Shown: positions 1-17,705 of the stretch, piece after piece
How the letters are laid out: the number at the start of each line of letters is the position of its first letter
Position numbering within the stretch: position 1 is the first letter of the stretch
Virus record (IMG/VR): IMGVR_UViG_2534681773_000018
Strand: one strand, 5' to 3'
Length of the DNA: 17,705 nucleotides
DNA from: a virus
Lineage: Duplodnaviria > Heunggongvirae > Uroviricota > Caudoviricetes
Program-made: the position numbers and the translations under genes
Notes under the pieces: generated by a model
What the model saw: only the letters and a program-made list of their open reading frames with translations
Database searches by the model: none
What the model was told of the DNA's origin: nothing

Positions 1-579
1 ATTGCACAGAATATGGCGGCGATGCTGACCGGCAGTGAGCAGAACTGGCGCAGCTTCACCCGTTCCGTGCTGTCCATGATGACAGAAATTCTGCTTAAGC
101 AGGCAATGGTGGGGATTGTCGGGAGTATCGGCAGCGCCATTGGCGGGGCTGTTGGTGGCGGCGCATCAGCGTCAGGAGGTACAGCCATTCAGGCTGCTGC
201 GGCGAAATTCCATTTTGCGACCGGGGGATTTACGGGAACCGGCGGCAAATATGAGCCAGCGGGGATTGTTCACCGTGGTGAATTTGTCTTCACGAAGGAG
301 GCAACCAGCCGGATTGGCGTGGGGAATCTCTACCGGCTGATGCGCGGCTATGCCACCGGTGGTTATGTCGGTACACCGGGCAGTCTGGCTGACAGCCGGT
401 CGCAGGCGTCCGGGACGTTTGAGCAGAATAACCATGTGGTGATTAACAACGACGGCACGAACGGGCAGATAGGTCCGGCTGCTCTGAAGGCGGTGTATGA
501 CATGGCCCGCAAGGGTGCCCGTGATGAAATTCAGACACAGATGCGTGATGGTGGCCTGTTCTCCGGAGGTGGACGATGA
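1..579 (+). CDS. H: Tail tape measure protein (lambda gpH-like), C-terminal part; 5' end lies outside the window
   Basis: Frame is open from position 1 with no upstream stop in the window; stop TGA 577-579 overlaps the ATG of the next gene (ATGA). Gly/Ala-rich C-terminus. Sits immediately upstream of the M-L-K-I-J block, as H does in lambda. Confidence 0.75.
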   Translation: MAQNMAAMLTGSEQNWRSFTRSVLSMMTEILLKQAMVGIVGSIGSAIGGAVGGGASASGGTAIQAAAAKFHFATGGFTGTGGKYEPAGIVHRGEFVFTKEATSRIGVGNLYRLMRGYATGGYVGTPGSLADSRSQASGTFEQNNHVVINNDGTNGQIGPAALKAVYDMARKGARDEIQTQMRDGGLFSGGGR

Positions 580-905
580 AGACCTTCCGCTGGAAAGTGA
601 AACCCGGTATGGATGTGGCTTCGGTCCCTTCTGTCAGGGAGGTGCGCTTTGGTGATGGCTATTCCCAGCGTGCGCCTGCCGGGCTGAACGCTGACCTGAA
701 AACGTACAGCGTGACGCTGTCTGTCTCCCGTGAGGAGGCCACGGCGCTGGAGTCGTTTCTGGCTGAGCACGGGGGCTGGAAGGCCTTTCTGTGGACGCCG
801 CCTTATGGTTACAGGCAGATAAAGGTGACCTGCGCAAAATGGTCGTCGCAGGTCAGTATGTTGCGTGTTGAGTTCAGCGCAGAGTTTAAACAGGTGGTGA
901 ACTGA
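576..905 (+). CDS. M: Minor tail protein M (lambda gpM-like), 109 aa
   Basis: ATG 576 overlaps the H stop. 109-aa product beginning MKTFRWKVKPGMDVASVP, same length as lambda gpM and near-identical to it as I recall it. Stop overlaps the L start (TGATG). Confidence 0.93.
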   Translation: MKTFRWKVKPGMDVASVPSVREVRFGDGYSQRAPAGLNADLKTYSVTLSVSREEATALESFLAEHGGWKAFLWTPPYGYRQIKVTCAKWSSQVSMLRVEFSAEFKQVVN

Positions 906-1603
906 TGCAGGATATCCGGCAGGAAACACTGAATGAATGCACCCGTGCGGAGCAGTCGGCCAGCGTGGTGCTCTGGGAAATCGATCTGACAGAGGTCGGT
1001 GGTGAACGTTATTTTTTCTGTAATGAGCAGAACGAAAAAGGTGAGCCGGTTACCTGGCAGGGGCGGCAGTATCAGGCATACCCCATTCAGGGGACAGGAT
1101 TTGAACTGAACGGCAAGGGCAGTGCTGCCCGTCCGACACTGACGGTTTCTAACCTGCACGGCATGGTCACGGGGATGGCGGAAGACCTGCAGAGTCTGGT
1201 CGGCGGAACGGTGGTCAGGCGTAAGGTTTACGCCCGTTTTCTGGATGCGGTGAACTTCGTCAACGGAAACAGTGACGCCGATCCGGAGCAGGAGGTGATC
1301 AGCCGCTGGCGCATCGAGCAGTGCAGCGAACTGAGCGCGGTGAGTGCCTCCTTTGTACTGTCCACGCCGACGGAAACGGATGGCGCTGTTTTTCCGGGAC
1401 GTATCATGCTGGCCAACACCTGCACCTGGACCTATCGCGGTGACGAGTGCGGTTATAGCGGTCCGGCTGTCGCGGATGAATATGACCAGCCAACGTCCGA
1501 TATCACGAAGGATAAATGCAGCAAATGCCTGAGCGGTTGTAAGTTCCGCAATAACGTCGGCAACTTTGGCGGCTTCCTTTCCATTAACAAACTTTCGCAG
1601 TAA
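905..1603 (+). CDS. L: Minor tail protein L (lambda gpL-like), 232 aa, with C-terminal Cys cluster
   Basis: 232-aa product beginning MQDIRQETLNECTRAEQSASVVLWEIDL, matching lambda gpL in length and sequence. C-terminal cysteines (CTWTYRGDECGYSG ... KCSKCLSGC) fit the reported Fe-S site of gpL. Confidence 0.93.
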   Translation: MQDIRQETLNECTRAEQSASVVLWEIDLTEVGGERYFFCNEQNEKGEPVTWQGRQYQAYPIQGTGFELNGKGSAARPTLTVSNLHGMVTGMAEDLQSLVGGTVVRRKVYARFLDAVNFVNGNSDADPEQEVISRWRIEQCSELSAVSASFVLSTPTETDGAVFPGRIMLANTCTWTYRGDECGYSGPAVADEYDQPTSDITKDKCSKCLSGCKFRNNVGNFGGFLSINKLSQ

Positions 1604-1608
1604 ATCCC

Positions 1609-2352
1609 ATGACACAGACAGAATCAGCGATTCTGGCGCACGCCCGGCGATGTGCGCCAGCGGAGTCGTGCGGCTTCGTGGTAAGCACGCCGGAGGGGGA
1701 AAGATATTTCCCCTGCGTGAATATCTCCGGTGAGCCGGAGGCGTATTTCCGTATGTCGCCGGAAGACTGGCTGCAGGCAGAAATGCAGGGGGAGATTGTG
1801 GCGCTGGTCCACAGCCACCCCGGTGGTCTGCCCTGGCTGAGTGAGGCCGACCGGCGGCTGCAGGTGCAGAGTGATTTGCCGTGGTGGCTGGTCTGCCGGG
1901 GTGAGATTCATAAGTTCCGCTGTGTGCCGCATCTCACCGGGCGGCGCTTTGAGCACGGTGTGACGGACTGTTACACACTGTTCCGGGATGCTTATCATCT
2001 GGCGGAGATTGAGATGCCGGATTTTGTGCGTGAGGATGACTGGTGGCGTAACGGTCAGAATCTCTATCTGGATAATCTGGAGGCCACAGGGCTGTATCAG
2101 GTGCCGTTGTCAGCGGCGCAGCCGGGCGATGTGCTGCTGTGCTGTTTTGGTTCATCGGTGCCGAATCACGCCGCTATTTACTGTGGTGACGGCGAGCTGC
2201 TGCACCATATTCCTGAACAACTGAGTAAACGGGAGAGGTATACCGACAAATGGCAGCGACGCACACACTCCCTCTGGCGTCACCGGGAATGGCACGCATC
2301 TGCCTTTACGGGGATTTGCAACGATTTGGCCGCCGCATCGACCTTCGTGTGA
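1609..2352 (+). CDS. K: Tail tip assembly protein K (lambda gpK-like): JAB/MPN (JAMM) domain plus NlpC/P60-like domain
   Basis: 247-aa ORF starting 6 nt after the L stop. Contains a JAMM-type motif HSHPGGLPWLSEAD (H-x-H-x7-S-x2-D) and a C-terminal region with Cys/His residues (GVTDCYTLF, PNHAAIYCGDGELLHH) typical of NlpC/P60. Its 3' end overlaps the I start by about 100 nt in another frame, as K and I do in lambda. Confidence 0.9.
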   Translation: MTQTESAILAHARRCAPAESCGFVVSTPEGERYFPCVNISGEPEAYFRMSPEDWLQAEMQGEIVALVHSHPGGLPWLSEADRRLQVQSDLPWWLVCRGEIHKFRCVPHLTGRRFEHGVTDCYTLFRDAYHLAEIEMPDFVREDDWWRNGQNLYLDNLEATGLYQVPLSAAQPGDVLLCCFGSSVPNHAAIYCGDGELLHHIPEQLSKRERYTDKWQRRTHSLWRHREWHASAFTGICNDLAAASTFV

Positions 2353-2921
2353 AAACGGGGGCTGAAGCCATCCGCGCACTGGCCACACAGCTCCCGGCGT
2401 TTCGTCAGAAACTGAGCGACGGCTGGTATCAGGTACGGATTGCCGGGCGGGACGTCAGCGCGTCCGGGTTAACGGCGCAGTTACATGAGACTCTGCCTGA
2501 CGGCGCTGTGATTCATATTGTTCCCAGAGTCGCCGGGGCCAAGTCAGGTGGCGTATTCCAGATTGTCCTGGGGGCTGCAGCCATTGCCGGATCATTCTTT
2601 ACCGCCGGAGCCACCCTTGCAGCATGGGGGGCAGCCATTGGGGCCGGTGGTATGACCGGCATCCTGTTTTCTCTCGGTGCCAGTATGGTGCTCGGTGGTG
2701 TGGCGCAGATGCTGGCACCGAAAGCCAGAACTCCCCGTACACAGACAACGGATAACGGTAAGCAGAACACCTATTTCTCCTCACTGGATAACATGGTTGC
2801 CCAGGGCAATGTTCTGCCTGTTCTGTACGGGGAAATGCGCGTGGGGTCTCGCGTGGTTTCTCAGGAGATCAGCACGGCAGACGAAGGGGATGGTGGTCAG
2901 GTTGTGGTGATTGGTCGCTGA
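2250..2921 (+). CDS. I: Tail tip assembly protein I (lambda gpI-like), 223 aa
   Basis: 223-aa product beginning MAATHTLPLASPGMARICLYGDLQRFGRRIDLRVKTG with a hydrophobic Gly/Ala-rich central segment, matching lambda gpI in length and sequence; position between K and J. Confidence 0.92.
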   Translation: MAATHTLPLASPGMARICLYGDLQRFGRRIDLRVKTGAEAIRALATQLPAFRQKLSDGWYQVRIAGRDVSASGLTAQLHETLPDGAVIHIVPRVAGAKSGGVFQIVLGAAAIAGSFFTAGATLAAWGAAIGAGGMTGILFSLGASMVLGGVAQMLAPKARTPRTQTTDNGKQNTYFSSLDNMVAQGNVLPVLYGEMRVGSRVVSQEISTADEGDGGQVVVIGR

Positions 2922-2937
2922 TGAAAAACGTTTATGT

Positions 2938-2962
2938 GAAACCGCCTGCGGGCGGTTTTGTC
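2938..2962 (+). other. Stem-loop in the I-J intergenic spacer (aaaccgcc-tgcg-ggcggtttt)
   Basis: Inverted repeat ccgcc / ggcgg with a 4-nt loop, followed by a short T-rich stretch, 20 nt upstream of the J ATG. Could be an attenuator or RNA-processing/translation-control structure; function not established. Confidence 0.3.
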
Positions 2963-2980
2963 GTTTATGGAGCGTGACGA

Positions 2981-5900
2981 ATGGGTAAAGGCAGCAGTAA
3001 GGGGCATACCCCGCGCGAAGCGAAGGACAACCTGAAGTCCACGCAGCTGCTGAGTGTGATCGATGCCATCAGCGAAGGGCCGATTGAAGGTCCGGTGGAT
3101 GGATTAAAAAGCGTGCTGCTGAACAGTACGCCGGTGCTGGACAGTGAGGGGAATACCAATATCTCCGGTGTCACGGTGGTGTTCCGGGCCGGTGAGCAGG
3201 AGCAGACACCGCCGGAGGGATTTGAATCCTCCGGCTCCGAGACGGTGCTGGGTACGGAAGTGAAATATGACACGCCGATCACCCGCACCATCACGTCGGC
3301 AAACATCGACCGTCTGCGCTTTACCTTCGGTGTGCAGGCACTGGTGGAAACCACCTCAAAGGGGGACAGGAATCCGTCGGAAGTCCGCCTGCTGGTTCAG
3401 ATACAGCGTAATGGTGGCTGGGTGACGGAAAAAGACATCACCATTAAGGGCAAAACCACCTCGCAGTATCTGGCCTCGGTGGTGGTGGATAACCTGCCGC
3501 CGCGCCCGTTCAATATCCGGATGCGCAGGATGACGCCGGACAGCACCACAGACCAGCTGCAGAACAAAACGCTCTGGTCGTCATACACCGAAATCATCGA
3601 TGTGAAACAGTGCTACCCGAACACGGCACTGGTCGGCGTACAGGTGGACTCGGAGCAGTTCGGCAGCCAGCAGGTGAGCCGTAATTATCATCTGCGCGGG
3701 CGTATTCTGCAGGTGCCGTCGAACTATAACCCGCAGACGCGGCAATACAGCGGTATCTGGGACGGAACGTTTAAACCAGCATACAGCAACAACATGGCCT
3801 GGTGTCTGTGGGATATGCTGACCCATCCGCGCTACGGCATGGGGAAACGTCTTGGTGCGGCGGATGTGGATAAATGGGCGCTGTATGTCATCGGCCAGAA
3901 TTGCGACCAGTCGGTGCCGGACGGCTTTGGCGGCACGGAGCCGCGCATCACCTGTAATGCCTGGCTGACCACACAGCGCAAGGCGTGGGATGTGCTCAGT
4001 GATTTCTGCTCGGCGATGCGCTGTATGCCGGTATGGAACGGGCAGACGCTGACGTTCGTGCAGGACCGACCATCAGATAAGGTGTGGACCTATAACCGCA
4101 GTAATGTGGTGATGCCGGATGATGGCGCGCCGTTCCGCTACAGCTTCAGCGCCCTGAAGGACCGCCATAATGCCGTTGAGGTGAACTGGATTGACCCGAA
4201 TAACGGCTGGGAGACGGCGACAGAGCTTGTGGAGGACACGCAGGCCATTGCCCGTTACGGTCGTAACGTCACGAAGATGGATGCCTTTGGCTGTACCAGC
4301 CGGGGGCAGGCACACCGCGCCGGGCTGTGGCTGATTAAAACAGAACTGCTGGAGACGCAGACCGTGGATTTCAGCGTGGGTGCTGAAGGGCTTCGCCATG
4401 TACCGGGCGATGTCATTGAAATCTGCGATGATGACTATGCCGGTATCAGCACCGGTGGGCGCGTGCTGGCGGTAAACAGCCAGACCCGGACGCTGACGCT
4501 CGACCGTGAAATCACGCCGCCATCCTCCGGTACCACGCTGATAAGCCTGGTTGACGGAAGTGGCAATCCGATCAGCGTGGAGGTTCAGTCCGTCACCGAC
4601 GGCGTGAAGGTGAAAGTGAGCCGTGTTCCTGACGGCGTTGCAGAATACAGTGTGTGGGGGCTGAAGTTGCCGACGTTGCGCCAGCGCCTGTTCCGCTGTG
4701 TGAGTATCCGTGAGAACGATGACGGCACGTATGCTATCACCGCCGTGCAGCATGTACCGGAAAAAGAAGCCATCGTGGATAACGGGGCGCACTTTGACGG
4801 CGACCAGAGCGGCACGGTGAATGGTGTCACGCCGCCAGCGGTGCAGCACCTGACTGCCGAAGTCACCGCAGACAGCGGGGAATATCAGGTGCTGGCGCGC
4901 TGGGACACACCGAAGGTGGTGAAGGGCGTGAGCTTCCTGCTCCGTCTGACCGTAACAGCGGACGACGGCAGTGAGCGGCTGGTCAGCACGGCCCGGACGA
5001 CGGAAACCACATACCGCTTCACACAACTGGCGTTGGGGAACTACAGGCTGACAGTCCGGGCGGTAAATGCGTGGGGACAGCAGGGCGATCCGGCATCGGT
5101 ATCGTTCCGGATTGCCGCACCGGCAGCGCCGTCTCGGATTGAGCTGACACCGGGCTATTTTCAGATAACCGCCACGCCGCATCTTGCGGTTTATGACCCG
5201 ACGGTACAGTTTGAGTTCTGGTTCTCGGAAAAACGGATTGCGGATATCAGGCAGGTTGAAACCAGCGCGCGTTATCTTGGTACGGCACTGTACTGGATAG
5301 CCGCCAGTATCAATATCAAACCGGGCCATGATTATTATTTTTACGTTCGCAGTGTGAACACCGTTGGCAAATCGGCATTCGTGGAGGCTGTCGGTCAGCC
5401 GAGTGATGATGCATCAGGCTATCTGGATTTTTTCAAAGGCGAGATAGGGAAAACCCATCTGGCTCAGGAGCTGTGGACGCAGATTGATAACGGTCAGCTT
5501 GCGCCTGACCTGACTGAAATCAGGACGTCCATAACGGATGTCAGCAATGAAATAACACAGACCGTCAATAAGAAACTGGAAGACCAGAGTGCAGCGATCC
5601 AGCAGATACAGAAGGTTCAGGTTGATACAAATAATAACCTGAACAGCATGTGGGCAGTGAAGCTGCAGCAGATGCAGGACGGACGCCTTTATATTGCGGG
5701 TATCGGTGCCGGTATTGAGAACACCCCTGACGGCATGCAGAGTCAGGTGCTGCTGGCAGCAGACAGGATTGCGATGATTAATCCTGCGAATGGCAACACA
5801 AAGCCGATGTTTGTTGGTCAGGGCGATCAGATATTCATGAATGAAGTGTTCCTGAAACGCCTGACGGCCCCCACCATTACCAGCGGCGGTAATCCTCCGG

Positions 5901-6478
5901 CATTTTCCCTGACATCAGACGGGAGACTGACGGCGAAAAATGCGGATATCAGTGGCAGTGTGAATGCGAACTCAGGAACGCTCAACAATGTCACGATTAA
6001 CCAGAACTGTACGATTAAGGGCATGCTGGAGGCGACCCAGGTCAGAGGAGATTTCGTTAAAGCTGTATCAAAAGCCTTCCCGAAAAAAGTCGGTACGTGG
6101 GGTAACACGGAAACACCAAACGGTACGGTTACAGTCACCATCAGCGATGATCATAACTTTGACCGCCAGATTATTATTCCGCCCATTATTTTTAACGGTA
6201 TAGCGTATGACGATCCGGGGAGCGGAAATAACCCAGGAGGCACGCGATACACGGGTTATGGTTTTGAAGTTCGCAAAAACGGCGTATTAATCGCATCCAG
6301 AGAAACTAAAGGGGCCATTCCCGGTAGTTACAGTGCAGTTATTGATATGCCGAGTGGCAGGGGAAGCGTCACTCTGGAGTTTAAGATTTTCCAGAAAGGC
6401 AATCAGGGGGCAGGCAATATCACCGACTGTACGGTGATTGTGACCAAAAAAGCCGCTTCCGGCATCAGTATTCGTTGA
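2981..6478 (+). CDS. J: Tail tip attachment / host specificity protein J (lambda gpJ-like), 1165 aa
   Basis: 1165-aa ORF beginning [54 protein letters not shown], matching the lambda gpJ N-terminal and central regions. The C-terminal third (receptor-binding region) differs from what I recall for lambda J. Immediately followed by an intrinsic terminator. Confidence 0.93.
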
Positions 6479-6499
6479 AATATTTATAACCCCAATAAA

Positions 6500-6524
6500 G
6501 GGCGTCAGGAATGACGCCTTTTTT
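6500..6524 (+). terminator. Rho-independent terminator downstream of J
   Basis: Stem ggcgtca (6501-6507) / tgacgcc (6512-6518) with loop ggaa, followed by TTTTTT (6519-6524). Confidence 0.7.
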
Positions 6525-6548
6525 ATTGCAGAAAAGCGAGAGGTAATT

Positions 6549-7148
6549 ATGCGTAAAGTTTGTGCAGCAATTTTGTCCGCAGCCATTTGTCTGGCCGTAT
6601 CCGGTGCGCCTGCATGGGCGTCTGAACATCAGTCCACGCTGAGCGCGGGGTATCTTCATGCCTCGACGAACGTCCCCGGCAGCGATGATCTGAACGGGAT
6701 TAACGTGAAATACCGTTATGAGTTTACGGACACACTGGGGCTGGTGACGTCATTCAGCTATGCAGGAGACAAGAATCGCCAGCTGACCCGTTACAGCGAT
6801 ACCCGCTGGCATGAAGATTCCGTTCGTAACCGCTGGTTCAGCGTAATGGCGGGGCCGTCTGTGCGCGTGAATGAATGGTTCAGCGCGTATGCGATGGCGG
6901 GTGTAGCTTACAGCCGTGTGTCGACTTTCTCCGGGGATTATCTTCGCGTAACTGACAACAAGGGGAAAAAGCACGATGTGCTGACCGGAAGTGATGACGG
7001 TCGCCACAGCAACACGTCTCTGGCGTGGGGGGCTGGCGTGCAGTTTAACCCGACCGAATCCGTGGCCATTGATATTGCTTATGAATGCTCCGGCAGTGGC
7101 GACTGGCGCACTGACGGTTTCATCGTGGGTGTCGGTTATAAATTCTGA
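6549..7148 (+). CDS. lom: Lom-family outer membrane protein (Ail/Lom/OmpX beta-barrel), 199 aa, prophage moron
   Basis: Signal-peptide-like N-terminus (MRKVCAAILSAAICLAVSGAPAWA), C-terminal GVGYKF beta-barrel terminus with terminal Phe, position directly after J as in lambda. Preceded by GAGAGG ribosome-binding site and flanked by terminators on both sides. Confidence 0.9.
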   Translation: MRKVCAAILSAAICLAVSGAPAWASEHQSTLSAGYLHASTNVPGSDDLNGINVKYRYEFTDTLGLVTSFSYAGDKNRQLTRYSDTRWHEDSVRNRWFSVMAGPSVRVNEWFSAYAMAGVAYSRVSTFSGDYLRVTDNKGKKHDVLTGSDDGRHSNTSLAWGAGVQFNPTESVAIDIAYECSGSGDWRTDGFIVGVGYKF

Positions 7149-7175
7149 TTAGCCAGGTAACACAGTGTTATGACA

Positions 7176-7201
7176 GCCCGCCGGTTCAGGCGGGCTTTTT
7201 T
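7176..7201 (+). terminator. Rho-independent terminator downstream of lom
   Basis: Stem gcccgcc (7176-7182) / ggcgggc (7189-7195), loop ggttca, followed by TTTTTT (7196-7201). Confidence 0.7.
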
Positions 7202-7212
7202 GTGGGGTGAAT

Positions 7213-10107
7213 ATGGCAGTAAAGATTTCAGGTGTACTGAAAGACGGCACAGGAAAACCGGTACAGAACTGCACAATCCAGCTGAAAGCAAAACGTAACA
7301 GCACCACGGTGGTGGTGAACACGCTGGCCTCAGAAAATCCGGATGAAGCCGGGCGTTACAGCATGGACGTTGAGTACGGGCAGTACAGCGTTATTCTGTT
7401 GGTGGAGGGATTCCCGCCGTCACATGCCGGGACCATCACCGTGTATGAAGATTCCCGACCCGGTACGCTGAATGATTTTCTCGGTGCCATGACGGAGGAT
7501 GATGCCCGTCCTGAGGCACTGCGCCGTTTTGAACTGATGGTGGAAGAGGTGGCGCGTAACGCGTCCGCGGTGGCACAGAACACGGCAGCCGCGAAGAAGT
7601 CAGCCAGCGATGCCAGCACATCAGCCCGTGAGGCGGCAACCCATGCGACTGATGCTGCAGATTCAGCACGTGCAGCCAGCACGTCAGCCGGACAGGCCGC
7701 TTCGTCGGCTCAGTCAGCGTCTTCCAGCGCAGGAACGGCATCAACAAAGGCCACTGAAGCCTCAAAAAGTGCTGCCGCTGCAGAGTCCTCAAAAAGCGTG
7801 GCAGCTACCAGTGCCGGTGCGGCGAAAACGTCAGAAACGAATGCCGCAGCGTCAGAACAATCAGCCGCCACTTCTGCATCCACCGCGACCACGAAAGCGT
7901 CAGAAGCTGCCACCTCAGCCCGGGATGCGGCGGCCTCAAAAGAGGCAGCGAAATCATCAGAAACGAACGCATCCTTGAGCGCCAGTAGCGCAGCTTCCTC
8001 GGCAACGGCGGCAGGAAATTCCGCGAAGGCGGCAAAAACGTCCGAGACGAACGCCAGGTCTTCTGAGACGGCAGCGGGACAGAGCGCCTCAGCTGCGGCA
8101 GGCTCAAAAACAGCGGCTGCGTCGTCTGCCAGTGCCGCGTCAACAAGTGCCGGGCAGGCCTCAGCCAGTGCCACCGCCGCCGGAAAATCGGCAGAAAGCG
8201 CCGCATCATCCGCTTCAACAGCCACAACGAAGGCTGGCGAAGCCACTGAGCAGGCCACGGCAGCAGCGAGGTCAGCTTCCGCAGCGAAGACATCCGAAAC
8301 GAACGCGAAAGCGTCGGAAACCCGTGCAGAATCCTCAAAAACGGCAGCGGCATCGTCCGCCAGTTCGGCGGCGTCATCGGCATCATCGGCGTCTGCTTCA
8401 AAAGATGAGGCGACCAGACAGGCGTCAGCAGCGAAGGGCAGCGCCACGACGGCATCCACGAAGGCGACAGAGGCTGCTGGTAGTGCGAAGGCAGCAGCTC
8501 AGAGCAAAAGTACGGCGGAATCTGCAGCAACGCGCGCTGAGACAGCGGCAAAACGGGCAGAGGATATTGCATCCGCCGTGGCGCTTGAGGATGCGAGCAC
8601 GACGAAAAAGGGGATAGTACAGCTCAGTAGTGCGACTAACAGCACTTCCGAGTCACTGGCGGCAACGCCAAAGGCAGTAAAAGCAGCCAATGACAATGCT
8701 GAGAAACGTCTGCAGAAAGATCAGAACGGTGCGGATATCCCTGGCAAAGACACCTTTACGAAAAATATTGGTGCCTGCCGTGCCTTCGGTGGGTCAGTAA
8801 GCACAACAACAGGAAACTGGACGACTGCACAGTTTATCGAGTGGCTGGATTCTCAGGGAGCATTTAACCATCCATACTGGATGTGCAAGGGTTCCTGGTC
8901 TTATGGCAATAATAAAATCATTACTGATACTGGCTGCGGTAATATTCATCTCGCCGGAGCTGTCATTGAAGTAATGGGGATAAAGTCAGCGATGACGATC
9001 CGCATTACCACTCCGACCACATCCAGCGGTGGCGGAACAACCAACGCCCAGTTTACCTATATTAATCACGGAACAGATTATTCACCTGGCTGGCGAAGGG
9101 ACTATAACTCCAGAAATAAGCCAACGGCATCAGAGATCGGGGCGCTACCGTCAGGTGGAACAGCAGTATCATCAGTTAATCTGGCTTCAAAAGGTCGGGT
9201 AGCCGCGCTGACAGACAATACGCAGGGGGCAGCAGGTCTTGAGTTATACGAGGTGTATAACAACGGATATCCAACAACGTATGGAAATATCATTCACCTG
9301 AAAGGGATGACAGCCGTTGGCGAAGGTGAGTTACTCATCGGCTGGAGTGGTACAAGCGGTGCTCATGCTCCGGCATTTATTCGTTCACGACGGGATACGA
9401 CCGACGCAAACTGGTCGCCGTGGGCGCAGCTTTACACCTCGGCTCATCCTCCTGCAGAGTTTTATCCAGTCGGTGCACCAATCCCGTGGCCATCAGATAC
9501 CGTTCCGTCTGGTTATGTCCTGATGCAGGGGCAGACTTTTGACAAATCTGCATACCCGAAACTTGCAGCCGCTTATCCGTCAGGCGTGATCCCTGATATG
9601 CGTGGCTGGACGATTAAGGGCAAACCTGCCAGTGGTCGGGCCGTATTGTCTCAGGAACAGGACGGCATTAAATCGCACACCCACAGCGCCAGCGCATCCA
9701 GTACGGATTTGGGGACGAAAACCACATCGTCGTTTGATTACGGCACTAAATCCACGAATAACATCGGGGCGCATACGCACAGTGTGAGCGGTACAGCCGC
9801 AAGTGCCGGAAACCATACTCATAGTGTCACAGGCGCATCAGCAGTCAGCCAGTGGTCACAAAATGGGTCAGTACATAAGGTAGTGTCTGCGGCCAGTGTG
9901 AATACAAGTGCTGCAGGAGCGCACACTCATAGTGTCAGCGGCACAGCTGCATCTGCAGGTGCTCACGCACATACTGTCGGTATTGGTGCTCATACGCACT
10001 CGGTTGCGATTGGCTCACATGGACACACCATCACCGTTAACGCTGCTGGTAACGCGGAAAACACCGTCAAAAACATCGCATTTAACTATATTGTGAGGCT
10101 TGCATGA
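7213..10107 (+). CDS. stf: Side tail fibre protein (lambda Stf-like), about 964 aa from ATG 7213
   Basis: N-terminus [26 protein letters not shown] matches lambda Stf. The ORF track starts at GTG 7207, but ATG 7213 is preceded by a GGGG run and matches the lambda start. Long Ala/Ser/Thr-rich repetitive segment, a Cys/Trp-containing central domain, and a C-terminal region with repeated GAHxH motifs ending [11 protein letters not shown] as in lambda Stf. Confidence 0.9.
7560..8590 (+). repeat. Imperfect tandem coding repeats (Ala/Ser/Thr-rich, recurring AAKTSETNA / SASTATTKA units) inside stf
   Basis: Recurrent nucleotide motifs such as aaaacgtcagaaacgaatgc / aagacatccgaaacgaacgc and the corresponding peptide repeats. 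The region has few stop codons in any frame, which produces many overlapping alternative-frame ORFs in the track. Confidence 0.6.
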
Positions 10108-10394
10108 TTACGCTCATTCTTTCTGCACCAGTAACCGAAATGGCTGAAGCATTTAAGCGGGTATTTGCAAATGCAGATAATGTGAATATTGTCGGAAAGC
10201 CATTTGAAACAATCAGAGAATTTGACTGCATGGTAAGTGCGGCAAATAGTTTCGGCCTGATGGATGGCGGTGTTGATGCCGCCATTACCACATTCTTCGG
10301 TTCTCAGCTACAGGCCCGCGTTCAGAATCATATTCTTCGTGAATATCTCGGCGAGCAGCCTGTAGGTTCTGCATTTGTGATCCTACCCACGTAA
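10104..10394 (+). CDS. Macro-domain-like protein fragment (putative ADP-ribose binding/processing); 3' end truncated by IS3
   Basis: ATG 10104 overlaps the stf stop (ATGA), suggesting translational coupling. Product contains [21 protein letters not shown], resembling the macro-domain signature (VVNAAN...GGGV..AI). Visibly more AT-rich than stf. The frame runs into the IS3 terminal repeat (from 10378) and stops there, so the last few codons are IS-derived. Confidence 0.45.
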
Positions 10395-10407
10395 TATGGA
10401 CACAGGC

Positions 10408-11274
10408 CTAAGCGAGGTTCTGGTTTTCAAATTGTTCCGGACTGAGGCCGCCACACCAACTGTGCCGCCGCCACCGATTGTAATCACATTCGATATAATT
10501 AAACACCGTTGCCCGCATTATTTCCCGGCTGATAAAGTGTTCTCCATGGATACATTCCACTTTCAGCGAATGAAAGAAGCTTTCCACGCAGGCATTATCG
10601 TAGCAGCAACCTTTTGCGCTCATACTTCCACGCAGATTATGCCGCTTCAGTTGCGCCTGATAATCTGCTGAACAGTACTGGCCTCCACGGTCCGTGTGAA
10701 CGATAACGTTCCGGGGCCTCTTACGCCGCCACAGCGCCATCTGCAGGGCATCGCAGGCCAGTTGCGCCGTCATGCGTGGCGACATTGACCAGCCAATAAC
10801 GGCACGTGACCACAGGTCAATGACCACTGCCAGATACAGCCAGCCTTCATCTGTACGTAAGTACGTGATGTCTCCTGCCCACTTCTGGTTCGGGCCACTG
10901 GCGTAAAAATCCTGCTCCAACAGATTTTCTGACACAGGCAGGCCGTGTGCGCGGTAGCTGACCGGGCTGAACTTCCGGGAGGCCTTTGCCCTCAGTCCCT
11001 GACGGCGCAGGCTTGCCGCCACGGTTTTTACGTTAAAGGGGTAACCCTGAGCACGCAGTTCATCCGTCAGGCGTGGGGCACCGTAACGCTGTTTTGACCG
11101 GGTAAAAGCCGCGAGGACAACGCTGTCGCAGTGTTGGCGGAACTGCTGACGCGTGCTTATCCTTGTCCGCCGCTGACACCACGTATACCAGCCGCTGCGG
11201 GCCACCCGGAGCACGCGGCACATTGCTTTGATGCTGAACTCAGCCTGATGTTTTTCAATAAAGACATACTTCAT
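10408..11274 (-). CDS. insF: IS3 transposase OrfB (DDE integrase-like catalytic domain), 288 aa
   Basis: 288-aa ORF beginning [36 protein letters not shown], recognisable as the IS3 OrfB/InsF sequence. ATG 11272-11274 overlaps the orfA stop in the -1 arrangement typical of the IS3 family. Confidence 0.9.
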
Positions 11275-11569
11275 TTCAGGCGCTTCGCGAAGTATGTCGC
11301 GGCCTTTTGGAGGATAGCCAGCTCTTCATCCCGTTCTGCCAGCTGGCGTTTGAGACGTGCAATCTCGGTAGACATCTCCAGTTCACGTTCAGAAGACGTC
11401 TGCTGATTTTGCTGTTTACTGCGCCAGTTGTAGAGCTGTGATTCATACAGGCTGAGTTCACGGGCTGCGGCAGTAACACCGATGCGTTCAGCAAGCTTCA
11501 GGGCTTCACTGCGAAATTCAGGCGAATGCTGTTTACGGGGTTTTTACTGGTTGATACTGTTTTTGTCAT
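11271..11569 (-). pseudogene. insE: IS3 orfA (InsE-like HTH protein); reading frame appears interrupted in this copy
   Basis: ATG at 11567-11569 opens the expected MTKTVSTSK start and the C-terminal segment ([37 protein letters not shown]) is readable in the frame ending at 11271-11273. No intact ORF joins them in the track: the span is 299 nt (not a multiple of 3) and my hand translation hits an early stop after about 20 codons. Base-level details here are uncertain. Confidence 0.5.
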
Positions 11570-11634
11570 GTGAGTCACCTCTGACTGAGAGTTTACTCAC
11601 TTAGCCGCGTGTCCACTATTGCTGGGTAAGATCA

Positions 11635-11857
11635 CCGGGCAGGTCTGTATTAACCCTGAACATCAGGCTGATGATGTACTGATACAACATCAGGCTAATA
11701 ACCGGTTTCGCCCTGGTTCGCATATACACCGGATTAATCCAGAAAATCCTGTAGGTAATGTCATCTCTGGCGCACATAGCCACGGAAGTAGCATCGTTAT
11801 TGGTGCTCACACCCATACGCTCAATAAACAATATTCTGTCTCTGATATTAAGTAGAG
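11635..11857 (+). pseudogene. 3' remnant of a second tail fibre gene (His-rich GAHxH C-terminal repeat region), truncated at the IS3 boundary
   Basis: The frame entering from the IS3 end encodes ...[30 protein letters not shown] and stops 8 nt before the tfa start. It resembles, but is not identical to, the GAHTHSV.../[16 protein letters not shown] repeats at the stf C-terminus. It sits where a fibre gene 3' end is expected, directly upstream of tfa. Confidence 0.45.
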
Positions 11858-11863
11858 GTGAAC

Positions 11864-12439
11864 ATGGATTTCAGAATGAGTGAACAACCACGGACCATAA
11901 CAATTTATAATCTGCTGGCCGGAACTAATGAATTTATTGGTGAAGGTGACGCATACATTCCGCCTCATACAGGTCTGCCAGCAAACAGTACCGATATTGC
12001 ACCGCCAGATATTCCGGCTGGTTTCGTGGCTGTTTTCAACAGTGATGAGTCATCGTGGCATCTCGTTGAAGATCATCGGGGTAAAACGGTTTATGACGTG
12101 GCTTCCGGCGACGCGTTATTTATTTCTGAACTCGGCTCATTACCGGAAAATGTCACCTGGTTATCCCCGGAAGGGGAGTTTCAGAAGTGGAACGGCACAG
12201 CCTGGGTGAAGGATACGGAAGCAGAAAAACTGTTCCGGATCCGGGAGGCGGAAGAAACAAAAAACAGCCTGATGCAGGTAGCCAGTGAGCATATAGCGCC
12301 GCTTCAGGATGCTGTGGATCTGGAGATCGCAACGGAGAAAGAAACCTTGTTGCTGGAAGCCTGGAAAAAGTATCGGGTGTTGCTGAACCGTGTTGATACA
12401 TCAACTGCACCGGATATTGAATGGCCAGCCCTACCGTAG
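11864..12439 (+). CDS. tfa: Tail fibre assembly protein (lambda Tfa-like), about 191 aa from ATG 11864
   Basis: Product [62 protein letters not shown] ... [45 protein letters not shown] closely matches lambda Tfa. GAGGTG ribosome-binding site about 5 nt upstream of ATG 11864 (the ORF track starts at GTG 11858). Confidence 0.9.
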
Positions 12440-12515
12440 GGTAAGATATATAAATTCTATAATTAGAAGTATCTTTCCATTTAAGGCTAGGAAGGGAGGC
12501 TTGGAAAACGTAAGG

Positions 12516-12540
12516 AATCTCACACCGAGATTATTTTTAT
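12516..12540 (+). terminator. Weak hairpin plus T-run between the convergent tfa and invertase genes (possible terminator)
   Basis: aatctc (12516-12521) / gagatt (12527-12532) with loop acacc, followed by atttttat. The stem is short and AT-rich and overlaps the invertase stop codon. Confidence 0.25.
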
Positions 12541-13127
12541 ATATCAGGTGTCTGATTTTTTGCTTTAGCTCTTAAAATGGTTTGCCGCGAGGTTTTGAAT
12601 TCTTGGGCAATGTCACTTATATTTATACCTGACTTAATTTGCTCTAGTACCCTCTGTATTTGTTCATCATTTAACACAGGTGGGCGACCAAATCGCTTTC
12701 CTGCGCCCCGTGCTCTTAATATCCCTGAATGAGTACGCTCAAGTAAAAGGTCTCGCTCAAATTCAGCGACTGCTGAAATTACTTGCATCATCATTTTTCC
12801 AGGTGGACTGGTCAGGTCAACGCCCCCCAATGCTAAGCAATGCACTTTGATACCTGCTTTGGTCAGTTGTTCCACCGTTTTACTGATATCCATTGGATTA
12901 CAACCGAGGCGATCCAGTTTTGTGACAATCAATGCATCACCTCTTTTCAGTCGATCAAGCAACTGGTTAAAACCAGGACGCTCACTGGTTGCTGCTGAGC
13001 CGCTAATTTGTTCTTCAATTATTTGCTGAGATTTGATGTTAAAACCTGCACTTTCGATTTCCCGACGTTGATTTTTGGTTGTCTTTTCCAGAGTTGATAC
13101 CCGACAGTAAGCATAAATTCGAGACAT
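12537..13127 (-). CDS. Serine recombinase, Gin/Hin/Pin/Cin-type DNA invertase (resolvase/invertase family), 196 aa
   Basis: N-terminal catalytic motif YAYCRVST (active-site Ser), conserved [19 protein letters not shown] and GRPP motifs, and a C-terminal HTH-like tail. It aligns along its length with Gin/Hin as I recall them. Located next to tail-fibre/tfa genes, as pin, gin and cin are. Confidence 0.85.
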
Positions 13128-13445
13128 AGTGAGATCTTCTATACGAAATTGGTGTACATATCATAATGCATCTCAGAAAATAATTTTGATTATTTTTGTA
13201 CATATTTGTATGTACACGTTCGAAAATAAACGAATGCGTATGCAACCCCGTAATTTTGGTGAGACCCAAAATCGATTTTGTGAAAAATGGCCTTAACTCG
13301 GTTTGTTTTTCGAGTTCCGGGCGGACTCAAGGAAGAAGAATAGTGTTGCGTGTTATTTTAACCAGATTTCAAGTTGTTTGGTCGTGGAAAAGTGGAGCAA
13401 AATGTTGTTAAAGTGGAAAAATGATAAAAAAGTAAGTTTATTATA

Positions 13446-13712
13446 TTACATTTTACCATTTAAATTTTTGTTGTCTTTAAGAACTGATATCGCTGTTTGT
13501 AATAATTCTTTGTTATCCAGCCATGACTTTTTCTTTATGTTTCCTTCAATGTAATCAAGCAATGTTCTGGTATTGATAGGTCTTCCCTGTTTTGCTACTT
13601 CCACTACAGCATCCCCTAGGATAATTCTTACTTCAGGAAGCTGCGCAGGGAACCACTTTAGGGTGTCTTTTGATTTCATGAAGATATTCCTTAAAATATT
13701 ATTGATTTTCAT
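13446..13712 (-). CDS. Hypothetical small protein (77-88 aa), AT-rich, no recognisable family
   Basis: ORF on the - strand. The second Met (ATG 13677-13679) is preceded by an AAGGAA ribosome-binding site and is the more plausible start. Very AT-rich. I recognise no motif, and coding status is uncertain. Confidence 0.35.
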   Translation of the reverse strand: MKINNILRNIFMKSKDTLKWFPAQLPEVRIILGDAVVEVAKQGRPINTRTLLDYIEGNIKKKSWLDNKELLQTAISVLKDNKNLNGKM

Positions 13713-14180
13713 TGCGATATTGTATGTCTGATTCAGGATATGTTGACTTATACATCGGTTTTGTCTGGGTTATTGGATATGCCAATCCCTAATTTTATTA
13801 GAGCATGACTAAAAATGCTGAATATGATAAGGAGCGAAGTGATTATCAGTATGCTGTTCATATAGCCTCGAATTAGTAATGTGTTATATATGATATAGTT
13901 GACAATTTTTATCCTGGGTGTTCTTAAAGTTCGTAGATAAACATTGTCGTTTCAGGTATACAGGAATGCTAACAGGTGGCGGCAAAAATCAGGCGGTTTA
14001 TGGCGCAAGCTGAAGTGTCAACTGCAAACTATCTTATGCAGAGACTCTACACGGATTGGGTTTAAAAGTATACATAGATAACAGTTTTTATCTGAAGAAG
14101 AAAAATATCAAGGTGATATAGCCTATATGCCTATGATGCGGAGGAATGAATGTGATGGGAGTGATGTATCTGAATAGTTG

Positions 14181-14220
14181 AAAAACCGCAGACACGCCTT
14201 ATGCAAGAACGTGCTGCGGT
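14181..14220 (-). terminator. Rho-independent terminator for the - strand methyltransferase gene
   Basis: Stem ccgcagacacg (14186-14196) / cgtgctgcgg (14210-14219) with one bulge. On the - strand the stem is followed directly by TTTTT (complement of aaaaa 14181-14185), a few nt downstream of the methyltransferase stop. Confidence 0.5.
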
Positions 14221-14226
14221 TGGATG

Positions 14227-14895
14227 CTATTTTTTCCCTGAAGCGGAAAACATTACTACAGTACCTTGAACCTTGGTTTTAACATTCTCGAAATACTCTG
14301 AGAGTATATGTGTTAAGCCTTCTTCGGAATCTTTTGTGTTTGAAAAGATGCCTTTCTGATTGTAAATGCGCATCAGTTTTTGACCGAAGCTATTGTGCAC
14401 AATTCCATCGCCAAGAATTGTGGCTCCGTATAGAGTTCCATCGTCAGTTAAGGCCTGCGCCGCATTGCGTATTACACAGCTTTTTGTAGATATATTTCCA
14501 GGCAGGCAGTGAAGAAGGTAAAACATGGAAATGGAATCAAATTGACCATGTAACGCCGCGGGATAAGGTTCAAAAACATCATGGTTAATTTTATGTTTAA
14601 TTTTTGATTCCCCAGCCCTTGTAGATGCCGCGTTCAGGCTAGCTTCGTTCAAATCCATTAAAGATATCAGACTACTCTCAGGTACGTGAGTAAGGTAAAA
14701 CCCAGTTCCAACACCAATATCCAGATGGTTGTTACCTAAATGTTCCAGAAAGTGTGGAAGAAGGTGTTCCTTTGTAGGACATCCCCATGCAAGCCGATTT
14801 GATACTCCCAAAACCCACCAGTCATAAAGCTTTAGGGTAAGTGGTGTGTAAATTTTAGCCCCATCATCTGTGTTTTTTTTCATTAATTTCACCAT
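14227..14895 (-). CDS. ybcY: Class I SAM-dependent methyltransferase (ybcY-like), 222 aa
   Basis: Contains the glycine-rich SAM-binding motif LDIGVGTGF. Its position between a tfa gene and a tfaX-like remnant upstream of appY-ompT matches the DLP12 gene order as I remember it. The symbol is assigned by synteny and is not verified. Confidence 0.6.
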   Translation of the reverse strand: MVKLMKKNTDDGAKIYTPLTLKLYDWWVLGVSNRLAWGCPTKEHLLPHFLEHLGNNHLDIGVGTGFYLTHVPESSLISLMDLNEASLNAASTRAGESKIKHKINHDVFEPYPAALHGQFDSISMFYLLHCLPGNISTKSCVIRNAAQALTDDGTLYGATILGDGIVHNSFGQKLMRIYNQKGIFSNTKDSEEGLTHILSEYFENVKTKVQGTVVMFSASGKK

Positions 14896-14951
14896 GTTAT
14901 AGTTTTATTTGTGAATTAAATCAATTATGGCAATGAATTACAAGGGGTTAA

Positions 14952-15212
14952 ATGCTGCCGCAGCATAGCGATATTGAAATAGCCTGGTATGCTTCAATAC
15001 AGCAGGAGCCGAATAGCTGGAAGACCGTCACCACACAGTTCTACATCCAGGAATTCAGTGAGTATATTGCGCCACTGCAGGATGCTGTAGATCTGGAAAT
15101 CGCAACGGAGGAAGAAAGATCGTTGCTGGAAGCCTGAAAAAAGTATCGGGTGCTGCTAAACCGTGTGGACACTTCCGTAGCACCAGATATCGAGTGGCTT
15201 ATTCAACCATAA
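14952..15212 (+). pseudogene. tfaX: Tail fibre assembly gene remnant (tfaX-like): tfa C-terminal homology interrupted by an in-frame stop
   Basis: A 61-aa ORF ends at TGA 15135-15137 in the context EAWKKY (TGG to TGA relative to the intact tfa at 12360). The same frame continues [24 protein letters not shown] to TAA 15210-15212. The 3' roughly 140 nt is a diverged direct repeat of the tfa 3' end (12291-12431). Confidence 0.65.
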
Positions 15213-15753
15213 TAAACAGTATGTATATCATAGGTTATTAATTGTGAGTTTTTTCGGTGTGTTATTTGTTTGATGTTATGCTTTTGCGCCCCAAAAGGTT
15301 GTTTAGATGTATTTTATCAATTGATTTTCAATATCGTTTAATAAAGAAAAATTAAGCAAGCTGGATGTTGGTTTTTTGTTAATTGAATGGTTCTAATAAT
15401 GTTTTTTTACTGTTGTTGAATGTGACTTGATAAGAAATGCAAGTAAAAATGATACTCTTTTTATTTTAAATTCAAACGGTTGACATATATATAGCAAGAG
15501 GTTTCAGGTGCGTTGTAGTGAGTTTATGTTAATAAAAAGTATAGTAAGCGTTGAAAAATGTAACTTTGAAATACGTTAGAATAAAAAACAATATACATAT
15601 AATAATTTAATCTTAAATGAAATTTATTAAAATTTGCAAACTATAATTTTGTGTATAAAAATATAAATGCACATCATCCTGATTATGATTGTGTATTTAA
15701 TTGGTTGTTATTTGACTGCTATCAACTTGTTTTAATTTTATGATAGGTGCAAG

Positions 15754-16502
15754 ATGGATTATGTTTGCTCCGTAGTTTTCATCTGTCAATCATTTGATTT
15801 AATTATAAACAGGAGAGTTATCTCGTTCAAAAAAAATTCATTGTTTATTGTAAGCGACAAAATTAGAAGGGAGTTACCAGTATGCCCCTCTAAACTAAGA
15901 ATTGTTGATATAGATAAGAAAACATGTTTATCCTTTTTTATCGACGTGAATAATGAGCTGCCTGGCAAATTTACTCTTGATAAGAATGGCTATATTGCTG
16001 AAGAGGAACCTCCATTATCGCTTGTTTTTTCTCTGTTTGAAGGGATTAAAATAGCAGACTCACACTCCCTTTGGTTAAAAGAAAGACTATGTATATCCTT
16101 ACTTGCCATGTTCAAAAAACGCGAAAGTGTAAATTCTTTTATACTAACAAATATAAATACATTTACCTGTAAAATTACTGGAATAATCAGTTTTAATATT
16201 GAGCGGCAATGGCATTTAAAAGATATTGCGGAATTGATTTATACGAGTGAAAGTTTAATAAAAAAAGATTAAGGGATGAAGGAACGTCATTTGCTGAAAT
16301 ATTGAGAGATACTAGGATGAGGTATGCAAAAAAACTCATAACTTCAAACTCTTATTCTATCAATGTCGTAGCCCAGAAATGTGGCTATAACAGTACTTCA
16401 TATTTCATATGTGCATTTAAAGATTATTATGGTGTCACGCCATCTCATTATTTTGAGAAAATAATCGGCGTCACAGATGGAATAAACAAAACAATTGACT
16501 GA
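15754..16502 (+). pseudogene. appY: AraC-family transcriptional regulator AppY, interrupted by a frameshift in a poly-A tract (split into 172-aa and 66-aa ORFs)
   Basis: N-terminus [21 protein letters not shown] and its position directly upstream of ompT identify appY. The first frame stops at 16270-16272 right after an A7 run (16260-16266). The second AraC HTH ([24 protein letters not shown]...[23 protein letters not shown]) continues in the +1 frame. The span is 749 nt, one short of a 249-aa gene plus stop. Confidence 0.75.
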
Positions 16503-16751
16503 TAATGTTTATTACAAGTTGTCTACATGTTAATTATAATATTATACAGCGTTTTTTCTGATGTGATATTCTGGAACCATTAATTTGTAATTGGGTTGCT
16601 GTCGCCTATTTTATACATACTATAATTGATGGTTTTCTATGTGATTTAGTTAATAACCTTCTGGGTTTATTTTAAGGGTTAATTGTTACATTGAAATGGC
16701 TAGTTATTCCCCGGGGCGATTTTCACCTCGGGGAAATTTTAGTTGGCGTTC

Positions 16752-17705
16752 TTAAAATGTGTACTTAAGACCAGCAGTAGTGATGAAGTTATAGTTTTCT
16801 ATACCTGCTCCATTTTTGCTGTAGTCTGAAGTGTTATTATTGTGATCATAAAGTGAAGTATTACCTTTTTTATTCGTAACCCGATTCCATGCGCCTTCAA
16901 CATAAACTTTTGCGTTAGGTGTGACGTAATAACCTGCATTGACTGCAACAGAATAGTAATTTTGGTCTTTGACCTTACTGCGATAAGTGATTCTTTTTCC
17001 CGGGTCATAGTGTTCATCGTTATCAGATGATTCCACCCAGCCGCTGTATTTAAATGTGCCACCGAGTTCAAAATCTTCATAACGATAACTTCCAGTCAAG
17101 CCAATGTAGGGCATTTTAAAACGTTGTTTGTAGCCGATTGCCCTTTCTCCATTCGGGAAGGAGCCGATATCATCTCTGAATCCCTCCTCAGAACTGTAGA
17201 TATAGGAACCACCTCTGGCTGTAAAGCTATAACGGCTTTCCTGATATCCGGCCATGAGTCCCAGGCGGTAATTGGGTTCGTTGAGGAGCCAGCCTTTGAT
17301 ATTCAGATCAAATTCGTTGGCATAATTGAGTTGTGTATCAGGGTGTCTACTTTCATCCGTCCAGGTTCCGGGGTTACTGGAATCCATCCAGTCCTGATCG
17401 ACCATATTGCCACCTCGGCTGCCGAGAGTTGTCCAGCCAGCAGCCCCGATAGATATCTGGGGCATCAAATCCCAATTAATTGCACCTTTAATAATTGCAG
17501 CGCTATTGAATTTCCAGTCGAGTTGACTGACTTTTCGGCCTCCTTCTTCGGCTAGATAAACACGCTCTTTTGTTTTTCCGCTCAGAGTTCCAAGACTAAT
17601 GTCCGCATTTATGTTGTCAGGAGTAAACGATAAAGTCTCGGTAGAAGCAAAAGAGCTGATCGCAATAGGGGTTGTCAGGACTATTCCCAGAAGTTTCGCC
17701 CGCAT
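16752..17705 (-). CDS. ompT: Omptin-family outer membrane protease OmpT (protease VII), 317 aa, complete
   Basis: Start codon at 17703-17705 (window edge). Signal peptide MRAKLLGIVLTTPIAISSFA, mature N-terminus STETLSFTPDNINADISLG and C-terminal TTAGLKYTF are recognisable as E. coli OmpT; length 317 aa. Confidence 0.93.
   Translation of the reverse strand: MRAKLLGIVLTTPIAISSFASTETLSFTPDNINADISLGTLSGKTKERVYLAEEGGRKVSQLDWKFNSAAIIKGAINWDLMPQISIGAAGWTTLGSRGGNMVDQDWMDSSNPGTWTDESRHPDTQLNYANEFDLNIKGWLLNEPNYRLGLMAGYQESRYSFTARGGSYIYSSEEGFRDDIGSFPNGERAIGYKQRFKMPYIGLTGSYRYEDFELGGTFKYSGWVESSDNDEHYDPGKRITYRSKVKDQNYYSVAVNAGYYVTPNAKVYVEGAWNRVTNKKGNTSLYDHNNNTSDYSKNGAGIENYNFITTAGLKYTF

Follow-up and report, generated by a model that had tools for sequence, protein, structure and literature searches.

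The window analysed here (the whole stretch of 17,705 nucleotides) very probably comes from a nearly complete DLP12-family lambdoid prophage, of which it would be the right arm, with the late tail genes at one end and the accessory region near att at the other. Its left edge falls inside gene H and its right edge at the start codon of ompT; we infer the location at argU and the completeness of the prophage from its relatives, because the integrase, the att sites, the head genes and the chromosomal flanks lie outside the window. The layout is ordinary and already known, both from many E. coli genomes and from plaque-forming phages, and the join it contains is not a strain-specific hybrid.

DLP12 is a cryptic prophage of E. 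coli K-12 located at argU (Lindsey et al. 1989, cited in PMC6379469 and PMC10057817). The lineage of the window would integrate at this site, with DLP12 as the deleted remnant kept by K-12, and its H-M-L-K-I-J, lom, stf and tfa genes would be responsible for making the tail of the virion. Past tfa, the AT-rich DNA would lie where lambda has its b region, from the fibre genes to attP, and would hold lysogenic-conversion or accessory genes (pin, a ydfK-like and a ynaM-like gene, ybcY, tfaX, appY and ompT). Accessory DNA sits between tfa and attP in both phage types, with the b region of lambda (ea47, ea31, ea59) replaced in the window by pin-ydfK-ynaM-ybcY-tfaX-appY-ompT. The GC content is 0.552 in 1-12439 and 0.371 in 12440-17705, stepping down at the end of tfa (12439), as the first-pass annotation had proposed when it placed a change from GC-rich tail genes to AT-rich accessory DNA around 12.4 kb. 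Given the b-region position of the accessory DNA, the step at 12.44 kb would be a normal boundary between structural and accessory genes and not the scar of a recent fusion.

Tail genes and the joint inside J

The window has the order H-M-L-K-I-J-lom-stf-tfa in common with lambda, and the synteny claimed earlier for its left part (H-M-L-K-I-J-lom-stf) holds in the alignment, where positions 1-5477 share 96.2% of their nucleotides with lambda 12525-18002 (H'-M-L-K-I-J), a match that extends over the first two-thirds of J, and are followed by lom, stf and tfa. The tail-tip genes stand in lambda order on the + strand, all open and with no internal stops, and H', M, L and I share 91-99.5% of their amino acids with lambda. 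They comprise the 3' end of the tape-measure gene H (1..579; truncated at the window edge to 192 codons; 99.5% amino-acid identity to the C-terminus of lambda H), M (576..905; 109 aa, 90.8% amino-acid identity), L (905..1603; 232 aa, 96.6%), K (1609..2352; 247 aa, 95-99% nucleotide identity to lambda, annotated as a C40 family peptidase in C5), I (2250..2921; 223 aa, 99.1% amino-acid identity) and the host-specificity gene J (2981..6478; 1165 aa).

When J is compared with lambda J per 100 aligned columns, the identity is 96-100% up to column 800 and 32-77% (amino acids) beyond it; the receptor specificity is probably different, since the last third of the protein diverges from that of lambda. 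J also contains a breakpoint at ~4768/4769. Compared with the HY220605 genome, positions 1-4768 have 168 mismatches and positions 4769-7085 have none, and over the whole of 4769-17705 about 8 differences are found (~11 kb, with the misaligned positions of the stf repeat array set aside). Judged by these counts, a recent homologous-recombination joint inside J, at ~4768, is the only recent, strain-level breakpoint of the window. Relative to the closest relatives, this recombination would have swapped the upstream tail genes for another lambdoid allele; no donor of the left 5 kb is identifiable, with 98.3% the highest identity among complete genomes. As no complete genome exceeds this value over the left 5 kb, the upstream part of the source prophage could differ from that of C5 and of the phage PhiR68_2.

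Downstream of J, the lom gene (6549..7148, + strand) encodes an outer-membrane protein of the Ail/Lom type (PF06316 Ail_Lom, E 2e-122), which is 96-98% identical in nucleotides to lomR of the K-12 prophage Rac and shares 46% of its amino acids with lambda Lom. The side tail fibre gene stf (7213..10107, + strand) is intact, with phage_tail_N (E 1e-71), Collar and Phage_fiber domains. Its N-terminal part is 95.5% identical to Rac stfR, lom and this part of stf being Rac-like at 95-97%, and positions 9200-9809 are 96.4% identical to stfQ of the K-12 prophage Qin; the repeat array is 132 bp shorter than in C5, in frame. The fibre assembly gene tfa (11864..12439, + strand; Caudo_TAP, E 4e-44) is ~94% identical in nucleotides to both lambda tfa and K-12 tfaD (93.8% over 12010-12426 for the latter). 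An Rfam match to IS009 falls inside tfa; it was the sole match in the Rfam and tRNA scans of the window, which found no tRNAs.

The pin cassette and the DLP12-type end

The right 5 kb had been read as the DLP12 order tfa-methyltransferase-tfaX-appY-ompT. The part from ybcY to ompT stands, at 99.2% nucleotide identity, but a 1.76-kb block (12427-14185) that carries pin, a ydfK-like and a ynaM-like gene separates tfa from the methyltransferase gene. This cassette, which the first-pass annotation had overlooked, is absent from K-12 DLP12 and present in K-12 Rac and Qin. It contains an orphan serine invertase gene of the Pin type (12537..13127, - strand; Resolvase and HTH_7 domains, PHROG 125 DNA invertase, homologous to pinR and pinQ) and the small ydfK/ynaE-like and ynaM/ynfT-like genes (13446..13861, - strand), annotated in C5 and HY220605 and lying inside the ~95% match to Rac and Qin. 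Positions 11864-14223/14235 of the window match the right ends of Rac (95.2%) and Qin (94.9%), where the orders are stfR-tfaR-pinR-ynaE-ynaM and stfQ-tfaQ-pinQ-ydfK-ynfT, respectively. In Rac and Qin the prophage ends within ~200 bp of the cassette, whereas in the window another 3.5 kb of accessory genes, specific to DLP12, come after it.

The match to Rac and Qin includes an intrinsic-terminator hairpin 3' of ybcY (14186..14225, - strand; a stem followed by UUUUU, -22.3 kcal/mol and z -4.3 on folding), which a simple terminator scan missed because of its loop limit and which folding revealed. Rac, Qin and K-12 DLP12 all have this hairpin, which is the only place where the blocks of similarity overlap; on this pattern, the hairpin at 14186-14225 is where Rac/Qin-type sequence joins DLP12-type sequence. 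The ynaM-hairpin-ybcY junction of the window is found in 318 of 5426 genomes and the tfaD-hairpin-ybcY junction of K-12 in 2355 of them.

Past the hairpin, alignment of the locus with K-12 DLP12 and with lambda found the right-hand genes to be orthologous to the appY-ompT region, with window 14186-17705 matching NC_000913 582112-585633 (b0562-b0565) at the 99.2% given above, in the same order and orientation. The class I SAM-dependent methyltransferase gene ybcY (14227..14895, - strand; Methyltransf_12 and related domains, PHROG 2132) is intact in the window and a pseudogene in K-12, as seen from the translations. It is followed by tfaX (14952..15212, + strand), the remnant of a second tfa in direct orientation to the first, with a 61-aa ORF one substitution away from K-12 TfaX and with positions 15045-15198 82% identical to tfa 12272-12425. 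The gene for the AraC-family regulator AppY (15754..16502, + strand) is frameshifted after codon 171 by a contraction of A8 to A7 (16260-16266), with loss of the C-terminal 78 residues downstream, and is intact in C5, HY220605 and K-12. This contraction and a similar one in IS3 orfA, the two being a further change with respect to the closest relatives, may be sequencing errors; if the one in appY is real, the gene may be non-functional. The omptin protease gene ompT (16752..17705, - strand; Omptin, E 3e-129) is intact and differs by one amino acid from K-12 OmpT.

Complete relatives and the deleted form in K-12

The same gene order is carried by 42 complete E. coli genomes, each of which matches 80% or more of the window at a single locus (97.5-98.8% identity), and the nearest relatives are ~99.9% identical over 4769-17705. 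In C5 and HY220605 the arm is part of a DLP12-type prophage with ompT-envY-ybcH-nfrA at its right-hand border; this agrees with the earlier suggestion that the strain carries a less decayed relative of DLP12. The C5 prophage is full length, and its left end (argU-intD) is preceded by sfm-fimZ. From there the order is argU-intD...cI-cro-O-P-ren-emrE-ybcK..quuD-nmpC-essD-rrrD-rzpD-nohD-A...J, continuing as J-lom-stf-macro-tfa-pin-ydfK-ynaM-ybcY-tfaX-appY-ompT-envY-ybcH-nfrA. HY220605 has the same order in the region compared (rusA-quuD rightwards to nfrA), with its capsid gene E interrupted by an inserted island.

Among phages, PhiR68_2 (PV340576) has the order H-M-L-K-I-J-lom-stf-tfa-pin-ynaE-ybcY-tfaX-appY-ompT-att and is 98.0% identical over 89% of the window. 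It differs in having neither the macro-domain gene between stf and tfa nor IS3, in carrying a different allele of the pin region (90-96%) and in its left 4.8 kb, which are 2-7% different from the window. The 49,669-bp genome of PhiR68_2 has the argU att core at its start and remains collinear with DLP12 between the two att ends. The integrase that it encodes shares 99.8% identity with IntD, and the genome end, 423 bp past ompT, coincides exactly with the annotated end of K-12 DLP12. The plaque-forming phage PhiR68.2 serves as a lambda relative in efficiency-of-plaquing assays (bioRxiv 10.1101/2025.11.03.685801); this preprint was the sole relevant item in our literature search, which found no paper on the genome organisation of PhiR68_2. 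Related phages are Kati, PhiR29_1, ev243 and 2G7b, and at least 10 phage records have ompT under the window match. The comparison confirms that appY and ompT, usually seen as genes of a cryptic K-12 prophage, are carried as cargo by a living lambdoid phage lineage.

K-12 DLP12, which occupies the same chromosomal site as the prophages closest to the window, retains the orthologous ybcY-tfaX-appY-ompT genes and, in tfaD, the counterpart of the window tfa. It lacks the tail-tip genes, as previously noticed: 24.07 kb are missing from terminase A to tfa, comprising all the head and tail genes, and the 1.76-kb pin-ydfK-ynaM block is absent as well. Both endpoints of the 24-kb deletion were mapped, the right one at window position 12010, and the 1.76-kb difference, either a loss in K-12 or a gain in the lineage of the window, corresponds to 12427-14185. 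By sequence comparison, K-12 DLP12 can be derived from the C5/PhiR68_2-type form by the 24.07-kb deletion. The window thereby supplies exact coordinates for the truncation of K-12 DLP12, with small significance beyond annotation.

IS3, the macro-domain gene and the origin of the join

Between stf and tfa, a copy of IS3 (10378..11634, - strand; 1257 bp, 99.76% identical to K-12 IS3C, with terminal inverted repeats at 10377-10416 and 11596-11635) splits a macro-domain gene into a truncated 5' fragment (10104..10377, + strand; PF01661, E 6e-7) and a 3' fragment (11635..11857, + strand), collinear with C5 from L001 27179 onward. IS3 elements are about 1258 bp long, with orfA and orfB, and a simple insertion is expected to leave a 3-bp target-site duplication. 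In this copy orfB is intact and orfA has a 1-bp deletion (A6 to A5). The 3-bp duplication is absent from its flanks (TTG and CCG) and ~404 bp of the macro-domain gene are gone beside it, the flanks being otherwise collinear with C5, which indicates a deletion adjacent to IS3. Insertion into the macro-domain gene with this adjacent deletion would be the second change with respect to the closest relatives, after the recombination in J. The IS3::macro junction occurs in none of 5426 complete genomes, although the surrounding gene order is common to the relatives. The insertion is a private one, which destroyed the macro-domain gene but did not drive any rearrangement; it may be polar on tfa. The source strain has intact tail-tip genes and an IS3-inactivated gene between stf and tfa.

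As its other alternative, the first-pass annotation had envisaged that recombination in the fibre/tfa genes, possibly driven by IS3 and the invertase, gave rise to a hybrid. That either IS3 transposition or Pin inversion joined the two halves is scarcely credible. Both elements do lie between the GC-rich and the AT-rich parts, and IS3 lacks its target duplication, with ~404 bp missing beside it; however, relatives without IS3 have the same gene order and the two IS3 flanks are parts of one macro-domain gene. As for Pin, a serine invertase gene adjoining fibre genes is also the arrangement of the Mu G/Gin, P1 C/Cin and e14 P/Pin systems, but a 26-bp hix/gix/cix/pix-type consensus has no match in the window at up to 3 mismatches. 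A scan for the core dyad AAACCNNGGTTT gave only a chance-level match in ybcY, and searches for inverted and direct repeats at two seed sizes found no inverted repeats in the window beyond the IS3 ends. Nor does the window have another set of fibre-tip and assembly genes facing the opposite way: its one further tfa copy, tfaX, lies past the invertase, is a 3' fragment and points in the same direction as tfa. We reject an invertible tail-fibre segment on these grounds, crossover sites, flanking inverted repeats and an opposite gene set all being missing in the window.

A hybrid made in the source strain by some other route, in which recombination in the fibre/tfa genes between an incoming lambda-like phage and a DLP12 remnant already present gave the phage its appY-ompT end, is improbable, if less so than a role for IS3 or Pin. 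Lambdoid mosaicism speaks for it, since the best matches vary by segment among lambda, Rac, Qin and DLP12, and so do the identity of tfa to K-12 tfaD (93.8%, against 99.2% for the DNA to its right) and the existence of a real breakpoint in J. Nevertheless, this breakpoint is the sole one at strain level and lies in J, not in fibre/tfa; the joint between Rac/Qin-type and DLP12-type sequence is at the hairpin and common to 318 genomes; and the linkage from tfa to ompT is also found in independent E. coli genomes of cattle, yak, human and chicken origin and in packaged phage genomes, so that any hybrid event predates the source strain. There is likewise very little chance that the contig was mis-joined through the tfa or IS3 repeats: such repeats exist (tfa and tfaX at 82%, and IS3), and the two homopolymer indels hint at error-prone reads, but the order across the join is reproduced in the 42 complete genomes and in phages, and only the IS3 insertion is unique.

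The macro-domain gene is intact in C5 (L001 26497-27399) and HY220605, where its 300-aa product has an N-terminal macro domain, a Cys-rich middle and C-terminal GAHxH repeats. Macro domains are ADP-ribose-binding or hydrolase folds. It is doubtful, on present evidence, that the gene encodes an uncharacterised tail-fibre accessory protein, and our literature search found no paper on a macro-domain fibre gene; if the protein did belong to the virion, fibres would have a new kind of component, enzymatic or ligand-binding, that travels with the fibre-tip/chaperone cassette. The GAHxH repeats are of a type found in fibre tips. Two P2-like phages, SEN4 and Chuche, also have the fibre-macro-tfa triad, and remoter macro-domain relatives in jumbo phages carry the label "tail protein".

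Lambda-type tail genes and a DLP12-type right end

The window was aligned to lambda (NC_001416), to the DLP12 region of K-12 (NC_000913, 563000-590000), to two close E. coli relatives and to one phage. Window 1-5477 is 96.2% identical to lambda 12525-18002, and the 3' end of H, followed by M, L, K, I and J, lies within this match and beyond it, all as open reading frames (protein identity to lambda of 91-99.5% for H', M, L and I); J is followed by lom, an intact stf (964 aa) and tfa, confirming the lambda synteny that the first-pass annotation had proposed for this part. J (1165 aa) keeps 96-100% identity to lambda J per 100 aligned columns through column 800 and just 32-77% past it, so its receptor-binding end is unlike that of lambda. 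Over lom and the opening 1.5 kb of stf the window is Rac-like (95-97% identity), and part of the C-terminal half of stf is Qin-like (96%), Rac and Qin being other cryptic prophages of K-12. Compared with C5 and HY220605, the E. coli strains carrying the closest relatives, the stf repeat array (window 8608-8694) is 132 bp (44 codons) shorter, in frame and within an Ala/Ser/Glu-rich repeat region, which is a length polymorphism in the fibre shaft.

On the other side, window 14186-17705 aligns to K-12 582112-585633 (ybcY, tfaX, appY, ompT) with 99.2% identity, and the 3' 417 bp of tfa to K-12 tfaD with 93.8%. The DLP12-type right end previously read here stands for ybcY-tfaX-appY-ompT and falls for the supposed adjacency of tfa and the methyltransferase gene, which are 1.76 kb apart. 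The reported change from GC-rich to AT-rich DNA near 12.4 kb is a step at the tfa stop codon (12439), with a GC content of 0.552 up to it and 0.371 thereafter. The AT-rich block occupies the place that the b region takes in lambda, with the fibre genes on one side and attP on the other, and is ordinary phage cargo, since the same arrangement is found in C5, HY220605, the plaque-forming Escherichia phage PhiR68_2 and other phage records. Judged from the alignments, the combination of a lambda-type left part and a DLP12-type right part is real, far beyond chance. The ybcY methyltransferase gene (14227-14895), a pseudogene in K-12, is intact here (222 aa, PHROG 2132). A match to Rfam IS009 (218 bits, window 12207-12405) falls wholly within the tfa coding sequence, and this family is probably conserved tfa or tfa-pseudogene sequence, not a separate RNA gene.

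The 1.76-kb block setting tfa and ybcY apart (window 12427-14185) carries a Pin-type serine invertase gene (12537-13127, minus strand) together with ydfK/ynaE-like and ynaM/ynfT-like small genes. Window 11864-14223/14235, which includes it, is 95.2% identical to the right end of Rac (tfaR-pinR-ynaE-ynaM) and 94.9% to the Qin end (tfaQ-pinQ-ydfK-ynfT). Similarity of the Rac/Qin type and similarity of the DLP12 type overlap nowhere but in a 40-50 bp hairpin, at 14186-14225 (minus strand; a stem and then UUUUU, directly 3' of ybcY), for which folding gives -22.3 kcal/mol and a z of -4.3. The same hairpin, of intrinsic-terminator type, is kept in Rac, Qin, K-12 DLP12 and the window prophage; it is the module joint between Rac/Qin-type and DLP12-type sequence, and it may serve as a linker for module exchange.

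A less decayed relative of DLP12

In each of 42 complete E. coli genomes, a single place accounts for 80% or more of the window (97.5-98.8% identity), and what stays uncovered is essentially IS3. In C5, the copy of the arm lies inside a full-length prophage, whose gene order starts as sfm-fimZ-argU-intD ... cI-cro-O-P-ren-emrE-ybcK-ybcL-ybcM-ybcN-ninE-ybcO-rusA-ylcG-quuD-nmpC, continues as nmpC-essD-rrrD-rzpD-iss/bor-ylcI-nohD-A-W-B-C-D-E-...-H-M-L-K-I-J-lom-stf and ends as stf-macro-tfa-pin-ydfK-ynaM-ybcY-tfaX-appY-ompT, before envY-ybcH-nfrA. HY220605 has the C5 order from rusA-quuD rightwards (the region examined), with an island in capsid gene E. Both the site and the gene set are those of DLP12, and the middle that K-12 has lost is present. 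PhiR68_2 (PV340576, 49,669 bp) is organised like the C5-type prophage: its record starts at the att core in argU, its integrase is 99.8% identical to intD, and its end, 423 bp past ompT, is the same point as the annotated end of K-12 DLP12. Under the name PhiR68.2, it serves as a plaque-forming lambda relative in a recent preprint (10.1101/2025.11.03.685801). In at least ten phage records the matched stretch includes ompT. DLP12, at argU, is described as the most prevalent E. coli prophage (PMC6379469, PMC10057817). The lambda-type/DLP12-type join is not special to the window's strain, and the arrangement is already known from full-length relatives in RefSeq genomes and GenBank phage records. 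Of the two readings first offered, a less decayed relative of DLP12 is borne out by the same arm at the DLP12 site in the full-length C5 prophage and by the organisation of PhiR68_2. Neither an integrase gene nor an att site nor a chromosomal flank falls within the window itself; from relatives nearly identical over 4769-17705, we infer that its prophage is complete and located at argU.

When K-12 is aligned to C5, two differences appear in this arm. In K-12, codon ~103 of terminase A runs straight into the final 417 bp of tfa, with 24.07 kb gone (C5 locus 3480-27553; right end at window 12010). Additionally, the tfaD stop is followed almost directly by the hairpin and window 12427-14185 is absent: either K-12 lost this stretch or the window form gained it. 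Of the two junctions, the K-12 type occurs more often (2355 of 5426 complete genomes, versus 318 for the window type).

IS3, the invertase and exchange inside J

The other reading was a hybrid formed in the fibre/tfa genes, with IS3 and the invertase as possible drivers. IS3 (10378-11634, minus strand; 99.76% to K-12 IS3C) has destroyed a macro-domain gene that C5 and HY220605 carry between stf and tfa, leaving fragments at window 10104-10377 and 11635-11857 (the intact copy lies at 26497-27399 of the C5 locus). The flanks lack a 3-bp target duplication, and ~404 bp have been lost from the gene, a sign that IS3 inserted and that a deletion arose next to it; the IS3::macro junction was found in 0 of 5426 complete genomes. 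Both flanks belong to one gene and relatives without this IS3 keep the same order, arguing against it as a driver. As for the invertase, crossover partner sites are missing: the window has no match to a 26-bp crossover consensus even with 3 mismatches allowed, the core dyad occurs once, at chance level, and the sole notable inverted-repeat pair is the IS3 ends. The second tfa copy, tfaX (15045-15198 versus 12272-12425, 82%), is in direct orientation and beyond the invertase. There is no segment of the Mu G or e14 P type, and Pin is an orphan here, as in Rac and Qin. Both elements are rejected as drivers, and a hybrid made by them in tfa finds no support.

Exchange is indicated elsewhere. Against HY220605, the window has 168 mismatches in 1-4768, the next at 7086, and ~8 real differences over the remainder; divergence from the nearest relatives is 3.5% left of ~4768/4769, inside J, and ~0.07% right of it. 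So sharp a change marks a recent homologous exchange in J, by which the tail genes upstream of it were replaced. The block to the left is itself mixed: at 1501-2000 it is 99% lambda-like, and elsewhere its identity to every reference is 92-98%. Among complete genomes its best match reaches 98.3%, so that no donor at 99% or above is present there.

Two indels set the window apart from all relatives: A7 versus A8 in appY (16260-16266), which cuts AppY short after residue 171 with loss of the C-terminal 78 residues, and A5 versus A6 in IS3 orfA (~11546). Because both are homopolymer contractions, sequencing error is a serious possibility, although they could be real slippage mutations.

The macro-domain protein matches PF01661 (E 6e-19) and PHROG 2613 (annotated function unknown) and has C-terminal GAHxH fibre-type repeats. 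A literature search on this gene found no paper; the P2-like phages SEN4 and Chuche have the same fibre-macro-tfa triad, whereas PhiR68_2 and lambda lack the gene. Finally, the HY220605 island (~10.7 kb, ~28000-38800 of that locus), which interrupts major capsid gene E in the DLP12-type prophage there, carries a tyrosine integrase, primase, SSB, major capsid and decoration genes of its own, a gene of abortive-infection type and a DUF262/HEPN pair, and looks like a phage satellite within its helper's capsid gene.

Follow-up and report, generated by a model that had tools for sequence, protein, structure and literature searches.

A terminator-shaped hairpin between the tail genes I and J of a lambda-like phage, a candidate transcriptional boundary beside a cargo site

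The stretch of DNA analysed here, hereafter the window, is 17,705 nucleotides long, comes from a virus of the Caudoviricetes and is 97-98% identical to phage lambda across the region of the tail genes I and J. The DNA of its gene I is 97-99% identical to genes of lambda-like phages annotated as 'tail tip assembly protein I'. Neighbouring genes of this module overlap or abut, as the initial annotation had stated, with boundaries at 576 versus 579 for H/M, 905 versus 905 for M/L and 2250 versus 2352 for K/I, and a 5-nt gap for L/K. The same annotation had placed a 59-nt spacer with a GC-rich hairpin between I and J, and both are confirmed (Table 1). The hairpin lies on the plus strand, 16-17 nt after the stop codon of I and in non-coding sequence; its stem has 8 bp, five of them G-C, closing a loop of 4 nt (UGCG), and a possible G2938·T2959 wobble pair would extend it to 9 bp. 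On the 5' side it is preceded by AAA. The Shine-Dalgarno sequence GGAG of J stays outside the hairpin, and the record of lambda imm21 has a ribosome-binding site annotated at the matching position.

Table 1. Features of the I-J junction in the window, with the corresponding late-gap hairpins of lambda in lambda coordinates.
Feature	Position	Strand	Basis or remark
Gene I (tail tip assembly protein)	2250-2921	+	ORF list; TGA stop at 2919-2921
I-J spacer, 59 nt, non-coding	2922-2980	+	read as the empty form of a cargo (moron) insertion site
Hairpin, 5' arm AAACCGCC	2939-2946	+	sequence, folding; G2938 can add a G·U pair
Hairpin, tetraloop TGCG (UNCG class)	2947-2950	+	sequence
Hairpin, 3' arm GGCGGTTT	2951-2958	+	sequence, folding
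T-rich tract TTTTGTCGTTTAT (U-tract, interrupted after four U)	2956-2968	+	sequence
Shine-Dalgarno sequence of J, GGAG	2969-2972	+	sequence; 8 nt before the ATG
Gene J (central tail fibre / host specificity protein)	2981-6478	+	ORF list; ATG at 2981
Possible micro-ORF MKNVYVKPPAGGFVVYGA, 18 codons	2921-2977	+	sequence; probably not a gene
Lambda (NC_001416, L335), late-gap hairpins	6099-6116, 7163-7180, 15462-15483, 18920-18935, 19612-19633	+	

The J protein of the window has 1165 aa, compared with 1132 aa in lambda (3399 nt). Its N-terminal 300 aa are 99-100% identical to lambda-type J; thus the difference in length must lie further downstream, possibly in the receptor-binding end. Beyond J, a lom-like gene (6549-7148) is flanked by two further terminator-like hairpins. 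The one in the J/lom gap, at 6498-6521, scores on both strands, and the one at 7175-7196 reads AGCCCGCC-GGTTCA-GGCGGGCT followed by T5.

RNA folding gives the I-J hairpin a free energy of -13.1 to -14.4 kcal/mol and a probability of ~1 in the predicted ensemble. Judged by folding energy alone, the site is weakly unusual (z = -1.8 for 81 nt; 10 of 200 shuffled sequences fold equally well). The anatomy says more. An intrinsic terminator has a hairpin rich in G-C, its stem about 5-14 bp long and its loop short, and a U-tract of 7-9 nt directly on the 3' side. The window has such a GC-rich hairpin on the transcribed strand, after a stop codon and in non-coding sequence, and the minus-strand version of the stem has no T-run after it. 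The U-tract UUUUGUCGUUUAU begins with four U that lie partly inside the stem and is then interrupted, with T in five of the first eight bases. The bubble-edge motif GC(U)7RU is absent by inspection, since GGCGGUUUUGUCG holds no GC-N7-RU in phase; the HK97-type sequence GGC-U7-AU (GGC-T7-AT in DNA) fits it exactly. This motif comes from a preprint as a predictor of terminator strength and is not an established criterion of membership (bioRxiv 10.64898/2026.05.29.728758).

The hairpin of the window is therefore predicted to be at best a weak to moderate terminator, because its U-tract is interrupted (UUUUGUCGUUU) and lacks GC(U)7RU, and because the stem begins so close behind the stop codon of I that ribosomes partly suppress termination. 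In reporter constructs, ribosome interference leaves termination at 0.12 to 0.8 at 17-18 nt from the stop (PMC4824070). A standard terminator scan omits the I-J hairpin, as the G-T extension of the stem consumes the T-run; a purpose-written detector was used instead. The promoter scan found no promoter-like site in 2922-2980. Searches against Rfam 15 with window positions 2500-3400 and four related loci returned chance-level matches only (E >= 0.43, bit scores far below gathering). Features of a leader-peptide attenuator are likewise absent: with a hairpin probability of ~1 there is no competing fold, and neither the frame nor the peptide of the short ORF is conserved. The literature search found no named lambda terminator between I and J and no report of a 3' end there.

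We surveyed the sequence upstream of J in 334 sequences around J homologues, namely 333 loci and the first 6 kb of the window, taken from phage records with annotation, from IMG/VR and from genomes at one per species, with the stop of I and the start of J located in each; the alignment-based genome scan was run with four sequences. These comprise 172 distinct J-upstream sequences, and the I-J gap was measurable in 168 (at least 20 nt in 128, less than 20 nt in 40). A plus-strand hairpin with a T-run lies within 100 nt before the ATG of J in 121 of the 128 distinct junctions with the wider gap, whereas the minus strand has one in 10 of 128. Junctions with a gap below 20 nt score in 2 of 40 cases, and weakly. 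Dinucleotide shuffles of the same spacers gave a mean of 5.0 scoring sequences and a maximum of 12, and windows of 110 nt within J-coding sequence scored in 24 of 3629 cases (0.7%). Seven junctions do not score: in three of the HK97 type the hairpin has a single A·G mismatch, in two of the PPompW type it is placed further upstream, in phi80 gene morF fills the gap, and one has a sodC insert. By comparison with relatives, a terminator-shaped hairpin stands before J far beyond chance.

The collection also held J sequences 98-100% identical to lambda on short contigs of unrelated genera, among them Shewanella, Neobacillus, Kitasatospora, Bradyrhizobium and Paenibacillus (L257, L259-L263, L265-L267, L271-L276 and others). 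Such contigs are almost certainly lambda control DNA contaminating the assemblies. The record 'Campylobacter phage CJLB-4' (H15) is likewise 97.6% lambda.

Hairpins with unrelated stem sequences recur before J in the Shiga-toxin-phage type, Serratia phage Stoker, a Limnobaculum prophage, Pseudomonas phage PseuP_222 and the T1-like phages. The initial annotation had named a lack of conservation among lambda-like phages, or too weak a fold, as grounds for refutation, and neither applies. The hairpin is kept in lambda, in HK97 and HK022, in the Shiga-toxin-phage types, in T1-like phages and in others, and the stem changes in a compensatory manner. In a comparison of 52 distinct sequences of the lambda and HK97 types, pairing holds in 98.9% of stem cells and falls to 33-73% when the partner columns are slid as a control. 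Two stem pairs switch between the lambda type and the HK97 type, A-U/G-C and G-C/A-U, and G·U intermediates exist, such as CCGCC/GGTGG in one relative (L101); the double changes mostly separate two clades and so represent few independent events. Changes on a single side of the stem are nearly all G·U on the plus strand, a pattern that indicates selection on the sense RNA of the late operon and not on duplex DNA.

Within the lambda type the stem is invariant while the loop and both flanks vary, and among relatives the loop varies freely with the stem kept (TGCG, TCCG, TCAG, TTTT, TTCG and others). The lambda stem is kept even in Citrobacter and Edwardsiella prophages whose J N-terminus is ~70% identical, and the T-rich tract is conserved in lambda-type relatives including these prophages. 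In the unrelated hairpin of the Shiga-toxin-phage type, ACAGGCATCC-TCCG-GGATGCCTGT followed by TGTTTTTG, a U-A pair is replaced by C-G, and a U·G intermediate exists. The pattern of substitution supports purifying selection on the stem structure as sense-strand RNA.

The relatives with long I-J gaps (234-879 nt) show where additional DNA enters. The extra DNA lies between the stop of I and the hairpin, and the hairpin still adjoins J. Clustering of the inserts divides the 54 distinct long gaps into 21 groups. Annotated cargos are the morons gp22 and gp23 of HK97 and gp22 and srb of HK022. Prophages of the Shiga-toxin-phage type and a Citrobacter prophage, two different lineages, carry a copper/zinc superoxide dismutase gene, sodC (PF00080), in reverse orientation, with Pfam E-values of 7e-32 and 9e-35; examples are an IMG/VR prophage with Shiga-toxin-phage-type J (L182, gap 851 nt) and Citrobacter meridianamericanus (L283, gap 714 nt). 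Further cargos are a UPF0257 lipoprotein and several small proteins without a family. One hairpin family is found under different cargos, which means that the hairpin belongs to the phage backbone and is not imported with each insert. It follows directly after the stop codon of forward-oriented cargos, and would serve as their terminator.

The moron transcription units of lambdoid phages are reportedly the subject of Juhala et al. 2000. In these phages a moron is a unit of promoter, gene and terminator (summarised in PMC3594210). The I-J gap of the window is not itself a moron, as it has 59 nt, no gene except the unconserved 18-codon frame and no sigma-70 promoter; from the comparison of junctions, we read it as the unoccupied form of the I-J cargo site.

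The Stx2a phage WGPS8 (L083, 982-1219) and two similar loci (L084, L085) have I-J gaps of about 235-342 nt with two hairpins. The first stands right after the stop of I, is preceded by about ten A and resembles a minus-strand terminator; a separate plus-strand terminator-like hairpin lies 41-51 nt before J. The ~130 nt between them hold a short frame, MKI..ELFF (31-41 aa), and neither an Rfam match nor a consensus promoter was obtained for this segment, which might represent a small gene or small RNA that lacks annotation. None of the known prophage small RNAs considered for the longer spacer of the Shiga-toxin-phage type belongs there: AgvB/AsxR (PMC4104026), the Pas small RNAs (bioRxiv 10.64898/2026.05.13.724894) and HnrS (PMC13502914) all have their loci close to pR'/Q or to the lysis genes. 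The Tai defence paper (PMC11364771) is not about I-J either. In HK97-like phages the K-I junction mirrors I-J, with a moron (gp20) or nothing and then an annotated terminator 9 nt before I (L094, 1300-1325, which is HK97; K-I gap of L093 and L088).

We propose, with moderate confidence, that the I-J hairpin is a boundary element of the Rho-independent terminator type, acting on the sense strand of the late operon. The late genes of lambda depend on Q-modified polymerase for their transcription, and such polymerase does not respond to terminators. As the late RNA emerges, the GC-rich stem would close under its UNCG-type tetraloop, with the U-rich tract after it, and polymerase without the Q antiterminator modification would be released before J. 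Such unmodified polymerase may come from stray promoters or, in relatives, from cargo (moron) promoters that are active in the prophage. During lytic growth, Q-modified polymerase from pR' would pass through the hairpin; read-through by the Q-modified late complex is also treated in PMC10695390 and PMC7547250. As no promoter lies behind the hairpin in the window, J would depend on this read-through. The hairpin would then form the fixed right-hand border of the cargo site, and would set the tail-tip assembly genes (...K, I) apart from the host-range gene J. The sequences themselves show the structure of the hairpin, its conservation and covariation, its specificity of strand and position, and the cargo hotspot. 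We infer from sequence comparison both the termination of unmodified polymerase at I-J and its being the reason for the selection. Against the terminator role stands the empty site itself, which has no known upstream promoter to insulate against.

It is also possible, though we consider it doubtful, that the resident terminator makes I-J a landing pad and is kept in empty sites for this reason, and its action may be gated by translation through the TGATG-coupled micro-ORF. If this is true, an incoming gene needs only a promoter, as the backbone hairpin provides its 3' end and shields J.

The initial annotation had offered that the hairpin modulates J translation or acts as a partial terminator, and so adjusts the ratio of J to the upstream tail-tip proteins. 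The terminator part is supported in kind by the terminator anatomy, and the adjustment of the ratio is not borne out. Indeed, I is adjacent to J or overlaps it (-8 to +14 nt), and no hairpin is present, in ES18 and ES18-like prophages, a Mannheimia phage, Burkholderia phage Bcep176, the Dhillonvirus Gluttony, and prophages of Providencia, Proteus, Xenorhabdus, Gilliamella and others, so that expression of J does not need the hairpin. Spacer and hairpin are therefore a lineage-restricted addition, which speaks against a general role in J dosage. Read-through by Q-modified polymerase, the uncovered Shine-Dalgarno sequence and the interrupted U-tract also argue against tuning of the ratio. PMC5737525 gives no per-gene values for I or J.

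The main rival to the terminator-type boundary is an RNA decay barrier. The hairpin would block 3'-to-5' exonucleases after cleavage and guard the ...K-I message, or it would protect the J message as a 5'-proximal stem-loop, and its terminator shape would be incidental or ancestral. This would account for purifying selection on the stem in sense RNA although Q-modified polymerase ignores terminators; hairpins also follow the very highly expressed genes D and E in lambda, which fits segmental mRNA stability, and the near-certain folding of the I-J hairpin suits a barrier as well. We nevertheless regard it as unlikely. All independent hairpin families before J carry a T-run, for which a pure stability hairpin would have no need; the I protein is not made in many copies, so that its message has no evident need of protection; and the relatives with abutting I and J do without any hairpin. 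That the hairpin is an orphan terminator left by a deleted cargo, or a palindrome used as the recombination joint between the I side and the J side, with no present function in RNA, is quite improbable. Relatives do carry cargo exactly at I-J, the two sides are mosaic (the J of phage Ayreon is 99% and its I 78% identical to the window), and the lambda-type U-tract looks degraded compared with the HK97 type. However, the stem is held paired through compensatory and plus-strand G·U changes while loop and flanks drift, which is not neutral decay and concerns RNA, not duplex DNA. The hairpin-only form with a gap of 50-60 nt is the commonest state in the lambda-type and HK97-type lineages, and the persistence of the stem in the distant Citrobacter and Edwardsiella prophages also argues against a relic.

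A translational role is the weaker alternative to the decay barrier and seems to us very improbable: the hairpin leaves the Shine-Dalgarno region uncovered, and folding predicts this region to be more accessible when the hairpin is present than when it is disrupted. In this explanation, which is in essence that of the initial annotation, the spacer uncouples J from I and provides J with a ribosome-binding site of its own, and the hairpin keeps the Shine-Dalgarno sequence open, or else the micro-ORF relays ribosomes from I to J and melts the hairpin, so that only translated transcripts pass. The Shine-Dalgarno region (computed on 2970-2973) is 76% unpaired with the hairpin and 48% with the stem disrupted in silico, figures that fit the first version but are predictions only. 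Consistent with a translational role, the hairpin has a fixed distance of 15-25 nt from the ATG of J in the lambda and HK97 types; in the Shiga-toxin-phage and T1-like types, however, it lies 41-55 nt away, and many relatives translate J with I abutting. The micro-ORF starts at a TGATG overlap with the stop of I, crosses the hairpin and ends 3 nt before the ATG of J, and ribosomes near a terminator are known to suppress termination (PMC4824070). It is open in all lambda-type variants, but in those with a 60-nt spacer it runs in another frame, has 22 aa and ends 8 nt past the start of J; it is absent from the HK97, Shiga-toxin-phage and T1-like types, and an open frame of 18-22 codons is expected by chance in roughly 40%. 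As its peptide and frame are not conserved, it is probably not a real gene.

The one sizeable gap in a packed tail-tip module is a selected, terminator-shaped boundary before the host-range gene and not slack. It offers an annotation landmark in lambda-like prophages, where cargo such as sodC or the lipoprotein gene is to be sought between the stop of I and the hairpin. For phage engineering, the 16-17 nt between the stop of I and the hairpin mark a naturally tolerated insertion point. The understanding of lambda gene expression is unchanged.

The comparison of the I-J junction with that of lambda, as proposed in the initial annotation, finds the same hairpin at lambda 15462-15483, with identical stem, loop, tail and Shine-Dalgarno sequence. 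The lambda gap has 60 nt and that of the window 59 nt; the missing base lies in the 5' part of the spacer, and the two differ by a few substitutions, all of them outside the stem. The I-J gap carries no annotation in the lambda RefSeq record (NC_001416). In lambda, every gap of at least 40 nt in the late operon (D/E, E/FI, I/J, J/lom, lom/stf) holds a plus-strand hairpin with a T-run, and these hairpins are unannotated in the inspected parts of that record. Other records do name the element. Escherichia phage Ayreon (MF807953) has the same element under the label 'terminator' at 14895-14934, with the loop TCCG in place of the TGCG of the window. In HK97 (NC_002167, annotation of the Hendrix laboratory) a homologous 'putative terminator' is given at 15107-15129 before J, and HK022 and HK544 have the same element. 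The HK97 element lies 16-17 nt before the ATG of J, with the same architecture and position as that of the window, and its stem can be aligned: CCACC/GGTGG stands where the window has CCGCC/GGCGG, two compensatory changes apart, and G·U intermediates link the two. HK97 and HK022 differ from the window in two respects: their moron genes (gp22, gp23/srb) stand between I and the hairpin where the window has none, and the HK97-type U-tract is uninterrupted (U6-8) where that of the window is interrupted. The hairpin forms the terminator end of the lambdoid moron units at I-J in relatives, while the gap of the window has no gene and no promoter.

The virulent T1-like phages (Drexlerviridae) show a related arrangement with a further part. 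Their I-J gap has 77-87 nt and holds a strong plus-strand hairpin with T6-8 in 31 of 33 distinct sequences, and in one of these phages, Klebsiella phage Sushi, a 'terminator' is annotated before J. An invariant TATAAT lies 5-8 nt past the T-run and TTGCGC is found in the hairpin loop 17 nt upstream, so that J of these phages appears to have its own promoter behind the terminator. In the loci inspected (L336, L337, L340-L377; about 50-90 nt before J) the TTG in the loop is invariant, and terminator and promoter appear to overlap. The loop is invariant in the T1-like phages, whereas it varies freely in the lambda type, and the window, with TATGGA in place of TATAAT, has no -10 element behind its T-run. 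One Pseudomonas phage and one Serratia phage each have a hairpin of their own before J. Since temperate and virulent phages alike have a terminator before J, its rationale cannot be prophage silencing alone. The hairpin of the window is thus an element of a kind already annotated, present in lambda and its relatives; what is modestly new is the systematic picture of a resident terminator beside J, with variable cargo upstream of it.

Follow-up and report, generated by a model that had tools for sequence, protein, structure and literature searches.

A macro-domain gene broken by IS3 within the fibre, macro, tfa cassette of a tailed phage, and the predicted ADP-ribose enzyme of its intact relatives

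We analysed 17,705 nucleotides of a Caudoviricetes virus (IMG/VR record IMGVR_UViG_2534681773_000018), referred to here as the window. The complete stf gene (7207..10107, + strand) encodes a side tail fibre of 966 residues with Pfam matches to phage_tail_N (E 1.3e-71), Collar and Phage_fiber. Its C-terminus ends ...[19 protein letters not shown], and the same ending is found upstream of every phage macro gene examined. Just upstream in the window lies lom. Downstream of stf are the 5' remnant of a macro-domain gene (10104..10377, + strand), an IS3 element (10378..11634, − strand), the 3' remnant of the macro gene (11635..11855, + strand) and tfa (11864..12439, + strand). The tfa gene encodes a tail fibre assembly chaperone of 191 residues, counted from its ATG, which matches Pfam Caudo_TAP (E 3.7e-44); an alternative GTG start at 11858 is possible, the Shine-Dalgarno sequence overlaps the macro stop codon, and the gene is 99.5-100% identical to the tfa genes of p4A and ST2350. 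The initial annotation had placed the macro ORF in the slot that tfa occupies in lambda. However, tfa has not been replaced and directly follows the 3' remnant. A gene for a Pin/Gin-type serine recombinase (12537..13127, − strand; Pfam Resolvase, E 5.7e-37, and HTH_7) belongs to the context and not to the macro gene.

The macro ORF spans 10104-10394. Its ATG (10104-10106) and the stf stop codon TGA (10105-10107) form an ATGA overlap, which is real as read directly at 10104-10107. The 96-residue translation holds a macro-like signature, [23 protein letters not shown], and the profile search that had been proposed for this fragment returned Pfam Macro (PF01661) over residues 44-93 with an E-value of 6.4e-7 and a score of 29.8 bits, where the gathering threshold is 22. 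The 5' remnant is also matched by phrog_2613 (E 3.1e-47). In the intact locus, the GC content of the macro gene is 0.44-0.48 vs 0.52-0.56 for the 3' end of stf. Thus the overlap and the macro signature stand as first described, and the visibly higher AT content holds to a modest degree. The Pfam score, the 100% identity of both parts to an intact annotated gene and a dN/dS of ~0.1 rule out a chance ORF. The choice of a macro enzyme over a tail fibre chaperone is favoured by the Pfam result, by a profile match to solved macro domains and by the AlphaFold model of a full-length homologue, and a Pfam search of the macro protein gave no match to PF02413 or PF28596 at E <= 1. The window ORF is, on this sequence evidence, the remnant of a genuine gene for an ADP-ribose-binding macro domain, a predicted enzyme.

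The 5' remnant holds codons 1-91 plus 1 nt and matches nt 1-274/275 of the 903-nt E. coli p4A gene without a mismatch. Beyond it, the broken ORF reads through into the end of IS3 (10378..10394, + strand), adding VILPT before a stop, and comparison with the intact protein identifies this coding as non-native. The 3' remnant holds codons 228-300 plus the stop codon, with 221/221 nt identical to the p4A gene, and encodes the end of a Cys-rich linker and a His-x-His tail ending ...[28 protein letters not shown]. The intervening element is 1257 nt long, with a left end at 10378 that begins TGATCC and imperfect 40-nt inverted repeats at 10377-10416 and 11596-11635. OrfB lies at 10408-11274 (− strand) and OrfA starts near 11569, with matches to rve, rve_2 and HTH_21. 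It therefore has the ~1.26 kb length, the terminal inverted repeats starting TGATC and the OrfA/OrfB pair with a DDE (rve) domain of IS3, and RefSeq annotates its megablast matches as "IS3-like element IS3 family transposase".

Alignment with p4A and the arithmetic of the junctions indicate that nt 276-682 are missing from the window macro gene (~408 nt, 407-408), corresponding to codons 92-227. The closest relatives of the right arm of the window carry an intact gene with exactly these 408 nt between the two parts. A simple IS3 insertion is marked by a 3-bp target-site duplication. No such duplication is present at the IS3 element, where the flanks are TTG and CCG, and together with the absence of ~408 nt of target this points to an IS3 insertion combined with a deletion or recombination next to it. 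The surviving 3' end, the deletion and the absent duplication rule out a simple truncation by IS3. The initial annotation was correct that IS3 had broken the gene, but not that the N-terminal half remained after about 92 codons: measured against the intact homologue (903 nt, 300 residues), the window keeps codons 1-91, which is under a third of the 300, as well as codons 228-300 at 11635-11855. The loss takes away His105, an invariant residue, together with the second glycine loop, G154-A-G-C-G158 (GAGCG), and leaves an incomplete domain. The window copy is thus, judging from its sequence, a recent pseudogene that cannot function. With IS3 now between stf and tfa, side-fibre assembly in this prophage may be compromised too. 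The exact IS3 junction of the window occurs in 0/5426 complete E. coli genomes, and in strain ST2350 a different IS3-family element lies ~2 nt away from the junction position.

Intact copies were sought among other prophages. The intact gene encodes a protein of 300 residues (for example WP_000631346.1), which RefSeq labels just "macro domain-containing protein". The gene is present in 128/5426 complete E. coli genomes and is full length in 127 of the 128. Every enterobacterial locus examined has the order fibre, macro, tfa, in lambdoid, P2-like and Mu-like prophages alike, and copies on 47-125-kb plasmids also adjoin tail or fibre genes. At each end of the macro gene, the start codon of one gene overlaps or adjoins the stop codon of the other, and the macro stop lies at the tfa start. 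Promoter-like and terminator-like sites were no more frequent than chance over 2.4 kb around the gene (3 and 2 sites, vs 4.0 and 2.1 in shuffles), and none bracketed the macro gene. The macro gene is a constant part of a cassette of three genes (fibre, macro, tfa) in Enterobacterales prophages. Full-length homologues therefore do sit directly downstream of stf-like genes, and the coupling to the tail fibre gene described in the initial annotation is real; its description as unusual is not upheld, since the arrangement is recurrent and conserved, and RefSeq and the Gifsy-1 record already carry its annotation. A literature search found no paper on the family or on a tail-fibre-associated macro protein, and none is mentioned in the BIS20 "unique tail fiber" paper.

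The intact protein has three parts: the macro domain (residues 1-195), a linker with four conserved cysteines and a hypervariable His-rich tail. The whole 118-position Pfam Macro model matches a full-length homologue (68.6 bits, E 5.9e-19). Against the PDB, the family profile found YMR087W (1NJR) as the best match (E 6.8e-16, next 4.7e-11). The profile alignment pairs N80, D90 and H145 of YMR087W with N48, D58 and H105 of the phage protein, all three of which are unchanged across an alignment of 118 phage and cellular homologues. Asn80, Asp90 and His145 are the proposed catalytic residues of YMR087W, reportedly assigned by Kumaran et al. 2005. The AlphaFold model of the full-length homologue P0001, built from 118 sequences, has pLDDT above 90 for residues 1-190 and is predicted to form the three-layer α/β/α macro fold. 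Foldseek returned 1NJR as the best solved match to this model (E 3.3e-11, 198 aligned columns, rmsd of 2.9 Å; next 1.7e-7). There were 203 PDB fold matches at E <= 0.001, and the best 50 of the 203 were without exception macro domains, or designed proteins with a sequence match to the family as well. The DarG structure 5M3I ranked 14th (E 2.2e-6), and the PADLOC defence families gave nothing beyond a weak, fragmentary match to the DarG model (E 0.005 over 39 residues). By sequence and predicted structure, the macro domain is closest, among those with solved structures, to YMR087W, a Macro2-type domain, and is not of the DarG/AdfM class. It is under strong constraint, with dN/dS of 0.08-0.12 vs 0.23-0.96 in the tail, and exceeds the rest of the cassette in conservation in 35/36 locus pairs (69-95% identity), the exception being a pair with a 91%-identical fibre end.

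The C-terminal extension differs in character. His makes up 14% of tail residues vs 2% in the macro domain, and the tail, which varies in length from about 30 to 62 residues, carries 0-3 HxH motifs, with 2-3 in most variants. The mean of 2.1 compares with 0.7 in composition-matched shuffles, an enrichment of about three times. Four cysteines and an HQxDD motif are conserved in the extension, while Izhakiella copies have a completely different linker and again end in HxH repeats. The GAHxH repeats of the tail resemble the needle repeats of the adjacent Stf. However, a tblastn search of the C-terminal 107 residues against 50,697 phage records, aimed at a fibre tip as the source of the tail, returned other macro proteins only. 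In comparisons of locus pairs, the tail showed no correlated variation with either the fibre tip or Tfa, so docking of the tail to their variable parts is unlikely and is left unsupported. AlphaFold gave no confident monomer fold for residues 200-300 (pLDDT 25-65, with 25-32 in the tail), and the C-terminal 100 residues scored low with both 20 and 118 sequences. Pfam matches to phage_tail_N, Collar or fibre repeats are absent from the macro protein, and its N-terminus is the macro domain.

We compared the family to other macro proteins and to fibre tips. YMR087W (Ymx7; 1NJR, 1TXZ, 1TY8) and the phage protein both have the N-S-(F/Y)-G-x-(M/L)-x-G-G-x-D motif and the Asn/Asp/His residues, at ~21% identity. 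Standing alone in the cell, the yeast enzyme is linked to by-products of tRNA splicing, whereas the phage protein is a predicted enzyme with a Cys-rich linker, an HxH tail and a place in a tail-fibre cassette. YMR087W has been described as an ADP-ribose-1''-phosphatase without de-MARylating activity (PMC6397177). Closer in sequence are stand-alone macro proteins of ~200 residues from Chloroflexi, cyanobacteria and Acidobacteria (~46-55% identical over residues 1-195), which share all the invariant residues and are annotated "macro domain-containing protein" or "O-acetyl-ADP-ribose deacetylase". These are chromosomal and lack the C-terminal extension and any fibre or tfa neighbours. No conserved neighbour of the cellular homologues emerged, with the best neighbour cluster in 11/73 loci. 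Among phages, AdfM (PhiKZ gp104, PhiPA3 gp108) is a macro-domain anti-DarT2 factor that removes DarT2 adducts. It is DarG2-like, has a putative active-site Asn and Lys, and targets ADP-ribosylated DNA within the phage nucleus (PMC13309987). AdfM and the family described here are both phage-encoded macro domains, and AdfM is a precedent for anti-defence, but AdfM is DarG-like and the tail-fibre-linked family is YMR087W-like with weak similarity to DarG. Our literature search found no further phage macro-domain anti-DarT (Adf) factor beyond AdfM. The fibre tips of lambda Stf and T4 gp37 have His-x-His iron sites, and their chaperones are Tfa and gp38. Comparable features of the macro protein are a tail with GAHxH repeats like those of the adjacent Stf and a gene position immediately upstream of a Caudo_TAP chaperone gene. 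Unlike Stf and gp37, the macro protein has no fibre shaft or N-terminal attachment domain, and its tail extends over just 30-60 residues. At the tip of the T4 gp37 fibre, HxH motifs serve as iron ligands (PMC11705849). A trimeric, metal-bound state is a candidate for the macro tail.

We consider it probable that the whole is explained by an IS3-broken pseudogene in the window and an intact macro enzyme of the fibre cassette in its relatives, the counter-defence part of this explanation being tentative. In intact copies, the macro enzyme would be produced together with the late tail-fibre proteins and, inside the infected cell, would bind or hydrolyse an ADP-ribose derivative with a substituent on ribose C1''. 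Candidate substrates are ADPr-1''-phosphate and the NAD-derived immune signals gcADPR and His-ADPR. The intact protein would most likely process an ADP-ribose derivative during late infection. It may further be a counter-defence enzyme made in step with the fibre and chaperone, with a metal-binding tail that would mediate oligomerisation or docking. Late expression, C1''-ADP-ribose processing, counter-defence and tail oligomerisation or docking taken jointly form a possible scheme that we put at somewhat below even chances. Phage macro domains have been predicted to counter soluble ADPr derivatives by Aravind and colleagues (PMC9503650). Against the counter-defence step, it is not obvious why a purely cytoplasmic enzyme would need a Cys-rich tail with HxH motifs like those of tail fibres, early expression is commoner than late among anti-defence genes, and the sole studied Macro2-type enzyme acts on a tRNA-splicing by-product and not on an immune signal. 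In addition, the link between Thoeris and tail fibres comes from unrelated phages: in N4-like Pseudomonas phages, the fibre-chaperone complex was recently, as is reported, detected by a TIR/Thoeris-type sensor.

The macro protein could instead be a virion component, whose HxH tail is folded by Tfa into a trimeric, metal-zippered needle, making it a side-fibre tip accessory, adhesin or surface enzyme. The gene lies between fibre and chaperone genes in three tail architectures, its tail repeats are like those of the adjacent fibre, and within the cassette no module evolves faster than the C-terminal extension, a trait shared with receptor-binding tips. Many members are named "phage tail protein" by NCBI, an annotation that derives from context only, and an unfolded tail in the AlphaFold monomer is expected if partners are needed. 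However, every residue of the ADP-ribose site is kept, with ~50% identity to cytoplasmic stand-alone enzymes of Chloroflexi and cyanobacteria, and ADP-ribose ligands are intracellular. The protein has neither an N-terminal fibre-attachment domain nor a signal peptide, neither fibre tip nor Tfa varies in step with its tail, and lambda and Rac-type fibres of the same C-terminus assemble using Tfa alone. On balance, we regard a place in the virion as unlikely.

A de-ADP-ribosylase that strips DarT- or CmdT-type host modification off phage DNA, RNA or proteins, in line with the anti-defence role that the initial annotation put forward as speculation, is a less likely role again. E. coli carries DarT/CmdT-type systems, AdfM acts on DarT2 adducts (PMC13309987), and the macro fold and active-site residues of the family are intact. 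The low rank of DarG in the fold search and its short PADLOC match argue against this role, however, as AdfM is DarG-like and the family YMR087W-like, and the studied Macro2-type enzyme was reported without de-MARylating activity (PMC6397177). Co-expression with late tail-fibre genes would also be poor timing to protect replicating DNA.

Two further readings seem improbable to us. First, a YMR087W-type enzyme, co-translated from between the fibre and chaperone genes, could be an eraser of immune signals within the tail-fibre module, tethered by its metal-binding HxH tail to the sensed fibre-chaperone complex and hydrolysing or sequestering the ribose-C1''-linked signal, His-ADPR or gcADPR, at its site of production, the tail being hypervariable from an arms race with host sensors; we offer this as a long shot. 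Second, and with equally little expectation, the enzyme may be real and the extension a functionless relic of the fibre 3' end, kept open only for tfa coupling. A tail dN/dS of ~1 in one close pair, the variable tail length (~30 to 62 residues), repeats like the HxH repeats of the fibre itself and a macro stop that is always at the tfa start would fit a relic. But the four cysteines and HQxDD are conserved, the completely different Izhakiella linker leads again to an HxH ending, and HxH is ~three times above composition-matched shuffles.

Least probable is a moron, that is, host-benefit cargo expressed from the prophage and parked beside the tail-fibre genes like lambda lom and bor, to which the AT-richness of the macro gene relative to stf, the nearby lom and a cargo hotspot downstream of tfa (the reverse transcriptase plus SLATT pair of p4A, and pagK and gogB of Gifsy-1) would be suited, but the gene shows no promoter-like or terminator-like signals above chance, has a four-nt start/stop overlap with the fibre gene and a stop that overlaps the tfa ribosome-binding site, and lies inside the fibre-chaperone pair, with which it travels between phage types.

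Our preferred reading, an intact macro enzyme of the fibre cassette, ties a macro family to the fibre-chaperone module that temperate enterobacterial phages exchange for host range. Phage macro domains are only now being linked to counter-defence, and AdfM (2026) is of a different macro class. Should NAD-derived immune signals prove to be its substrates, the enzyme would be a dedicated antidote joined to the sensing of tail fibres by host immunity; were it instead part of the virion, a tail fibre would be displaying a macro domain, for which the literature searched offers no precedent. For the window itself the message is narrower, namely that the gene is dead and IS3 now lies between stf and tfa. 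ST131 and O157:H7 E. coli and many Salmonella serovars are among the clinically important lineages in which the family is common.

The window corresponds to the tail end of a lambdoid prophage. The tape-measure C-terminus followed by M, L, K and I occupies the left part, upstream of J (2981–6478), lom (6549–7148) and the 966-aa side tail fibre gene, stf (7207–10107). The tail fibre assembly chaperone gene, tfa, lies at 11864–12439 (Caudo_TAP, E 3.7e-44) and is directly followed by a Pin/Gin-type serine recombinase (12537–13127, minus strand). Between tfa and this recombinase the window has no additional inverted set of fibre tip and tfa, and the invertible switch that usually governs host range seems to have degenerated. 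A match to Rfam IS009 (RF02111; 12207–12405, plus strand; 218.5 bits, gathering score 117) falls wholly within the 3' half of tfa. The right arm (14227–17705) resembles DLP12 and carries a class I SAM methyltransferase (14227–14895, minus strand), a 61-aa Tfa fragment (14952–15137), appY (so named by RefSeq in near-identical genomes) and ompT (16752–17705, minus strand); the tail genes of the window therefore border the remains of an older prophage.

The initial annotation described a macro-domain-like ORF that overlaps the stf stop, occupies the place of tfa and is truncated by IS3. The ORF itself (10104–10394, 96 residues) is borne out, since its ATG at 10104 has three bases in common with the stf stop (ATGA) and residues 44–93 match Pfam Macro above the gathering score (29.8 bits against 22, E 6.4e-7). 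However, tfa is present downstream, and the macro gene thus sits between stf and tfa and is not a substitute for tfa. The IS3 element (10378–11634, minus strand) has imperfect 40-nt terminal inverted repeats and an rve-type transposase, and supplies the final five codons of the ORF. Past the element, the translation of 11635–11855 contains GQVCINPEHQADDVLIQHQ. In E. coli p4A an uninterrupted 903-nt gene lies between stf and tfa, its 300-aa product (WP_000631346.1) being annotated 'macro domain-containing protein'. Comparison with this gene reveals that nt 1–275 and 683–903 are present in the window with zero mismatches, while nt 276–682 (about 408 nt) are absent. The gene is therefore interrupted by IS3, as had been claimed, but its 3' end survives and it is an internal segment that is lost. 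The flanks of the element read TTG and CCG with no 3-bp target duplication, indicating that an adjacent deletion or recombination went along with the insertion. Strains C012, STEC434 and C5, the nearest kin of the right arm, carry an intact macro gene in which precisely the 408 nt lost from the window are present, and a search of 5426 complete E. coli genomes did not find the IS3 junction. The window copy is a recent pseudogene without codons 92–227, and its inactivation narrows what the locus can teach.

Among those genomes, 128 carry the macro gene, which is full length in 127. The sole other disrupted copy, in E. coli ST2350 (NZ_CP031321.1; locus L001, 4680–5945), contains a different IS3-family element with ends TGTAGTGG...CCACTACA and a CGT target duplication, about 2 nt from the right-hand IS3 junction of the window. 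The region encoding the Cys-rich linker may be an insertion hotspot. Plasmids of 47–125 kb account for 22 of about 130 E. coli places (e.g. NZ_CP115313.1, NZ_CP148447.1 and NZ_CP033252.1), where the genes beside it are annotated as encoding tail or tail fibre proteins of phages; the size of these carriers, mostly 85–125 kb, suggests phage-plasmids.

The Pfam Macro model aligns over its full length to the intact protein (E 5.9e-19), which also matches PHROG 2613 ('unknown function', E 3e-147). A 90%-clustered collection gave 1702 homologues at E <= 0.001. Of the best 120, nearly all come from Escherichia and Salmonella, while Citrobacter, Enterobacter and Erwinia contribute one entry each; their source names are 'macro domain-containing protein' or 'phage tail protein'. 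The family alignment shows three modules: a highly conserved macro domain (residues 1–195), a linker in which four cysteines (C202, C208, C225, C232) and an HQxDD motif are conserved, and a hypervariable tail of 30–62 residues. In Izhakiella the Cys-rich linker is unrelated, yet HxH repeats close the protein there too. Salmonella phage SEN34 (L084, 3501–3653) has a 51-residue Cys-rich linker remnant without a macro domain, beside an acyltransferase gene and downstream of the genes for tail fibre and chaperone; this is probably what is left of a decayed macro gene.

The order fibre, macro, tfa holds in every enterobacterial locus examined, the macro gene overlapping the fibre stop at its ATG and overlapping or abutting the tfa start at its stop codon. 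This cassette occurs in lambdoid siphophage loci (this window, p4A, ST2350, Gifsy-1), in P2-like myophage loci (Chuche and Salmonella L088–L091, with P2-type gpU, baseplate J and tail I genes) and in a Mu-like prophage, after gp45 to gp48; in the 33.5-kb SEN4/5 phages the macro gene adjoins a tail fibre gene. Both RefSeq and the Gifsy-1 record ('contains pfam01661') already annotate the gene, so its existence is not new; we found no paper on a macro protein of the tail-fibre cassette. What sets it apart is the architecture, a YMR087W-type macro domain with a Cys-rich linker and HxH tail, and the fixed cassette position across phage types.

We assigned the macro-domain class by a PDB profile search built from 57 diverse relatives. 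The best solved relative was yeast YMR087W (PDB 1NJR, E 6.8e-16), whose N80, D90 and H145 align to N48, D58 and H105 of the family, invariant in 118 phage and cellular homologues. These YMR087W residues were reportedly proposed as catalytic by Kumaran et al. in 2005. An AlphaFold model from the 118-homologue alignment (pLDDT > 90 over residues 1–190) also has 1NJR, 'ADP-ribose-1''-monophosphatase', as its best PDB match (E 3.3e-11, 198 columns). A DarG-like class was rejected, as the PADLOC DarG model matched over 39 residues at E 0.005 and the DarG structure came 14th among the fold-search matches. In Chloroflexi, cyanobacteria and Acidobacteria, stand-alone proteins of some 200 aa share about 46–55% identity with residues 1–195, but are without fibre or tfa neighbours and have no conserved partner; giant viruses and jumbo Pseudomonas phages have comparable stand-alone versions. 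This macro subtype is also seen in four fusions, long and probably eukaryotic proteins (P0134, P0138, P0155, P0211), with WD40 repeats, rhodanese and dual-specificity phosphatase-like regions, or an RRM-like region, the domains being recognized by eye from sequence.

Strong purifying selection acts on the macro domain (dN/dS 0.08–0.12), whereas the tail is relaxed or diversifying (0.23–0.96). Across nine loci (36 pairs), the macro domain is the most conserved cassette element in 35 pairs, the exception having fibre ends 91% identical. Pairwise identity is 69–95% for the macro domain, 42–91% for the fibre tip, 50–85% for Tfa and 24–100% for the C-terminal extension. The extension was not seen to co-vary with fibre tip or Tfa in these loci: Erwinia and Izhakiella share 88% (macro), 77% (fibre), 83% (Tfa) and 30% (extension), and L005 and Chuche have identical extensions (100%) with Tfa at 65%.

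Judged by sequence, intact copies are under constraint and probably encode an active ADP-ribose-site enzyme, and the gene is probably co-transcribed with the fibre and chaperone genes and translationally coupled. We propose that this putative enzyme would act within the infected cell while late genes are expressed, its substrate being an ADP-ribose compound substituted at ribose C1''. Intracellular action is most likely because the ligand pocket is conserved between the family and cytoplasmic enzymes, and because ADP-ribose derivatives occur inside cells. A counter-defence role is plausible given that comparative genomics predicts phage macro domains to target soluble ADPr derivatives (PMC9503650), though we hold the proposal as a whole only tentatively.

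The Cys/HxH tail is not accounted for by an intracellular enzyme. Its repeats (IGAHxHxx) are like those of the adjacent fibre, whose end always carries HxH, and in the T4 gp37 tip, a trimeric needle, iron is coordinated by HxH motifs (PMC11705849). The macro protein could instead be a virion component; the tail may serve in enzyme oligomerisation, as a tether to conserved fibre-chaperone parts, or in placement on the virion. Another, less likely reading is a de-ADP-ribosylase of macromolecules; against it, YMR087W, assigned to the Macro2-type clade, is reported to convert ADPr-1''-phosphate to ADP-ribose and to have no de-MARylating activity (PMC6397177). The gene might also be a moron: its GC is modestly below that of stf, but promoter-like or terminator-like sites around it show no excess over chance, which speaks against this. 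Finally, the tail might be filler, an option disfavoured by its His-x-His motifs, which average 2.1 per tail against 0.7 in composition-matched shuffles; His makes up 14% of the tail against 2% of the macro domain.

Downstream of the cassette lies a hotspot with variable cargo or defence content. In p4A (L002, 5609–7508) reverse-transcriptase and SLATT-domain genes lie directly downstream of tfa, where the window has pin, and in Gifsy-1 pagK and gogB lie downstream of the cassette.

Follow-up and report, generated by a model that had tools for sequence, protein, structure and literature searches.

The transposase of IS3 is known to yield adjacent deletions of varied length, and more of them when OrfAB is overproduced (PMC8860574). 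Adjacent deletions by IS3 are also credited to Sekine 1994, as that work is cited in PMC8860574 and PMC11708052. [quoted passage not shown] The IS3-associated deletion that we describe here is of this well-known, common and routine class.

The window, by which we mean the whole stretch of 17,705 nucleotides that was analysed, is identical to the start of NCBI record AIGZ01000006.1 (GCA_000250195.2), a draft assembly. The prophage is lambdoid and occupies the DLP12/appY-ompT locus of E. coli DEC11D/E. The features of the locus are collected in Table 1, in which L001 designates the reference locus with the IS-less allele, where the intact macro gene occupies L001 2605-3507. The stop codon of stf overlaps the start of the macro gene (ATGA). 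The stf product has 966 aa in the window versus 1008 aa in loci L009 and L010, which have the left IS3 junction in common with the window, and in the closest relatives without the IS, and this difference is made up of a 126-bp length change and about 20 substitutions in the fibre-repeat region (window ~8607-8694). The Pin-type invertase comes after a single tfa, and a second inverted fibre/tfa cassette is not obvious. A short tfa-like remnant is found at 14952-15137, ahead of appY and ompT (DLP12-type locus).

Table 1. Coordinates of the features at the disrupted macro gene and around it (window positions)
Feature	Position	Strand	Evidence or remarks
stf (side tail fibre), 966 aa	7207..10107	+	Pfam phage_tail_N, Collar, Phage_fiber; annotated 'phage tail protein' in relatives
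Macro gene 5' remnant, codons 1-91	10104..10377	+	100% identical to L001 2605-2878; Pfam Macro
IS3	10378..11634	- (transposase strand)	1257 bp; 99.8-100% full-length identity to annotated IS3 copies
IS3 right inverted repeat, orfB-distal, starts TGATCC	10378..10416	.	Inverted-repeat pair; end matches other IS3 copies
IS3 orfB, 288 aa, DDE/rve catalytic domain, intact	10408..11274	-	Pfam rve, rve_2, HTH_21
IS3 orfA, inactivated	11276..11569	-	ATG at 11569, stop at 11498 after 23 aa; translation and alignment
T5 run (A5 on the coding strand; six bases in intact IS3)	11541..11545	.	1-nt deletion, frameshifts orfA
IS3 left inverted repeat, orfA-proximal, ends ...AAGATCA	11596..11634	.	Inverted-repeat pair and copy alignment
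Macro gene 3' remnant, 2 nt of codon 228, codons 229-300 and stop	11635..11855	+	Identical to L001 3287-3507
tfa (tail fibre assembly)	11864..12439	+	Pfam Caudo_TAP; tail fiber assembly protein in relatives; alternative GTG start at 11858
Pin-type serine recombinase (context, outside the event)	12537..13127	-	Pfam Resolvase, HTH_7

The identity of the element as IS3 of E. coli (IS3 family, IS3 group) is clear from its matches, as 4,537 records contained an IS3 match at 80% query coverage or more, the best at 100% and 99.9% identity. Direct alignment with three intact copies of 1258 bp placed the ends at TGATCCTACCC... (position 10378) and ...GGGTAAGATCA (position 11634), exactly where a reading of this DNA from its sequence only had put them, and the same ends, of the TG...CA type, are found in 12 other IS3 copies. 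The terminal inverted repeats are imperfect and about 39 nt long, with arms at 10377/8-10416 and 11596-11634/5 that are 73% complementary. The window copy differs from the three intact copies by 1-2 SNPs and one indel, and this one-base indel is the sole difference in length from the canonical 1258 bp. The arrangement of orfA and orfB, from which IS3 makes OrfAB by frameshifting between the 0 and -1 frames, is kept and orfB is intact with its rve domains; orfA is broken. The missing nucleotide falls in an A6 run at orfA codons 9-10, and because the frameshift brings in a stop after 23 aa, neither OrfA nor the OrfAB transposase is predicted to be made. From its reading frames, the window IS3 would therefore be transposase-dead.

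The same frameshifted 1257-bp allele, 100% identical, is present at an unrelated locus in the complete genomes of strains 90-3040 and 2013C-3492, where it is also without a duplication; the junction ORF of that locus was found on 74 contigs. The presence of the frameshifted element at two unrelated loci means either that slippage has recurred or that a dead copy was mobilised in trans.

The flanks of the window IS3 read ...GCATTTG on the left and CCGGGC... on the right (CCGGGCAGG...), and a direct repeat of 3 bp (or 4 bp) was sought at the boundaries of the element without any being found. The absence of a target-site duplication, with TTG facing CCG, had already been remarked upon from the sequence, and our controls bear it out: the same boundary rule applied to four other IS3 copies (L004, L005, L015 and L016) recovered GTG/GTG, TAC/TAC, AGC/AGC and ATC/ATC. 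These perfect duplications mean that the absence at the window IS3 is not a boundary error. A mismatch between two triplets means nothing when taken alone, because random triplets differ in 63 of 64 cases. The decisive evidence is instead the comparison with the IS-less allele, in which the two flanks lie 408 bp apart.

To see how often IS3 copies carry a duplication, a small set from complete genomes was sampled (L003-L005 and L012-L020), picked from the best matches and therefore not random. Within this set the duplication was absent from 9 of 13 copies and present in 4, and both copies examined in strain 90-3040 were without one. Since so many of the sampled copies have no duplication, the 3-bp repeat is the mark of a fresh insertion and is no test of the identity of the element. 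From these few copies, IS3-associated rearrangement appears to be the rule more than the exception, especially in prophages.

The IS-less allele is well represented. At least nine complete E. coli genomes (C5, C8, STEC434, HY220605 and others) contain the same prophage segment without the IS at 99.9-100% identity, in the gene order stf, macro gene (903 bp, 300 aa, annotated 'macro domain-containing protein'), tfa, Pin-type recombinase and ydfK. Compared with these relatives, the left flank in the window can be followed up to L001 2878 and the right flank picks up again at L001 3287, so that 408 bp (L001 2879-3286) are missing; L001 2879 is a T, which coincides with the first T of IS3. The retained 274 and 221 bp have 0 mismatches to the IS-free allele. 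The missing sequence, which could be reconstructed by comparison with the related prophages, corresponds to 136 in-frame codons (aa 92-227) and to most of the Macro domain. A search of the rest of the window for the deleted segment and for further IS3 sequence found neither. As judged from these alignments, an IS3-associated deletion of 408 bp within one macro-domain gene is confirmed. Neither 3-bp repeats around the element nor relatives with the two flanks contiguous and nothing missing were found.

It is because of this deletion that the window IS3 is without a duplication. Two other ways of arriving at the present boundaries were considered and rejected. Decay of a duplication by point mutation does not account for flanks that the reference allele separates by 408 bp, and had IS3 inserted into an allele from which the 408 bp were already missing, a duplication would be present.

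The left flank was correctly recognised from the sequence as a macro-like ORF, being the 5' part of a Macro-domain gene (PF01661). In an intact relative the Pfam Macro match covers aa 44-169 at 68.6 bits (cut-off 22), and the 5' remnant in the window still gives a match of 29.8 bits. Its reading frame enters IS3 for 5 codons and stops at 10394, giving a 96-aa junction ORF. The macro gene is destroyed by the IS3 together with the deletion, and tfa is now preceded by a 1.26-kb insert in the opposite orientation.

The right flank was a different matter. The sequence-only reading had taken it for the remnant of a different fibre gene and had placed the IS3 at a junction between two tail-fibre modules, on the view that the macro gene had lost its 3' part and a second fibre gene its 5' part, and that this explained the separation of stf from tfa. 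There is some basis for this in the 73-aa reading frame of the right flank, which contains two GAHSH/GAHTH-type motifs resembling the Phage_fiber repeats of Stf (E ~0.005, in a database of 3 sequences), and it was probably these motifs that prompted the idea of a fibre remnant. In the IS-less relatives, nevertheless, the identical sequence forms the 3' end of the 300-aa macro gene: the right flank consists of the last 73 codons of the same gene, with 0 mismatches. In these relatives stf, macro gene and tfa are contiguous, with a complete stf 3' end upstream, and the macro gene is uninterrupted in 127 of the 128 complete genomes that carry it. We therefore give practically no credence to a junction of two modules. 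Both flanks belong to one macro gene. The proposal of a loss mediated by IS3 stands in so far as a deletion is found beside the element; it fails in that no second fibre gene was lost, the loss being internal to the macro gene. Nor does the IS3 account for the break between stf and tfa, since the macro gene lies between them in all of the IS-less relatives.

The carriers of the macro gene amount to 128 of 5,426 complete E. coli genomes, and in all 127 intact carriers the gene occupies the stretch from the stf stop to the tfa start. Among the places of the gene in the 5,426 genomes, 22 are on plasmids. In a prophage of strain 6409, stf abuts tfaQ; when this prophage is aligned to L001, its stf 3' end matches on one side of the macro gene and its tfa on the other, so that relative to this arrangement the macro gene is a clean insert of about 906 bp. 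The 300-aa protein has its Macro domain in the N-terminal part and the GAHSH/GAHTH fibre-like repeats in a C-terminal tail, and it matches PHROG 2613. It could be a putative ADP-ribose-binding protein or hydrolase that is fibre-associated or Tfa-dependent. Homologues with 63-84% aa identity are found in the same place beside a fibre gene in Gifsy-1, in the Salmonella phages SEN4/SEN5 and in Escherichia phage Chuche; these copies are intact, unlike the disrupted copy in the window.

A second disruption of the same gene was found in E. coli ST2350 (NZ_CP031321.1; L002 3286-4543), where an IS3-family element is inserted with its transposase on the same strand. This element has 1258 bp and ends in TGTAGTGG...CCACTACA; OrfB shares 32.5% identity with its IS3 counterpart, there is no nucleotide match to IS3, and the element looks IS911-like. 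Unlike the window IS3, it is a simple insertion with an intact CGT duplication and no deletion. The CGT duplication (L001 3283-3285) is 1 bp from the right junction of the window IS3 at L001 3286/3287 (window ~11631-11634/11635), so that in the two disrupted macro alleles known here, that of DEC11 with IS3 and that of ST2350, the junctions are 1-4 bp apart. By chance, either of the window junctions would fall within 4 bp of the ST2350 insertion in a 903-bp gene in roughly 2% of cases, which is a hint of a preferred target. A search of the deletion end points for sequences like the inverted repeats, or for homology, against the ends of IS3 and of the ST2350 element gave nothing above chance. 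Unrelated IS3-family transposases might share a target hot spot around codon 228, or inactivation of the macro gene might have been favoured by selection repeatedly, but we put this forward only as a long shot.

As to how the deletion came about, we hold it moderately probable that IS3 inserted at either of the two junctions seen today, with a duplication, and that an intramolecular, transposase-mediated adjacent deletion followed. The insertion would have been an ordinary one with a 3-bp duplication, either at TTG (codon 91/92) or at CCG (codon 228/229). OrfAB would then have joined one end of the IS to a nearby site on the same DNA molecule (intramolecular transposition, or 'adjacent deletion'), and the product would lack the 408 bp as well as one of the two duplicated triplets, with IS3 itself kept intact. 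Before or after the deletion, a 1-nt slip in the A6 run of orfA would have killed the element's own transposase and fixed the structure. Since the copy now appears transposase-dead, the deletion would either predate the frameshift or have used a transposase supplied in trans by another copy.

Other IS3 copies in our sample point to histories of this kind. L018 has the left flank of L015, the copy with AGC on both sides, and a different right flank; L012 and L013 have the right flank in common and differ on the left. These pairs show the same kind of history in progress, and L015/L018 is a natural example of the pathway of insertion followed by deletion.

The simple insertion that should have preceded the deletion would be recognised by the predicted ancestral junctions, IS3-IRL followed by TTGTTATTGAAACGG, and GCTCACGTTCCG followed by IS3-IRR (TGATCCTACC). 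Such a junction at TTG or at CCG was absent from the 5,426 complete genomes, in which the DEC11 lineage is thinly sampled. The junction ORFs predicted for the ancestral intermediates, and for intermediates with two copies, were likewise absent from a collection of 15 billion proteins, with the exception of a 192-aa macro fragment starting at M109 (P0001) that is present on 8 contigs and that any 5' truncation could yield.

The failure to find an intermediate with a duplication, whether in the 5,426 genomes, the GTDB representatives, the metagenome contigs or the junction-ORF look-ups, is what would be expected if there had never been one. In that case the ends of an excised IS3 circle would have integrated non-concertedly 408 bp apart, or the IS would have been captured at a double-strand break, and movements of IS without duplication, tied to deletions or duplications, have indeed been proposed (PMC11708052). 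Yet a missing intermediate is weak evidence when the sampling is sparse, and every IS-plus-deletion event of the IS3-family element IS150 in the LTEE was traced to an earlier simple insertion (PMC11708052). We consider such a one-step origin improbable.

Somewhat better placed, although still unlikely, is an origin from two IS3 insertions in the same orientation, 408 bp apart and with their own duplications of TTG and CCG, between which RecA-dependent recombination would have removed one copy and the interval. On the L001 coordinates this gives exactly the present product, in which the left flank stems from one copy and the right flank from the other, and recombination between IS copies is a recognised source of copies without a duplication (PMC11708052). 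The right junction is moreover at the site hit by another IS3-family element, which makes a primary insertion there plausible. Against it, two hits in the same orientation within one 903-bp gene are required, neither of the inner junctions was found in the 5,426 genomes, and the ORFs predicted for an IS-flanked 408-bp segment were absent from the 15-billion-protein collection. Two insertions are also less parsimonious than a single insertion followed by deletion. As far as sequence alone goes, the present structure would fit a two-step adjacent deletion, two insertions with recombination, and a one-step insertion-deletion, and it cannot separate them; our preference for insertion followed by adjacent deletion is to be read with this in mind.

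The distribution of the allele shows that it is inherited. Neither junction was found in the 5,426 complete E. coli genomes, the GTDB representative genomes or the metagenome contigs that were scanned. An exact look-up of the 96-aa junction ORF gave five contigs, and on record this ORF belongs to E. coli DEC11D and DEC11E. The sister assembly AIGY01000032.1 (L008) has both junctions and the identical orfA frameshift; this and the window source, the two assemblies that span the IS3, are both drafts, in which the interior of the IS could be filled from other IS3 copies. The left junction is also present in GCA_902842175.1 and in two ENA metagenome contigs (ERZ27227496 and ERZ27254721), all three with the longer stf variant of 1008 aa and all three ending inside IS3. 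With both junctions in the sister assembly and the left one in three further samples, the deletion allele is inherited by several isolates and is neither a one-off error nor brand new.

The comparison of AIGY01000032.1 with the window also gave 172 substitutions, all confined to positions 1-6000; the two are identical from about 6000 on, including the IS3. The substitutions lie in tail genes (M, L, K, I and J) and mark a tract of recombination between very close relatives.

An assembly artefact has to be weighed at this point, in which IS3 copies were collapsed or mis-joined and the two junctions do not surround one real copy of the IS. The window source is a draft, and the three remaining left-junction contigs stop within the IS, as is usual for repeats. 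A random mis-join, however, would not give flanks that come from one gene, agree in orientation and are 408 bp apart, and two separate assemblies have the identical structure with the same IS allele. In addition, the 408-bp segment is absent from the window and no IS-flanked ORF of this segment is on record. An artefact is in our opinion very improbable, and we retain a real IS3 insertion with a deletion at its side.

The main consequence of this work is a corrected annotation of the locus, in which a single accessory gene with a macro domain is disrupted and there is no chimeric junction of fibre genes; it has little import beyond annotation. The allele does offer a clean natural case in which an in-frame deletion arose in association with IS3 and was later locked in place when the element's own transposase suffered a frameshift, and it can serve as a lineage marker for DEC11-type strains. 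The macro gene, which is conserved and wedged between stf and tfa in numerous prophages, together with the possible hot spot for IS3-family elements, may merit more attention than the IS3 itself.

Taken with the known systems, the window allele resembles the deletions made by IS3 on plasmids (Sekine et al. 1994; Kanai et al. 2022, PMC8860574) and those associated with IS150 in the LTEE (PMC11708052): an intact IS is kept, the stretch abutting one of its ends is lost, and there is neither a duplication nor homology at the end points. Unlike the plasmid and LTEE cases, the allele described here is natural and inherited, it affects an accessory gene of a prophage, and the order of its events is inferred.

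Follow-up and report, generated by a model that had tools for sequence, protein, structure and literature searches.

The right arm of the lambdoid prophage at the DLP12 site consists of J, lom, stf, tfa, accessory cargo, appY and ompT. In the window analyzed here (the whole stretch of DNA, 17,705 nucleotides long), the 3' end of the tail fiber assembly gene tfa recurs downstream of the cargo in a fragment called tfaX. This raises the question of where the second copy came from, and of what the two copies can do to the genes between them. A preliminary description of the sequence had proposed that the copies are diverged direct repeats on which homologous deletion can act, that such a deletion could explain the lack of the invertase in K-12 DLP12, and that tfaX is the remnant of a second fiber/tfa unit from an ancestral invertible segment. 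We consider it very likely, as a whole, that tfaX originated as part of a traveling module, that the 3' segment of tfa is a patch of shared homology, and that cargo can be deleted across the repeats, more plausibly by a Red-type route than through RecA.

The two copies are indeed diverged direct repeats. They can be aligned on the same strand without gaps over 154 nt (82% identity), with a start-to-start spacing of 2773 nt, and the best-scoring core of the alignment is 84% identical (120/143). Only these two copies were found in the window (blastn, E = 2e-40), and between positions 9000 and 17705 their repeat is the longest by far, as the next family measures 40 nt. The boundaries proposed earlier, 12291–12431 and 15063–15203, were correct to within about 10–20 nt at each end, but their register was off by 1 nt. 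The copies represent the conserved 3' segment, i.e., the last ~47 codons, of tail-fiber-assembly genes. In a pairwise alignment, they resemble each other in frame over 47 contiguous codons, and not just in a few conserved codons of otherwise unrelated sequences. The change from TGG in tfa (12362–12364) to TGA in tfaX, which had been noticed before, is real and closes the tfaX open reading frame. The longest perfect run between the copies measures 15 nt, both in the window and in strain C8, as compared with 40 nt in K-12-type pairs, including that of K-12 DLP12 itself. Bracketed by the repeats are a PinQ/R-type recombinase, ydfK, ynaM and the ybcY methyltransferase genes (Table 1); of these, the recombinase, one small ORF and the methyltransferase had already been described, and the ynaM/ynfT gene is an addition.

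Table 1. Features of the prophage right arm, in window coordinates.
Feature	Position	Strand	Basis or remark
tfa, intact tail fiber assembly gene	11864–12439	+	191 aa from the PGAP ATG; ORF list
Repeat copy 1, tfa 3' segment	12272–12425 (core 12283–12425)	+	Repeat search, alignment, blastn
Variable cargo slot (pin–ydfK–ynaM), 1759 nt	12427–14185		blastn breakpoints versus L010, L004, L003, L005
PinQ/PinR-type serine recombinase, 196 aa	12537–13127	−	Pfam Resolvase and HTH_7
ydfK/ynaE-family small gene	13446–13712	−	ORF list; annotation of C8 and PhiR68_2
ynaM/ynfT-family small gene	~13748–13861	−	Annotation transferred from C8
Terminator-like hairpin followed by UUUUU	14186–14222	−	RNA folding
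Class I SAM-dependent methyltransferase, ybcY homologue, intact	14227–14895	−	Pfam Methyltransf_12/23/25/11; annotation
Methyltransferase promoter-like region	14924–14951	−	Reported as overlapped by the first 30 codons of tfaX
tfaX ORF, 61 codons	14952–15137	+	TGA stop at 15135–15137
Repeat copy 2, tfaX pseudogene fragment	15045–15198 (core 15056–15198)	+	Repeat search, alignment, blastn
appY, frameshifted in the window	15754–16504	+	Downstream flank

The annotation of strain C8, whose DNA is 99.9% identical to that of the window, was transferred by adding 5799 to the locus coordinates; the tfa gene is annotated there as encoding a tail fiber assembly protein. An alternative GTG start extends the tfa ORF to position 11858, and its product (11858–12436) is a member of the Caudo_TAP family (PF02413), with residues 74–193 matching profile positions 1–130 of 131, that is, the full-length profile (E = 3.7e-44). 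The read-through translation of tfaX matches profile positions 75–130 only (E = 1.5e-23). With the C-terminal part alone, an in-frame TGA and first 30 codons unlike those of Tfa, tfaX does not encode a complete member of the family, and in RefSeq it is a Tfa pseudogene that lacks the N-terminus and is interrupted by a stop codon (15045–15212 according to PGAP). We also considered whether the N-terminus of tfaX was derived from another class of Tfa, and rejected this, as in a search of 5.8 billion proteins no full-length Tfa shared the first 30 residues of tfaX, and the matches with full coverage were short tfaX-like ORFs only. As to the cargo, PGAP assigns 13446–13679 to ydfK, and the ydfK/ynaE-family ORF had zero matches in a Pfam search. 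The hairpin that lies directly 3' of the methyltransferase stop codon (−22.3 kcal/mol, z = −5.2) was visible by folding only, a consensus terminator scan of 12200–15800 having listed none.

The presence of a serine recombinase of the resolvase/invertase family next to tfa makes it tempting to see in tfaX a leftover alternative tfa (U'-like) of an ancestral Pin-invertible tail-fiber segment. Tail-fiber inversion cassettes do carry a second tfa, and K-12 PinQ, to which the recombinase of the window is 84% identical, is an active invertase for which inversion of the e14 P segment in trans has been reported (PMC12529663). Like the Din-family segments (e14 P, Mu G, P1 C), the window has a serine recombinase beside stf/tfa and a second tfa-derived sequence nearby. 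However, in the Din-family segments alternative stf'-tfa' sets lie inverted between crossover sites, and in e14 the alternative tfa lies, inverted, between the first tfa and pin, whereas tfaX is direct, truncated and located on the far side of the recombinase, past pin, ydfK, ynaM and the methyltransferase gene. Queries with a 26-nt consensus (core AAACC-NN-GGTTT) and with the e14 16-mer gave 0 matches to Din/pix-type crossover sites (pix, gix or hix-like) in the window at up to 3 mismatches, and a single 1-mismatch match to the core, inside the methyltransferase gene, is at chance level. Similarly, no inverted repeats above chance were found around the recombinase gene. In e14, used as a positive control, the crossover sites were detected, with 21-nt arms that are 95% complementary. 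Neither the ORF list nor the repeat search nor the annotation revealed a second stf fragment in the window, such as an alternative stf 3' end, and all the related-locus matches listed are collinear with the window. Moreover, the recombinase is just 36% identical to PinE, Qin has pin with neither the methyltransferase gene nor tfaX, and tfaX with the same breakpoint accompanies the methyltransferase gene in pin-less prophages and phages. The proposal that tfaX is what remains of a second fiber/tfa unit thus finds no support, as tfaX travels with the methyltransferase and not with pin, and we regard it as extremely unlikely.

The 5' breakpoint of tfaX points to a different origin. Its sequence is identical in the tfaX genes linked to appY (in the window and K-12) and in those of other prophages and phages (L003, L005, PhiR26_1), and it was the same in every tfaX copy examined; tfaX with an identical truncation point adjoins the methyltransferase gene also where pin is missing. 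The TGA is present only in a subset of the already truncated copies, namely in the appY lineage, and truncated copies elsewhere have TGG. From the shared breakpoints we infer that tfaX probably stems from a one-time illegitimate event, in which a single non-homologous join would have connected the promoter side of the ybcY methyltransferase cassette to the middle of the tfa gene of another phage; tfaX would then have traveled as a module with the methyltransferase gene. One could also imagine that the 3' end of tfa was duplicated in place in a prophage lineage and decayed later. The L003 locus, in which a 227-nt repeat (88% identity) is found on both sides of the methyltransferase gene, resembles the product of such a local duplication in that each copy takes in the stop codon, 36 nt and the terminator hairpin. 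But the codon differences between tfa and tfaX in the core of the window repeat, 14 synonymous and 6 non-synonymous, are more suggestive of two alleles that had diverged while functional than of a recent duplication in place. Additionally, the same tfaX junction occurs at different integration sites and in different phages, and is therefore old and mobile. A duplication in place is thus unlikely.

The intact TGG version of tfaX, which adjoins the ybcY methyltransferase gene in very many E. coli prophages, deserves separate consideration, as it might encode a working stand-alone C-terminal domain of Tfa, in which case the repeat would be kept by selection and only the allele of the window would be dead. 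Intact ORFs of 82–101 aa that share this N-terminus are very frequent (they form clusters of hundreds, and one was found on ~1000 contigs), a Shine-Dalgarno-like AAGGGG precedes the ATG at 14952 by 4–5 nt, and most of the differences between alleles in the Tfa part are synonymous. However, a synonymous bias can also come about through gene conversion by full-length alleles, and the allele differences in the loci compared are few and confounded by gene conversion. Chance alone may well produce a stop-free stretch of ~35 extra codons, the first nine codons in NC101 show 5 non-synonymous changes versus 1 synonymous, and the appY lineage carries the TGA, to which phage Kati adds a second stop. We therefore consider a functional product quite unlikely. 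If there were one, this putative mini-Tfa might modulate tail-fiber assembly or interfere with the fibers of competing phages, and the methyltransferase and mini-Tfa genes would be a selected two-gene module and not debris. Alternatively, the two tfa 3' segments might be maintained as a cassette-exchange device for cargo.

A deletion between the repeats does not explain why K-12 DLP12 lacks the invertase, as had been suggested, because K-12 retains both repeats and the methyltransferase gene. The right end of DLP12, tfaD'–ybcY'–tfaX'–appY–ompT, occupies the same chromosomal locus as the window, and their tfaX copies, 99.5% identical over 206 nt, agree in the TGA and in the appY flank. It shares with the window the methyltransferase gene and the tfa 3' end, and hence the same direct-repeat pair. 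Unlike in the window, the K-12 tfa lacks its 5' part and is fused to a fragment of a terminase gene, and ybcY carries a frameshift. In cargo, the difference between K-12 and the window is confined to the replacement of 12427–14185 by 36 nt, a separate event in which the repeats were not involved. The same slot is occupied by 36 nt in the K-12 DLP12-type loci (L010, L004 and L003) and by a 2.8-kb catalase/ferritin-like cassette in 2012C-4227 (L005). The breakpoints identified by blastn, 12426/12427 and 14183–14188, are common to the three alternative contents, and the slot thus holds unrelated contents between the same conserved boundaries, as lambdoid accessory (moron) regions do. The hairpin at the methyltransferase end forms its right edge. 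At the DLP12 site, the presence or absence of pin–ydfK–ynaM is thus shown to be a polymorphism of the cargo slot.

The cargo of the window is arranged as at the ends of Qin and Rac (tfaQ/tfaR–pinQ/pinR–ydfK/ynaE–ynfT/ynaM). K-12 Qin is collinear with the window from 11864 to 14235 at ~95% DNA identity, including the terminator hairpin, which is kept at the Qin end in a 50-nt overlap between the Qin-type and K-12-type homology. Past the hairpin, Qin differs from the window in having neither the methyltransferase gene nor a second tfa fragment, and hence no direct repeat. The full layout of the window, tfa–pin–ydfK–ynaM–methyltransferase–tfaX, is present at ~96–97% identity in the viable phages PhiR68_2 (PV340576), Kati (PP925833) and Turner (PP925837), and in PhiR68_2 and Kati it runs on into appY–ompT inside the phage genome. 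These phages differ from the window in carrying another, tfaQ-like, tfa allele, and Kati also in the extra stop in its tfaX.

Contrary to the K-12 case, deletion across the repeats can be recognized in other strains. Deletion products were scored as matches to a chimeric query in a single piece. A hybrid tfa, fused in register to the 3' end of tfaX and followed by the appY flank, was found in 9 of 5426 complete E. coli genomes, as compared with 576 genomes with tfaX and the appY flank, so that the deleted and the undeleted forms, for which a comparison across E. coli strains had been proposed, both exist. In the fused genomes, all the sequence between the repeat copies is gone, whereas the appY flank remains joined to the tfaX copy in every form. 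Relative to the K-12-type form, the span of the fused form is shorter by 1049 nt, the same as the spacing of the K-12-type repeats. The junctions fall into four classes, all of them inside the repeat, and the left arms of these classes match different tfa alleles. These natural variants bear out the view of the repeats as a substrate for homologous deletion. A crossover upstream of the TGA results in a tfa gene with a premature stop, as in class 1, and one downstream of it in an intact hybrid Tfa with a tfaX tail, as in classes 2–4. In class 2 (SFE8 and four others), the left arm is 99.6% identical to PhiR68_2, a phage with the window layout, and the parent of this class therefore very probably carried pin–ydfK–ynaM–methyltransferase. 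None of the nine products demonstrably came from the exact tfa allele of the window. The four junction classes need not represent four deletions, as after one deletion a later exchange with other phages could shift the junction rightwards. The commonest-looking junction sits in the 40-nt perfect block of K-12-type pairs. An artifactual collapse during assembly was also considered as a source of the fused forms, but is unlikely given nine independent complete assemblies, four junctions and a short, diverged repeat.

Structure alone does not give the direction of change, and insertion of cargo into the slot clearly occurs. The fused tfa–appY form could thus be ancestral, the two-copy forms having arisen by insertion of a cassette that brought its own tfa 3' end. 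What argues against this is the polarity of the TGA: the hybrid tfa of class 1 carries it, and because it is otherwise found only in truncated tfaX copies, the truncation predates the TGA, and a full-length hybrid with this stop must be derived, that is, recombinant. The rarity of the fused forms (9 versus 576), their four junction classes and the differing tfa alleles in their left arms also speak against an ancestral state, as does the fact that viable phages and other integration sites harbor the two-copy module. We consider this order of events very unlikely, and retain deletion as the origin of the fused forms.

According to the mechanism that we propose, the conserved tfa 3' segment would serve as a patch of shared homology, at the end of which downstream cargo is swapped. 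With a second copy of the patch further downstream, the cargo in between could be lost through homologous or homeologous recombination, be it inside a single genome or in an exchange with an incoming phage for which tfaX provides the right-hand crossover. Efficient RecA/RecBCD recombination needs a block of perfect identity of ~23–27 bp, and the repeat pair of the window, with its longest perfect run of 15 nt, falls short of this length. Given the 82–84% identity of the copies and the shortness of their perfect runs, RecA-driven deletion between them should be very rare. Annealing by a phage protein of the Red or RecET type is a more likely catalyst than the RecA route; since the window contains no recombination gene for the deletion pathway, we draw here on the literature. 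λ Red recombined sequences with 22% divergence ~100-fold better than RecABCD did (Martinsohn et al. 2008, PMC2327257), and the divergence of the window repeats is within the tolerance of Red reported there. Similarly, recombination of λ with the stf–tfa regions of Rac and Qin was mainly mediated by Red-beta (De Paepe et al. 2014, PMC3945230). As in the present case, these homeologous lambdoid exchanges involved sequences with 4–22% divergence and yielded mosaics with junctions between mismatches. They were, however, experimental, and took place between molecules over ~650–3350 bp, whereas here the homology is 143–154 bp long, and a single element loses the cargo that lies between its two copies.

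The finding is an ordinary case of prophage mosaicism, largely annotated already, and tfaX is a known pseudogene. Literature searches on tfaX/ybcY and on DLP12 tail-fiber deletions turned up no account of the repeat or of its deletion forms; the E. coli papers on tfaX among the results appear to be promoter or transcription-factor studies. The main value of our analysis lies in bookkeeping, and existing concepts are unchanged by it. It explains the K-12 tfaX pseudogene as a traveling fragment tied to the ybcY methyltransferase gene, and shows that the tfa/tfaX repeats occasionally delete cargo, sometimes leaving tfa with a premature stop. It also provides a clean natural case of homeologous recombination shaping the accessory regions of prophages beside appY and ompT, which bears on the differences between strains in the context of OmpT.

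The window is the right-hand arm of a lambdoid prophage occupying the DLP12 site of E. coli; its 11635-17705 part matched strain C8 at 99.9%. Gene assignments (see the table) rest on the ORF list, the C8 annotation, and Pfam. In Pfam comparisons, tfa covered the entire Caudo_TAP profile, and the read-through translation of tfaX, a C-terminal Tfa fragment, covered profile positions 75-130 only, with no Pfam match for the first 30 tfaX codons. RefSeq already listed tfaX, both here and in K-12, as a pseudogene of tail fiber assembly that has an internal stop and lacks its N-terminus. Elsewhere in this arm, a 1256-bp IS3-family element, absent from C8, was inserted between stf and tfa; its transposase has rve and HTH_21 domains. 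Compared with C8 and K-12, where appY is intact (249 aa), the window copy is frameshifted at about codon 172, which makes it a pseudogene unless the shift is a sequencing error. Within stf, where its Phage_fiber repeat and Collar domains lie, there are short tandem-like repeats that have diverged (units of 40 nt, 60-75% identity).

Features of the window and junctions of the hybrid tfa genes, in window coordinates
Feature	Position	Strand	Remark
J	2981-6478	+	
lom	6549-7148	+	
stf	7207-10107	+	
stf tandem-like repeats	9762-9959		
macro-domain gene	10104 to about 11855	+	broken by IS3-family element
IS3-family element	10379-11634		
transposase orfB	10408-11274	-	
tfa	11864-12439	+	
direct repeat, tfa copy	12272-12425		core 12283-12425; TGG 12362-12364
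PinQ/R-type serine recombinase	12537-13127	-	
ydfK	13446-13712	-	
ynaM/ynfT	about 13748-13861	-	
hairpin and U-run	14186-14222	-	
class I SAM methyltransferase (ybcY)	14227-14895	-	
tfaX	14952-15137	+	ORF; PGAP pseudogene 15045-15212
direct repeat, tfaX copy	15045-15198		core 15056-15198; TGA 15135-15137
appY	15754-16504	+	
ompT	16752-17705	-	
class 1 junction	12304-12344		WGI31CT, EM18-18-42; TGA passed to hybrid, annotated "internal stop"
class 2 junction	12398-12399		SFE8 (read from sequence); MIN6, QA-1986 83, ES7, ES8 (placed by identical match scores); hybrid Tfa intact
class 3 junction	12371-12379		Res13-Lact-PER13-34; hybrid Tfa intact
class 4 junction	12386-12393		CFIAFB20190172; hybrid Tfa intact

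A repeat search of the window aligned the conserved 3' segment of tfa with tfaX over 154 nt, without gaps, at 82% identity and a spacing of 2773 nt; in the best-scoring core, 120/143 positions (84%) were identical in a pairwise alignment. Blastn of the copies gave E = 2e-40 and no third copy in the window, and the second-longest repeat family in 9000-17705 measured 40 nt. The alignment thus bore out the diverged direct repeats of the preliminary description, and also the TGG to TGA change that terminates the 61-codon tfaX ORF; the location given there was right, with boundaries off by no more than 10-20 nt. Together, tfa and the already known tfaX fragment account for the repeat in full.

The region upstream of appY, compared among 5426 complete E. 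coli genomes, occurred in several forms. Form A has the window's layout (C8, locus L001). Form B consists of tfa, 36 nt, the terminator, the methyltransferase, and tfaX, without pin-ydfK-ynaM (K-12 DLP12, loci L004 and L010, and many others), and in form C a hybrid tfa runs straight into the 3' end of tfaX and its appY flank (loci L007, L008, L009, L012, and L013). At at least 80% query coverage, tfaX plus the appY flank was matched in 576 genomes, the ynaM-methyltransferase junction (form A, any locus) in 317, the tfa-36 nt-methyltransferase junction (form B type, any locus) in 2228, and the single-piece fused form C in 9. NC101 is another decay form, lacking tfaX and appY: at the same site (L006 4002-6284) it retains nothing but the methyltransferase, ompT, and fragments of an integrase and of tfa, and its homology to the window stops at 14981, upstream of tfaX. 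This ompT-ybcY context is common to several uropathogenic (UPEC) strains (PMC6854850).

Form C is the deletion between the repeats that had been predicted, found in other strains. Its match span equals that of form B minus 1049 nt, the exact repeat spacing in form B. A column-by-column comparison at the sites separating tfa from tfaX distinguished four junction classes. The class 1 junction falls within a stretch of 40 nt over which K-12-type tfa and tfaX are identical; in classes 2-4 the crossover lies downstream of the TGA, and the hybrid ends in a tfaX tail. The class 2 left arm (stf 3' end and tfa) shared 99.6% identity with phage PhiR68_2 and 99.1% with phage Kati, both form A, versus 97.9% with a form-B strain. 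Since this arm is closer to the form-A phages, the class 2 parent most probably carried pin-ydfK-ynaM-methyltransferase, as in the predicted deletion.

The full-length class 1 gene with its TGA could instead be taken for an ancestor. The tfaX 5' truncation point was, however, identical in every copy examined, including copies integrated elsewhere and copies from phages with TGG at the stop position (the ompW-site prophage L003, strain 2012C-4227, PhiR26_1). Because copies still carrying TGG share this breakpoint, the truncation is older than the TGA, so that the class 1 gene must be a tfa/tfaX recombinant, not an ancestor. The rarity of fused genomes (9 vs 576) and the heterogeneous left arms of form C also favor deletion. 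The number of deletions could be lower than the four classes suggest, if a junction was moved rightwards by subsequent exchange with incoming phages; even then, that exchange would be recombination within the same homology patch.

RecA/RecBCD recombination requires roughly 23-27 identical bases and falls steeply with divergence. The longest perfect run in the repeat pair is 15 nt in the window vs 40 nt in K-12-type pairs. Between 22%-diverged sequences, lambda Red is about 100-fold better than RecABCD, largely escaping mismatch editing (PMC2327257), and the stf-tfa exchange of lambda with Rac or Qin proceeds mainly via Red-beta (PMC3945230). Given these short runs and the Red literature, deletion in the window would be possible but rare, most likely during phage replication or on meeting a related phage.

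The same deletion had been offered as a possible reason why K-12 lacks the invertase. As K-12 keeps the tfa 3' end, ybcY, and tfaX, its lack of pin did not arise by deletion between the repeats. Blastn breakpoints confined the difference to 12427-14185 (1759 nt in the window vs 36 nt in K-12), and in strain 2012C-4227 a 2.8-kb catalase/ferritin-like cassette lies between the same two breakpoints. The conserved tfa segment ends at the left one, and the right one is a hairpin just past the methyltransferase stop (-22.3 kcal/mol, z = -5.2), followed by a U-run. This interval is a cargo slot with conserved sequence at its borders, an arrangement usual among lambdoid phages. In 2012C-4227 (L005 1196-4000), manganese catalase and yciE/yciF/yciG-like stress genes replace pin-ydfK-ynaM. 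Homology to Qin (11864-14235) extends through the hairpin and then ends. The hairpin (14186-14235) is also found at the very end of Qin (L011 5315-5373), where the methyltransferase is absent, a hint that the ancestor of Qin-type ends possessed this gene.

The proposal that tfaX is a remnant of an invertible fibre/tfa segment was contradicted by every feature tested: tfaX is direct, not inverted, and lies beyond the recombinase; a second stf end is absent; and the gene linked to tfaX across genomes is the methyltransferase and not pin. Three site searches found no Din/pix crossover site in the window, whereas the 21-nt crossover arms of the e14 control were detected. The recombinase (36% identical to PinE, 84% to PinQ) may be an active invertase, since PinQ has been reported to act in trans on e14, inverting its P segment (PMC12529663); nothing in the window resembles its target.

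In a search of 5.8 billion proteins, all full-coverage matches to the tfaX ORF were short tfaX-type ORFs, and no full-length Tfa had the first 30 tfaX codons. The core copies differed by 14 synonymous and 6 non-synonymous codons, which suggests that the two alleles were working genes while they diverged. In L003, the repeat (227 nt, 88%) comprises the tfa 3' end, stop codon, 36 nt, and hairpin, and its longer copies stand on both sides of the methyltransferase. As the simplest reading, we infer a single non-homologous join, in which the promoter side of a methyltransferase cassette from one phage would have met mid-tfa of another; the methyltransferase-tfaX module would then have spread. Intact ORFs of the tfaX type (82-101 aa; P0005, P0006, P0011, P0022, and P0023) are very common in E. 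coli and fall into clusters with hundreds of members, one of them on about 1000 contigs. At L003 5731-6000, a tfaX-like fragment is followed in the same orientation by a DUF4376 pseudogene fragment, suggesting that the right ends of prophages carry still more layers of gene debris.

The locus is ordinary lambdoid mosaicism, mostly annotated already. Viable phages carry the module in form A (PhiR68_2, Kati, Turner) and in form B (PhiR26_1 and others). In the PhiR68_2 (L017 6890-8842) and Kati (L018 7387-9339) genomes, appY and ompT are also present, adjoining the attachment end. As these viable lambdoid phages carry both, the two host-fitness genes are mobile cargo of live phages, and not only DLP12 relics.

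Follow-up and report, generated by a model that had tools for sequence, protein, structure and literature searches.

In a lambdoid prophage of E. coli, the DNA upstream of a small serine recombinase gene carries three copies of the hexamer TGTACA followed by two overlapping palindromes, and the question raised by this locus is whether these repeats are crossover sites for the adjacent enzyme, elements that control its expression, or relics of an earlier function. The original prediction, made from the window (the whole 17,705-bp stretch of DNA that was analyzed), regarded them as candidate recombination or operator sites and likened the palindrome to the gix/hix/cix crossover sites of DNA invertases. 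By the annotation of the window and the RefSeq annotation of an essentially identical locus, the prophage occupies the DLP12 position; its gene content includes tail genes, stf (7207-10107) for the tail fibre, and a macro-domain gene interrupted by an IS3-family element, and the genes in the neighborhood of the repeats are the following:

11858-12439, plus strand: tfa
12537-13127, minus strand: gene for a small serine recombinase (196 aa; Pfam Resolvase and HTH_7), a divergent pinR/pinQ allele
13446-13679, minus strand: cold-shock gene of the ydfK/ynaE type (RefSeq annotation of the essentially identical locus)

The ydfK gene lies upstream of the recombinase gene, is co-directional with it, and bounds the intergenic region on its far side; beyond it follow a small ynaM/ynfT ORF, a methyltransferase gene, a tfa remnant, appY, and ompT. 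The flagged region is the ydfK-pin intergenic spacer (13128-13445) of a Rac/Qin-type module. The pin locus is present in about half of the complete E. coli genomes (2808 of 5426), and many E. coli genomes carry two or three copies of the module; the same module is found in viable lambdoid phages (Tritos, mEp460, 2H10), its site being the b region, from the tail-fibre genes to int. Copies in cryptic prophages are often damaged, as by IS1 in the pin gene of strain E272 or by frameshifts in strain P276M. An Rfam search of 12000-15500 at E-values up to 1 gave no match in the spacer, the sole matches being IS009-like and located in tfa 3' ends, and the Fur cluster predicted at the ydfK/ynaE start codon (PMC2189734) falls outside the spacer.

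The three TGTACA motifs lie where they had been reported (13153-13158, 13197-13202, and 13211-13216); they are the only ones in the window, all inside 64 bp. The perfect 14-bp palindrome CAAAATCGATTTTG is likewise found at 13267-13280, as the longest perfect palindrome in the window and the only one of at least 14 bp; the overlapping repeat TTTTGG-N6-CCAAAA is present too, but had been placed one base off, its true halves being 13254-13259 and 13266-13271. Among 2000 first-order Markov shuffles of the intergenic region (34% GC), 43 (2.2%) contained some palindromic hexamer at least three times within 70 bp and 72 (3.6%) a perfect palindrome of at least 14 bp; both features are thus moderately unusual, not extreme. 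Comparison of alleles reveals the triple TGTACA to be peculiar to the haplotype of the window: positions 13156 (A/T), 13199 (T/C), 13200 (A/G), and 13215 (C/T) are polymorphic, the motifs reading TGTTCA, TGTGCA, and TGTACA in K-12 Rac, and TGTACA, TGCACA, and TGTATA in GmM066, which has the second common haplotype.

The first 82 bases of the spacer (13128-13209) match about 199 places in plasmids at about 83% identity (blastn, E 1e-13). In p2RM9088, the matching stretch sits between a recombinase gene, whose TnpR product is 80% identical in amino acids to that of the window, and a divergent Tn3-family transposase gene; the same recombinase-res-transposase layout recurs in pEC-IMP (transposase NF033527, 1200 bits), in other enterobacterial plasmids and Providencia, and three times, with flanks that differ, in a single Shewanella baltica genome, the Vibrio version having its transposase gene co-directional. 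Eight transposon tnpR-tnpA spacers were aligned, and all eight contain six 12-bp motifs, TGTMCGAAAnnn, in a fixed layout: site III, adjoining tnpR, consists of two direct repeats 13 bp apart (III-a and III-b); site II of two inverted half-sites (II-L and II-R) with a span of 32 bp; and site I, adjoining tnpA, of two inverted half-sites (I-L and I-R) with a span of 26 bp, TGTACGAAACCG-AC-CGGTTTCGGTCA. A res is situated upstream of tnpR, with site III on the tnpR side and crossover in site I (PMC7157771); the dimer-binding sites of each res number three (PMC2602789). Site I is evidently the working crossover site in this transposon family, because a natural hybrid switches there: from tnpR across sites III and II and up to the end of the left half of site I, pEC-IMP and pHNTS45-1 agree in every base (100% identity), and past this point they are about 75% identical, pHNTS45-1 continuing like a Klebsiella element.

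Window positions 13128-13242 align with the tnpR-tnpA res of the transposons, all six half-site positions being found at identical spacings. By alignment with the eight copies the order is III-II-I, site III being nearest the gene and the array 13 bp from the start codon:

13140-13164, plus strand: homologue of res site III, two direct half-sites, by positional alignment with the eight transposon res sites
13140-13151, plus strand: III-a, TATACGAAATTG, 13.8 bits, the top score of any res-type half-site in the window
13153-13164, plus strand: III-b, TGTACATATCAT, 6.6 bits, a score shared by the p2RM9088 and Providencia elements
13171-13202, unstranded: homologue of res site II, inverted half-sites with the same 32-bp span as in the transposons, 22 of 32 bases identical to p2RM9088
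13171-13182: II-L, TCTCAGAAAATA, 2.9 bits
13191-13202, minus strand: II-R, TGTACAAAAATA, 12.3 bits
13217-13242, unstranded: eroded homologue of res site I, centre AA at 13229-13230, with a 26-bp span and 14 bp from II-R as in the transposons
13217-13228: I-L, CGTTCGAAAATA, 7.7 bits
13231-13242, minus strand: I-R, CATACGCATTCG, 3.7 bits

Relative to p2RM9088, 81 of 115 bases are identical overall, with 34 of 37 in the 5' UTR and site III, 11 of 26 in site I, and 9 of 30 beyond; past 13242, identity to the transposons is at background. The halves of site I score 7.7 and 3.7 bits, compared to 12.9-16.5 bits in the transposons, with which they share 11 to 14 of 26 bases. Three of the six positional half-sites are weak by score (III-b with 6.6, II-L with 2.9, and I-R with 3.7 bits), and several positions vary from allele to allele; all 12 alleles compared, from prophages and phages, share one and the same III-a, and the phage-type alleles (GmM066, PhiR63_1) have CATCCGAATTTG as I-R, which at 8.3 bits is nearer to the family motif. 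Half-sites of at least 6 bits number six in 13128-13242, against 0.58 expected; none of 5000 shuffles reaches six, and the cluster is the densest in the window. The first TGTACA is the outer hexamer of III-b, the second the outer hexamer of II-R, and the third is part of the spacer that separates site II from site I; TGTACG and TGTACA variants are present in transposon half-sites as well. These comparisons make the region 13128-13242 most likely the diverged res of a Tn3-family resolution module (tnpR plus res), which now resides in lambdoid phages of the Rac/Qin type. The res arrangement itself is the classical one.

Like the res of Tn3-family elements (with Tn3 and gamma-delta/Tn1000 as the paradigm), the array lies upstream of a small serine recombinase gene, has site III nearest to it, comprises three subsites with six 12-bp half-sites of one motif, spans 26 bp at site I and 32 bp at site II, and has a (predicted) promoter of the recombinase gene embedded in it, with DNA homology extending over about 115 bp; the closest sequences are those of the elements on E. 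coli p2RM9088, Enterobacter pEC-IMP, Shewanella baltica, and Providencia. Unlike them, the window lacks a transposase, terminal inverted repeats, and a second res, and its sites II and I are eroded. The distance between sites I and II, centre to centre, is 43 bp in the window and 53 bp in gamma-delta res. Site III of Tn3 has been described as symmetric between its binding motifs, whereas that of the window is built from direct repeats, as known for site II of Sin (PMC9943657). Transposase remnants were found in the window neither by tblastn with TnpA nor by blastn with tnpA DNA, and the location of the module in the b region of a lambdoid prophage, together with its missing terminal inverted repeats, sets it apart from a Tn3 transposon proper. 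A paired half-site scan (24-36 bp) and a cluster density scan found no second res-like cluster in the window, and a genome with the window allele has a single copy; neither a competent site I nor a second res in direct repeat is seen. For a res, the absence of a partner is not in itself disqualifying, as only dimers or cointegrates would provide one.

The recombinase is 85% identical in amino acids to K-12 PinR and 73-83% identical to TnpR resolvases sited beside Tn3-family transposases (the homologues with 73-78% identity being those of Shewanella, Providencia, and Vibrio); it falls in a clade of Tn3-family TnpR resolvases. To PinE and Gin it is only 38-40% identical (38% for PinE; PMC12529663). 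Judged by its matches to Gin (E 7e-27) and to gamma-delta resolvase (E 2e-22), it is about equally similar to both, and on this evidence not a Din-family invertase. More than 7800 proteins match it at E 1e-40 or better, many of them plasmid-borne, and the prophage proteins, to go by the hit list, seem to make up a small fraction of a large family that is carried mostly by transposons and plasmids; a genome-contig scan with the recombinase protein returned close Escherichia relatives only. The window allele has a K in position 15, which replaces a Gln conserved in all relatives; the equivalent residue in Tn3 resolvase is Q14, whose mutation to K abolishes resolution in vivo while leaving binding and synapsis intact, with cleavage at 0.016 of the parent (about 1.6% of the parental rate; PMC2794168). 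The allele differs from pinR in 61 of 591 bases, with a dN/dS of 0.35 (compared to 0.08-0.20 in other comparisons among these genes), a value that would fit partly relaxed selection on the module as a whole.

The third TGTACA coincides with the -35 hexamer of a promoter predicted for the recombinase gene, and a second -10 element may lie closer to the gene:

13189-13216, minus strand: predicted sigma-70 promoter (consensus scan, 9/12), with -35 TGTACA (13216-13211), a 16-nt spacer, and -10 AATAAT (13194-13189)
13160-13165, minus strand: TATGAT, candidate second -10 of the recombinase gene, positional homologue of the perfect TATAAT of the transposons between III-b and II-L

The predicted promoter shares bases with II-R and with the DNA that separates site II from site I. 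Starts of the pin transcript would be expected near 13182 and/or 13153. In K-12, RpoD holoenzyme-binding sites were found by genomic SELEX in the ynaE-pinR and ydfK-pinQ spacers, and the promoter listed for these spacers is exactly TGTACA-16-AATAAT; the ydfK-pinQ spacer is also marked as an H-NS site, with a constitutive RpoD site listed (PMC3946193). The K-12 spacer is 97.8% identical to that of the window and has the same hexamers in the same place, the difference being that polymerase binding was measured on the K-12 spacer; the hexamers had been picked by sequence within the SELEX peak, and the promoter was not linked to a res site in that study (PMC3946193). Our own consensus scan returned eight promoter-like sites, with 6.8 expected in DNA this rich in AT, and thus no excess. 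Where an operator or promoter had been offered as the alternative to a crossover site, the promoter holds for the TGTACA stretch, as a predicted element with polymerase binding in K-12; the operator we infer.

We consider it probable that the TGTACA repeats are the remains of a diverged transposon res which carries the predicted promoter, and that they now act mainly as promoter and recombinase operator rather than as an efficient crossover site. The ancestral layout is kept, with site III by the gene, then II, then I, and half-sites that follow TGTMCGAAA; the first and second TGTACA are half-site hexamers, and the third would serve as the -35 element of the recombinase-gene promoter. Tn3 and gamma-delta resolvases autoregulate their own gene, and by analogy the recombinase would repress its own transcription, chiefly through the well-kept site III at the transcript start. 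As a crossover site the region would no longer be efficient: the missing transposase remnant, the missing second res, the erosion, the breakpoints between alleles, and K15 all argue for a present role as promoter and operator and against an active site, and the recombinase may by now have ceased to bind sites II and I. The breakpoints are mosaic boundaries between prophage alleles, located at 13127-13156 and not at the centre of site I (13229/30): the divergent block specific to the window ends at 13137, and the boundary of the two main intergenic haplotypes (K-12-type and GmM066/CFT073-type) falls within 13127-13156. These positions led us to reject crossovers at site I as the origin of the mosaic breakpoints.

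A res that is still fully functional, resolving phage-genome dimers or recombining the res of Rac, Qin, and DLP12-site prophages, seems rather improbable to us. It would accord with the ancestral spacing of all three subsites, with the I-R of GmM066 and PhiR63_1 that is nearer to the family motif, with the two or three module copies in many E. coli genomes, and with the conservation of the PinR protein, at 99-100%, among prophages and viable phages that differ from one another by about 12% in their intergenic DNA; but the halves of site I score only 3.7-8.3 bits across alleles, compared to at least 13 in the transposons, with the centre and inner bases diverged, the breakpoints of the prophage alleles (13127-13156) are unlike the clean site I hybrid between transposons, and the window allele carries the Q14K-equivalent change.

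The opposite extreme is a dead relic to which the recombinase no longer binds, in other words an AT-rich, H-NS-bound spacer with a constitutive promoter, in which the repeats have no function. We hold this to be improbable, mainly on account of III-a, which is the top half-site of the window (13.8 bits) and unchanged in 12 of 12 alleles, and of the 5' UTR and site III, which have remained 92% identical to the transposon while the remainder drifted. The low GC content of the spacer (34%), the H-NS mark and constitutive RpoD site of the ydfK-pinQ spacer (PMC3946193), the polymorphic TGTACA hexamers, the eroded half-site scores, and the frequent damage to cryptic copies (IS1 in pin, frameshifts) would all be expected of such a relic.

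The remaining alternative, that CCCAAAATC/GATTTTGTG form a site of the gix/hix/cix/pix type at which a Din-family invertase flips a neighboring segment, such as the tail-fibre genes, is very hard to sustain and close to refuted, AT-tract-rich and symmetric as the palindrome may be, upstream of a gene annotated as an invertase, and with a right half (TTTTCACAAAAT) that equals 9 of 12 bases in the outer half of pixR (our own comparison with the extracted sites). On a Din half-site matrix made from gixL and gixR of Mu, pixL and pixR of e14, cixL of P1, and two hix half-sites, the palindrome (13261-13286), whose halves had been thought gix/hix/cix-like, scores -2.2 bits, compared to 27.5-30.8 for gixL, pixL, pixR, and cixL; its rank in the window is 97th, and a site at least as good turned up in 2952 of 3000 shuffles of the spacer (98%). 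Comparison of the region with the known gix/cix/pix/hix sites gave no 26-bp match to TTMTCNNAAACC halves, and a scan of the whole window in both directions with the Din-type matrix found no site, the best scoring 8.4 bits. Neither the repeat search nor the matrix scan revealed an inverted partner for the palindrome in the window, and the repeat search, paired half-site scan, and cluster scan together found no partner site there, inverted or direct. The protein resembles resolvases about as much as it resembles Gin, the tail-fibre region of the window has a single tfa gene in one orientation, functional phages with the module show no invertible layout, and a BLAST survey found inversions in e14 only and none in Rac or Qin (PMC12529663). 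The premise of a crossover site immediately upstream of the invertase gene in Mu and P1 is correct for Mu (as it is for e14) and wrong for P1, whose cixL overlaps cin at the 3' end of the gene. Din-family sites are like res sites in being targets of small serine recombinases, and site I of the transposon family is also 26 bp long (12+2+12), with an A-tract and then CC near the centre; they are unlike in that the sequences mismatch both ways (Din sites score at most 7.6 bits on the res matrix, and pix sites at most 3.1), in that the window has neither an inverted partner nor an invertible segment, and in the low identity of the recombinase to PinE and Gin. The expectation of recombination or operator sites thus survives for the TGTACA stretch, as the homologue of a serine-recombinase res with a predicted promoter, and fails for the gix-like palindrome.

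This leaves the palindromes, for which the res explanation does not account, and a terminator-like element adjoining them:

13254-13280, unstranded: overlapping palindromes TTTTGG-N6-CCAAAA and CAAAATCGATTTTG, beyond the res homology
13283-13316, minus strand: weak terminator-like element downstream of ydfK, with the stem AACTCG/CGAGTT (13295-13300/13311-13316) and then ATTTTT (13288-13283), from sequence and RNA fold

The palindromes are not part of res; on the res matrix, their halves score -11.5 and -4.6 bits. They always accompany the pin-ydfK junction and are absent from Salmonella phage 118970_sal3, in which ydfK and ynaM adjoin tfa and the recombinase is absent; the homology of this phage to the window begins only at about 13437, and the segment 13243-13436 is therefore specific to the pin-ydfK junction. 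A palindrome segment travelling with ydfK was rejected by the same comparison. The palindrome is intact in K-12-type alleles, preserved in 13 of 14 positions in GmM066 and CFT073, and again palindromic, as AAAAATCGATTTTT, in phage PhiR63_1, the outermost pair changing across alleles from C..G to C..T to A..T in a compensatory-looking manner. In the sense of ydfK, the terminator-like hairpin and its AUUUUU run (13316-13283) come first, with the 3' end of ydfK predicted near 13283, and the palindromes follow; the terminator scan reported no match, missing this element because of its 10-nt loop. The TTTTGG/CCAAAA hairpin is present in the minimum-energy RNA structure of the minus strand over 13235-13350, which has a z-score of -1.15 and folds no better than shuffles. 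Our best guess for the palindromes is either an RNA hairpin close to the 3' end of the ydfK mRNA, for which the support is weak at most, or a target of some factor.

The proteins of this module have recently drawn attention for a different reaction. In 2025, pinQ and pinR were given a role in phage defence through DNA inversion in e14: PinQ and PinR are reported to drive the P segment of e14 to invert at its pix sites, the segment is locked in a pinE mutant, and no inversion was found beside pinQ or pinR; a res site is not mentioned (PMC12529663). If the action at pix is direct, the DNA specificity of PinQ and PinR is broader than the res motif suggests. A bolder proposition, which we put forward as speculative and on balance unlikely, is that the 'invertases' of the PinR/PinQ type in Rac/Qin-like lambdoid prophages are domesticated Tn3-family resolvases with a complete three-subsite res, whose native reaction would be to resolve or delete between direct res repeats under a topological filter, and not to invert. 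Were it true, the reaction could be the resolution of phage-genome dimers or a res-by-res exchange between co-resident prophages, and the PinQ-dependent inversion of the P segment in e14 would be indirect, or off-target at sites unlike its own.

For the family as a whole, the consequences lie in what is expected of the enzyme. The pinR and pinQ genes are annotated as 'DNA invertases', and the res together with the kinship to resolvases shifts both the expected reaction and the expected DNA target. The motif cluster is explained without a new inversion system, and the predicted binding sites, III-a and II-R, are concrete enough for testing. For annotation, this argues against a gix-like label for the region and against 'invertase' as the default name of the protein.

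Residue 15 of the recombinase encoded by the window pin allele is K (codon at 13083-13085, - strand), whereas PinR, PinQ, and all transposon relatives carry a conserved Q at this position; the surrounding motif is VSTLEK in the window allele, compared with VSTLEQ or VSTLDQ in the relatives. The equivalent substitution in Tn3 resolvase, Q14K, abolishes recombination in vivo while binding and synapsis are retained (PMC2794168). The window recombinase shares 85% protein identity with PinR, with a dN/dS of 0.35, and about 150 complete genomes carry its allele with a DNA identity of at least 99%.

In Salmonella phage 118970_sal3 (locus L034, 2237-2926), ydfK and ynaM, in opposite orientation, come immediately after tfa, and the recombinase gene is absent from this tfa-ydfK-ynaM stretch; relative to this phage, the window has an insert made up of pin, its res site, and a further stretch of about 195 bp at 13243-13436. 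The pin region is also bracketed by two tfa 3' ends, both detected as IS009-like Rfam matches:

12207-12405, + strand, 3' end of tfa (218 bits)
14975-15178, + strand, 3' end of the tfa remnant (109 bits)

These form direct repeats flanking pin, ydfK, ynaM, and a methyltransferase gene. In DLP12 of K-12, the order is tfaD-ybcY-tfaX, with no pin or ydfK known there, so that a deletion or insertion between the repeats may account for the difference in gene content. Separately, at 10104-11855, downstream of stf, the window carries a macro-domain gene broken by an IS3-family element:

10104-10394 and 11619-11855, the two parts of the macro-domain gene
10408-11274 and 11276-11494, - strand, transposase ORFs of the IS3-family element

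The original prediction had placed the crossover site of phage P1 just upstream of its invertase gene; cixL in fact overlaps the 3' end of cin (locus L013, 7212-7242), so where a site lies with respect to the invertase gene is not a dependable guide. The pix sites have been reported as targets of PinQ, and the P segment as locked in a pinE mutant (PMC12529663). On a res half-site matrix built from PinQ's own family, the pix sites score at most 3.1 bits; given this and the locked P segment, it is not obvious from sequence that PinQ acts directly at pix.

The PinR protein is 100% identical among K-12 Rac, GmM066, and phages Tritos and PhiR63_1, their genes differing at only 3-4 of 591 bases. Comparison of window 13128-13445 with the K-12, GmM066, and CFT073 alleles resolves two haplotypes of the spacer just upstream of the PinR gene, which diverge by about 12% and are further distinguished by an indel of 60 bp close to ydfK; the switch point falls at the conserved site III, somewhere in 13127-13156. 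Among transposons of what is apparently an unnamed Tn3-family group, pEC-IMP is identical to pHNTS45-1 from tnpR as far as the midpoint of site I, which spans 26 bp (L004 4140-4170, compared with loci L006 and L007); beyond this midpoint, pHNTS45-1 matches a Klebsiella quasipneumoniae element instead. This is a natural res-by-res hybrid and a clean case of site I module exchange.

Follow-up and report, generated by a model that had tools for sequence, protein, structure and literature searches.

The ynaM-ydfK accessory module at the end of a lambdoid prophage, and a possible likeness of YdfK to the AriR/YcgZ connector proteins

The Rac and Qin prophages of E. coli K-12 each carry a two-gene unit, ynaM-ynaE in Rac and ynfT-ydfK in Qin, which is the same module in both cases; it lies at the prophage end and its parts follow in the order pin, ydfK, ynaM, leader and hairpin. 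On transfer to low temperature YdfK is up-regulated drastically, and at 16 °C it has been captured with NudC (PMC10654059). Intact K-12 YdfK and YnaE were detected by top-down mass spectrometry after refrigeration of colonies, at 8772.78 and 8745.75 Da, respectively (PMC5594050). The synthesis of K-12 YnaM was demonstrated by chromosomal SPA tagging (PMC6001520), and the tagged protein was more abundant than most of the newly found small proteins (PMC6001520; bioRxiv 10.1101/511675). The cold-induction and protein data belong to the K-12 alleles, and not to the strain from which the DNA described here derives.

Several groups of genes invite comparison with this module. The transcripts of ydfK and ynaE co-vary with those of cspB, cspF, cspG, cspH and cspI in unrelated transcriptome studies, so that YdfK shares with the CspA-family genes (cspA, cspB, cspG and cspI) both cold-shock induction and, in several such studies, co-regulation. 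However, the CspA family is characterised by a cold-shock domain and a thermosensing 5′ UTR, whereas a Pfam scan finds no cold-shock domain in YdfK. Qin also carries cspB, cspF and cspI. The accessory genes (morons) of the lambdoid b-region or att-proximal region, such as lom, bor and the DinI-like genes, are likewise AT-rich, bounded by a terminator and served by a promoter of their own (a predicted one in the case of ynaM-ydfK), and like them ynaM-ydfK is a prophage-expressed cassette lying between the tail-fibre genes and att/int. It is unlike them in that its cargo comprises two genes, encoding a membrane micro-protein and a putatively connector-like protein, and in that no downstream terminator can be recognised. 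Finally, there are the connectors YmgB/AriR, YcgZ and YmgA (PF10798; PDB 2OXL), from which YdfK differs in being prophage-borne, in being paired with a membrane micro-protein and in not being under the BluR/BluF locus.

Here we have analysed positions 13446–14226 of a 17,705-nucleotide stretch of viral DNA, the whole of which we call the window. The region lies between a serine invertase gene (pin, Pfam Resolvase; 13127-12537, minus strand) and a gene for a class I SAM-dependent methyltransferase (14895-14227, minus strand). It was known from a first-pass annotation to be AT-rich, and indeed its GC content is 0.36 compared with 0.56 in the tail genes (positions 1–10000). Pseudogenes occur nearby, namely a macro-domain gene split by an IS element, a tfa fragment and a frameshifted appY. 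The same annotation had described the region as an orphan open reading frame (ORF) that could be placed in no family, next to a wholly unassigned non-coding block at 13713–14226. Neither description survives closer analysis. In our assessment the region as a whole is very probably explained as the ynaM-ydfK accessory module of lambdoid prophages, equivalent to the units of Rac and Qin.

The ORF at 13446–13712 on the minus strand is, as first reported, an ATG ORF of 88 amino acids with an internal ATG at 13679. The RefSeq protein WP_000836765.1, named 'cold shock protein YdfK' and 77 amino acids long, maps back to 13446–13679, and its start is thus the one that the first-pass annotation had preferred on account of a Shine-Dalgarno sequence, AAGGAA, at 13687–13692. 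The masses calculated for the 77-amino acid forms with methionine retained are 8772.80 Da for YdfK and 8745.75 Da for YnaE, whereas the 88-amino acid form would have a mass of 10129.6 Da. Since the intact masses of the K-12 proteins are those of the 77-amino acid form, the start is placed at 13679, and the 88-amino acid form is ruled out by the RefSeq start together with these masses. A single residue (Q71K) separates the YdfK of the window from that of K-12. A profile search, which had been proposed for the small protein, aligned residues 1–77 of 77 with PHROG 2718 (E 7.5e-47), and the Pfam family PF27475 (YnaE) is the precomputed match on YdfK homologues. On the strength of these sequence matches, the ORF at 13446–13679 is ydfK, a known gene, and is neither an orphan nor without a family.

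The family to which YdfK belongs is small and enterobacterial, with 94 clusters at 90% identity; an exhaustive profile search of 1.84 billion proteins returned 31 representatives at 50% identity, many of which are fragments. Full-length homologues are found in Enterobacter and Limnobaculum (52–64% identity) and in Salmonella (86%). The gene order in the window is that of the family, in that ydfK adjoins the pin invertase gene and ynaM at the att-proximal prophage end. The distant members (52–64%) lack ynaM; in Enterobacter and E. coli they stand beside ynfU and a GH94 glucan synthase gene, and the relative from Limnobaculum is located in a prophage, also without ynaM.

It is correct that no ORF of at least 60 amino acids starts within 13713–14226 on either strand. 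Nevertheless, 114 nt of this supposedly non-coding block are annotated as ynaM/ynfT, a 37-amino acid gene at 13748–13861 on the minus strand with a Shine-Dalgarno sequence, GAGG, at 13866–13869; the RefSeq protein WP_120795384.1 (37 amino acids) maps back to exactly these positions. YnaM scores 96.2 bits against Pfam PF23676 (cut-off 27) and 63.9 bits against NCBIfam NF041477 (cut-off 35), it has one N-terminal transmembrane helix (maximum Kyte-Doolittle value over 19 residues 2.52), and its sequence in the window does not differ from that of K-12.

The coding character of both genes was examined in eight alleles, namely those of the window, Rac, Qin, the phages 2H10, PhiR63_1 and Turner, and the strains KC-Dl-1 and F374. 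Variable sites fall at codon position 3 in six of seven cases in ynaM, with one amino-acid change across the eight alleles, and in eight of eleven cases in ydfK. The Salmonella orthologue of YnaM is kept as a protein despite lower DNA identity. As judged from these substitution patterns, ynaM and ydfK are under purifying selection and no other ORF of the block is. Seven further ORFs of 21–45 amino acids, on both strands, were considered and rejected, their substitutions being spread evenly across codon positions, as was a 28-amino acid ORF that overlaps the 3′ end of ynaM and the spacer and has no third-position bias; several of these rejected ORFs gain stop codons in variant alleles. Two of them are annotated as hypothetical proteins in the record of phage Turner. 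By the same measure of coding character, no further gene besides ynaM is hidden in the 13713–14226 block.

The module is widespread. A search with positions 13130–14260 (1131 bp) by megablast found annotated chromosomes that are 100% identical, and gave a match in 4971 of the 5426 complete E. coli genomes; the features annotated under the match are 'ydfK: cold shock protein YdfK', 'YnaM/YnfT family protein' and 'class I SAM-dependent methyltransferase'. With the 365-bp non-coding block alone, a match was obtained in 3575/5426 complete E. coli genomes and at least 80% of the block was covered in 2792. In matching chromosomes the neighbourhood runs from tail fibre and tail-fibre assembly genes through pin to the methyltransferase gene, a tfa fragment, appY, ompT and envY, and this arrangement identifies a lambdoid prophage at a DLP12-type site. 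The module in the window belongs, unlike those of Rac and Qin, to a fuller lambdoid prophage at such a site (appY-ompT-envY). The complete block is also present in plaque-forming phages (Turner, Kati, HannyBb, Tritos, 2H10, mEp460_ev081 and the PhiR series), in which the module lies between int/DinI and pin/tfa/stf, that is, in the classical att-proximal accessory region. Over the 781-nt module the other alleles are 92–99% identical to the window, a figure that drops to about 89% for the most divergent of them when only the 365-bp non-coding block is compared.

This distribution bears on the view that the ORF and the gap are functionless remnants of a decaying prophage, either pieces of a larger gene or ORFs due to chance. 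The location would allow for this, being a prophage end rich in AT with pseudogenes close by. Against this, none of the alleles examined has a disrupted copy of either ORF, the third-position substitution bias is seen in both, the module recurs in plaque-forming phages as well as in thousands of genomes, the K-12 proteins YnaM, YdfK and YnaE have been detected (PMC6001520; PMC5594050), and full-length YdfK homologues persist in Enterobacter and Limnobaculum at 52–64% identity and in Salmonella at 86%. We regard decay as extremely improbable. The conservation in related genomes that the first-pass annotation had asked about is strong for the ORF and for the non-coding block alike, both transcript and protein are on record for K-12, and the ORF does not derive from a larger, disrupted gene.

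In Salmonella the arrangement differs. In the prophage whose YdfK is 86% identical, ynaM, ydfK and parts of the spacer between them are conserved, and in place of the leader the upstream block holds a gene for a 137-amino acid lipoprotein and a second, 70-amino acid YnaE paralogue; ynaM is there an internal gene of a four-gene operon. As the leader is replaced while ynaM and ydfK are kept, the leader is not an obligatory part of the unit.

Upstream, the module is bounded on the minus strand by an intrinsic terminator at 14181–14220, made up of a hairpin at 14186–14220 (dG −20.7 kcal/mol, z −4.7 compared with shuffled sequences) that is followed by T5 at 14181–14185. A simple terminator scan missed the hairpin because its rule is unfit for a stem with an inner branch. 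The hairpin begins 7 nt past the methyltransferase stop codon, and in this respect the earlier statement that the block ends in the methyltransferase terminator stands. However, it is precisely with this hairpin that homology to the Rac and Qin copies sets in; they share about 98–99% DNA identity with the unit in the window, and a three-way alignment stays near-identical past the end of ydfK. The hairpin is accordingly part of the mobile module and not merely the terminator of the methyltransferase gene. What lies upstream is different: in the window an intact SAM methyltransferase gene precedes the hairpin, whereas in Rac and Qin the prophage boundary does. The same hairpin is found in HK97, mEp460, HK106 and other lambdoid phages beside sib/att (sib/attP in HK97). 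It is stable in both directions, but on the plus strand no U-run directly adjoins it.

Between the terminator hairpin and ynaM there are about 320 nt with no credible ORF on the minus strand. A single sigma-70-like site precedes ynaM on that strand, TTCAGA-18 nt-TATACT at 14067–14096; this predicted promoter would start transcription near 14060 and produce a non-coding leader of about 200 nt (13862–14060). The site matches 9/12 positions in a scan that overall was not enriched over shuffled sequences (6 sites found, 4.8 expected). Across the eight alleles 1 of its 30 positions varies, compared with 34/179 in the flanking non-coding DNA, the latter comprising the mid-leader and the DNA that separates the hairpin from the promoter. 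In K-12, genomic-SELEX peaks of RNA polymerase holoenzyme, and H-NS, have been placed in the ynaE-uspF and ydfI-ydfK spacers (PMC3946193; PMC5493296). Once their coordinates are shifted between genome versions, the RNA polymerase peaks correspond to 14035–14169 of the window and cover the predicted promoter, with a shift that was checked on two other spacers and is constrained only to about 100–150 nt. This shift we take to be about +1976 nt. A Cappable-seq supplement has no transcription start entry in either of the two K-12 coordinate ranges, and two recent papers on cold shock and RNA structure make no mention of these genes. A promoter, which the first-pass annotation had imagined as one possible content of the gap, is thus predicted there.

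Downstream of ynaM, the 68-nt spacer to ydfK (13680–13747, minus strand), which contains the ydfK Shine-Dalgarno sequence, is the best conserved part of the unit, with 2/68 positions varying (Fisher p 0.0009 compared with the flanking non-coding DNA). It has no hairpin that we could find, and it includes a possible internal promoter, TCAACA-16-TACAAT, at 13719–13746 on the minus strand. The stretch on the 3′ side of ydfK (13370–13445, minus strand) is unstructured, C-rich and G-poor, with a minimum free energy (MFE) of 0 kcal/mol and neither an intrinsic terminator nor any terminator-like site. Transcription past ydfK may therefore read through toward pin, from which ydfK is separated by a spacer of about 320 nt, or may end in Rho-dependent termination.

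A regulatory RNA was another possible content of the gap, either a cspA-like thermosensing 5′ UTR responsible for cold induction or a separate sRNA. There are reasons to take this seriously, given that ydfK is cold-induced, that a leader of considerable length is predicted (about 200 nt up to ynaM and about 380 nt up to ydfK), and that conservation in the 3′ part of the leader, where 5/64 positions vary just upstream of ynaM across the eight alleles, and in the ynaM-ydfK spacer exceeds that of the non-coding DNA nearby. However, a search of the whole window with Rfam at gathering score gives no family in the region, and relaxing it to E up to 10 over 13100–14300 brings up nothing credible, with no match to the cspA thermoregulator model; nor is there a cspA cold box within 2 mismatches, so that the ynaM-ydfK leader is unlike that of cspA in both respects. 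The one match that could be put in favour of an RNA, to CssrB (RF02799) on the plus strand at 14081–14218, falls well short of the threshold of 76 bits, at 28.5 bits, and is carried by a shared terminator hairpin, nothing else aligning well. The transcript comprising leader, ynaM and spacer (13660–14062) folds no better than shuffled sequences (MFE z −0.21), and none of the 42 predicted leader pairs is compensatory in a consensus fold of seven alleles, which form two haplotype groups only and give the comparison low power. The Salmonella operon, moreover, swaps the leader for other genes and keeps ynaM and ydfK. There is no sign of an sRNA or of a structured RNA in the block, and regulation by an RNA encoded here appears unlikely to us. 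Of the contents once imagined for the gap, then, the very small protein is real, the promoter is predicted, and the regulatory RNA is not borne out by the Rfam, folding and covariation analyses.

A related proposal is that YnaM is a hydrophobic peptide of the type I toxin kind, and that an antisense RNA transcribed from the plus strand of the block keeps it in check. Its length of 37 amino acids, its single hydrophobic helix, the long leader and a hairpin (14186–14220) that is stable in both directions would all suit such a system. Yet tagged YnaM reaches comparatively high levels in LB with no toxicity reported (PMC6001520; bioRxiv 10.1101/511675), no promoter-like site or sRNA family match on the plus strand overlaps the ynaM leader, the hairpin has no directly adjoining U-run on the plus strand, and ynaM in Salmonella is internal to an operon of four genes. 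We consider a toxin of this type very unlikely.

As regards function, the predicted structure of YdfK provides a lead. The AlphaFold model of YdfK, built with 18 homologues, has a pLDDT of 79 and three helices, and when it was submitted to Foldseek the top match was 2OXL, with a TM score of 0.81 and an E value of only 0.04. The model thus has the three-helix fold of YmgB, at a sequence identity between YdfK and AriR of 15%. At the level of profiles, the NCBIfam YcgZ model matches YdfK weakly (E 0.0079; 16.4 bits compared with a cut-off of 80), and an hhalign comparison of the YnaE-family alignment with that of YcgZ/AriR/YmgA gives a probability of 86% and an E value of 4.9e-6 over 61 columns, which is the whole helical core. 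In 200 column-shuffled controls hhalign scored 9.9 ± 2.2 (maximum 18.7); the actual score, 35.6, lies about 12 standard deviations above them, and the core common to both groups reads LGxAVxExxxxGRxxNxxxL.

Other searches did not connect the two families. Pfam YmgB (PF10798) matches neither YdfK nor any of the 18 aligned family members at E up to 10, and P0102, a distant member of the YnaE family outside those 18, reaches 12.3 bits compared with a YmgB cut-off of 22.3; being below the Pfam threshold, YdfK is not filed as a member of the YmgB family. The exhaustive profile search, over 1.84 billion representatives, produced no bridge sequences to YcgZ or AriR, and a sequence search of the PDB with the family profile gave a chance match only (E 0.32). 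Small three-helix folds are prone to convergent matches, and the connector reading rests on similarity of fold and profile. In the literature searched we found no statement of homology between YdfK and the connectors.

The resemblance of YdfK to YmgB/AriR, YcgZ and YmgA suggests that it may act in a connector-like manner, as far as a model and sequence profiles can indicate. For YmgB itself, direct binding to SpoT is documented, together with an action through the Rcs system (PMC10704370). One possibility, which we advance tentatively and hold to be doubtful as it stands, is that YdfK/YnaE is a phage-spread and very distant member of the YcgZ/YmgA/AriR group that at low temperature docks on a host signalling protein and rewires the envelope-stress or stringent response of the lysogen. 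Components of the Rcs phosphorelay, SpoT and the CsdA/NudC RNA-decay machinery can be named as host partners in such a scheme, and YnaM could act together with YdfK.

A different view is that YdfK is a transcriptional regulator that binds DNA and not a connector that binds proteins. Older names of ynaE and ydfK, and of some members of the clusters, read 'prophage predicted DNA-binding transcriptional regulator', and YmgB/AriR, the closest structural relative of YdfK, was reportedly first compared, in the paper describing 2OXL, with nucleoid-associated modulators of the Hha type. However, YdfK contains neither a helix-turn-helix nor any other DNA-binding Pfam domain, its best structural matches are not DNA-binding domains save for some weak, generic helical ones, and the direct binding of SpoT and the action via Rcs reported for YmgB (PMC10704370) speak for contacts with proteins. 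DNA binding by YdfK is in our estimation improbable.

We propose the following mechanism for the ynaM-ydfK module. The module, at the att-proximal end of the prophage past the tail-fibre genes and pin, is expressed from the lysogen. The terminator at 14181–14220 ends the methyltransferase transcript and shields the unit from upstream transcription on the minus strand, and the predicted sigma-70 promoter at 14067–14096 would start an mRNA whose leader measures about 200 nt. This single mRNA would probably encode first YnaM, which spans the membrane once, and, after the spacer of 68 nt, YdfK, a cytoplasmic protein, the two genes being co-transcribed; the spacer may hold a second promoter. At low temperature YdfK may then bind and modulate a larger host regulator, and not RNA as CspA does.

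What has been found is in the main already known, namely a two-gene prophage module that is annotated and in part experimentally validated, and as a finding of a sequence scan it is minor, given that both genes are annotated in RefSeq, both belong to Pfam families and both have protein evidence in K-12. It does illustrate that an ORF threshold of 60 amino acids hides validated micro-proteins such as YnaM. New here is solely the link of YdfK, by structure and by profile, to the AriR/YcgZ connectors, which we offer as a hypothesis derived from a model and from profile comparisons, and not as a discovery in the sequence. It would give a functional lead for the y-gene ydfK, whose surrounding module finds a match in about 90% of the complete genomes of E. 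coli, and it points to candidate partners at low temperature in Rcs, SpoT and CsdA/NudC. If the connector reading is true, most E. coli strains would carry, in one to several prophage-encoded copies, a regulator of host physiology that is specific to the cold.

On the minus strand, the 76 nt that follow the ydfK stop codon (13370-13445) are C-rich and G-poor, and folding of this stretch gave 0 kcal/mol; these properties would suit either a Rho-utilisation site or read-through into the invertase gene pin. Upstream of pin, also on the minus strand, lies a promoter-like site, TGTACA-16-AATAAT (13189-13216), and the identical sequence has been predicted as the promoter of the K-12 counterparts pinR and pinQ in a genomic-SELEX study.

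On the plus strand, positions 14081-14218 gave a sub-threshold match to the Shigella small RNA family CssrB (28.5 bits against a threshold of 76). The terminator hairpin next to the methyltransferase gene is the only part truly in common, which suggests that the corresponding terminator region in a related prophage gave rise to CssrB. A further Rfam match, full-length to IS009 (12207-12405, plus strand; 218 bits, threshold 117), falls within the tail-fibre assembly gene tfa (11858-12439); this high-scoring 'RNA family' overlaps protein-coding sequence.

The reading frames of two other genes are broken in the window as sequenced. Directly 3' of the side tail-fibre gene, a macro-domain gene (10104-11800) carries an IS3-family insertion, with the transposase orfB (Pfam rve) at 10408-11274 on the minus strand, and the annotation of strain ST2350 shows this gene split by an IS3-family element in the same way. 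The plus-strand gene appY (15754-16502) is frameshifted at an A-run near 16259-16266, which is A7 in the window versus A8 in ST2350; this 1-nt deletion breaks the 249-aa activator into ORFs of 172 and 66 aa, and may reflect either a real pseudogene or a sequencing error at the homopolymer.

Relatives of YnaE also occur in other settings. In a Salmonella enterica contig (L017, 2143-3234), within a P2/Mu-like tail region, ynaM-ynaE is preceded by genes for a second YnaE-family paralogue (70 aa) and a predicted lipoprotein (137 aa), and the four genes apparently form one operon. Divergent homologues (52-64% identity) on Enterobacter, E. coli and Limnobaculum contigs (L006-L015) often lie head-to-head with the gene for YnfU, a zinc-binding small protein, and in the Enterobacter loci GnsAB is also close by. 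In the K-12 Qin prophage, ynfU adjoins the cold-shock genes cspB and cspF. The settings of these divergent homologues and of ynfU in Qin hint that small, cold-associated prophage genes may recur together as a set.

Follow-up and report, generated by a model that had tools for sequence, protein, structure and literature searches.

The window, a 17,705-nucleotide stretch of viral DNA, comes from a DLP12-type lambdoid prophage, of which it forms the right arm. It carries tail genes, lom, stf, tfa, pin, ydfK, a methyltransferase gene, a tfaX remnant, appY and ompT, and this gene order agrees with the DLP12 position proposed in the initial annotation. The features at and around the methyltransferase gene are as follows.

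12272..12425, plus strand: left copy of a 154-nt direct repeat, corresponding to the 3' end of tfa (repeat search, family D1)
14181..14221, minus strand: hairpin and T5 run resembling an intrinsic terminator, also a mosaic module boundary (folding and comparison across copies)
14227..14895, minus strand: methyltransferase coding sequence (ybcY family, PHROG 2132), 222 aa from the first ATG
14227-14883, minus strand: the same coding sequence from the conserved second ATG, 218 aa
14698..14724, minus strand: motif I, the SAM-binding glycine loop LDIGVGTGF, residues 58-66 (translation)
14896..14924, minus strand: sigma-70-type promoter-like site TTGATT-17-TATAAC with conserved hexamers, abutting the first ATG upstream
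14924..14951, minus strand: alternative upstream promoter-like site TTAACC-16-CATAAT with a TG extension (consensus scan)
14952..15137, plus strand: tfaX-like remnant, the 3' part of a tail-fibre assembly gene, a 61-aa ORF divergent from the methyltransferase gene (PHROG tail-fibre-assembly families)
15045..15198, plus strand: right copy of the 154-nt direct repeat, corresponding to the 3' end of tfaX (repeat search, family D1)

The methyltransferase frame (14227..14895, minus strand) is unbroken over 222 aa in the list of open reading frames, as had been noted initially, and the canonical motif LDIGVGTGF reported at that stage is found at residues 58-66. The first ATG (14895) varies between copies: strain 200177 reads ACG at this place, and the copies from Citrobacter and the Salmonella plasmid read AGG or AAG. 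The second ATG (14883, Met5) is conserved in all of the 14 copies compared and has GGTGA ahead of it. The PHROG 2132 profile, which has 218 positions and is annotated as function unknown, matches residues 5-222 over its positions 1-218 (E = 2.2e-155). Taken together, the conservation of the start at 14883 and the profile alignment from residue 5 argue that the product is probably a protein of 218 aa starting at Met5. The exact protein is already in public databases, where it belongs to a 6,589-member 90% cluster named 'class I SAM-dependent methyltransferase [Escherichia coli]'.

The TAG stop codon is followed by a GC-rich hairpin with its stem at 14186-14219, extended by two A-U pairs to 14184-14221, and then by TTTTT at 14185-14181; the end of the T-run is the start coordinate of the region as initially delimited. 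The hairpin has a folding energy of -22.3 kcal/mol (z = -4.7), and none of 200 shuffled sequences was equally stable. The fold energy agrees with the clean intrinsic terminator described earlier just downstream of the gene, which we treat as putative because the hairpin is common to a module without the gene. A simple terminator pattern scan missed it, presumably owing to the bulged stem and the inner stem-loop. The hairpin occurs in all E. coli copies with stem-preserving variation and is accompanied by a T-run only in some contexts, and the same hairpin with its T-run is found at a Qin-type prophage end that lacks the methyltransferase gene. It is a shared module-boundary element, not one private to the methyltransferase gene, and because it is also present at gene-less Qin ends it may not have evolved as the terminator of this gene.

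The two 154-nt repeats (12272-12425 and 15045-15198) are 82% identical and bracket the pin-ydfK-methyltransferase segment; the segment is therefore a cassette that moves between prophages through recombination at tfa and hairpin sequences. At the Qin-type prophage end, the pin-ydfK-ynfT flank and the hairpin are present without the methyltransferase. Prophages with the gene are found at several chromosomal sites, every time between tfa-related sequences, and RefSeq treats the equivalent of the tfaX ORF in K-12 and ST2350 as a pseudogene (tail fiber assembly, incomplete). Among 50,697 phage records, only 15 carry the gene. Copies with 98-99% identity occur in 14 phage genomes, including those of the isolated phages Kati, Turner, ev243 and 2G7b, and are placed between the tail-fibre genes and appY/ompT/attP/int.

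The methyltransferase gene runs against the late (tail) operon of the phage, in antisense orientation; late read-through therefore cannot express it, and it needs a promoter of its own. The spacer between the gene and the tfaX remnant is only 56 bp long and holds the conserved sigma-70-like site. TTGATT-17-TATAAC is conserved even in the Citrobacter and Salmonella-plasmid copies, at 87-89% protein identity, and transcription from this putative promoter would leave only a very short leader ahead of the ATG at 14883. The alternative site, TTAACC-16-CATAAT, is partly conserved in other copies and would give a leader of ~34 nt holding the Shine-Dalgarno-like element GGTGA. The promoter consensus scan did not find more sites here than in shuffled controls. 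For K-12 ybcY, a genomic SELEX catalogue of RpoD 'constitutive promoters' (PMC3946193) gives the hexamers TTGATT and TATAAC, an RNA-polymerase signal obtained in vitro and for the K-12 spacer; the ybcY/tfaX spacer of K-12 is also flagged as H-NS bound in that work. Expression in lysogens may be low and limited by H-NS. Searches of the literature for ybcY, STM1638 and the RefSeq accessions yielded no functional study, no biochemical data on any member of the family, and no record of activity, substrate or expression for the intact allele. The GC content of the gene is 40.4% (GC3 35.9%), as against 55-56% for L, J, lom and stf. Its putative promoter and terminator signals, foreign base composition, antisense position and flanking tfa repeats fit the moron character suggested initially.

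The K-12 ybcY gene occupies the same locus, between a tfa fragment and tfaX-appY-ompT. Its coding sequence is 98.8% identical to that of the window in DNA, with the same promoter-like spacer and hairpin. Two bases are missing from it, the G of the conserved second ATG and one A in the A8 run, and its frame stops after nine codons; the window copy is intact. The remaining changes are five non-synonymous and one synonymous, and the K-12 hairpin has no T-run because it abuts the convergent tfa fragment. As stated in the initial annotation, the K-12 copy is a pseudogene: RefSeq describes it as 'class I SAM-dependent methyltransferase, frameshifted', and the lesion is the loss of 2 bp at codon 5.

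Of 5,426 complete E. coli genomes, 3,796 have the gene; E. coli copies of it number roughly 7,800. In a sample of 14 evenly spaced annotated E. coli copies, 11 were intact; of the three disrupted ones, two have the K-12-type frameshift and the third is interrupted by IS1. Allele-specific megablast queries of 45-47 nt over the frameshift site returned no matches, presumably because the A-run was masked as low complexity. Intactness is the usual state in E. coli and the broken K-12 copy is the exception. The initial annotation had considered an intact copy notable beside K-12; the copy is indeed intact, but it is not unusual, as some four in five of the sampled copies have an unbroken frame and the gene is also found in inducible phages. 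The presence and intactness of the gene are ordinary, already known and annotated. As a separate observation, the loss of the gene in K-12 and other strains counts against a reading as functional cargo.

The product is, as judged from its sequence, a stand-alone class I, Rossmann-fold, SAM-dependent methyltransferase. It matches the Pfam family Methyltransf_12 with 39.1 bits (cut-off 30), and Methyltransf_23, _25 and _11 likewise exceed their cut-offs. The AF2 model (pLDDT 93.7) has seven beta-strands (56-60, 76-81, 99-104, 119-125, 149-160, 202-210 and 213-221), and in this model the whole chain makes up one Rossmann domain with a small cap. A fold search against the PDB gave more than 1,300 matches with E <= 1e-3, and a search of BFVD returned generic methyltransferase matches only. 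At 50% identity, 189 clusters of homologues have E < 1e-30; they are mostly 215-235 aa long and align end to end. Among 84 homologues, G61, G63 and G65 of motif I are nearly invariant, and Y24, D81, H129, G157 and D189 are invariant; D81 (LMDLN), the ribose-binding acidic residue, ends the predicted strand 76-81. The window copy has all five invariant residues. The alignment to K-12 ybcY and homologues proposed initially as a check shows that the window copy is full length relative to homologues of roughly 215-235 aa and, as every invariant residue is kept, it is therefore intact.

In the mechanism that we propose, SAM would be held by the GxGxG loop and D81. The acceptor could bind under a family-specific cap composed of the N-terminal helix (Y16, Y24, D25, W37, C39) and the insert between beta5 and beta6 (N179, F184, N186, D189). 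The invariant His129, with Cys130, lies just past strand 4 and could be a catalytic or ligand-binding residue, possibly together with Asp189. This active site is putative, since no solved structure is related to the caps at the N- and C-terminal ends; sub-profiles for the N-terminal cap and for the C-terminal half found only chance matches in the PDB.

The nature of the acceptor can be approached by comparison with characterised enzymes. The best 50 PDB fold matches listed are all small-molecule, lipid or uncharacterised methyltransferases, without a single DNA or RNA methyltransferase; their characterised members are PmtA, JHAMT, phosphoethanolamine methyltransferases, PKS C-methyltransferase domains, SgvM, CouO, CysG, NodS, Coq5 and RebM (TM 0.52-0.69). 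Profile-to-PDB sequence matches are also nearly all of the small-molecule or lipid kind, the top ones being NodS, CysG, ToxA, PmtA, JHAMT and UbiG. A regular-expression search of the protein found neither (D/N/S)PP(Y/F/W) nor PCQ; the motif IV region reads DSISMFYLLHCLPG, and ENV occurs alone at residue 203, without any PCQ partner. The protein is a single domain of 218-222 aa with no target-recognition domain. The enzyme is predicted, from sequence and model, to act probably on a small molecule or lipid and not on DNA. The initial annotation had left DNA, RNA and small molecules open as substrates and had suggested that the methyltransferase subfamily be classified; the classification by fold and profile comparison gives the small-molecule type, which upholds that part, and the motifs and fold neighbours largely set aside the DNA part.

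Orphan DNA methylases are frequent in phages, which by itself speaks for a nucleic-acid methyltransferase, such as an orphan DNA methylase shielding phage DNA from restriction or an rRNA/tRNA methylase. A weak RsmC match in the PDB profile search (E = 1.6e-3) and a weak PADLOC match to the MADS methyltransferase mad2 (16 bits) point the same way. The absence of a catalytic motif of the (D/N/S)PP(Y/F/W) or PCQ type, a length of ~218 aa that is too small for an added target-recognition or RNA-binding domain, the best 50 fold matches listed, and a position antisense to the late operon in the lysogenic-conversion region leave this explanation with hardly any probability, and a DNA or RNA methylase was rejected on motifs, size and fold neighbours. 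An anti-phage defence component was also rejected, as PADLOC gave only mad2, a match to the core common to methyltransferases (16.4 bits, E = 7.7e-4).

Within the small-molecule and lipid class, two more specific assignments were weighed. The top Foldseek match in the PDB is the PmtA of Rubellimicrobium thermophilum (8ys9), which is of similar size (E = 2.9e-11, TM 0.61-0.65); phosphoethanolamine N-methyltransferases are near the top by TM (0.67), and the 4krh profile match reaches into the N-terminal helix. These matches would suit a PmtA-like membrane-lipid headgroup N-methyltransferase acting on phosphatidylethanolamine or a related amine. We give this assignment a faint chance, given that the NCBIfam PmtA model (NF045882) scores 15.7 bits against a cut-off of 390, the identity to PmtA is just 15-17%, and a TM of ~0.6 reflects the common Rossmann core. 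To our knowledge, methylated phosphatidylethanolamine is undescribed in E. coli, although this knowledge comes mostly from K-12, where ybcY is dead.

The second assignment is a metal-assisted carboxyl O-methyltransferase of the CysG/BelI type, in which His129-Cys130...Asp189 would replace a His-His-Asp calcium site. CysG and BelI bind Ca2+ via H122-H123-D191 and methylate a malate-type carboxylate (PMC11408123). In the profile alignment, H129-C130 fall on the His-His pair of CysG (9fcq is a mutant of the second His), D189 is invariant in the ybcY family, and CysG structures are within the fold matches at TM ~0.6. However, this alignment ends at residue 154, so that the pairing of D189 with CysG D191 lies outside it; a catalytic residue past strand 4 is widespread in class I methyltransferases, and biosynthetic partner genes are not linked to the gene. 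An enzyme of this type is very unlikely here. The broader prediction of a small-molecule or lipid acceptor is the one that we retain.

Whether the gene is maintained for its product was assessed from substitution patterns. The dN/dS ratio is 0.25 against the Citrobacter copy and 0.18 against the Salmonella plasmid copy; values of ~0.2 against relatives on other mobile elements speak for constraint, and this sequence comparison indicates purifying selection on the protein. Within E. coli, pN/pS ranges from 0.3 to 1.4, values that are inseparable from neutrality and uninformative because too few differences are present (copies differ at no more than 10 sites). DNA identity among the E. coli copies exceeds 98.5%, which together with the uninformative pN/pS, the three disrupted copies among the 14 sampled and the H-NS binding flagged for the K-12 spacer (PMC3946193) would also fit a silent passenger, intact only through recent spread of the cassette, silenced by H-NS, useless to the lysogen and heading to the K-12 state. 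In a test of Hha toxicity, a K-12 ybcY mutant behaved like the wild type (PMC2408971), which carries little weight for a silent passenger, as ybcY is already a pseudogene there; no other phenotype of a K-12 ybcY mutant was found reported in the literature. We regard a passenger as unlikely in view of the dN/dS values of 0.18-0.25, the retention of all invariant residues, and a family that is widespread and conserved across chromosomes, plasmids and phages. The gene is also still intact in heavily decayed DLP12 remnants reduced to int'-tfa'-methyltransferase-ompT.

We thus consider it likely, from sequence and model, that the gene is an intact and functional moron cargo of a DLP12-type lambdoid prophage, encoding a class I methyltransferase of ~218 aa for a small-molecule or lipid acceptor and not for DNA. 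As it stands this matters little, since thousands of genomes and phages already have the gene annotated, and it is commonly present and intact. What is clarified is that the K-12 pseudogene is unrepresentative of the species, and that the family, which is under purifying selection, turns up repeatedly as single cargo of prophages and virulence plasmids. Its mobile carriers include E. coli lambdoid prophages (by ompT/appY), the K. pneumoniae hypervirulence plasmid (by rmpADC), E. amylovora pEA29 and a plasmid-like Salmonella contig. A more far-reaching interpretation, which we hold to be quite unlikely, is that the ybcY family comprises functionally new and structurally unsampled small-molecule or lipid methyltransferases with a His-Cys...Asp active site that serve as recurrent single-gene fitness or virulence cargo of enterobacterial mobile elements. 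If this is true, the intact allele would give lysogens a chemical trait, for example detoxification of a host or environmental compound or modification of the envelope, which has been missed in K-12 studies because the K-12 copy is dead. Identification of the substrate would give a function to a gene carried by ~70% of the complete E. coli genomes and by ~600 plasmids of K. pneumoniae, among them a hypervirulence plasmid on which rmpA is its neighbour.

Compared with enzymes of solved structure (PmtA 8ys9, PfPMT 3uj7, JHAMT 7ebx, CysG 9fcd, NodS 3ofj and UbiG 4kdr), the protein shares the Rossmann core, motif I, the acidic residue that follows strand 2 and a residue of catalytic type past strand 4, but the identity is only 13-21% and TM is 0.5-0.7. 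The N-terminal helix motif (Y..L..YD..VL..SN...W.CP) and the C-terminal cap (YN.KGIF.N..D) are the family's own, without a counterpart in solved structures. The NCBIfam models for PmtA, RquA and CpaM reach 15-17 bits against cut-offs of 175-390.

The gene contexts of the family differ in Salmonella, Enterobacter, Erwinia, Testudinibacter, Klebsiella and Citrobacter. When all ORFs within 4.5 kb of the gene were clustered for 80 loci from different species, no conserved neighbour that could be an operon partner was found; the commonest ORF family occurred at 13 of the 80 loci, in varying positions. Escherichia phages Kati, Turner, ev243, 2G7b and the PhiR series have the same gene at 98-99% protein identity and differ in nothing essential, only in the flanks. 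Phage Kati has the identical order J-lom-stf-tfa-invertase-...-methyltransferase-appY-ompT-att-int, whereas ev243 has an alpha/beta hydrolase where the window has appY and lacks the invertase. STM1638 of Salmonella Typhimurium (220 aa, 56% identity) is likewise a stand-alone 'putative SAM-dependent methyltransferase', but it is located at a chromosomal non-prophage site adjoining rydC/cybB. The K. pneumoniae virulence-plasmid gene by rmpA (WP_011251259.1 of pRJF999; by position, BAH65943.1 of pK2044) encodes 217 aa with ~65% identity, and has been reported to be a marker for liver abscess and hypervirulent K. pneumoniae, an association by linkage only (PMC5126061, PMC9372168). It is borne by a plasmid and not by a phage, and like the gene in the window it is a single-gene cargo on a mobile element, there beside virulence-linked genes.

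The methyltransferase gene on the minus strand of the window belongs to the ordinary cargo of prophages and has been annotated before. The initial annotation had described it as an apparently intact SAM-dependent methyltransferase moron with its own terminator at 14181-14895, and this observation is confirmed. The coordinates are correct, 14181 being the last T of the T-run; translation of 14227-14895 yields the uninterrupted 222-aa frame with the LDIGVGTGF motif, and Pfam families Methyltransf_12, _23, _25 and _11 all score above their curated cut-offs. The features of the locus are as follows.

14227-14895, minus strand: methyltransferase ORF, uninterrupted, 222 aa from the first ATG
14698-14724, minus strand: motif I LDIGVGTGF, residues 58-66 of the translation
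14186-14219 (stem) and 14185-14181 (T-run), minus strand: GC-rich hairpin and TTTTT just past the TAG stop
14924-14896, minus strand: promoter-like TTGATT-17-TATAAC within the 56-bp spacer to the tfaX remnant
Just upstream of TTGATT-17-TATAAC, minus strand: alternative promoter-like TTAACC-16-CATAAT with a TG extension, from a consensus scan
12272-12425 and 15045-15198: direct repeat of 154 nt, 82% identical, formed by tfa 3' ends and bracketing pin-ydfK-methyltransferase

The actual product is probably a 218-aa protein starting from the second ATG (14883). This codon and the GGTGA ahead of it are kept in every one of the 14 copies compared, whereas the first ATG is variable (ACG in strain 200177, AGG or AAG in copies from Citrobacter and a Salmonella plasmid). 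All 218 positions of the PHROG 2132 profile match residues 5-222, and 218 aa is the length of many homologues.

The K-12 counterpart, ybcY of the DLP12 prophage, is a pseudogene, as the initial annotation stated: in RefSeq it is a frameshifted class I SAM-dependent methyltransferase, and alignment with the window shows that it lacks 2 bp at codon 5 (TTAATGAAAAAAAAC to TTAATAAAAAAAC) and differs by five non-synonymous substitutions and a single synonymous one. Since codon 5 is probably the true start, the lesion would remove the real start codon. The same start-site lesion (codon 5 ATG to ATA) was found in the bovine strain EC42405, where the gene is annotated as frameshifted. Aligned to ybcY and other homologues, the window copy is full length and its frame is intact.

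An intact copy is not unusual. Of 5,426 complete genomes of E. coli, 3,796 have a match spanning 80% or more of the 901-bp query, with up to five matching places in one genome. Among 14 inspected records, evenly spaced along the ranking, the gene is intact in 11, frameshifted as in K-12 in two and interrupted by IS1 in one. NCBI and UniRef already contain the identical protein; its 90%-identity cluster contains 6,589 sequences and is named 'class I SAM-dependent methyltransferase'.

In the window, appY (15754-16502) is frameshifted at an A-run near 16259-16266, where the A9 of K-12 is A8, which leaves a 172-aa and a 66-aa ORF in place of the 249-aa activator. K-12 is the mirror case, with appY intact and ybcY broken, also at an A-run. 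The window frameshift may just as well be a sequencing error in the homopolymer.

The family is sizeable and conserved. It matches 189 50%-identity clusters at E < 1e-30 and 787 at E < 1e-10, mostly 215-235 aa long and aligned end to end. In an 84-member alignment Y24, D81, H129, G157 and D189 are invariant, and Y16, D25, W37, C39, H57, the three motif I glycines, S121, C130, P132, G133, K138, T159, N179, F184 and N186 are nearly so; each of these residues is present in the window protein. E. coli copies differ at too few sites for a within-species estimate of dN/dS. Comparison with the closest copies from other mobile elements gives a dN/dS of 0.25 (dS 0.22) for Citrobacter freundii and 0.18 (dS 0.41) for a Salmonella plasmid-like contig. 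In strain 200177 (comparison locus L095, 3917-6894) the DLP12 remnant is reduced to argU-int'-tfa'-methyltransferase-ompT: appY, tfaX and envY are gone, and an intact 218-aa methyltransferase is kept. The DLP12 remnant of strain AHB29 is also much reduced and has an intact gene between a tfa fragment and ompT.

The initial annotation had left DNA, RNA and small molecules as substrates. The DNA reading can largely be set aside, and the fold, profiles and motifs point to a small-molecule or lipid methyltransferase. The AF2 model, a confident one (pLDDT 93.7, pTM 0.90), places the chain in one Rossmann domain of seven strands; helices form a lid at the N-terminus and an insert between strands 5 and 6. 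Characterised enzymes among the best 50 Foldseek PDB matches are all small-molecule or lipid methyltransferases at TM 0.52-0.69 (PmtA, juvenile-hormone acid and phosphoethanolamine methyltransferases, PKS C-methyltransferase domains, SgvM, CouO, CysG, NodS, Coq5 and RebM among them), with no DNA or RNA methylases; nearly all sequence-profile matches are of the same type. A DNA methylase was rejected on this absence from the best 50 fold matches, on a search of the protein that found neither (D/N/S)PP(Y/F/W) nor PCQ motifs, and on the lack of room for a target-recognition domain. The protein also lies outside the NCBIfam PmtA, RquA and CpaM equivalogs, because its scores of 15-17 bits are far under the cut-offs of 175-390. 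Sub-profiles of the N-terminal lid or C-terminal half found no relatives of solved structure, hence the substrate-binding cap appears to be family-specific. One lead is a putative CysG-like His-Cys...Asp site: in the profile alignment H129-C130 coincide with the His-His pair that, in CysG, completes with an Asp the Ca2+-binding triad used in carboxyl O-methylation (PMC11408123), and the invariant D189 could provide the Asp.

Folding energy and the T5 run agree with the intrinsic terminator claimed directly downstream. The predicted fold of the 71-nt hairpin region has an energy of -22.3 kcal/mol (z = -4.7), a stability that no sequence among 200 dinucleotide shuffles reached. A consensus terminator scan of the sequence did not report the hairpin at 14186-14219, presumably because of its bulged stem and inner stem-loop. 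The hairpin is kept in all E. coli copies, with variation that preserves the stem. The T-run is context-dependent: it is present in the window, ST2350 and the isolated phage Kati, replaced by a T-rich tail in O157, and missing in K-12 and phage ev243, where a convergent tfa abuts the hairpin.

The downstream flank 14050-14224, including the entire hairpin and T-run, is near-identical to a Qin-type prophage at its right end (L111, 2451-2640), which has the order pinQ-ydfK-ynfT-hairpin-ydfJ' and no methyltransferase; the homology breaks off just before the methyltransferase stop codon. Because the same hairpin and T-run end a prophage without the gene, the hairpin is best seen as a shared module-boundary sequence and likely recombination point of the mosaic, which in this window would also serve as a canonical terminator. 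A 138-bp opposite-strand ORF overlapping the gene's 3' end and the hairpin (L001 5959-6096; equivalents in L096, L098 and L104-L109), named 'nucleocapsid protein' or 'hypothetical protein' in RefSeq, looks like an annotation artefact.

The moron interpretation is supported by foreign GC, antisense placement, a promoter-like site, the terminator-like hairpin and the direct repeats. The GC content of the gene is 40.4% (GC3 36%) versus 55-56% in the tail genes, and it is antisense to the late operon. The TTGATT-17-TATAAC site is retained even in relatives of 87-89% identity; the K-12 genomic-SELEX RpoD promoter catalogue gives the same hexamers under ybcY and marks H-NS binding in the spacer (PMC3946193). 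Recombination between the repeat copies would delete or insert the pin-ydfK-methyltransferase cassette. The Rfam family IS009 (RF02111) matches at full length (218 bits) at 12207-12405 in the tfa 3' part, overlapping the left copy.

A lambdoid prophage sits at the DLP12 locus, and the window is its right arm, with the order tape-measure end, L, K, I, J, lom, side tail fibre, macro-domain fragment, IS3-type transposase, tfa, Pin-type invertase, ydfK, methyltransferase, tfaX remnant, appY and ompT. The macro-domain fragment (10104-10394) directly follows the side tail fibre gene and precedes the transposase (10408-11274, minus strand; rve and HTH_21 domains); at the equivalent place in ST2350, RefSeq has a macro-domain gene broken by an IS3 element. 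The ST2350 locus is near-identical, has the same annotation and runs on into envY-ybcH-nfrA. Kati shares the gene order of the window, with attP and int at the end, and in ev243 the gene sits between tail-fibre genes and ompT/int. Because these isolated phages hold it in a matching position, the methyltransferase, appY and ompT belong to the cargo region of a phage type still existing as an active virus. The usual layout in most E. coli prophages, found at several integration sites, is tfa and the methyltransferase gene converging on the hairpin, then 'tfaX. A prophage of O157:H7 86-24 (L097, 2334-4547) has the same cassette; before it comes a second block of cargo genes, for Mn catalase, two ferritin-like proteins and a general stress protein, and after it come IS66, an alpha/beta hydrolase and ompT.

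The ybcY family is a stand-alone, frequently mobile enzyme, since no neighbour gene family recurred in a fixed position in 80 loci from different species and homologues are carried by chromosomes, plasmids and phages. The Salmonella chromosomal homologue, STM1638 by position (L005, 8001-8663), is immediately next to cybB and rydC, an sRNA gene. The target activated by RydC is cfa, the gene for another SAM-dependent lipid methyltransferase; the two are not known to be linked. The Enterobacter homologue is found downstream of a liv-type operon that encodes an ABC transporter for branched-chain amino acids, that of Erwinia is divergent from a carboxylesterase gene, and that of Testudinibacter is at the end of an integrase island. 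Homologues occur on about 760 plasmids; 603 of these are Klebsiella plasmids, which often have two matching places each. On an E. amylovora pEA29-type plasmid (L113, 5001-5660) a 53%-identical homologue lies between serine recombinase and choline (BCCT) transporter genes; the nearest upstream enzyme gene in the window is also a serine recombinase (Pin), a parallel that may be coincidence. On the K. pneumoniae hypervirulence plasmid pRJF999 (L112, 6995-7648) a divergent, 65%-identical homologue adjoins rmpA-rmpD-rmpC-peg-344-iroN, and two papers report this rmpA-adjacent gene as a marker associated, by linkage only, with liver abscess and hypervirulence (PMC5126061, PMC9372168).

Follow-up and report, generated by a model that had tools for sequence, protein, structure and literature searches.

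A single-base frameshift interrupts appY near one end of the prophage-bearing stretch of Escherichia coli DNA analysed here (17,705 nt, hereafter the window). The question is whether the strain has lost this gene, whether the broken frame is a slippage-prone on/off switch, or whether the run of A at the break was misread; the original prediction offered all three options. AppY, an AraC-type protein encoded on a prophage, activates hya, appCBA and genes for acid resistance. It induces the genes for hydrogenase 1, cytochrome bd-II, acid resistance and biofilms, and represses motility (PMC10057817). From comparison with other assemblies, we conclude that the frameshift is most likely not real and reflects a miscalled run of A. 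The seven A at the break would stem from a homopolymer miscounted in draft contig AIGZ01000006.1, probably owing to the sequencing chemistry, and the strain itself would have the normal eight A and an intact, ordinary appY.

appY as written and as restored

The gene occupies positions 15754-16502 on the plus strand and encodes an AraC/XylS-family regulator carried as a cargo gene of a DLP12-type prophage. As written, with its one-base frameshift, the frame read from 15754 ends at a TAA stop (16270-16272) and encodes a protein of 172 aa (15754-16272, plus strand; C-terminus SESLIKKD) that comprises the N-terminal domain only and is without a helix-turn-helix (HTH). We found no Pfam domain match for this product. 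The frame breaks at a run of seven A (A7; 16260-16266, plus strand; hereafter tract 2) that is A8 in intact alleles, where it is read as ATA AAA AAA AGA (I169 K170 K171 R172). The rest of appY lies in the +1 frame (16269-16502, plus strand; from LRDEG to KTID and a stop) and contains the remainder of the first HTH and all of the second. The other A8 tract of the gene, which lies closer to the start (15829-15836, plus strand; codons F25-N28), is intact here and is shortened or lengthened in a few other public assemblies.

Insertion of one A gives an open frame of 249 codons, the product of which is identical to K-12 AppY at 248 of 249 positions. The sole change is T181A, which results from a G at 16293. 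At the DNA level the window gene has 99.8% identity to the annotated appY of 824 complete E. coli genomes. The original prediction was thus right in its identification of the gene, in its coordinates and translation, and in proposing that one added A restores a 249-codon gene. In the restored protein, Pfam models HTH_18 (residues 159-235, E = 5e-16) and HTH_AraC (residues 198-233) were identified, as expected for the two-HTH domain of AraC-XylS regulators.

Orthology to K-12 appY is indicated by sequence identity and by position, as the gene lies in a DLP12-type prophage location with ompT (16752-17705, minus strand) directly downstream. Like its K-12 counterpart in DLP12, the restored gene is preceded by a tfaX remnant and followed by ompT and envY, and its product has the HTH_18/HTH_AraC architecture. 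It differs in that the window frame breaks at codon 172 and in the T181A substitution. Whereas a remnant of DLP12 lies beside appY in K-12, a largely complete lambdoid tail module adjoins the gene in the window. The G at 16293 (plus strand) serves as a lineage marker: it was found in 0 of the 823 complete genomes that have this stretch, and is common to two A8-bearing relatives, L103 and L097, discussed below. The appY allele underneath the break is an ordinary, known allele (T181A); the exact intact protein, with A8 and G16293, is public (P0003) and is encoded on nine public contigs.

The position of the break matters for what a genuine frameshift would do. The original prediction correctly placed it in the A7 tract with continuation in the +1 frame, but described that continuation as running through the second HTH, which is incomplete: the tract forms the codons of K170 and K171, and the break falls within the first HTH. 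With the substitution K170E, AppY no longer binds DNA, and every AppY output that was tested is lost (Derdouri et al. 2023, PMC10057817). If real, the break would be null for DNA binding.

Comparison with assemblies of the same lineage

The window is the opening 17,705 nt of contig AIGZ01000006.1, a draft sequence that we reached by exact look-up of a strain-specific 96-aa open reading frame at an IS3 junction. The match to contig positions 104-17705 is 100%, with no SNPs and no indels. The assembly (GCA_000250195.2) is a 2012 genome from the diarrheagenic E. coli (DEC) collection, the drafts of which have AIG and AIH accessions. Extrapolation of the accession order given in PMC5592225 suggests that the source strain is E. 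coli DEC11E. The same extrapolation also yields DEC10E and DEC14B, which are the labels on 108-aa truncated AppY entries.

Relatives from other projects were found by exact protein look-up of a class I SAM-dependent methyltransferase of 222 aa (14227-14895, minus strand) that carries the lineage-specific substitution H201Y. This homologue of ybcY is intact in the window, whereas K-12 ybcY is a frameshifted pseudogene. One relative, L103 (GCA_036927775.1), has both Y201 and the very rare G16293 in common with the window contig. Over 8,886 bp, L103 and the AIGZ contig are separated by no SNPs and by five one-base indels, and in every case the homopolymer is one base shorter in AIGZ. Three of the five lie in the window: the A8→A7 contraction in appY (16260-16266, plus strand; A8 in L103), a T7→T6 contraction upstream of appY (15372-15377, plus strand) and a T6→T5 contraction in the IS3 copy (11541-11545, plus strand). 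As T7 is present in every lineage relative, the T6 at 15372-15377 is the second under-call in the window; the T5 at 11541-11545 is the third, given T6 in L103. T6 at 15372 is found in many unrelated loci, and we considered it as a common natural allele; this was dropped because all same-lineage relatives have T7. The remaining two contractions are T7→T6 in the ompT-envY spacer and T6→T5 inside envY (positions 18322-18327 of the source contig, L078; ~0.7 kb beyond the window end). The latter splits envY into frames of 49 and 206 aa, and this apparent pseudogenisation of envY in the AIGZ assembly is probably also an artefact.

Because these are five one-direction contractions without any substitution, they point to homopolymer under-calling rather than to evolution. 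The discordance between AIGZ and L103 increases with run length, from 0/163 for runs of 4-5 to 2/20 for runs of 6, 2/4 for runs of 7 and 1/3 for runs of 8. Homopolymer under-calls of the kind produced by pyrosequencing, ion-type and unpolished long-read methods have the same characteristics. They consist of one-base contractions only, in runs of at least 6 and rising with length, occur without SNPs relative to an assembly of the same lineage, and are accompanied by differences at the same kind of site among sister assemblies. All of these were observed here: the differences are restricted to homopolymers, in one direction and SNP-free, the error rate rises with run length, and sister assemblies of the project show the same type of error. 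The error rate of the contig appears moderate, not gross, since the genes of the window apart from appY are intact and relatives agree with the contig at most of the long runs (T8 at 14873, A8 at 15829, T7 at 15402 and A7 at 16328). The intact phage tail genes had at one stage been taken to indicate a clean window and so a real mutation, a reading that was overturned by the same-lineage comparison with L103.

Three further relatives from other projects, two from Logan (L096 and L098) and one from a MEGAHIT metagenome assembly (L097), have A8 and a called appY of 249 aa. L097 also has G16293, and the sample from which it derives contains the IS3 junction of the window. These observations bear on the possibility that replication slippage in A8 recently removed one base in this strain alone, which would have made appY a fresh pseudogene encoding residues 1-172 without the DNA-binding domain. 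Homopolymers of eight are natural slippage hot spots, and appY looks dispensable, as no phenotype has been described for its deletion in K-12 (PMC10057817). L103 might also be a different isolate from the window strain. However, A8 is present in four of four independent relatives (L103, L096, L097 and L098), and the appY lesion is only one of the five SNP-free, one-direction contractions relative to L103, which would be very improbable for real evolution: a genuine deletion would imply that slippage removed a base independently at five sites within 8.9 kb that acquired no substitution. The occurrence of the same error type in sister assemblies of the DEC project likewise argues against it. We consider a private deletion quite unlikely, and the suggestion that the strain is without a functional AppY is not borne out, given A8 in L103 and in the other relatives. 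Were the deletion real, AppY-driven activation of hya, appCBA and gadE would be absent.

Homopolymer under-calling is further supported by the sister assemblies. DEC-project assemblies AIGT, AIHL and AIHM differ among themselves by 0-1 SNP over 6-9 kb, yet by 3-5 homopolymer differences, one of which truncates ompT. The data of this project are, we presume, of pyrosequencing type. Suspicious frameshifts in DEC assemblies were noted independently by Delannoy et al. 2017 (PMC5592225). In all four DEC assemblies that we examined, tract 2 is A7 and the first tract of the gene is A8, a consistency that would be unusual if the errors were purely random. With A8 and no SNPs in L103, five contractions in the window contig and sister assemblies that behave alike, the homopolymer sequencing error listed among the three original options is the one we favour.

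A macro-domain gene that lies downstream of that for the tail fibre is interrupted by an IS3 copy of 1,256 bp (10379-11634). At its junction ~407 bp of the macro-domain gene are gone and there is no target duplication, and the 96-aa junction frame mentioned above is created. This frame recurs on five contigs, which derive from a metagenome and other assemblies; the IS3 insertion is therefore genuine and a marker of the lineage. The side tail-fibre gene (7213-10107) encodes 964 aa; in the closest complete genomes the product has 1,008 aa, and the 132 nt missing here were lost in frame from a repetitive stretch near 8607-8694. The exact 964-aa protein is encoded in three other assemblies. Also present is a gene for a Pin/Gin-type serine recombinase (Resolvase and HTH_7 domains; 12537-13127, minus strand) that adjoins the tail-fibre assembly gene. 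Such a recombinase beside a tail-fibre assembly gene is the usual layout for an invertible host-range segment.

Tract length across public E. coli genomes

The survey was based on 5,426 complete RefSeq E. coli genomes, in 837 of which appY was found. The best complete-genome matches to the window appY have exactly two differences from it, the missing A and G16293. Exact matching with an 86-nt probe identified A7 at tract 2 in 19 of the 837 genomes, and A9 in three, all from one laboratory lineage. The original prediction had pointed to the appY alleles of other strains as a comparison, and the outcome has two sides: A8 is present in ~815/837 complete genomes and in all lineage relatives, and A7 nonetheless recurs in the 19 genomes just mentioned. 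A8 was also found at tract 2 in 19/19 IMG/VR contigs and in 29/31 metagenome contigs. The haplotype of the window, A7 with G16293, was absent from the 5,426 complete E. coli genomes, GTDB representatives, IMG/VR, and JGI/ENA metagenome contigs.

The exact 172-aa product is encoded on 456 public contigs. The ten of these that were read all have A7 together with the common A at the SNP position, and diverse prophage structures. Projection of loci onto the window by BLAST shows A7 in combination with 11 or more SNP haplotypes across the segment from appY to ompT, and several haplotype groups mix A7 and A8. The presence of A7 on many haplotypes makes it homoplasic, the result of recurrent mutation or of recurrent miscalling rather than of an old, inherited pseudogene.

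The frequency of A7 at tract 2 is high relative to control tracts in core genes. A8→A7 contraction was found in 15/5,425 genomes for dgt (0.28%) and in ten genomes for arfB (10/1,418-3,535; 0.28-0.7%), so that tract 2 is contracted 3-8 times as often as these controls (p = 5e-9 and 0.003). At the first A8 tract of appY (15829-15836), A7 was found in 6/835. There is no overlap between the A7 carriers at tract 2 and the generally error-prone assemblies identified from the control tracts. Either miscalling tied to the local sequence context or a true hot spot may lie behind the excess. Some A7 carriers are otherwise clean, including ATCC BAA-196, where it is the only difference from MG1655 in 40 kb, and contig L065. 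These carriers, together with the recurrence of A8→A7 on multiple haplotypes above the dgt and arfB rates, also lend some weight to a private deletion in the window strain. Other cases, e.g., NZ_CP047127, are clearly artefacts. The 11 homopolymer deletions of this K-12 assembly (L037) cluster in ~0.8 kb of AT-rich sequence at appY, with none in the 27 kb around it, which suggests that polishing failed in AT-rich DNA. In STEC434 (NZ_CP129383, L015) the first A8 tract of appY is A9, and the gene is annotated as frameshifted.

It is possible, though we think it unlikely, that tract 2 (at K170) is a genuine recurrent inactivation hot spot, at which real A8→A7 slippage on many backgrounds is tolerated or favoured. 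The affected strains would produce an N-terminal-only AppY, which -1 slippage on A_AAA_AAA might correct at a low level. In effect, a global regulator encoded by a prophage would be attenuated in a leaky and reversible manner.

Slippage, recoding and consequences for gene content

The remaining possibility is that the split frame is a functional slippage device, either a phase-variable A8↔A7 switch or a "savior" frameshift that is partly corrected in expression, by transcriptional slippage or by a -1 ribosomal slip on A_AAA_AAA. Consistent with recoding, the zero frame at the break reads ATA AAA AAA GAT and contains a perfect X_XXY_YYZ heptamer (A_AAA_AAA, about 16259-16266), a -1 slip on which would give the wild-type I-K-K-R-L-R. 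Slippage at poly-A sites is documented (PMC4066793, PMC5009743, PMC4256274), and tract-length variants recur across public genomes. In dnaX-type -1 frameshifting (A_AAA_AAG) there is similarly an in-frame slippery heptamer, and here a stop lies two codons downstream of it. Unlike dnaX-type sites, the window site is without a stimulatory hairpin and without an internal Shine-Dalgarno sequence, and is not conserved. The stretch of 80 nt that follows has a folding energy of -7.8 kcal/mol, weaker than that of shuffled sequences (z = +0.78), so no stimulatory structure was found in it. Inspection by eye revealed no convincing Shine-Dalgarno-like motif upstream of the heptamer.

Transcriptional slippage is also poorly matched to the tract. 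The slippage sites of Citrobacter rodentium tssM1 (A11) and Shigella mxiE, which is also of the AraC family, resemble the window site in having a run just before a premature stop and a downstream domain in another frame. However, those runs are of ~9-11, as in documented bacterial transcriptional slippage generally (PMC5009743, PMC4256274), and the seven A in the window fall short of the ~9 or more A or T expected for programmed slippage. The window split, moreover, is not conserved and is probably absent from the real genome. An out-of-frame organisation is not the conserved state of appY, since the frame runs on through A8 in ~97% of genomes and in all close relatives; the A7 is itself most likely not real in the window strain. 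We know of no use of A7 or A8 tracts as contingency loci in E. coli.

A phase-variation switch is not supported by the sequence comparisons, since all close relatives and ~97% of genomes have A8. The length variation at tract 2 (A7 in 19 and A9 in three of the 837 genomes) is above that at the control A8 tracts, but may consist of miscalls. The on/off switch raised in the original prediction finds no support on the same grounds, with a tract of only 7-8 A and no stimulatory elements. We regard a functional slippage device of any of these kinds as highly improbable.

A miscalled run of A in the draft assembly is the reading that we retain. The apparent appY and envY pseudogenes in AIGZ and similar drafts should not be counted as gene loss, and the AT-rich appY region, where two A8 tracts lie, repeatedly gives rise to homopolymer miscalls in public genomes of E. 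coli. If the frameshift were nevertheless true, the strain would be without the prophage-encoded regulator of hydrogenase 1, cytochrome bd-II and the other functions controlled by AppY.
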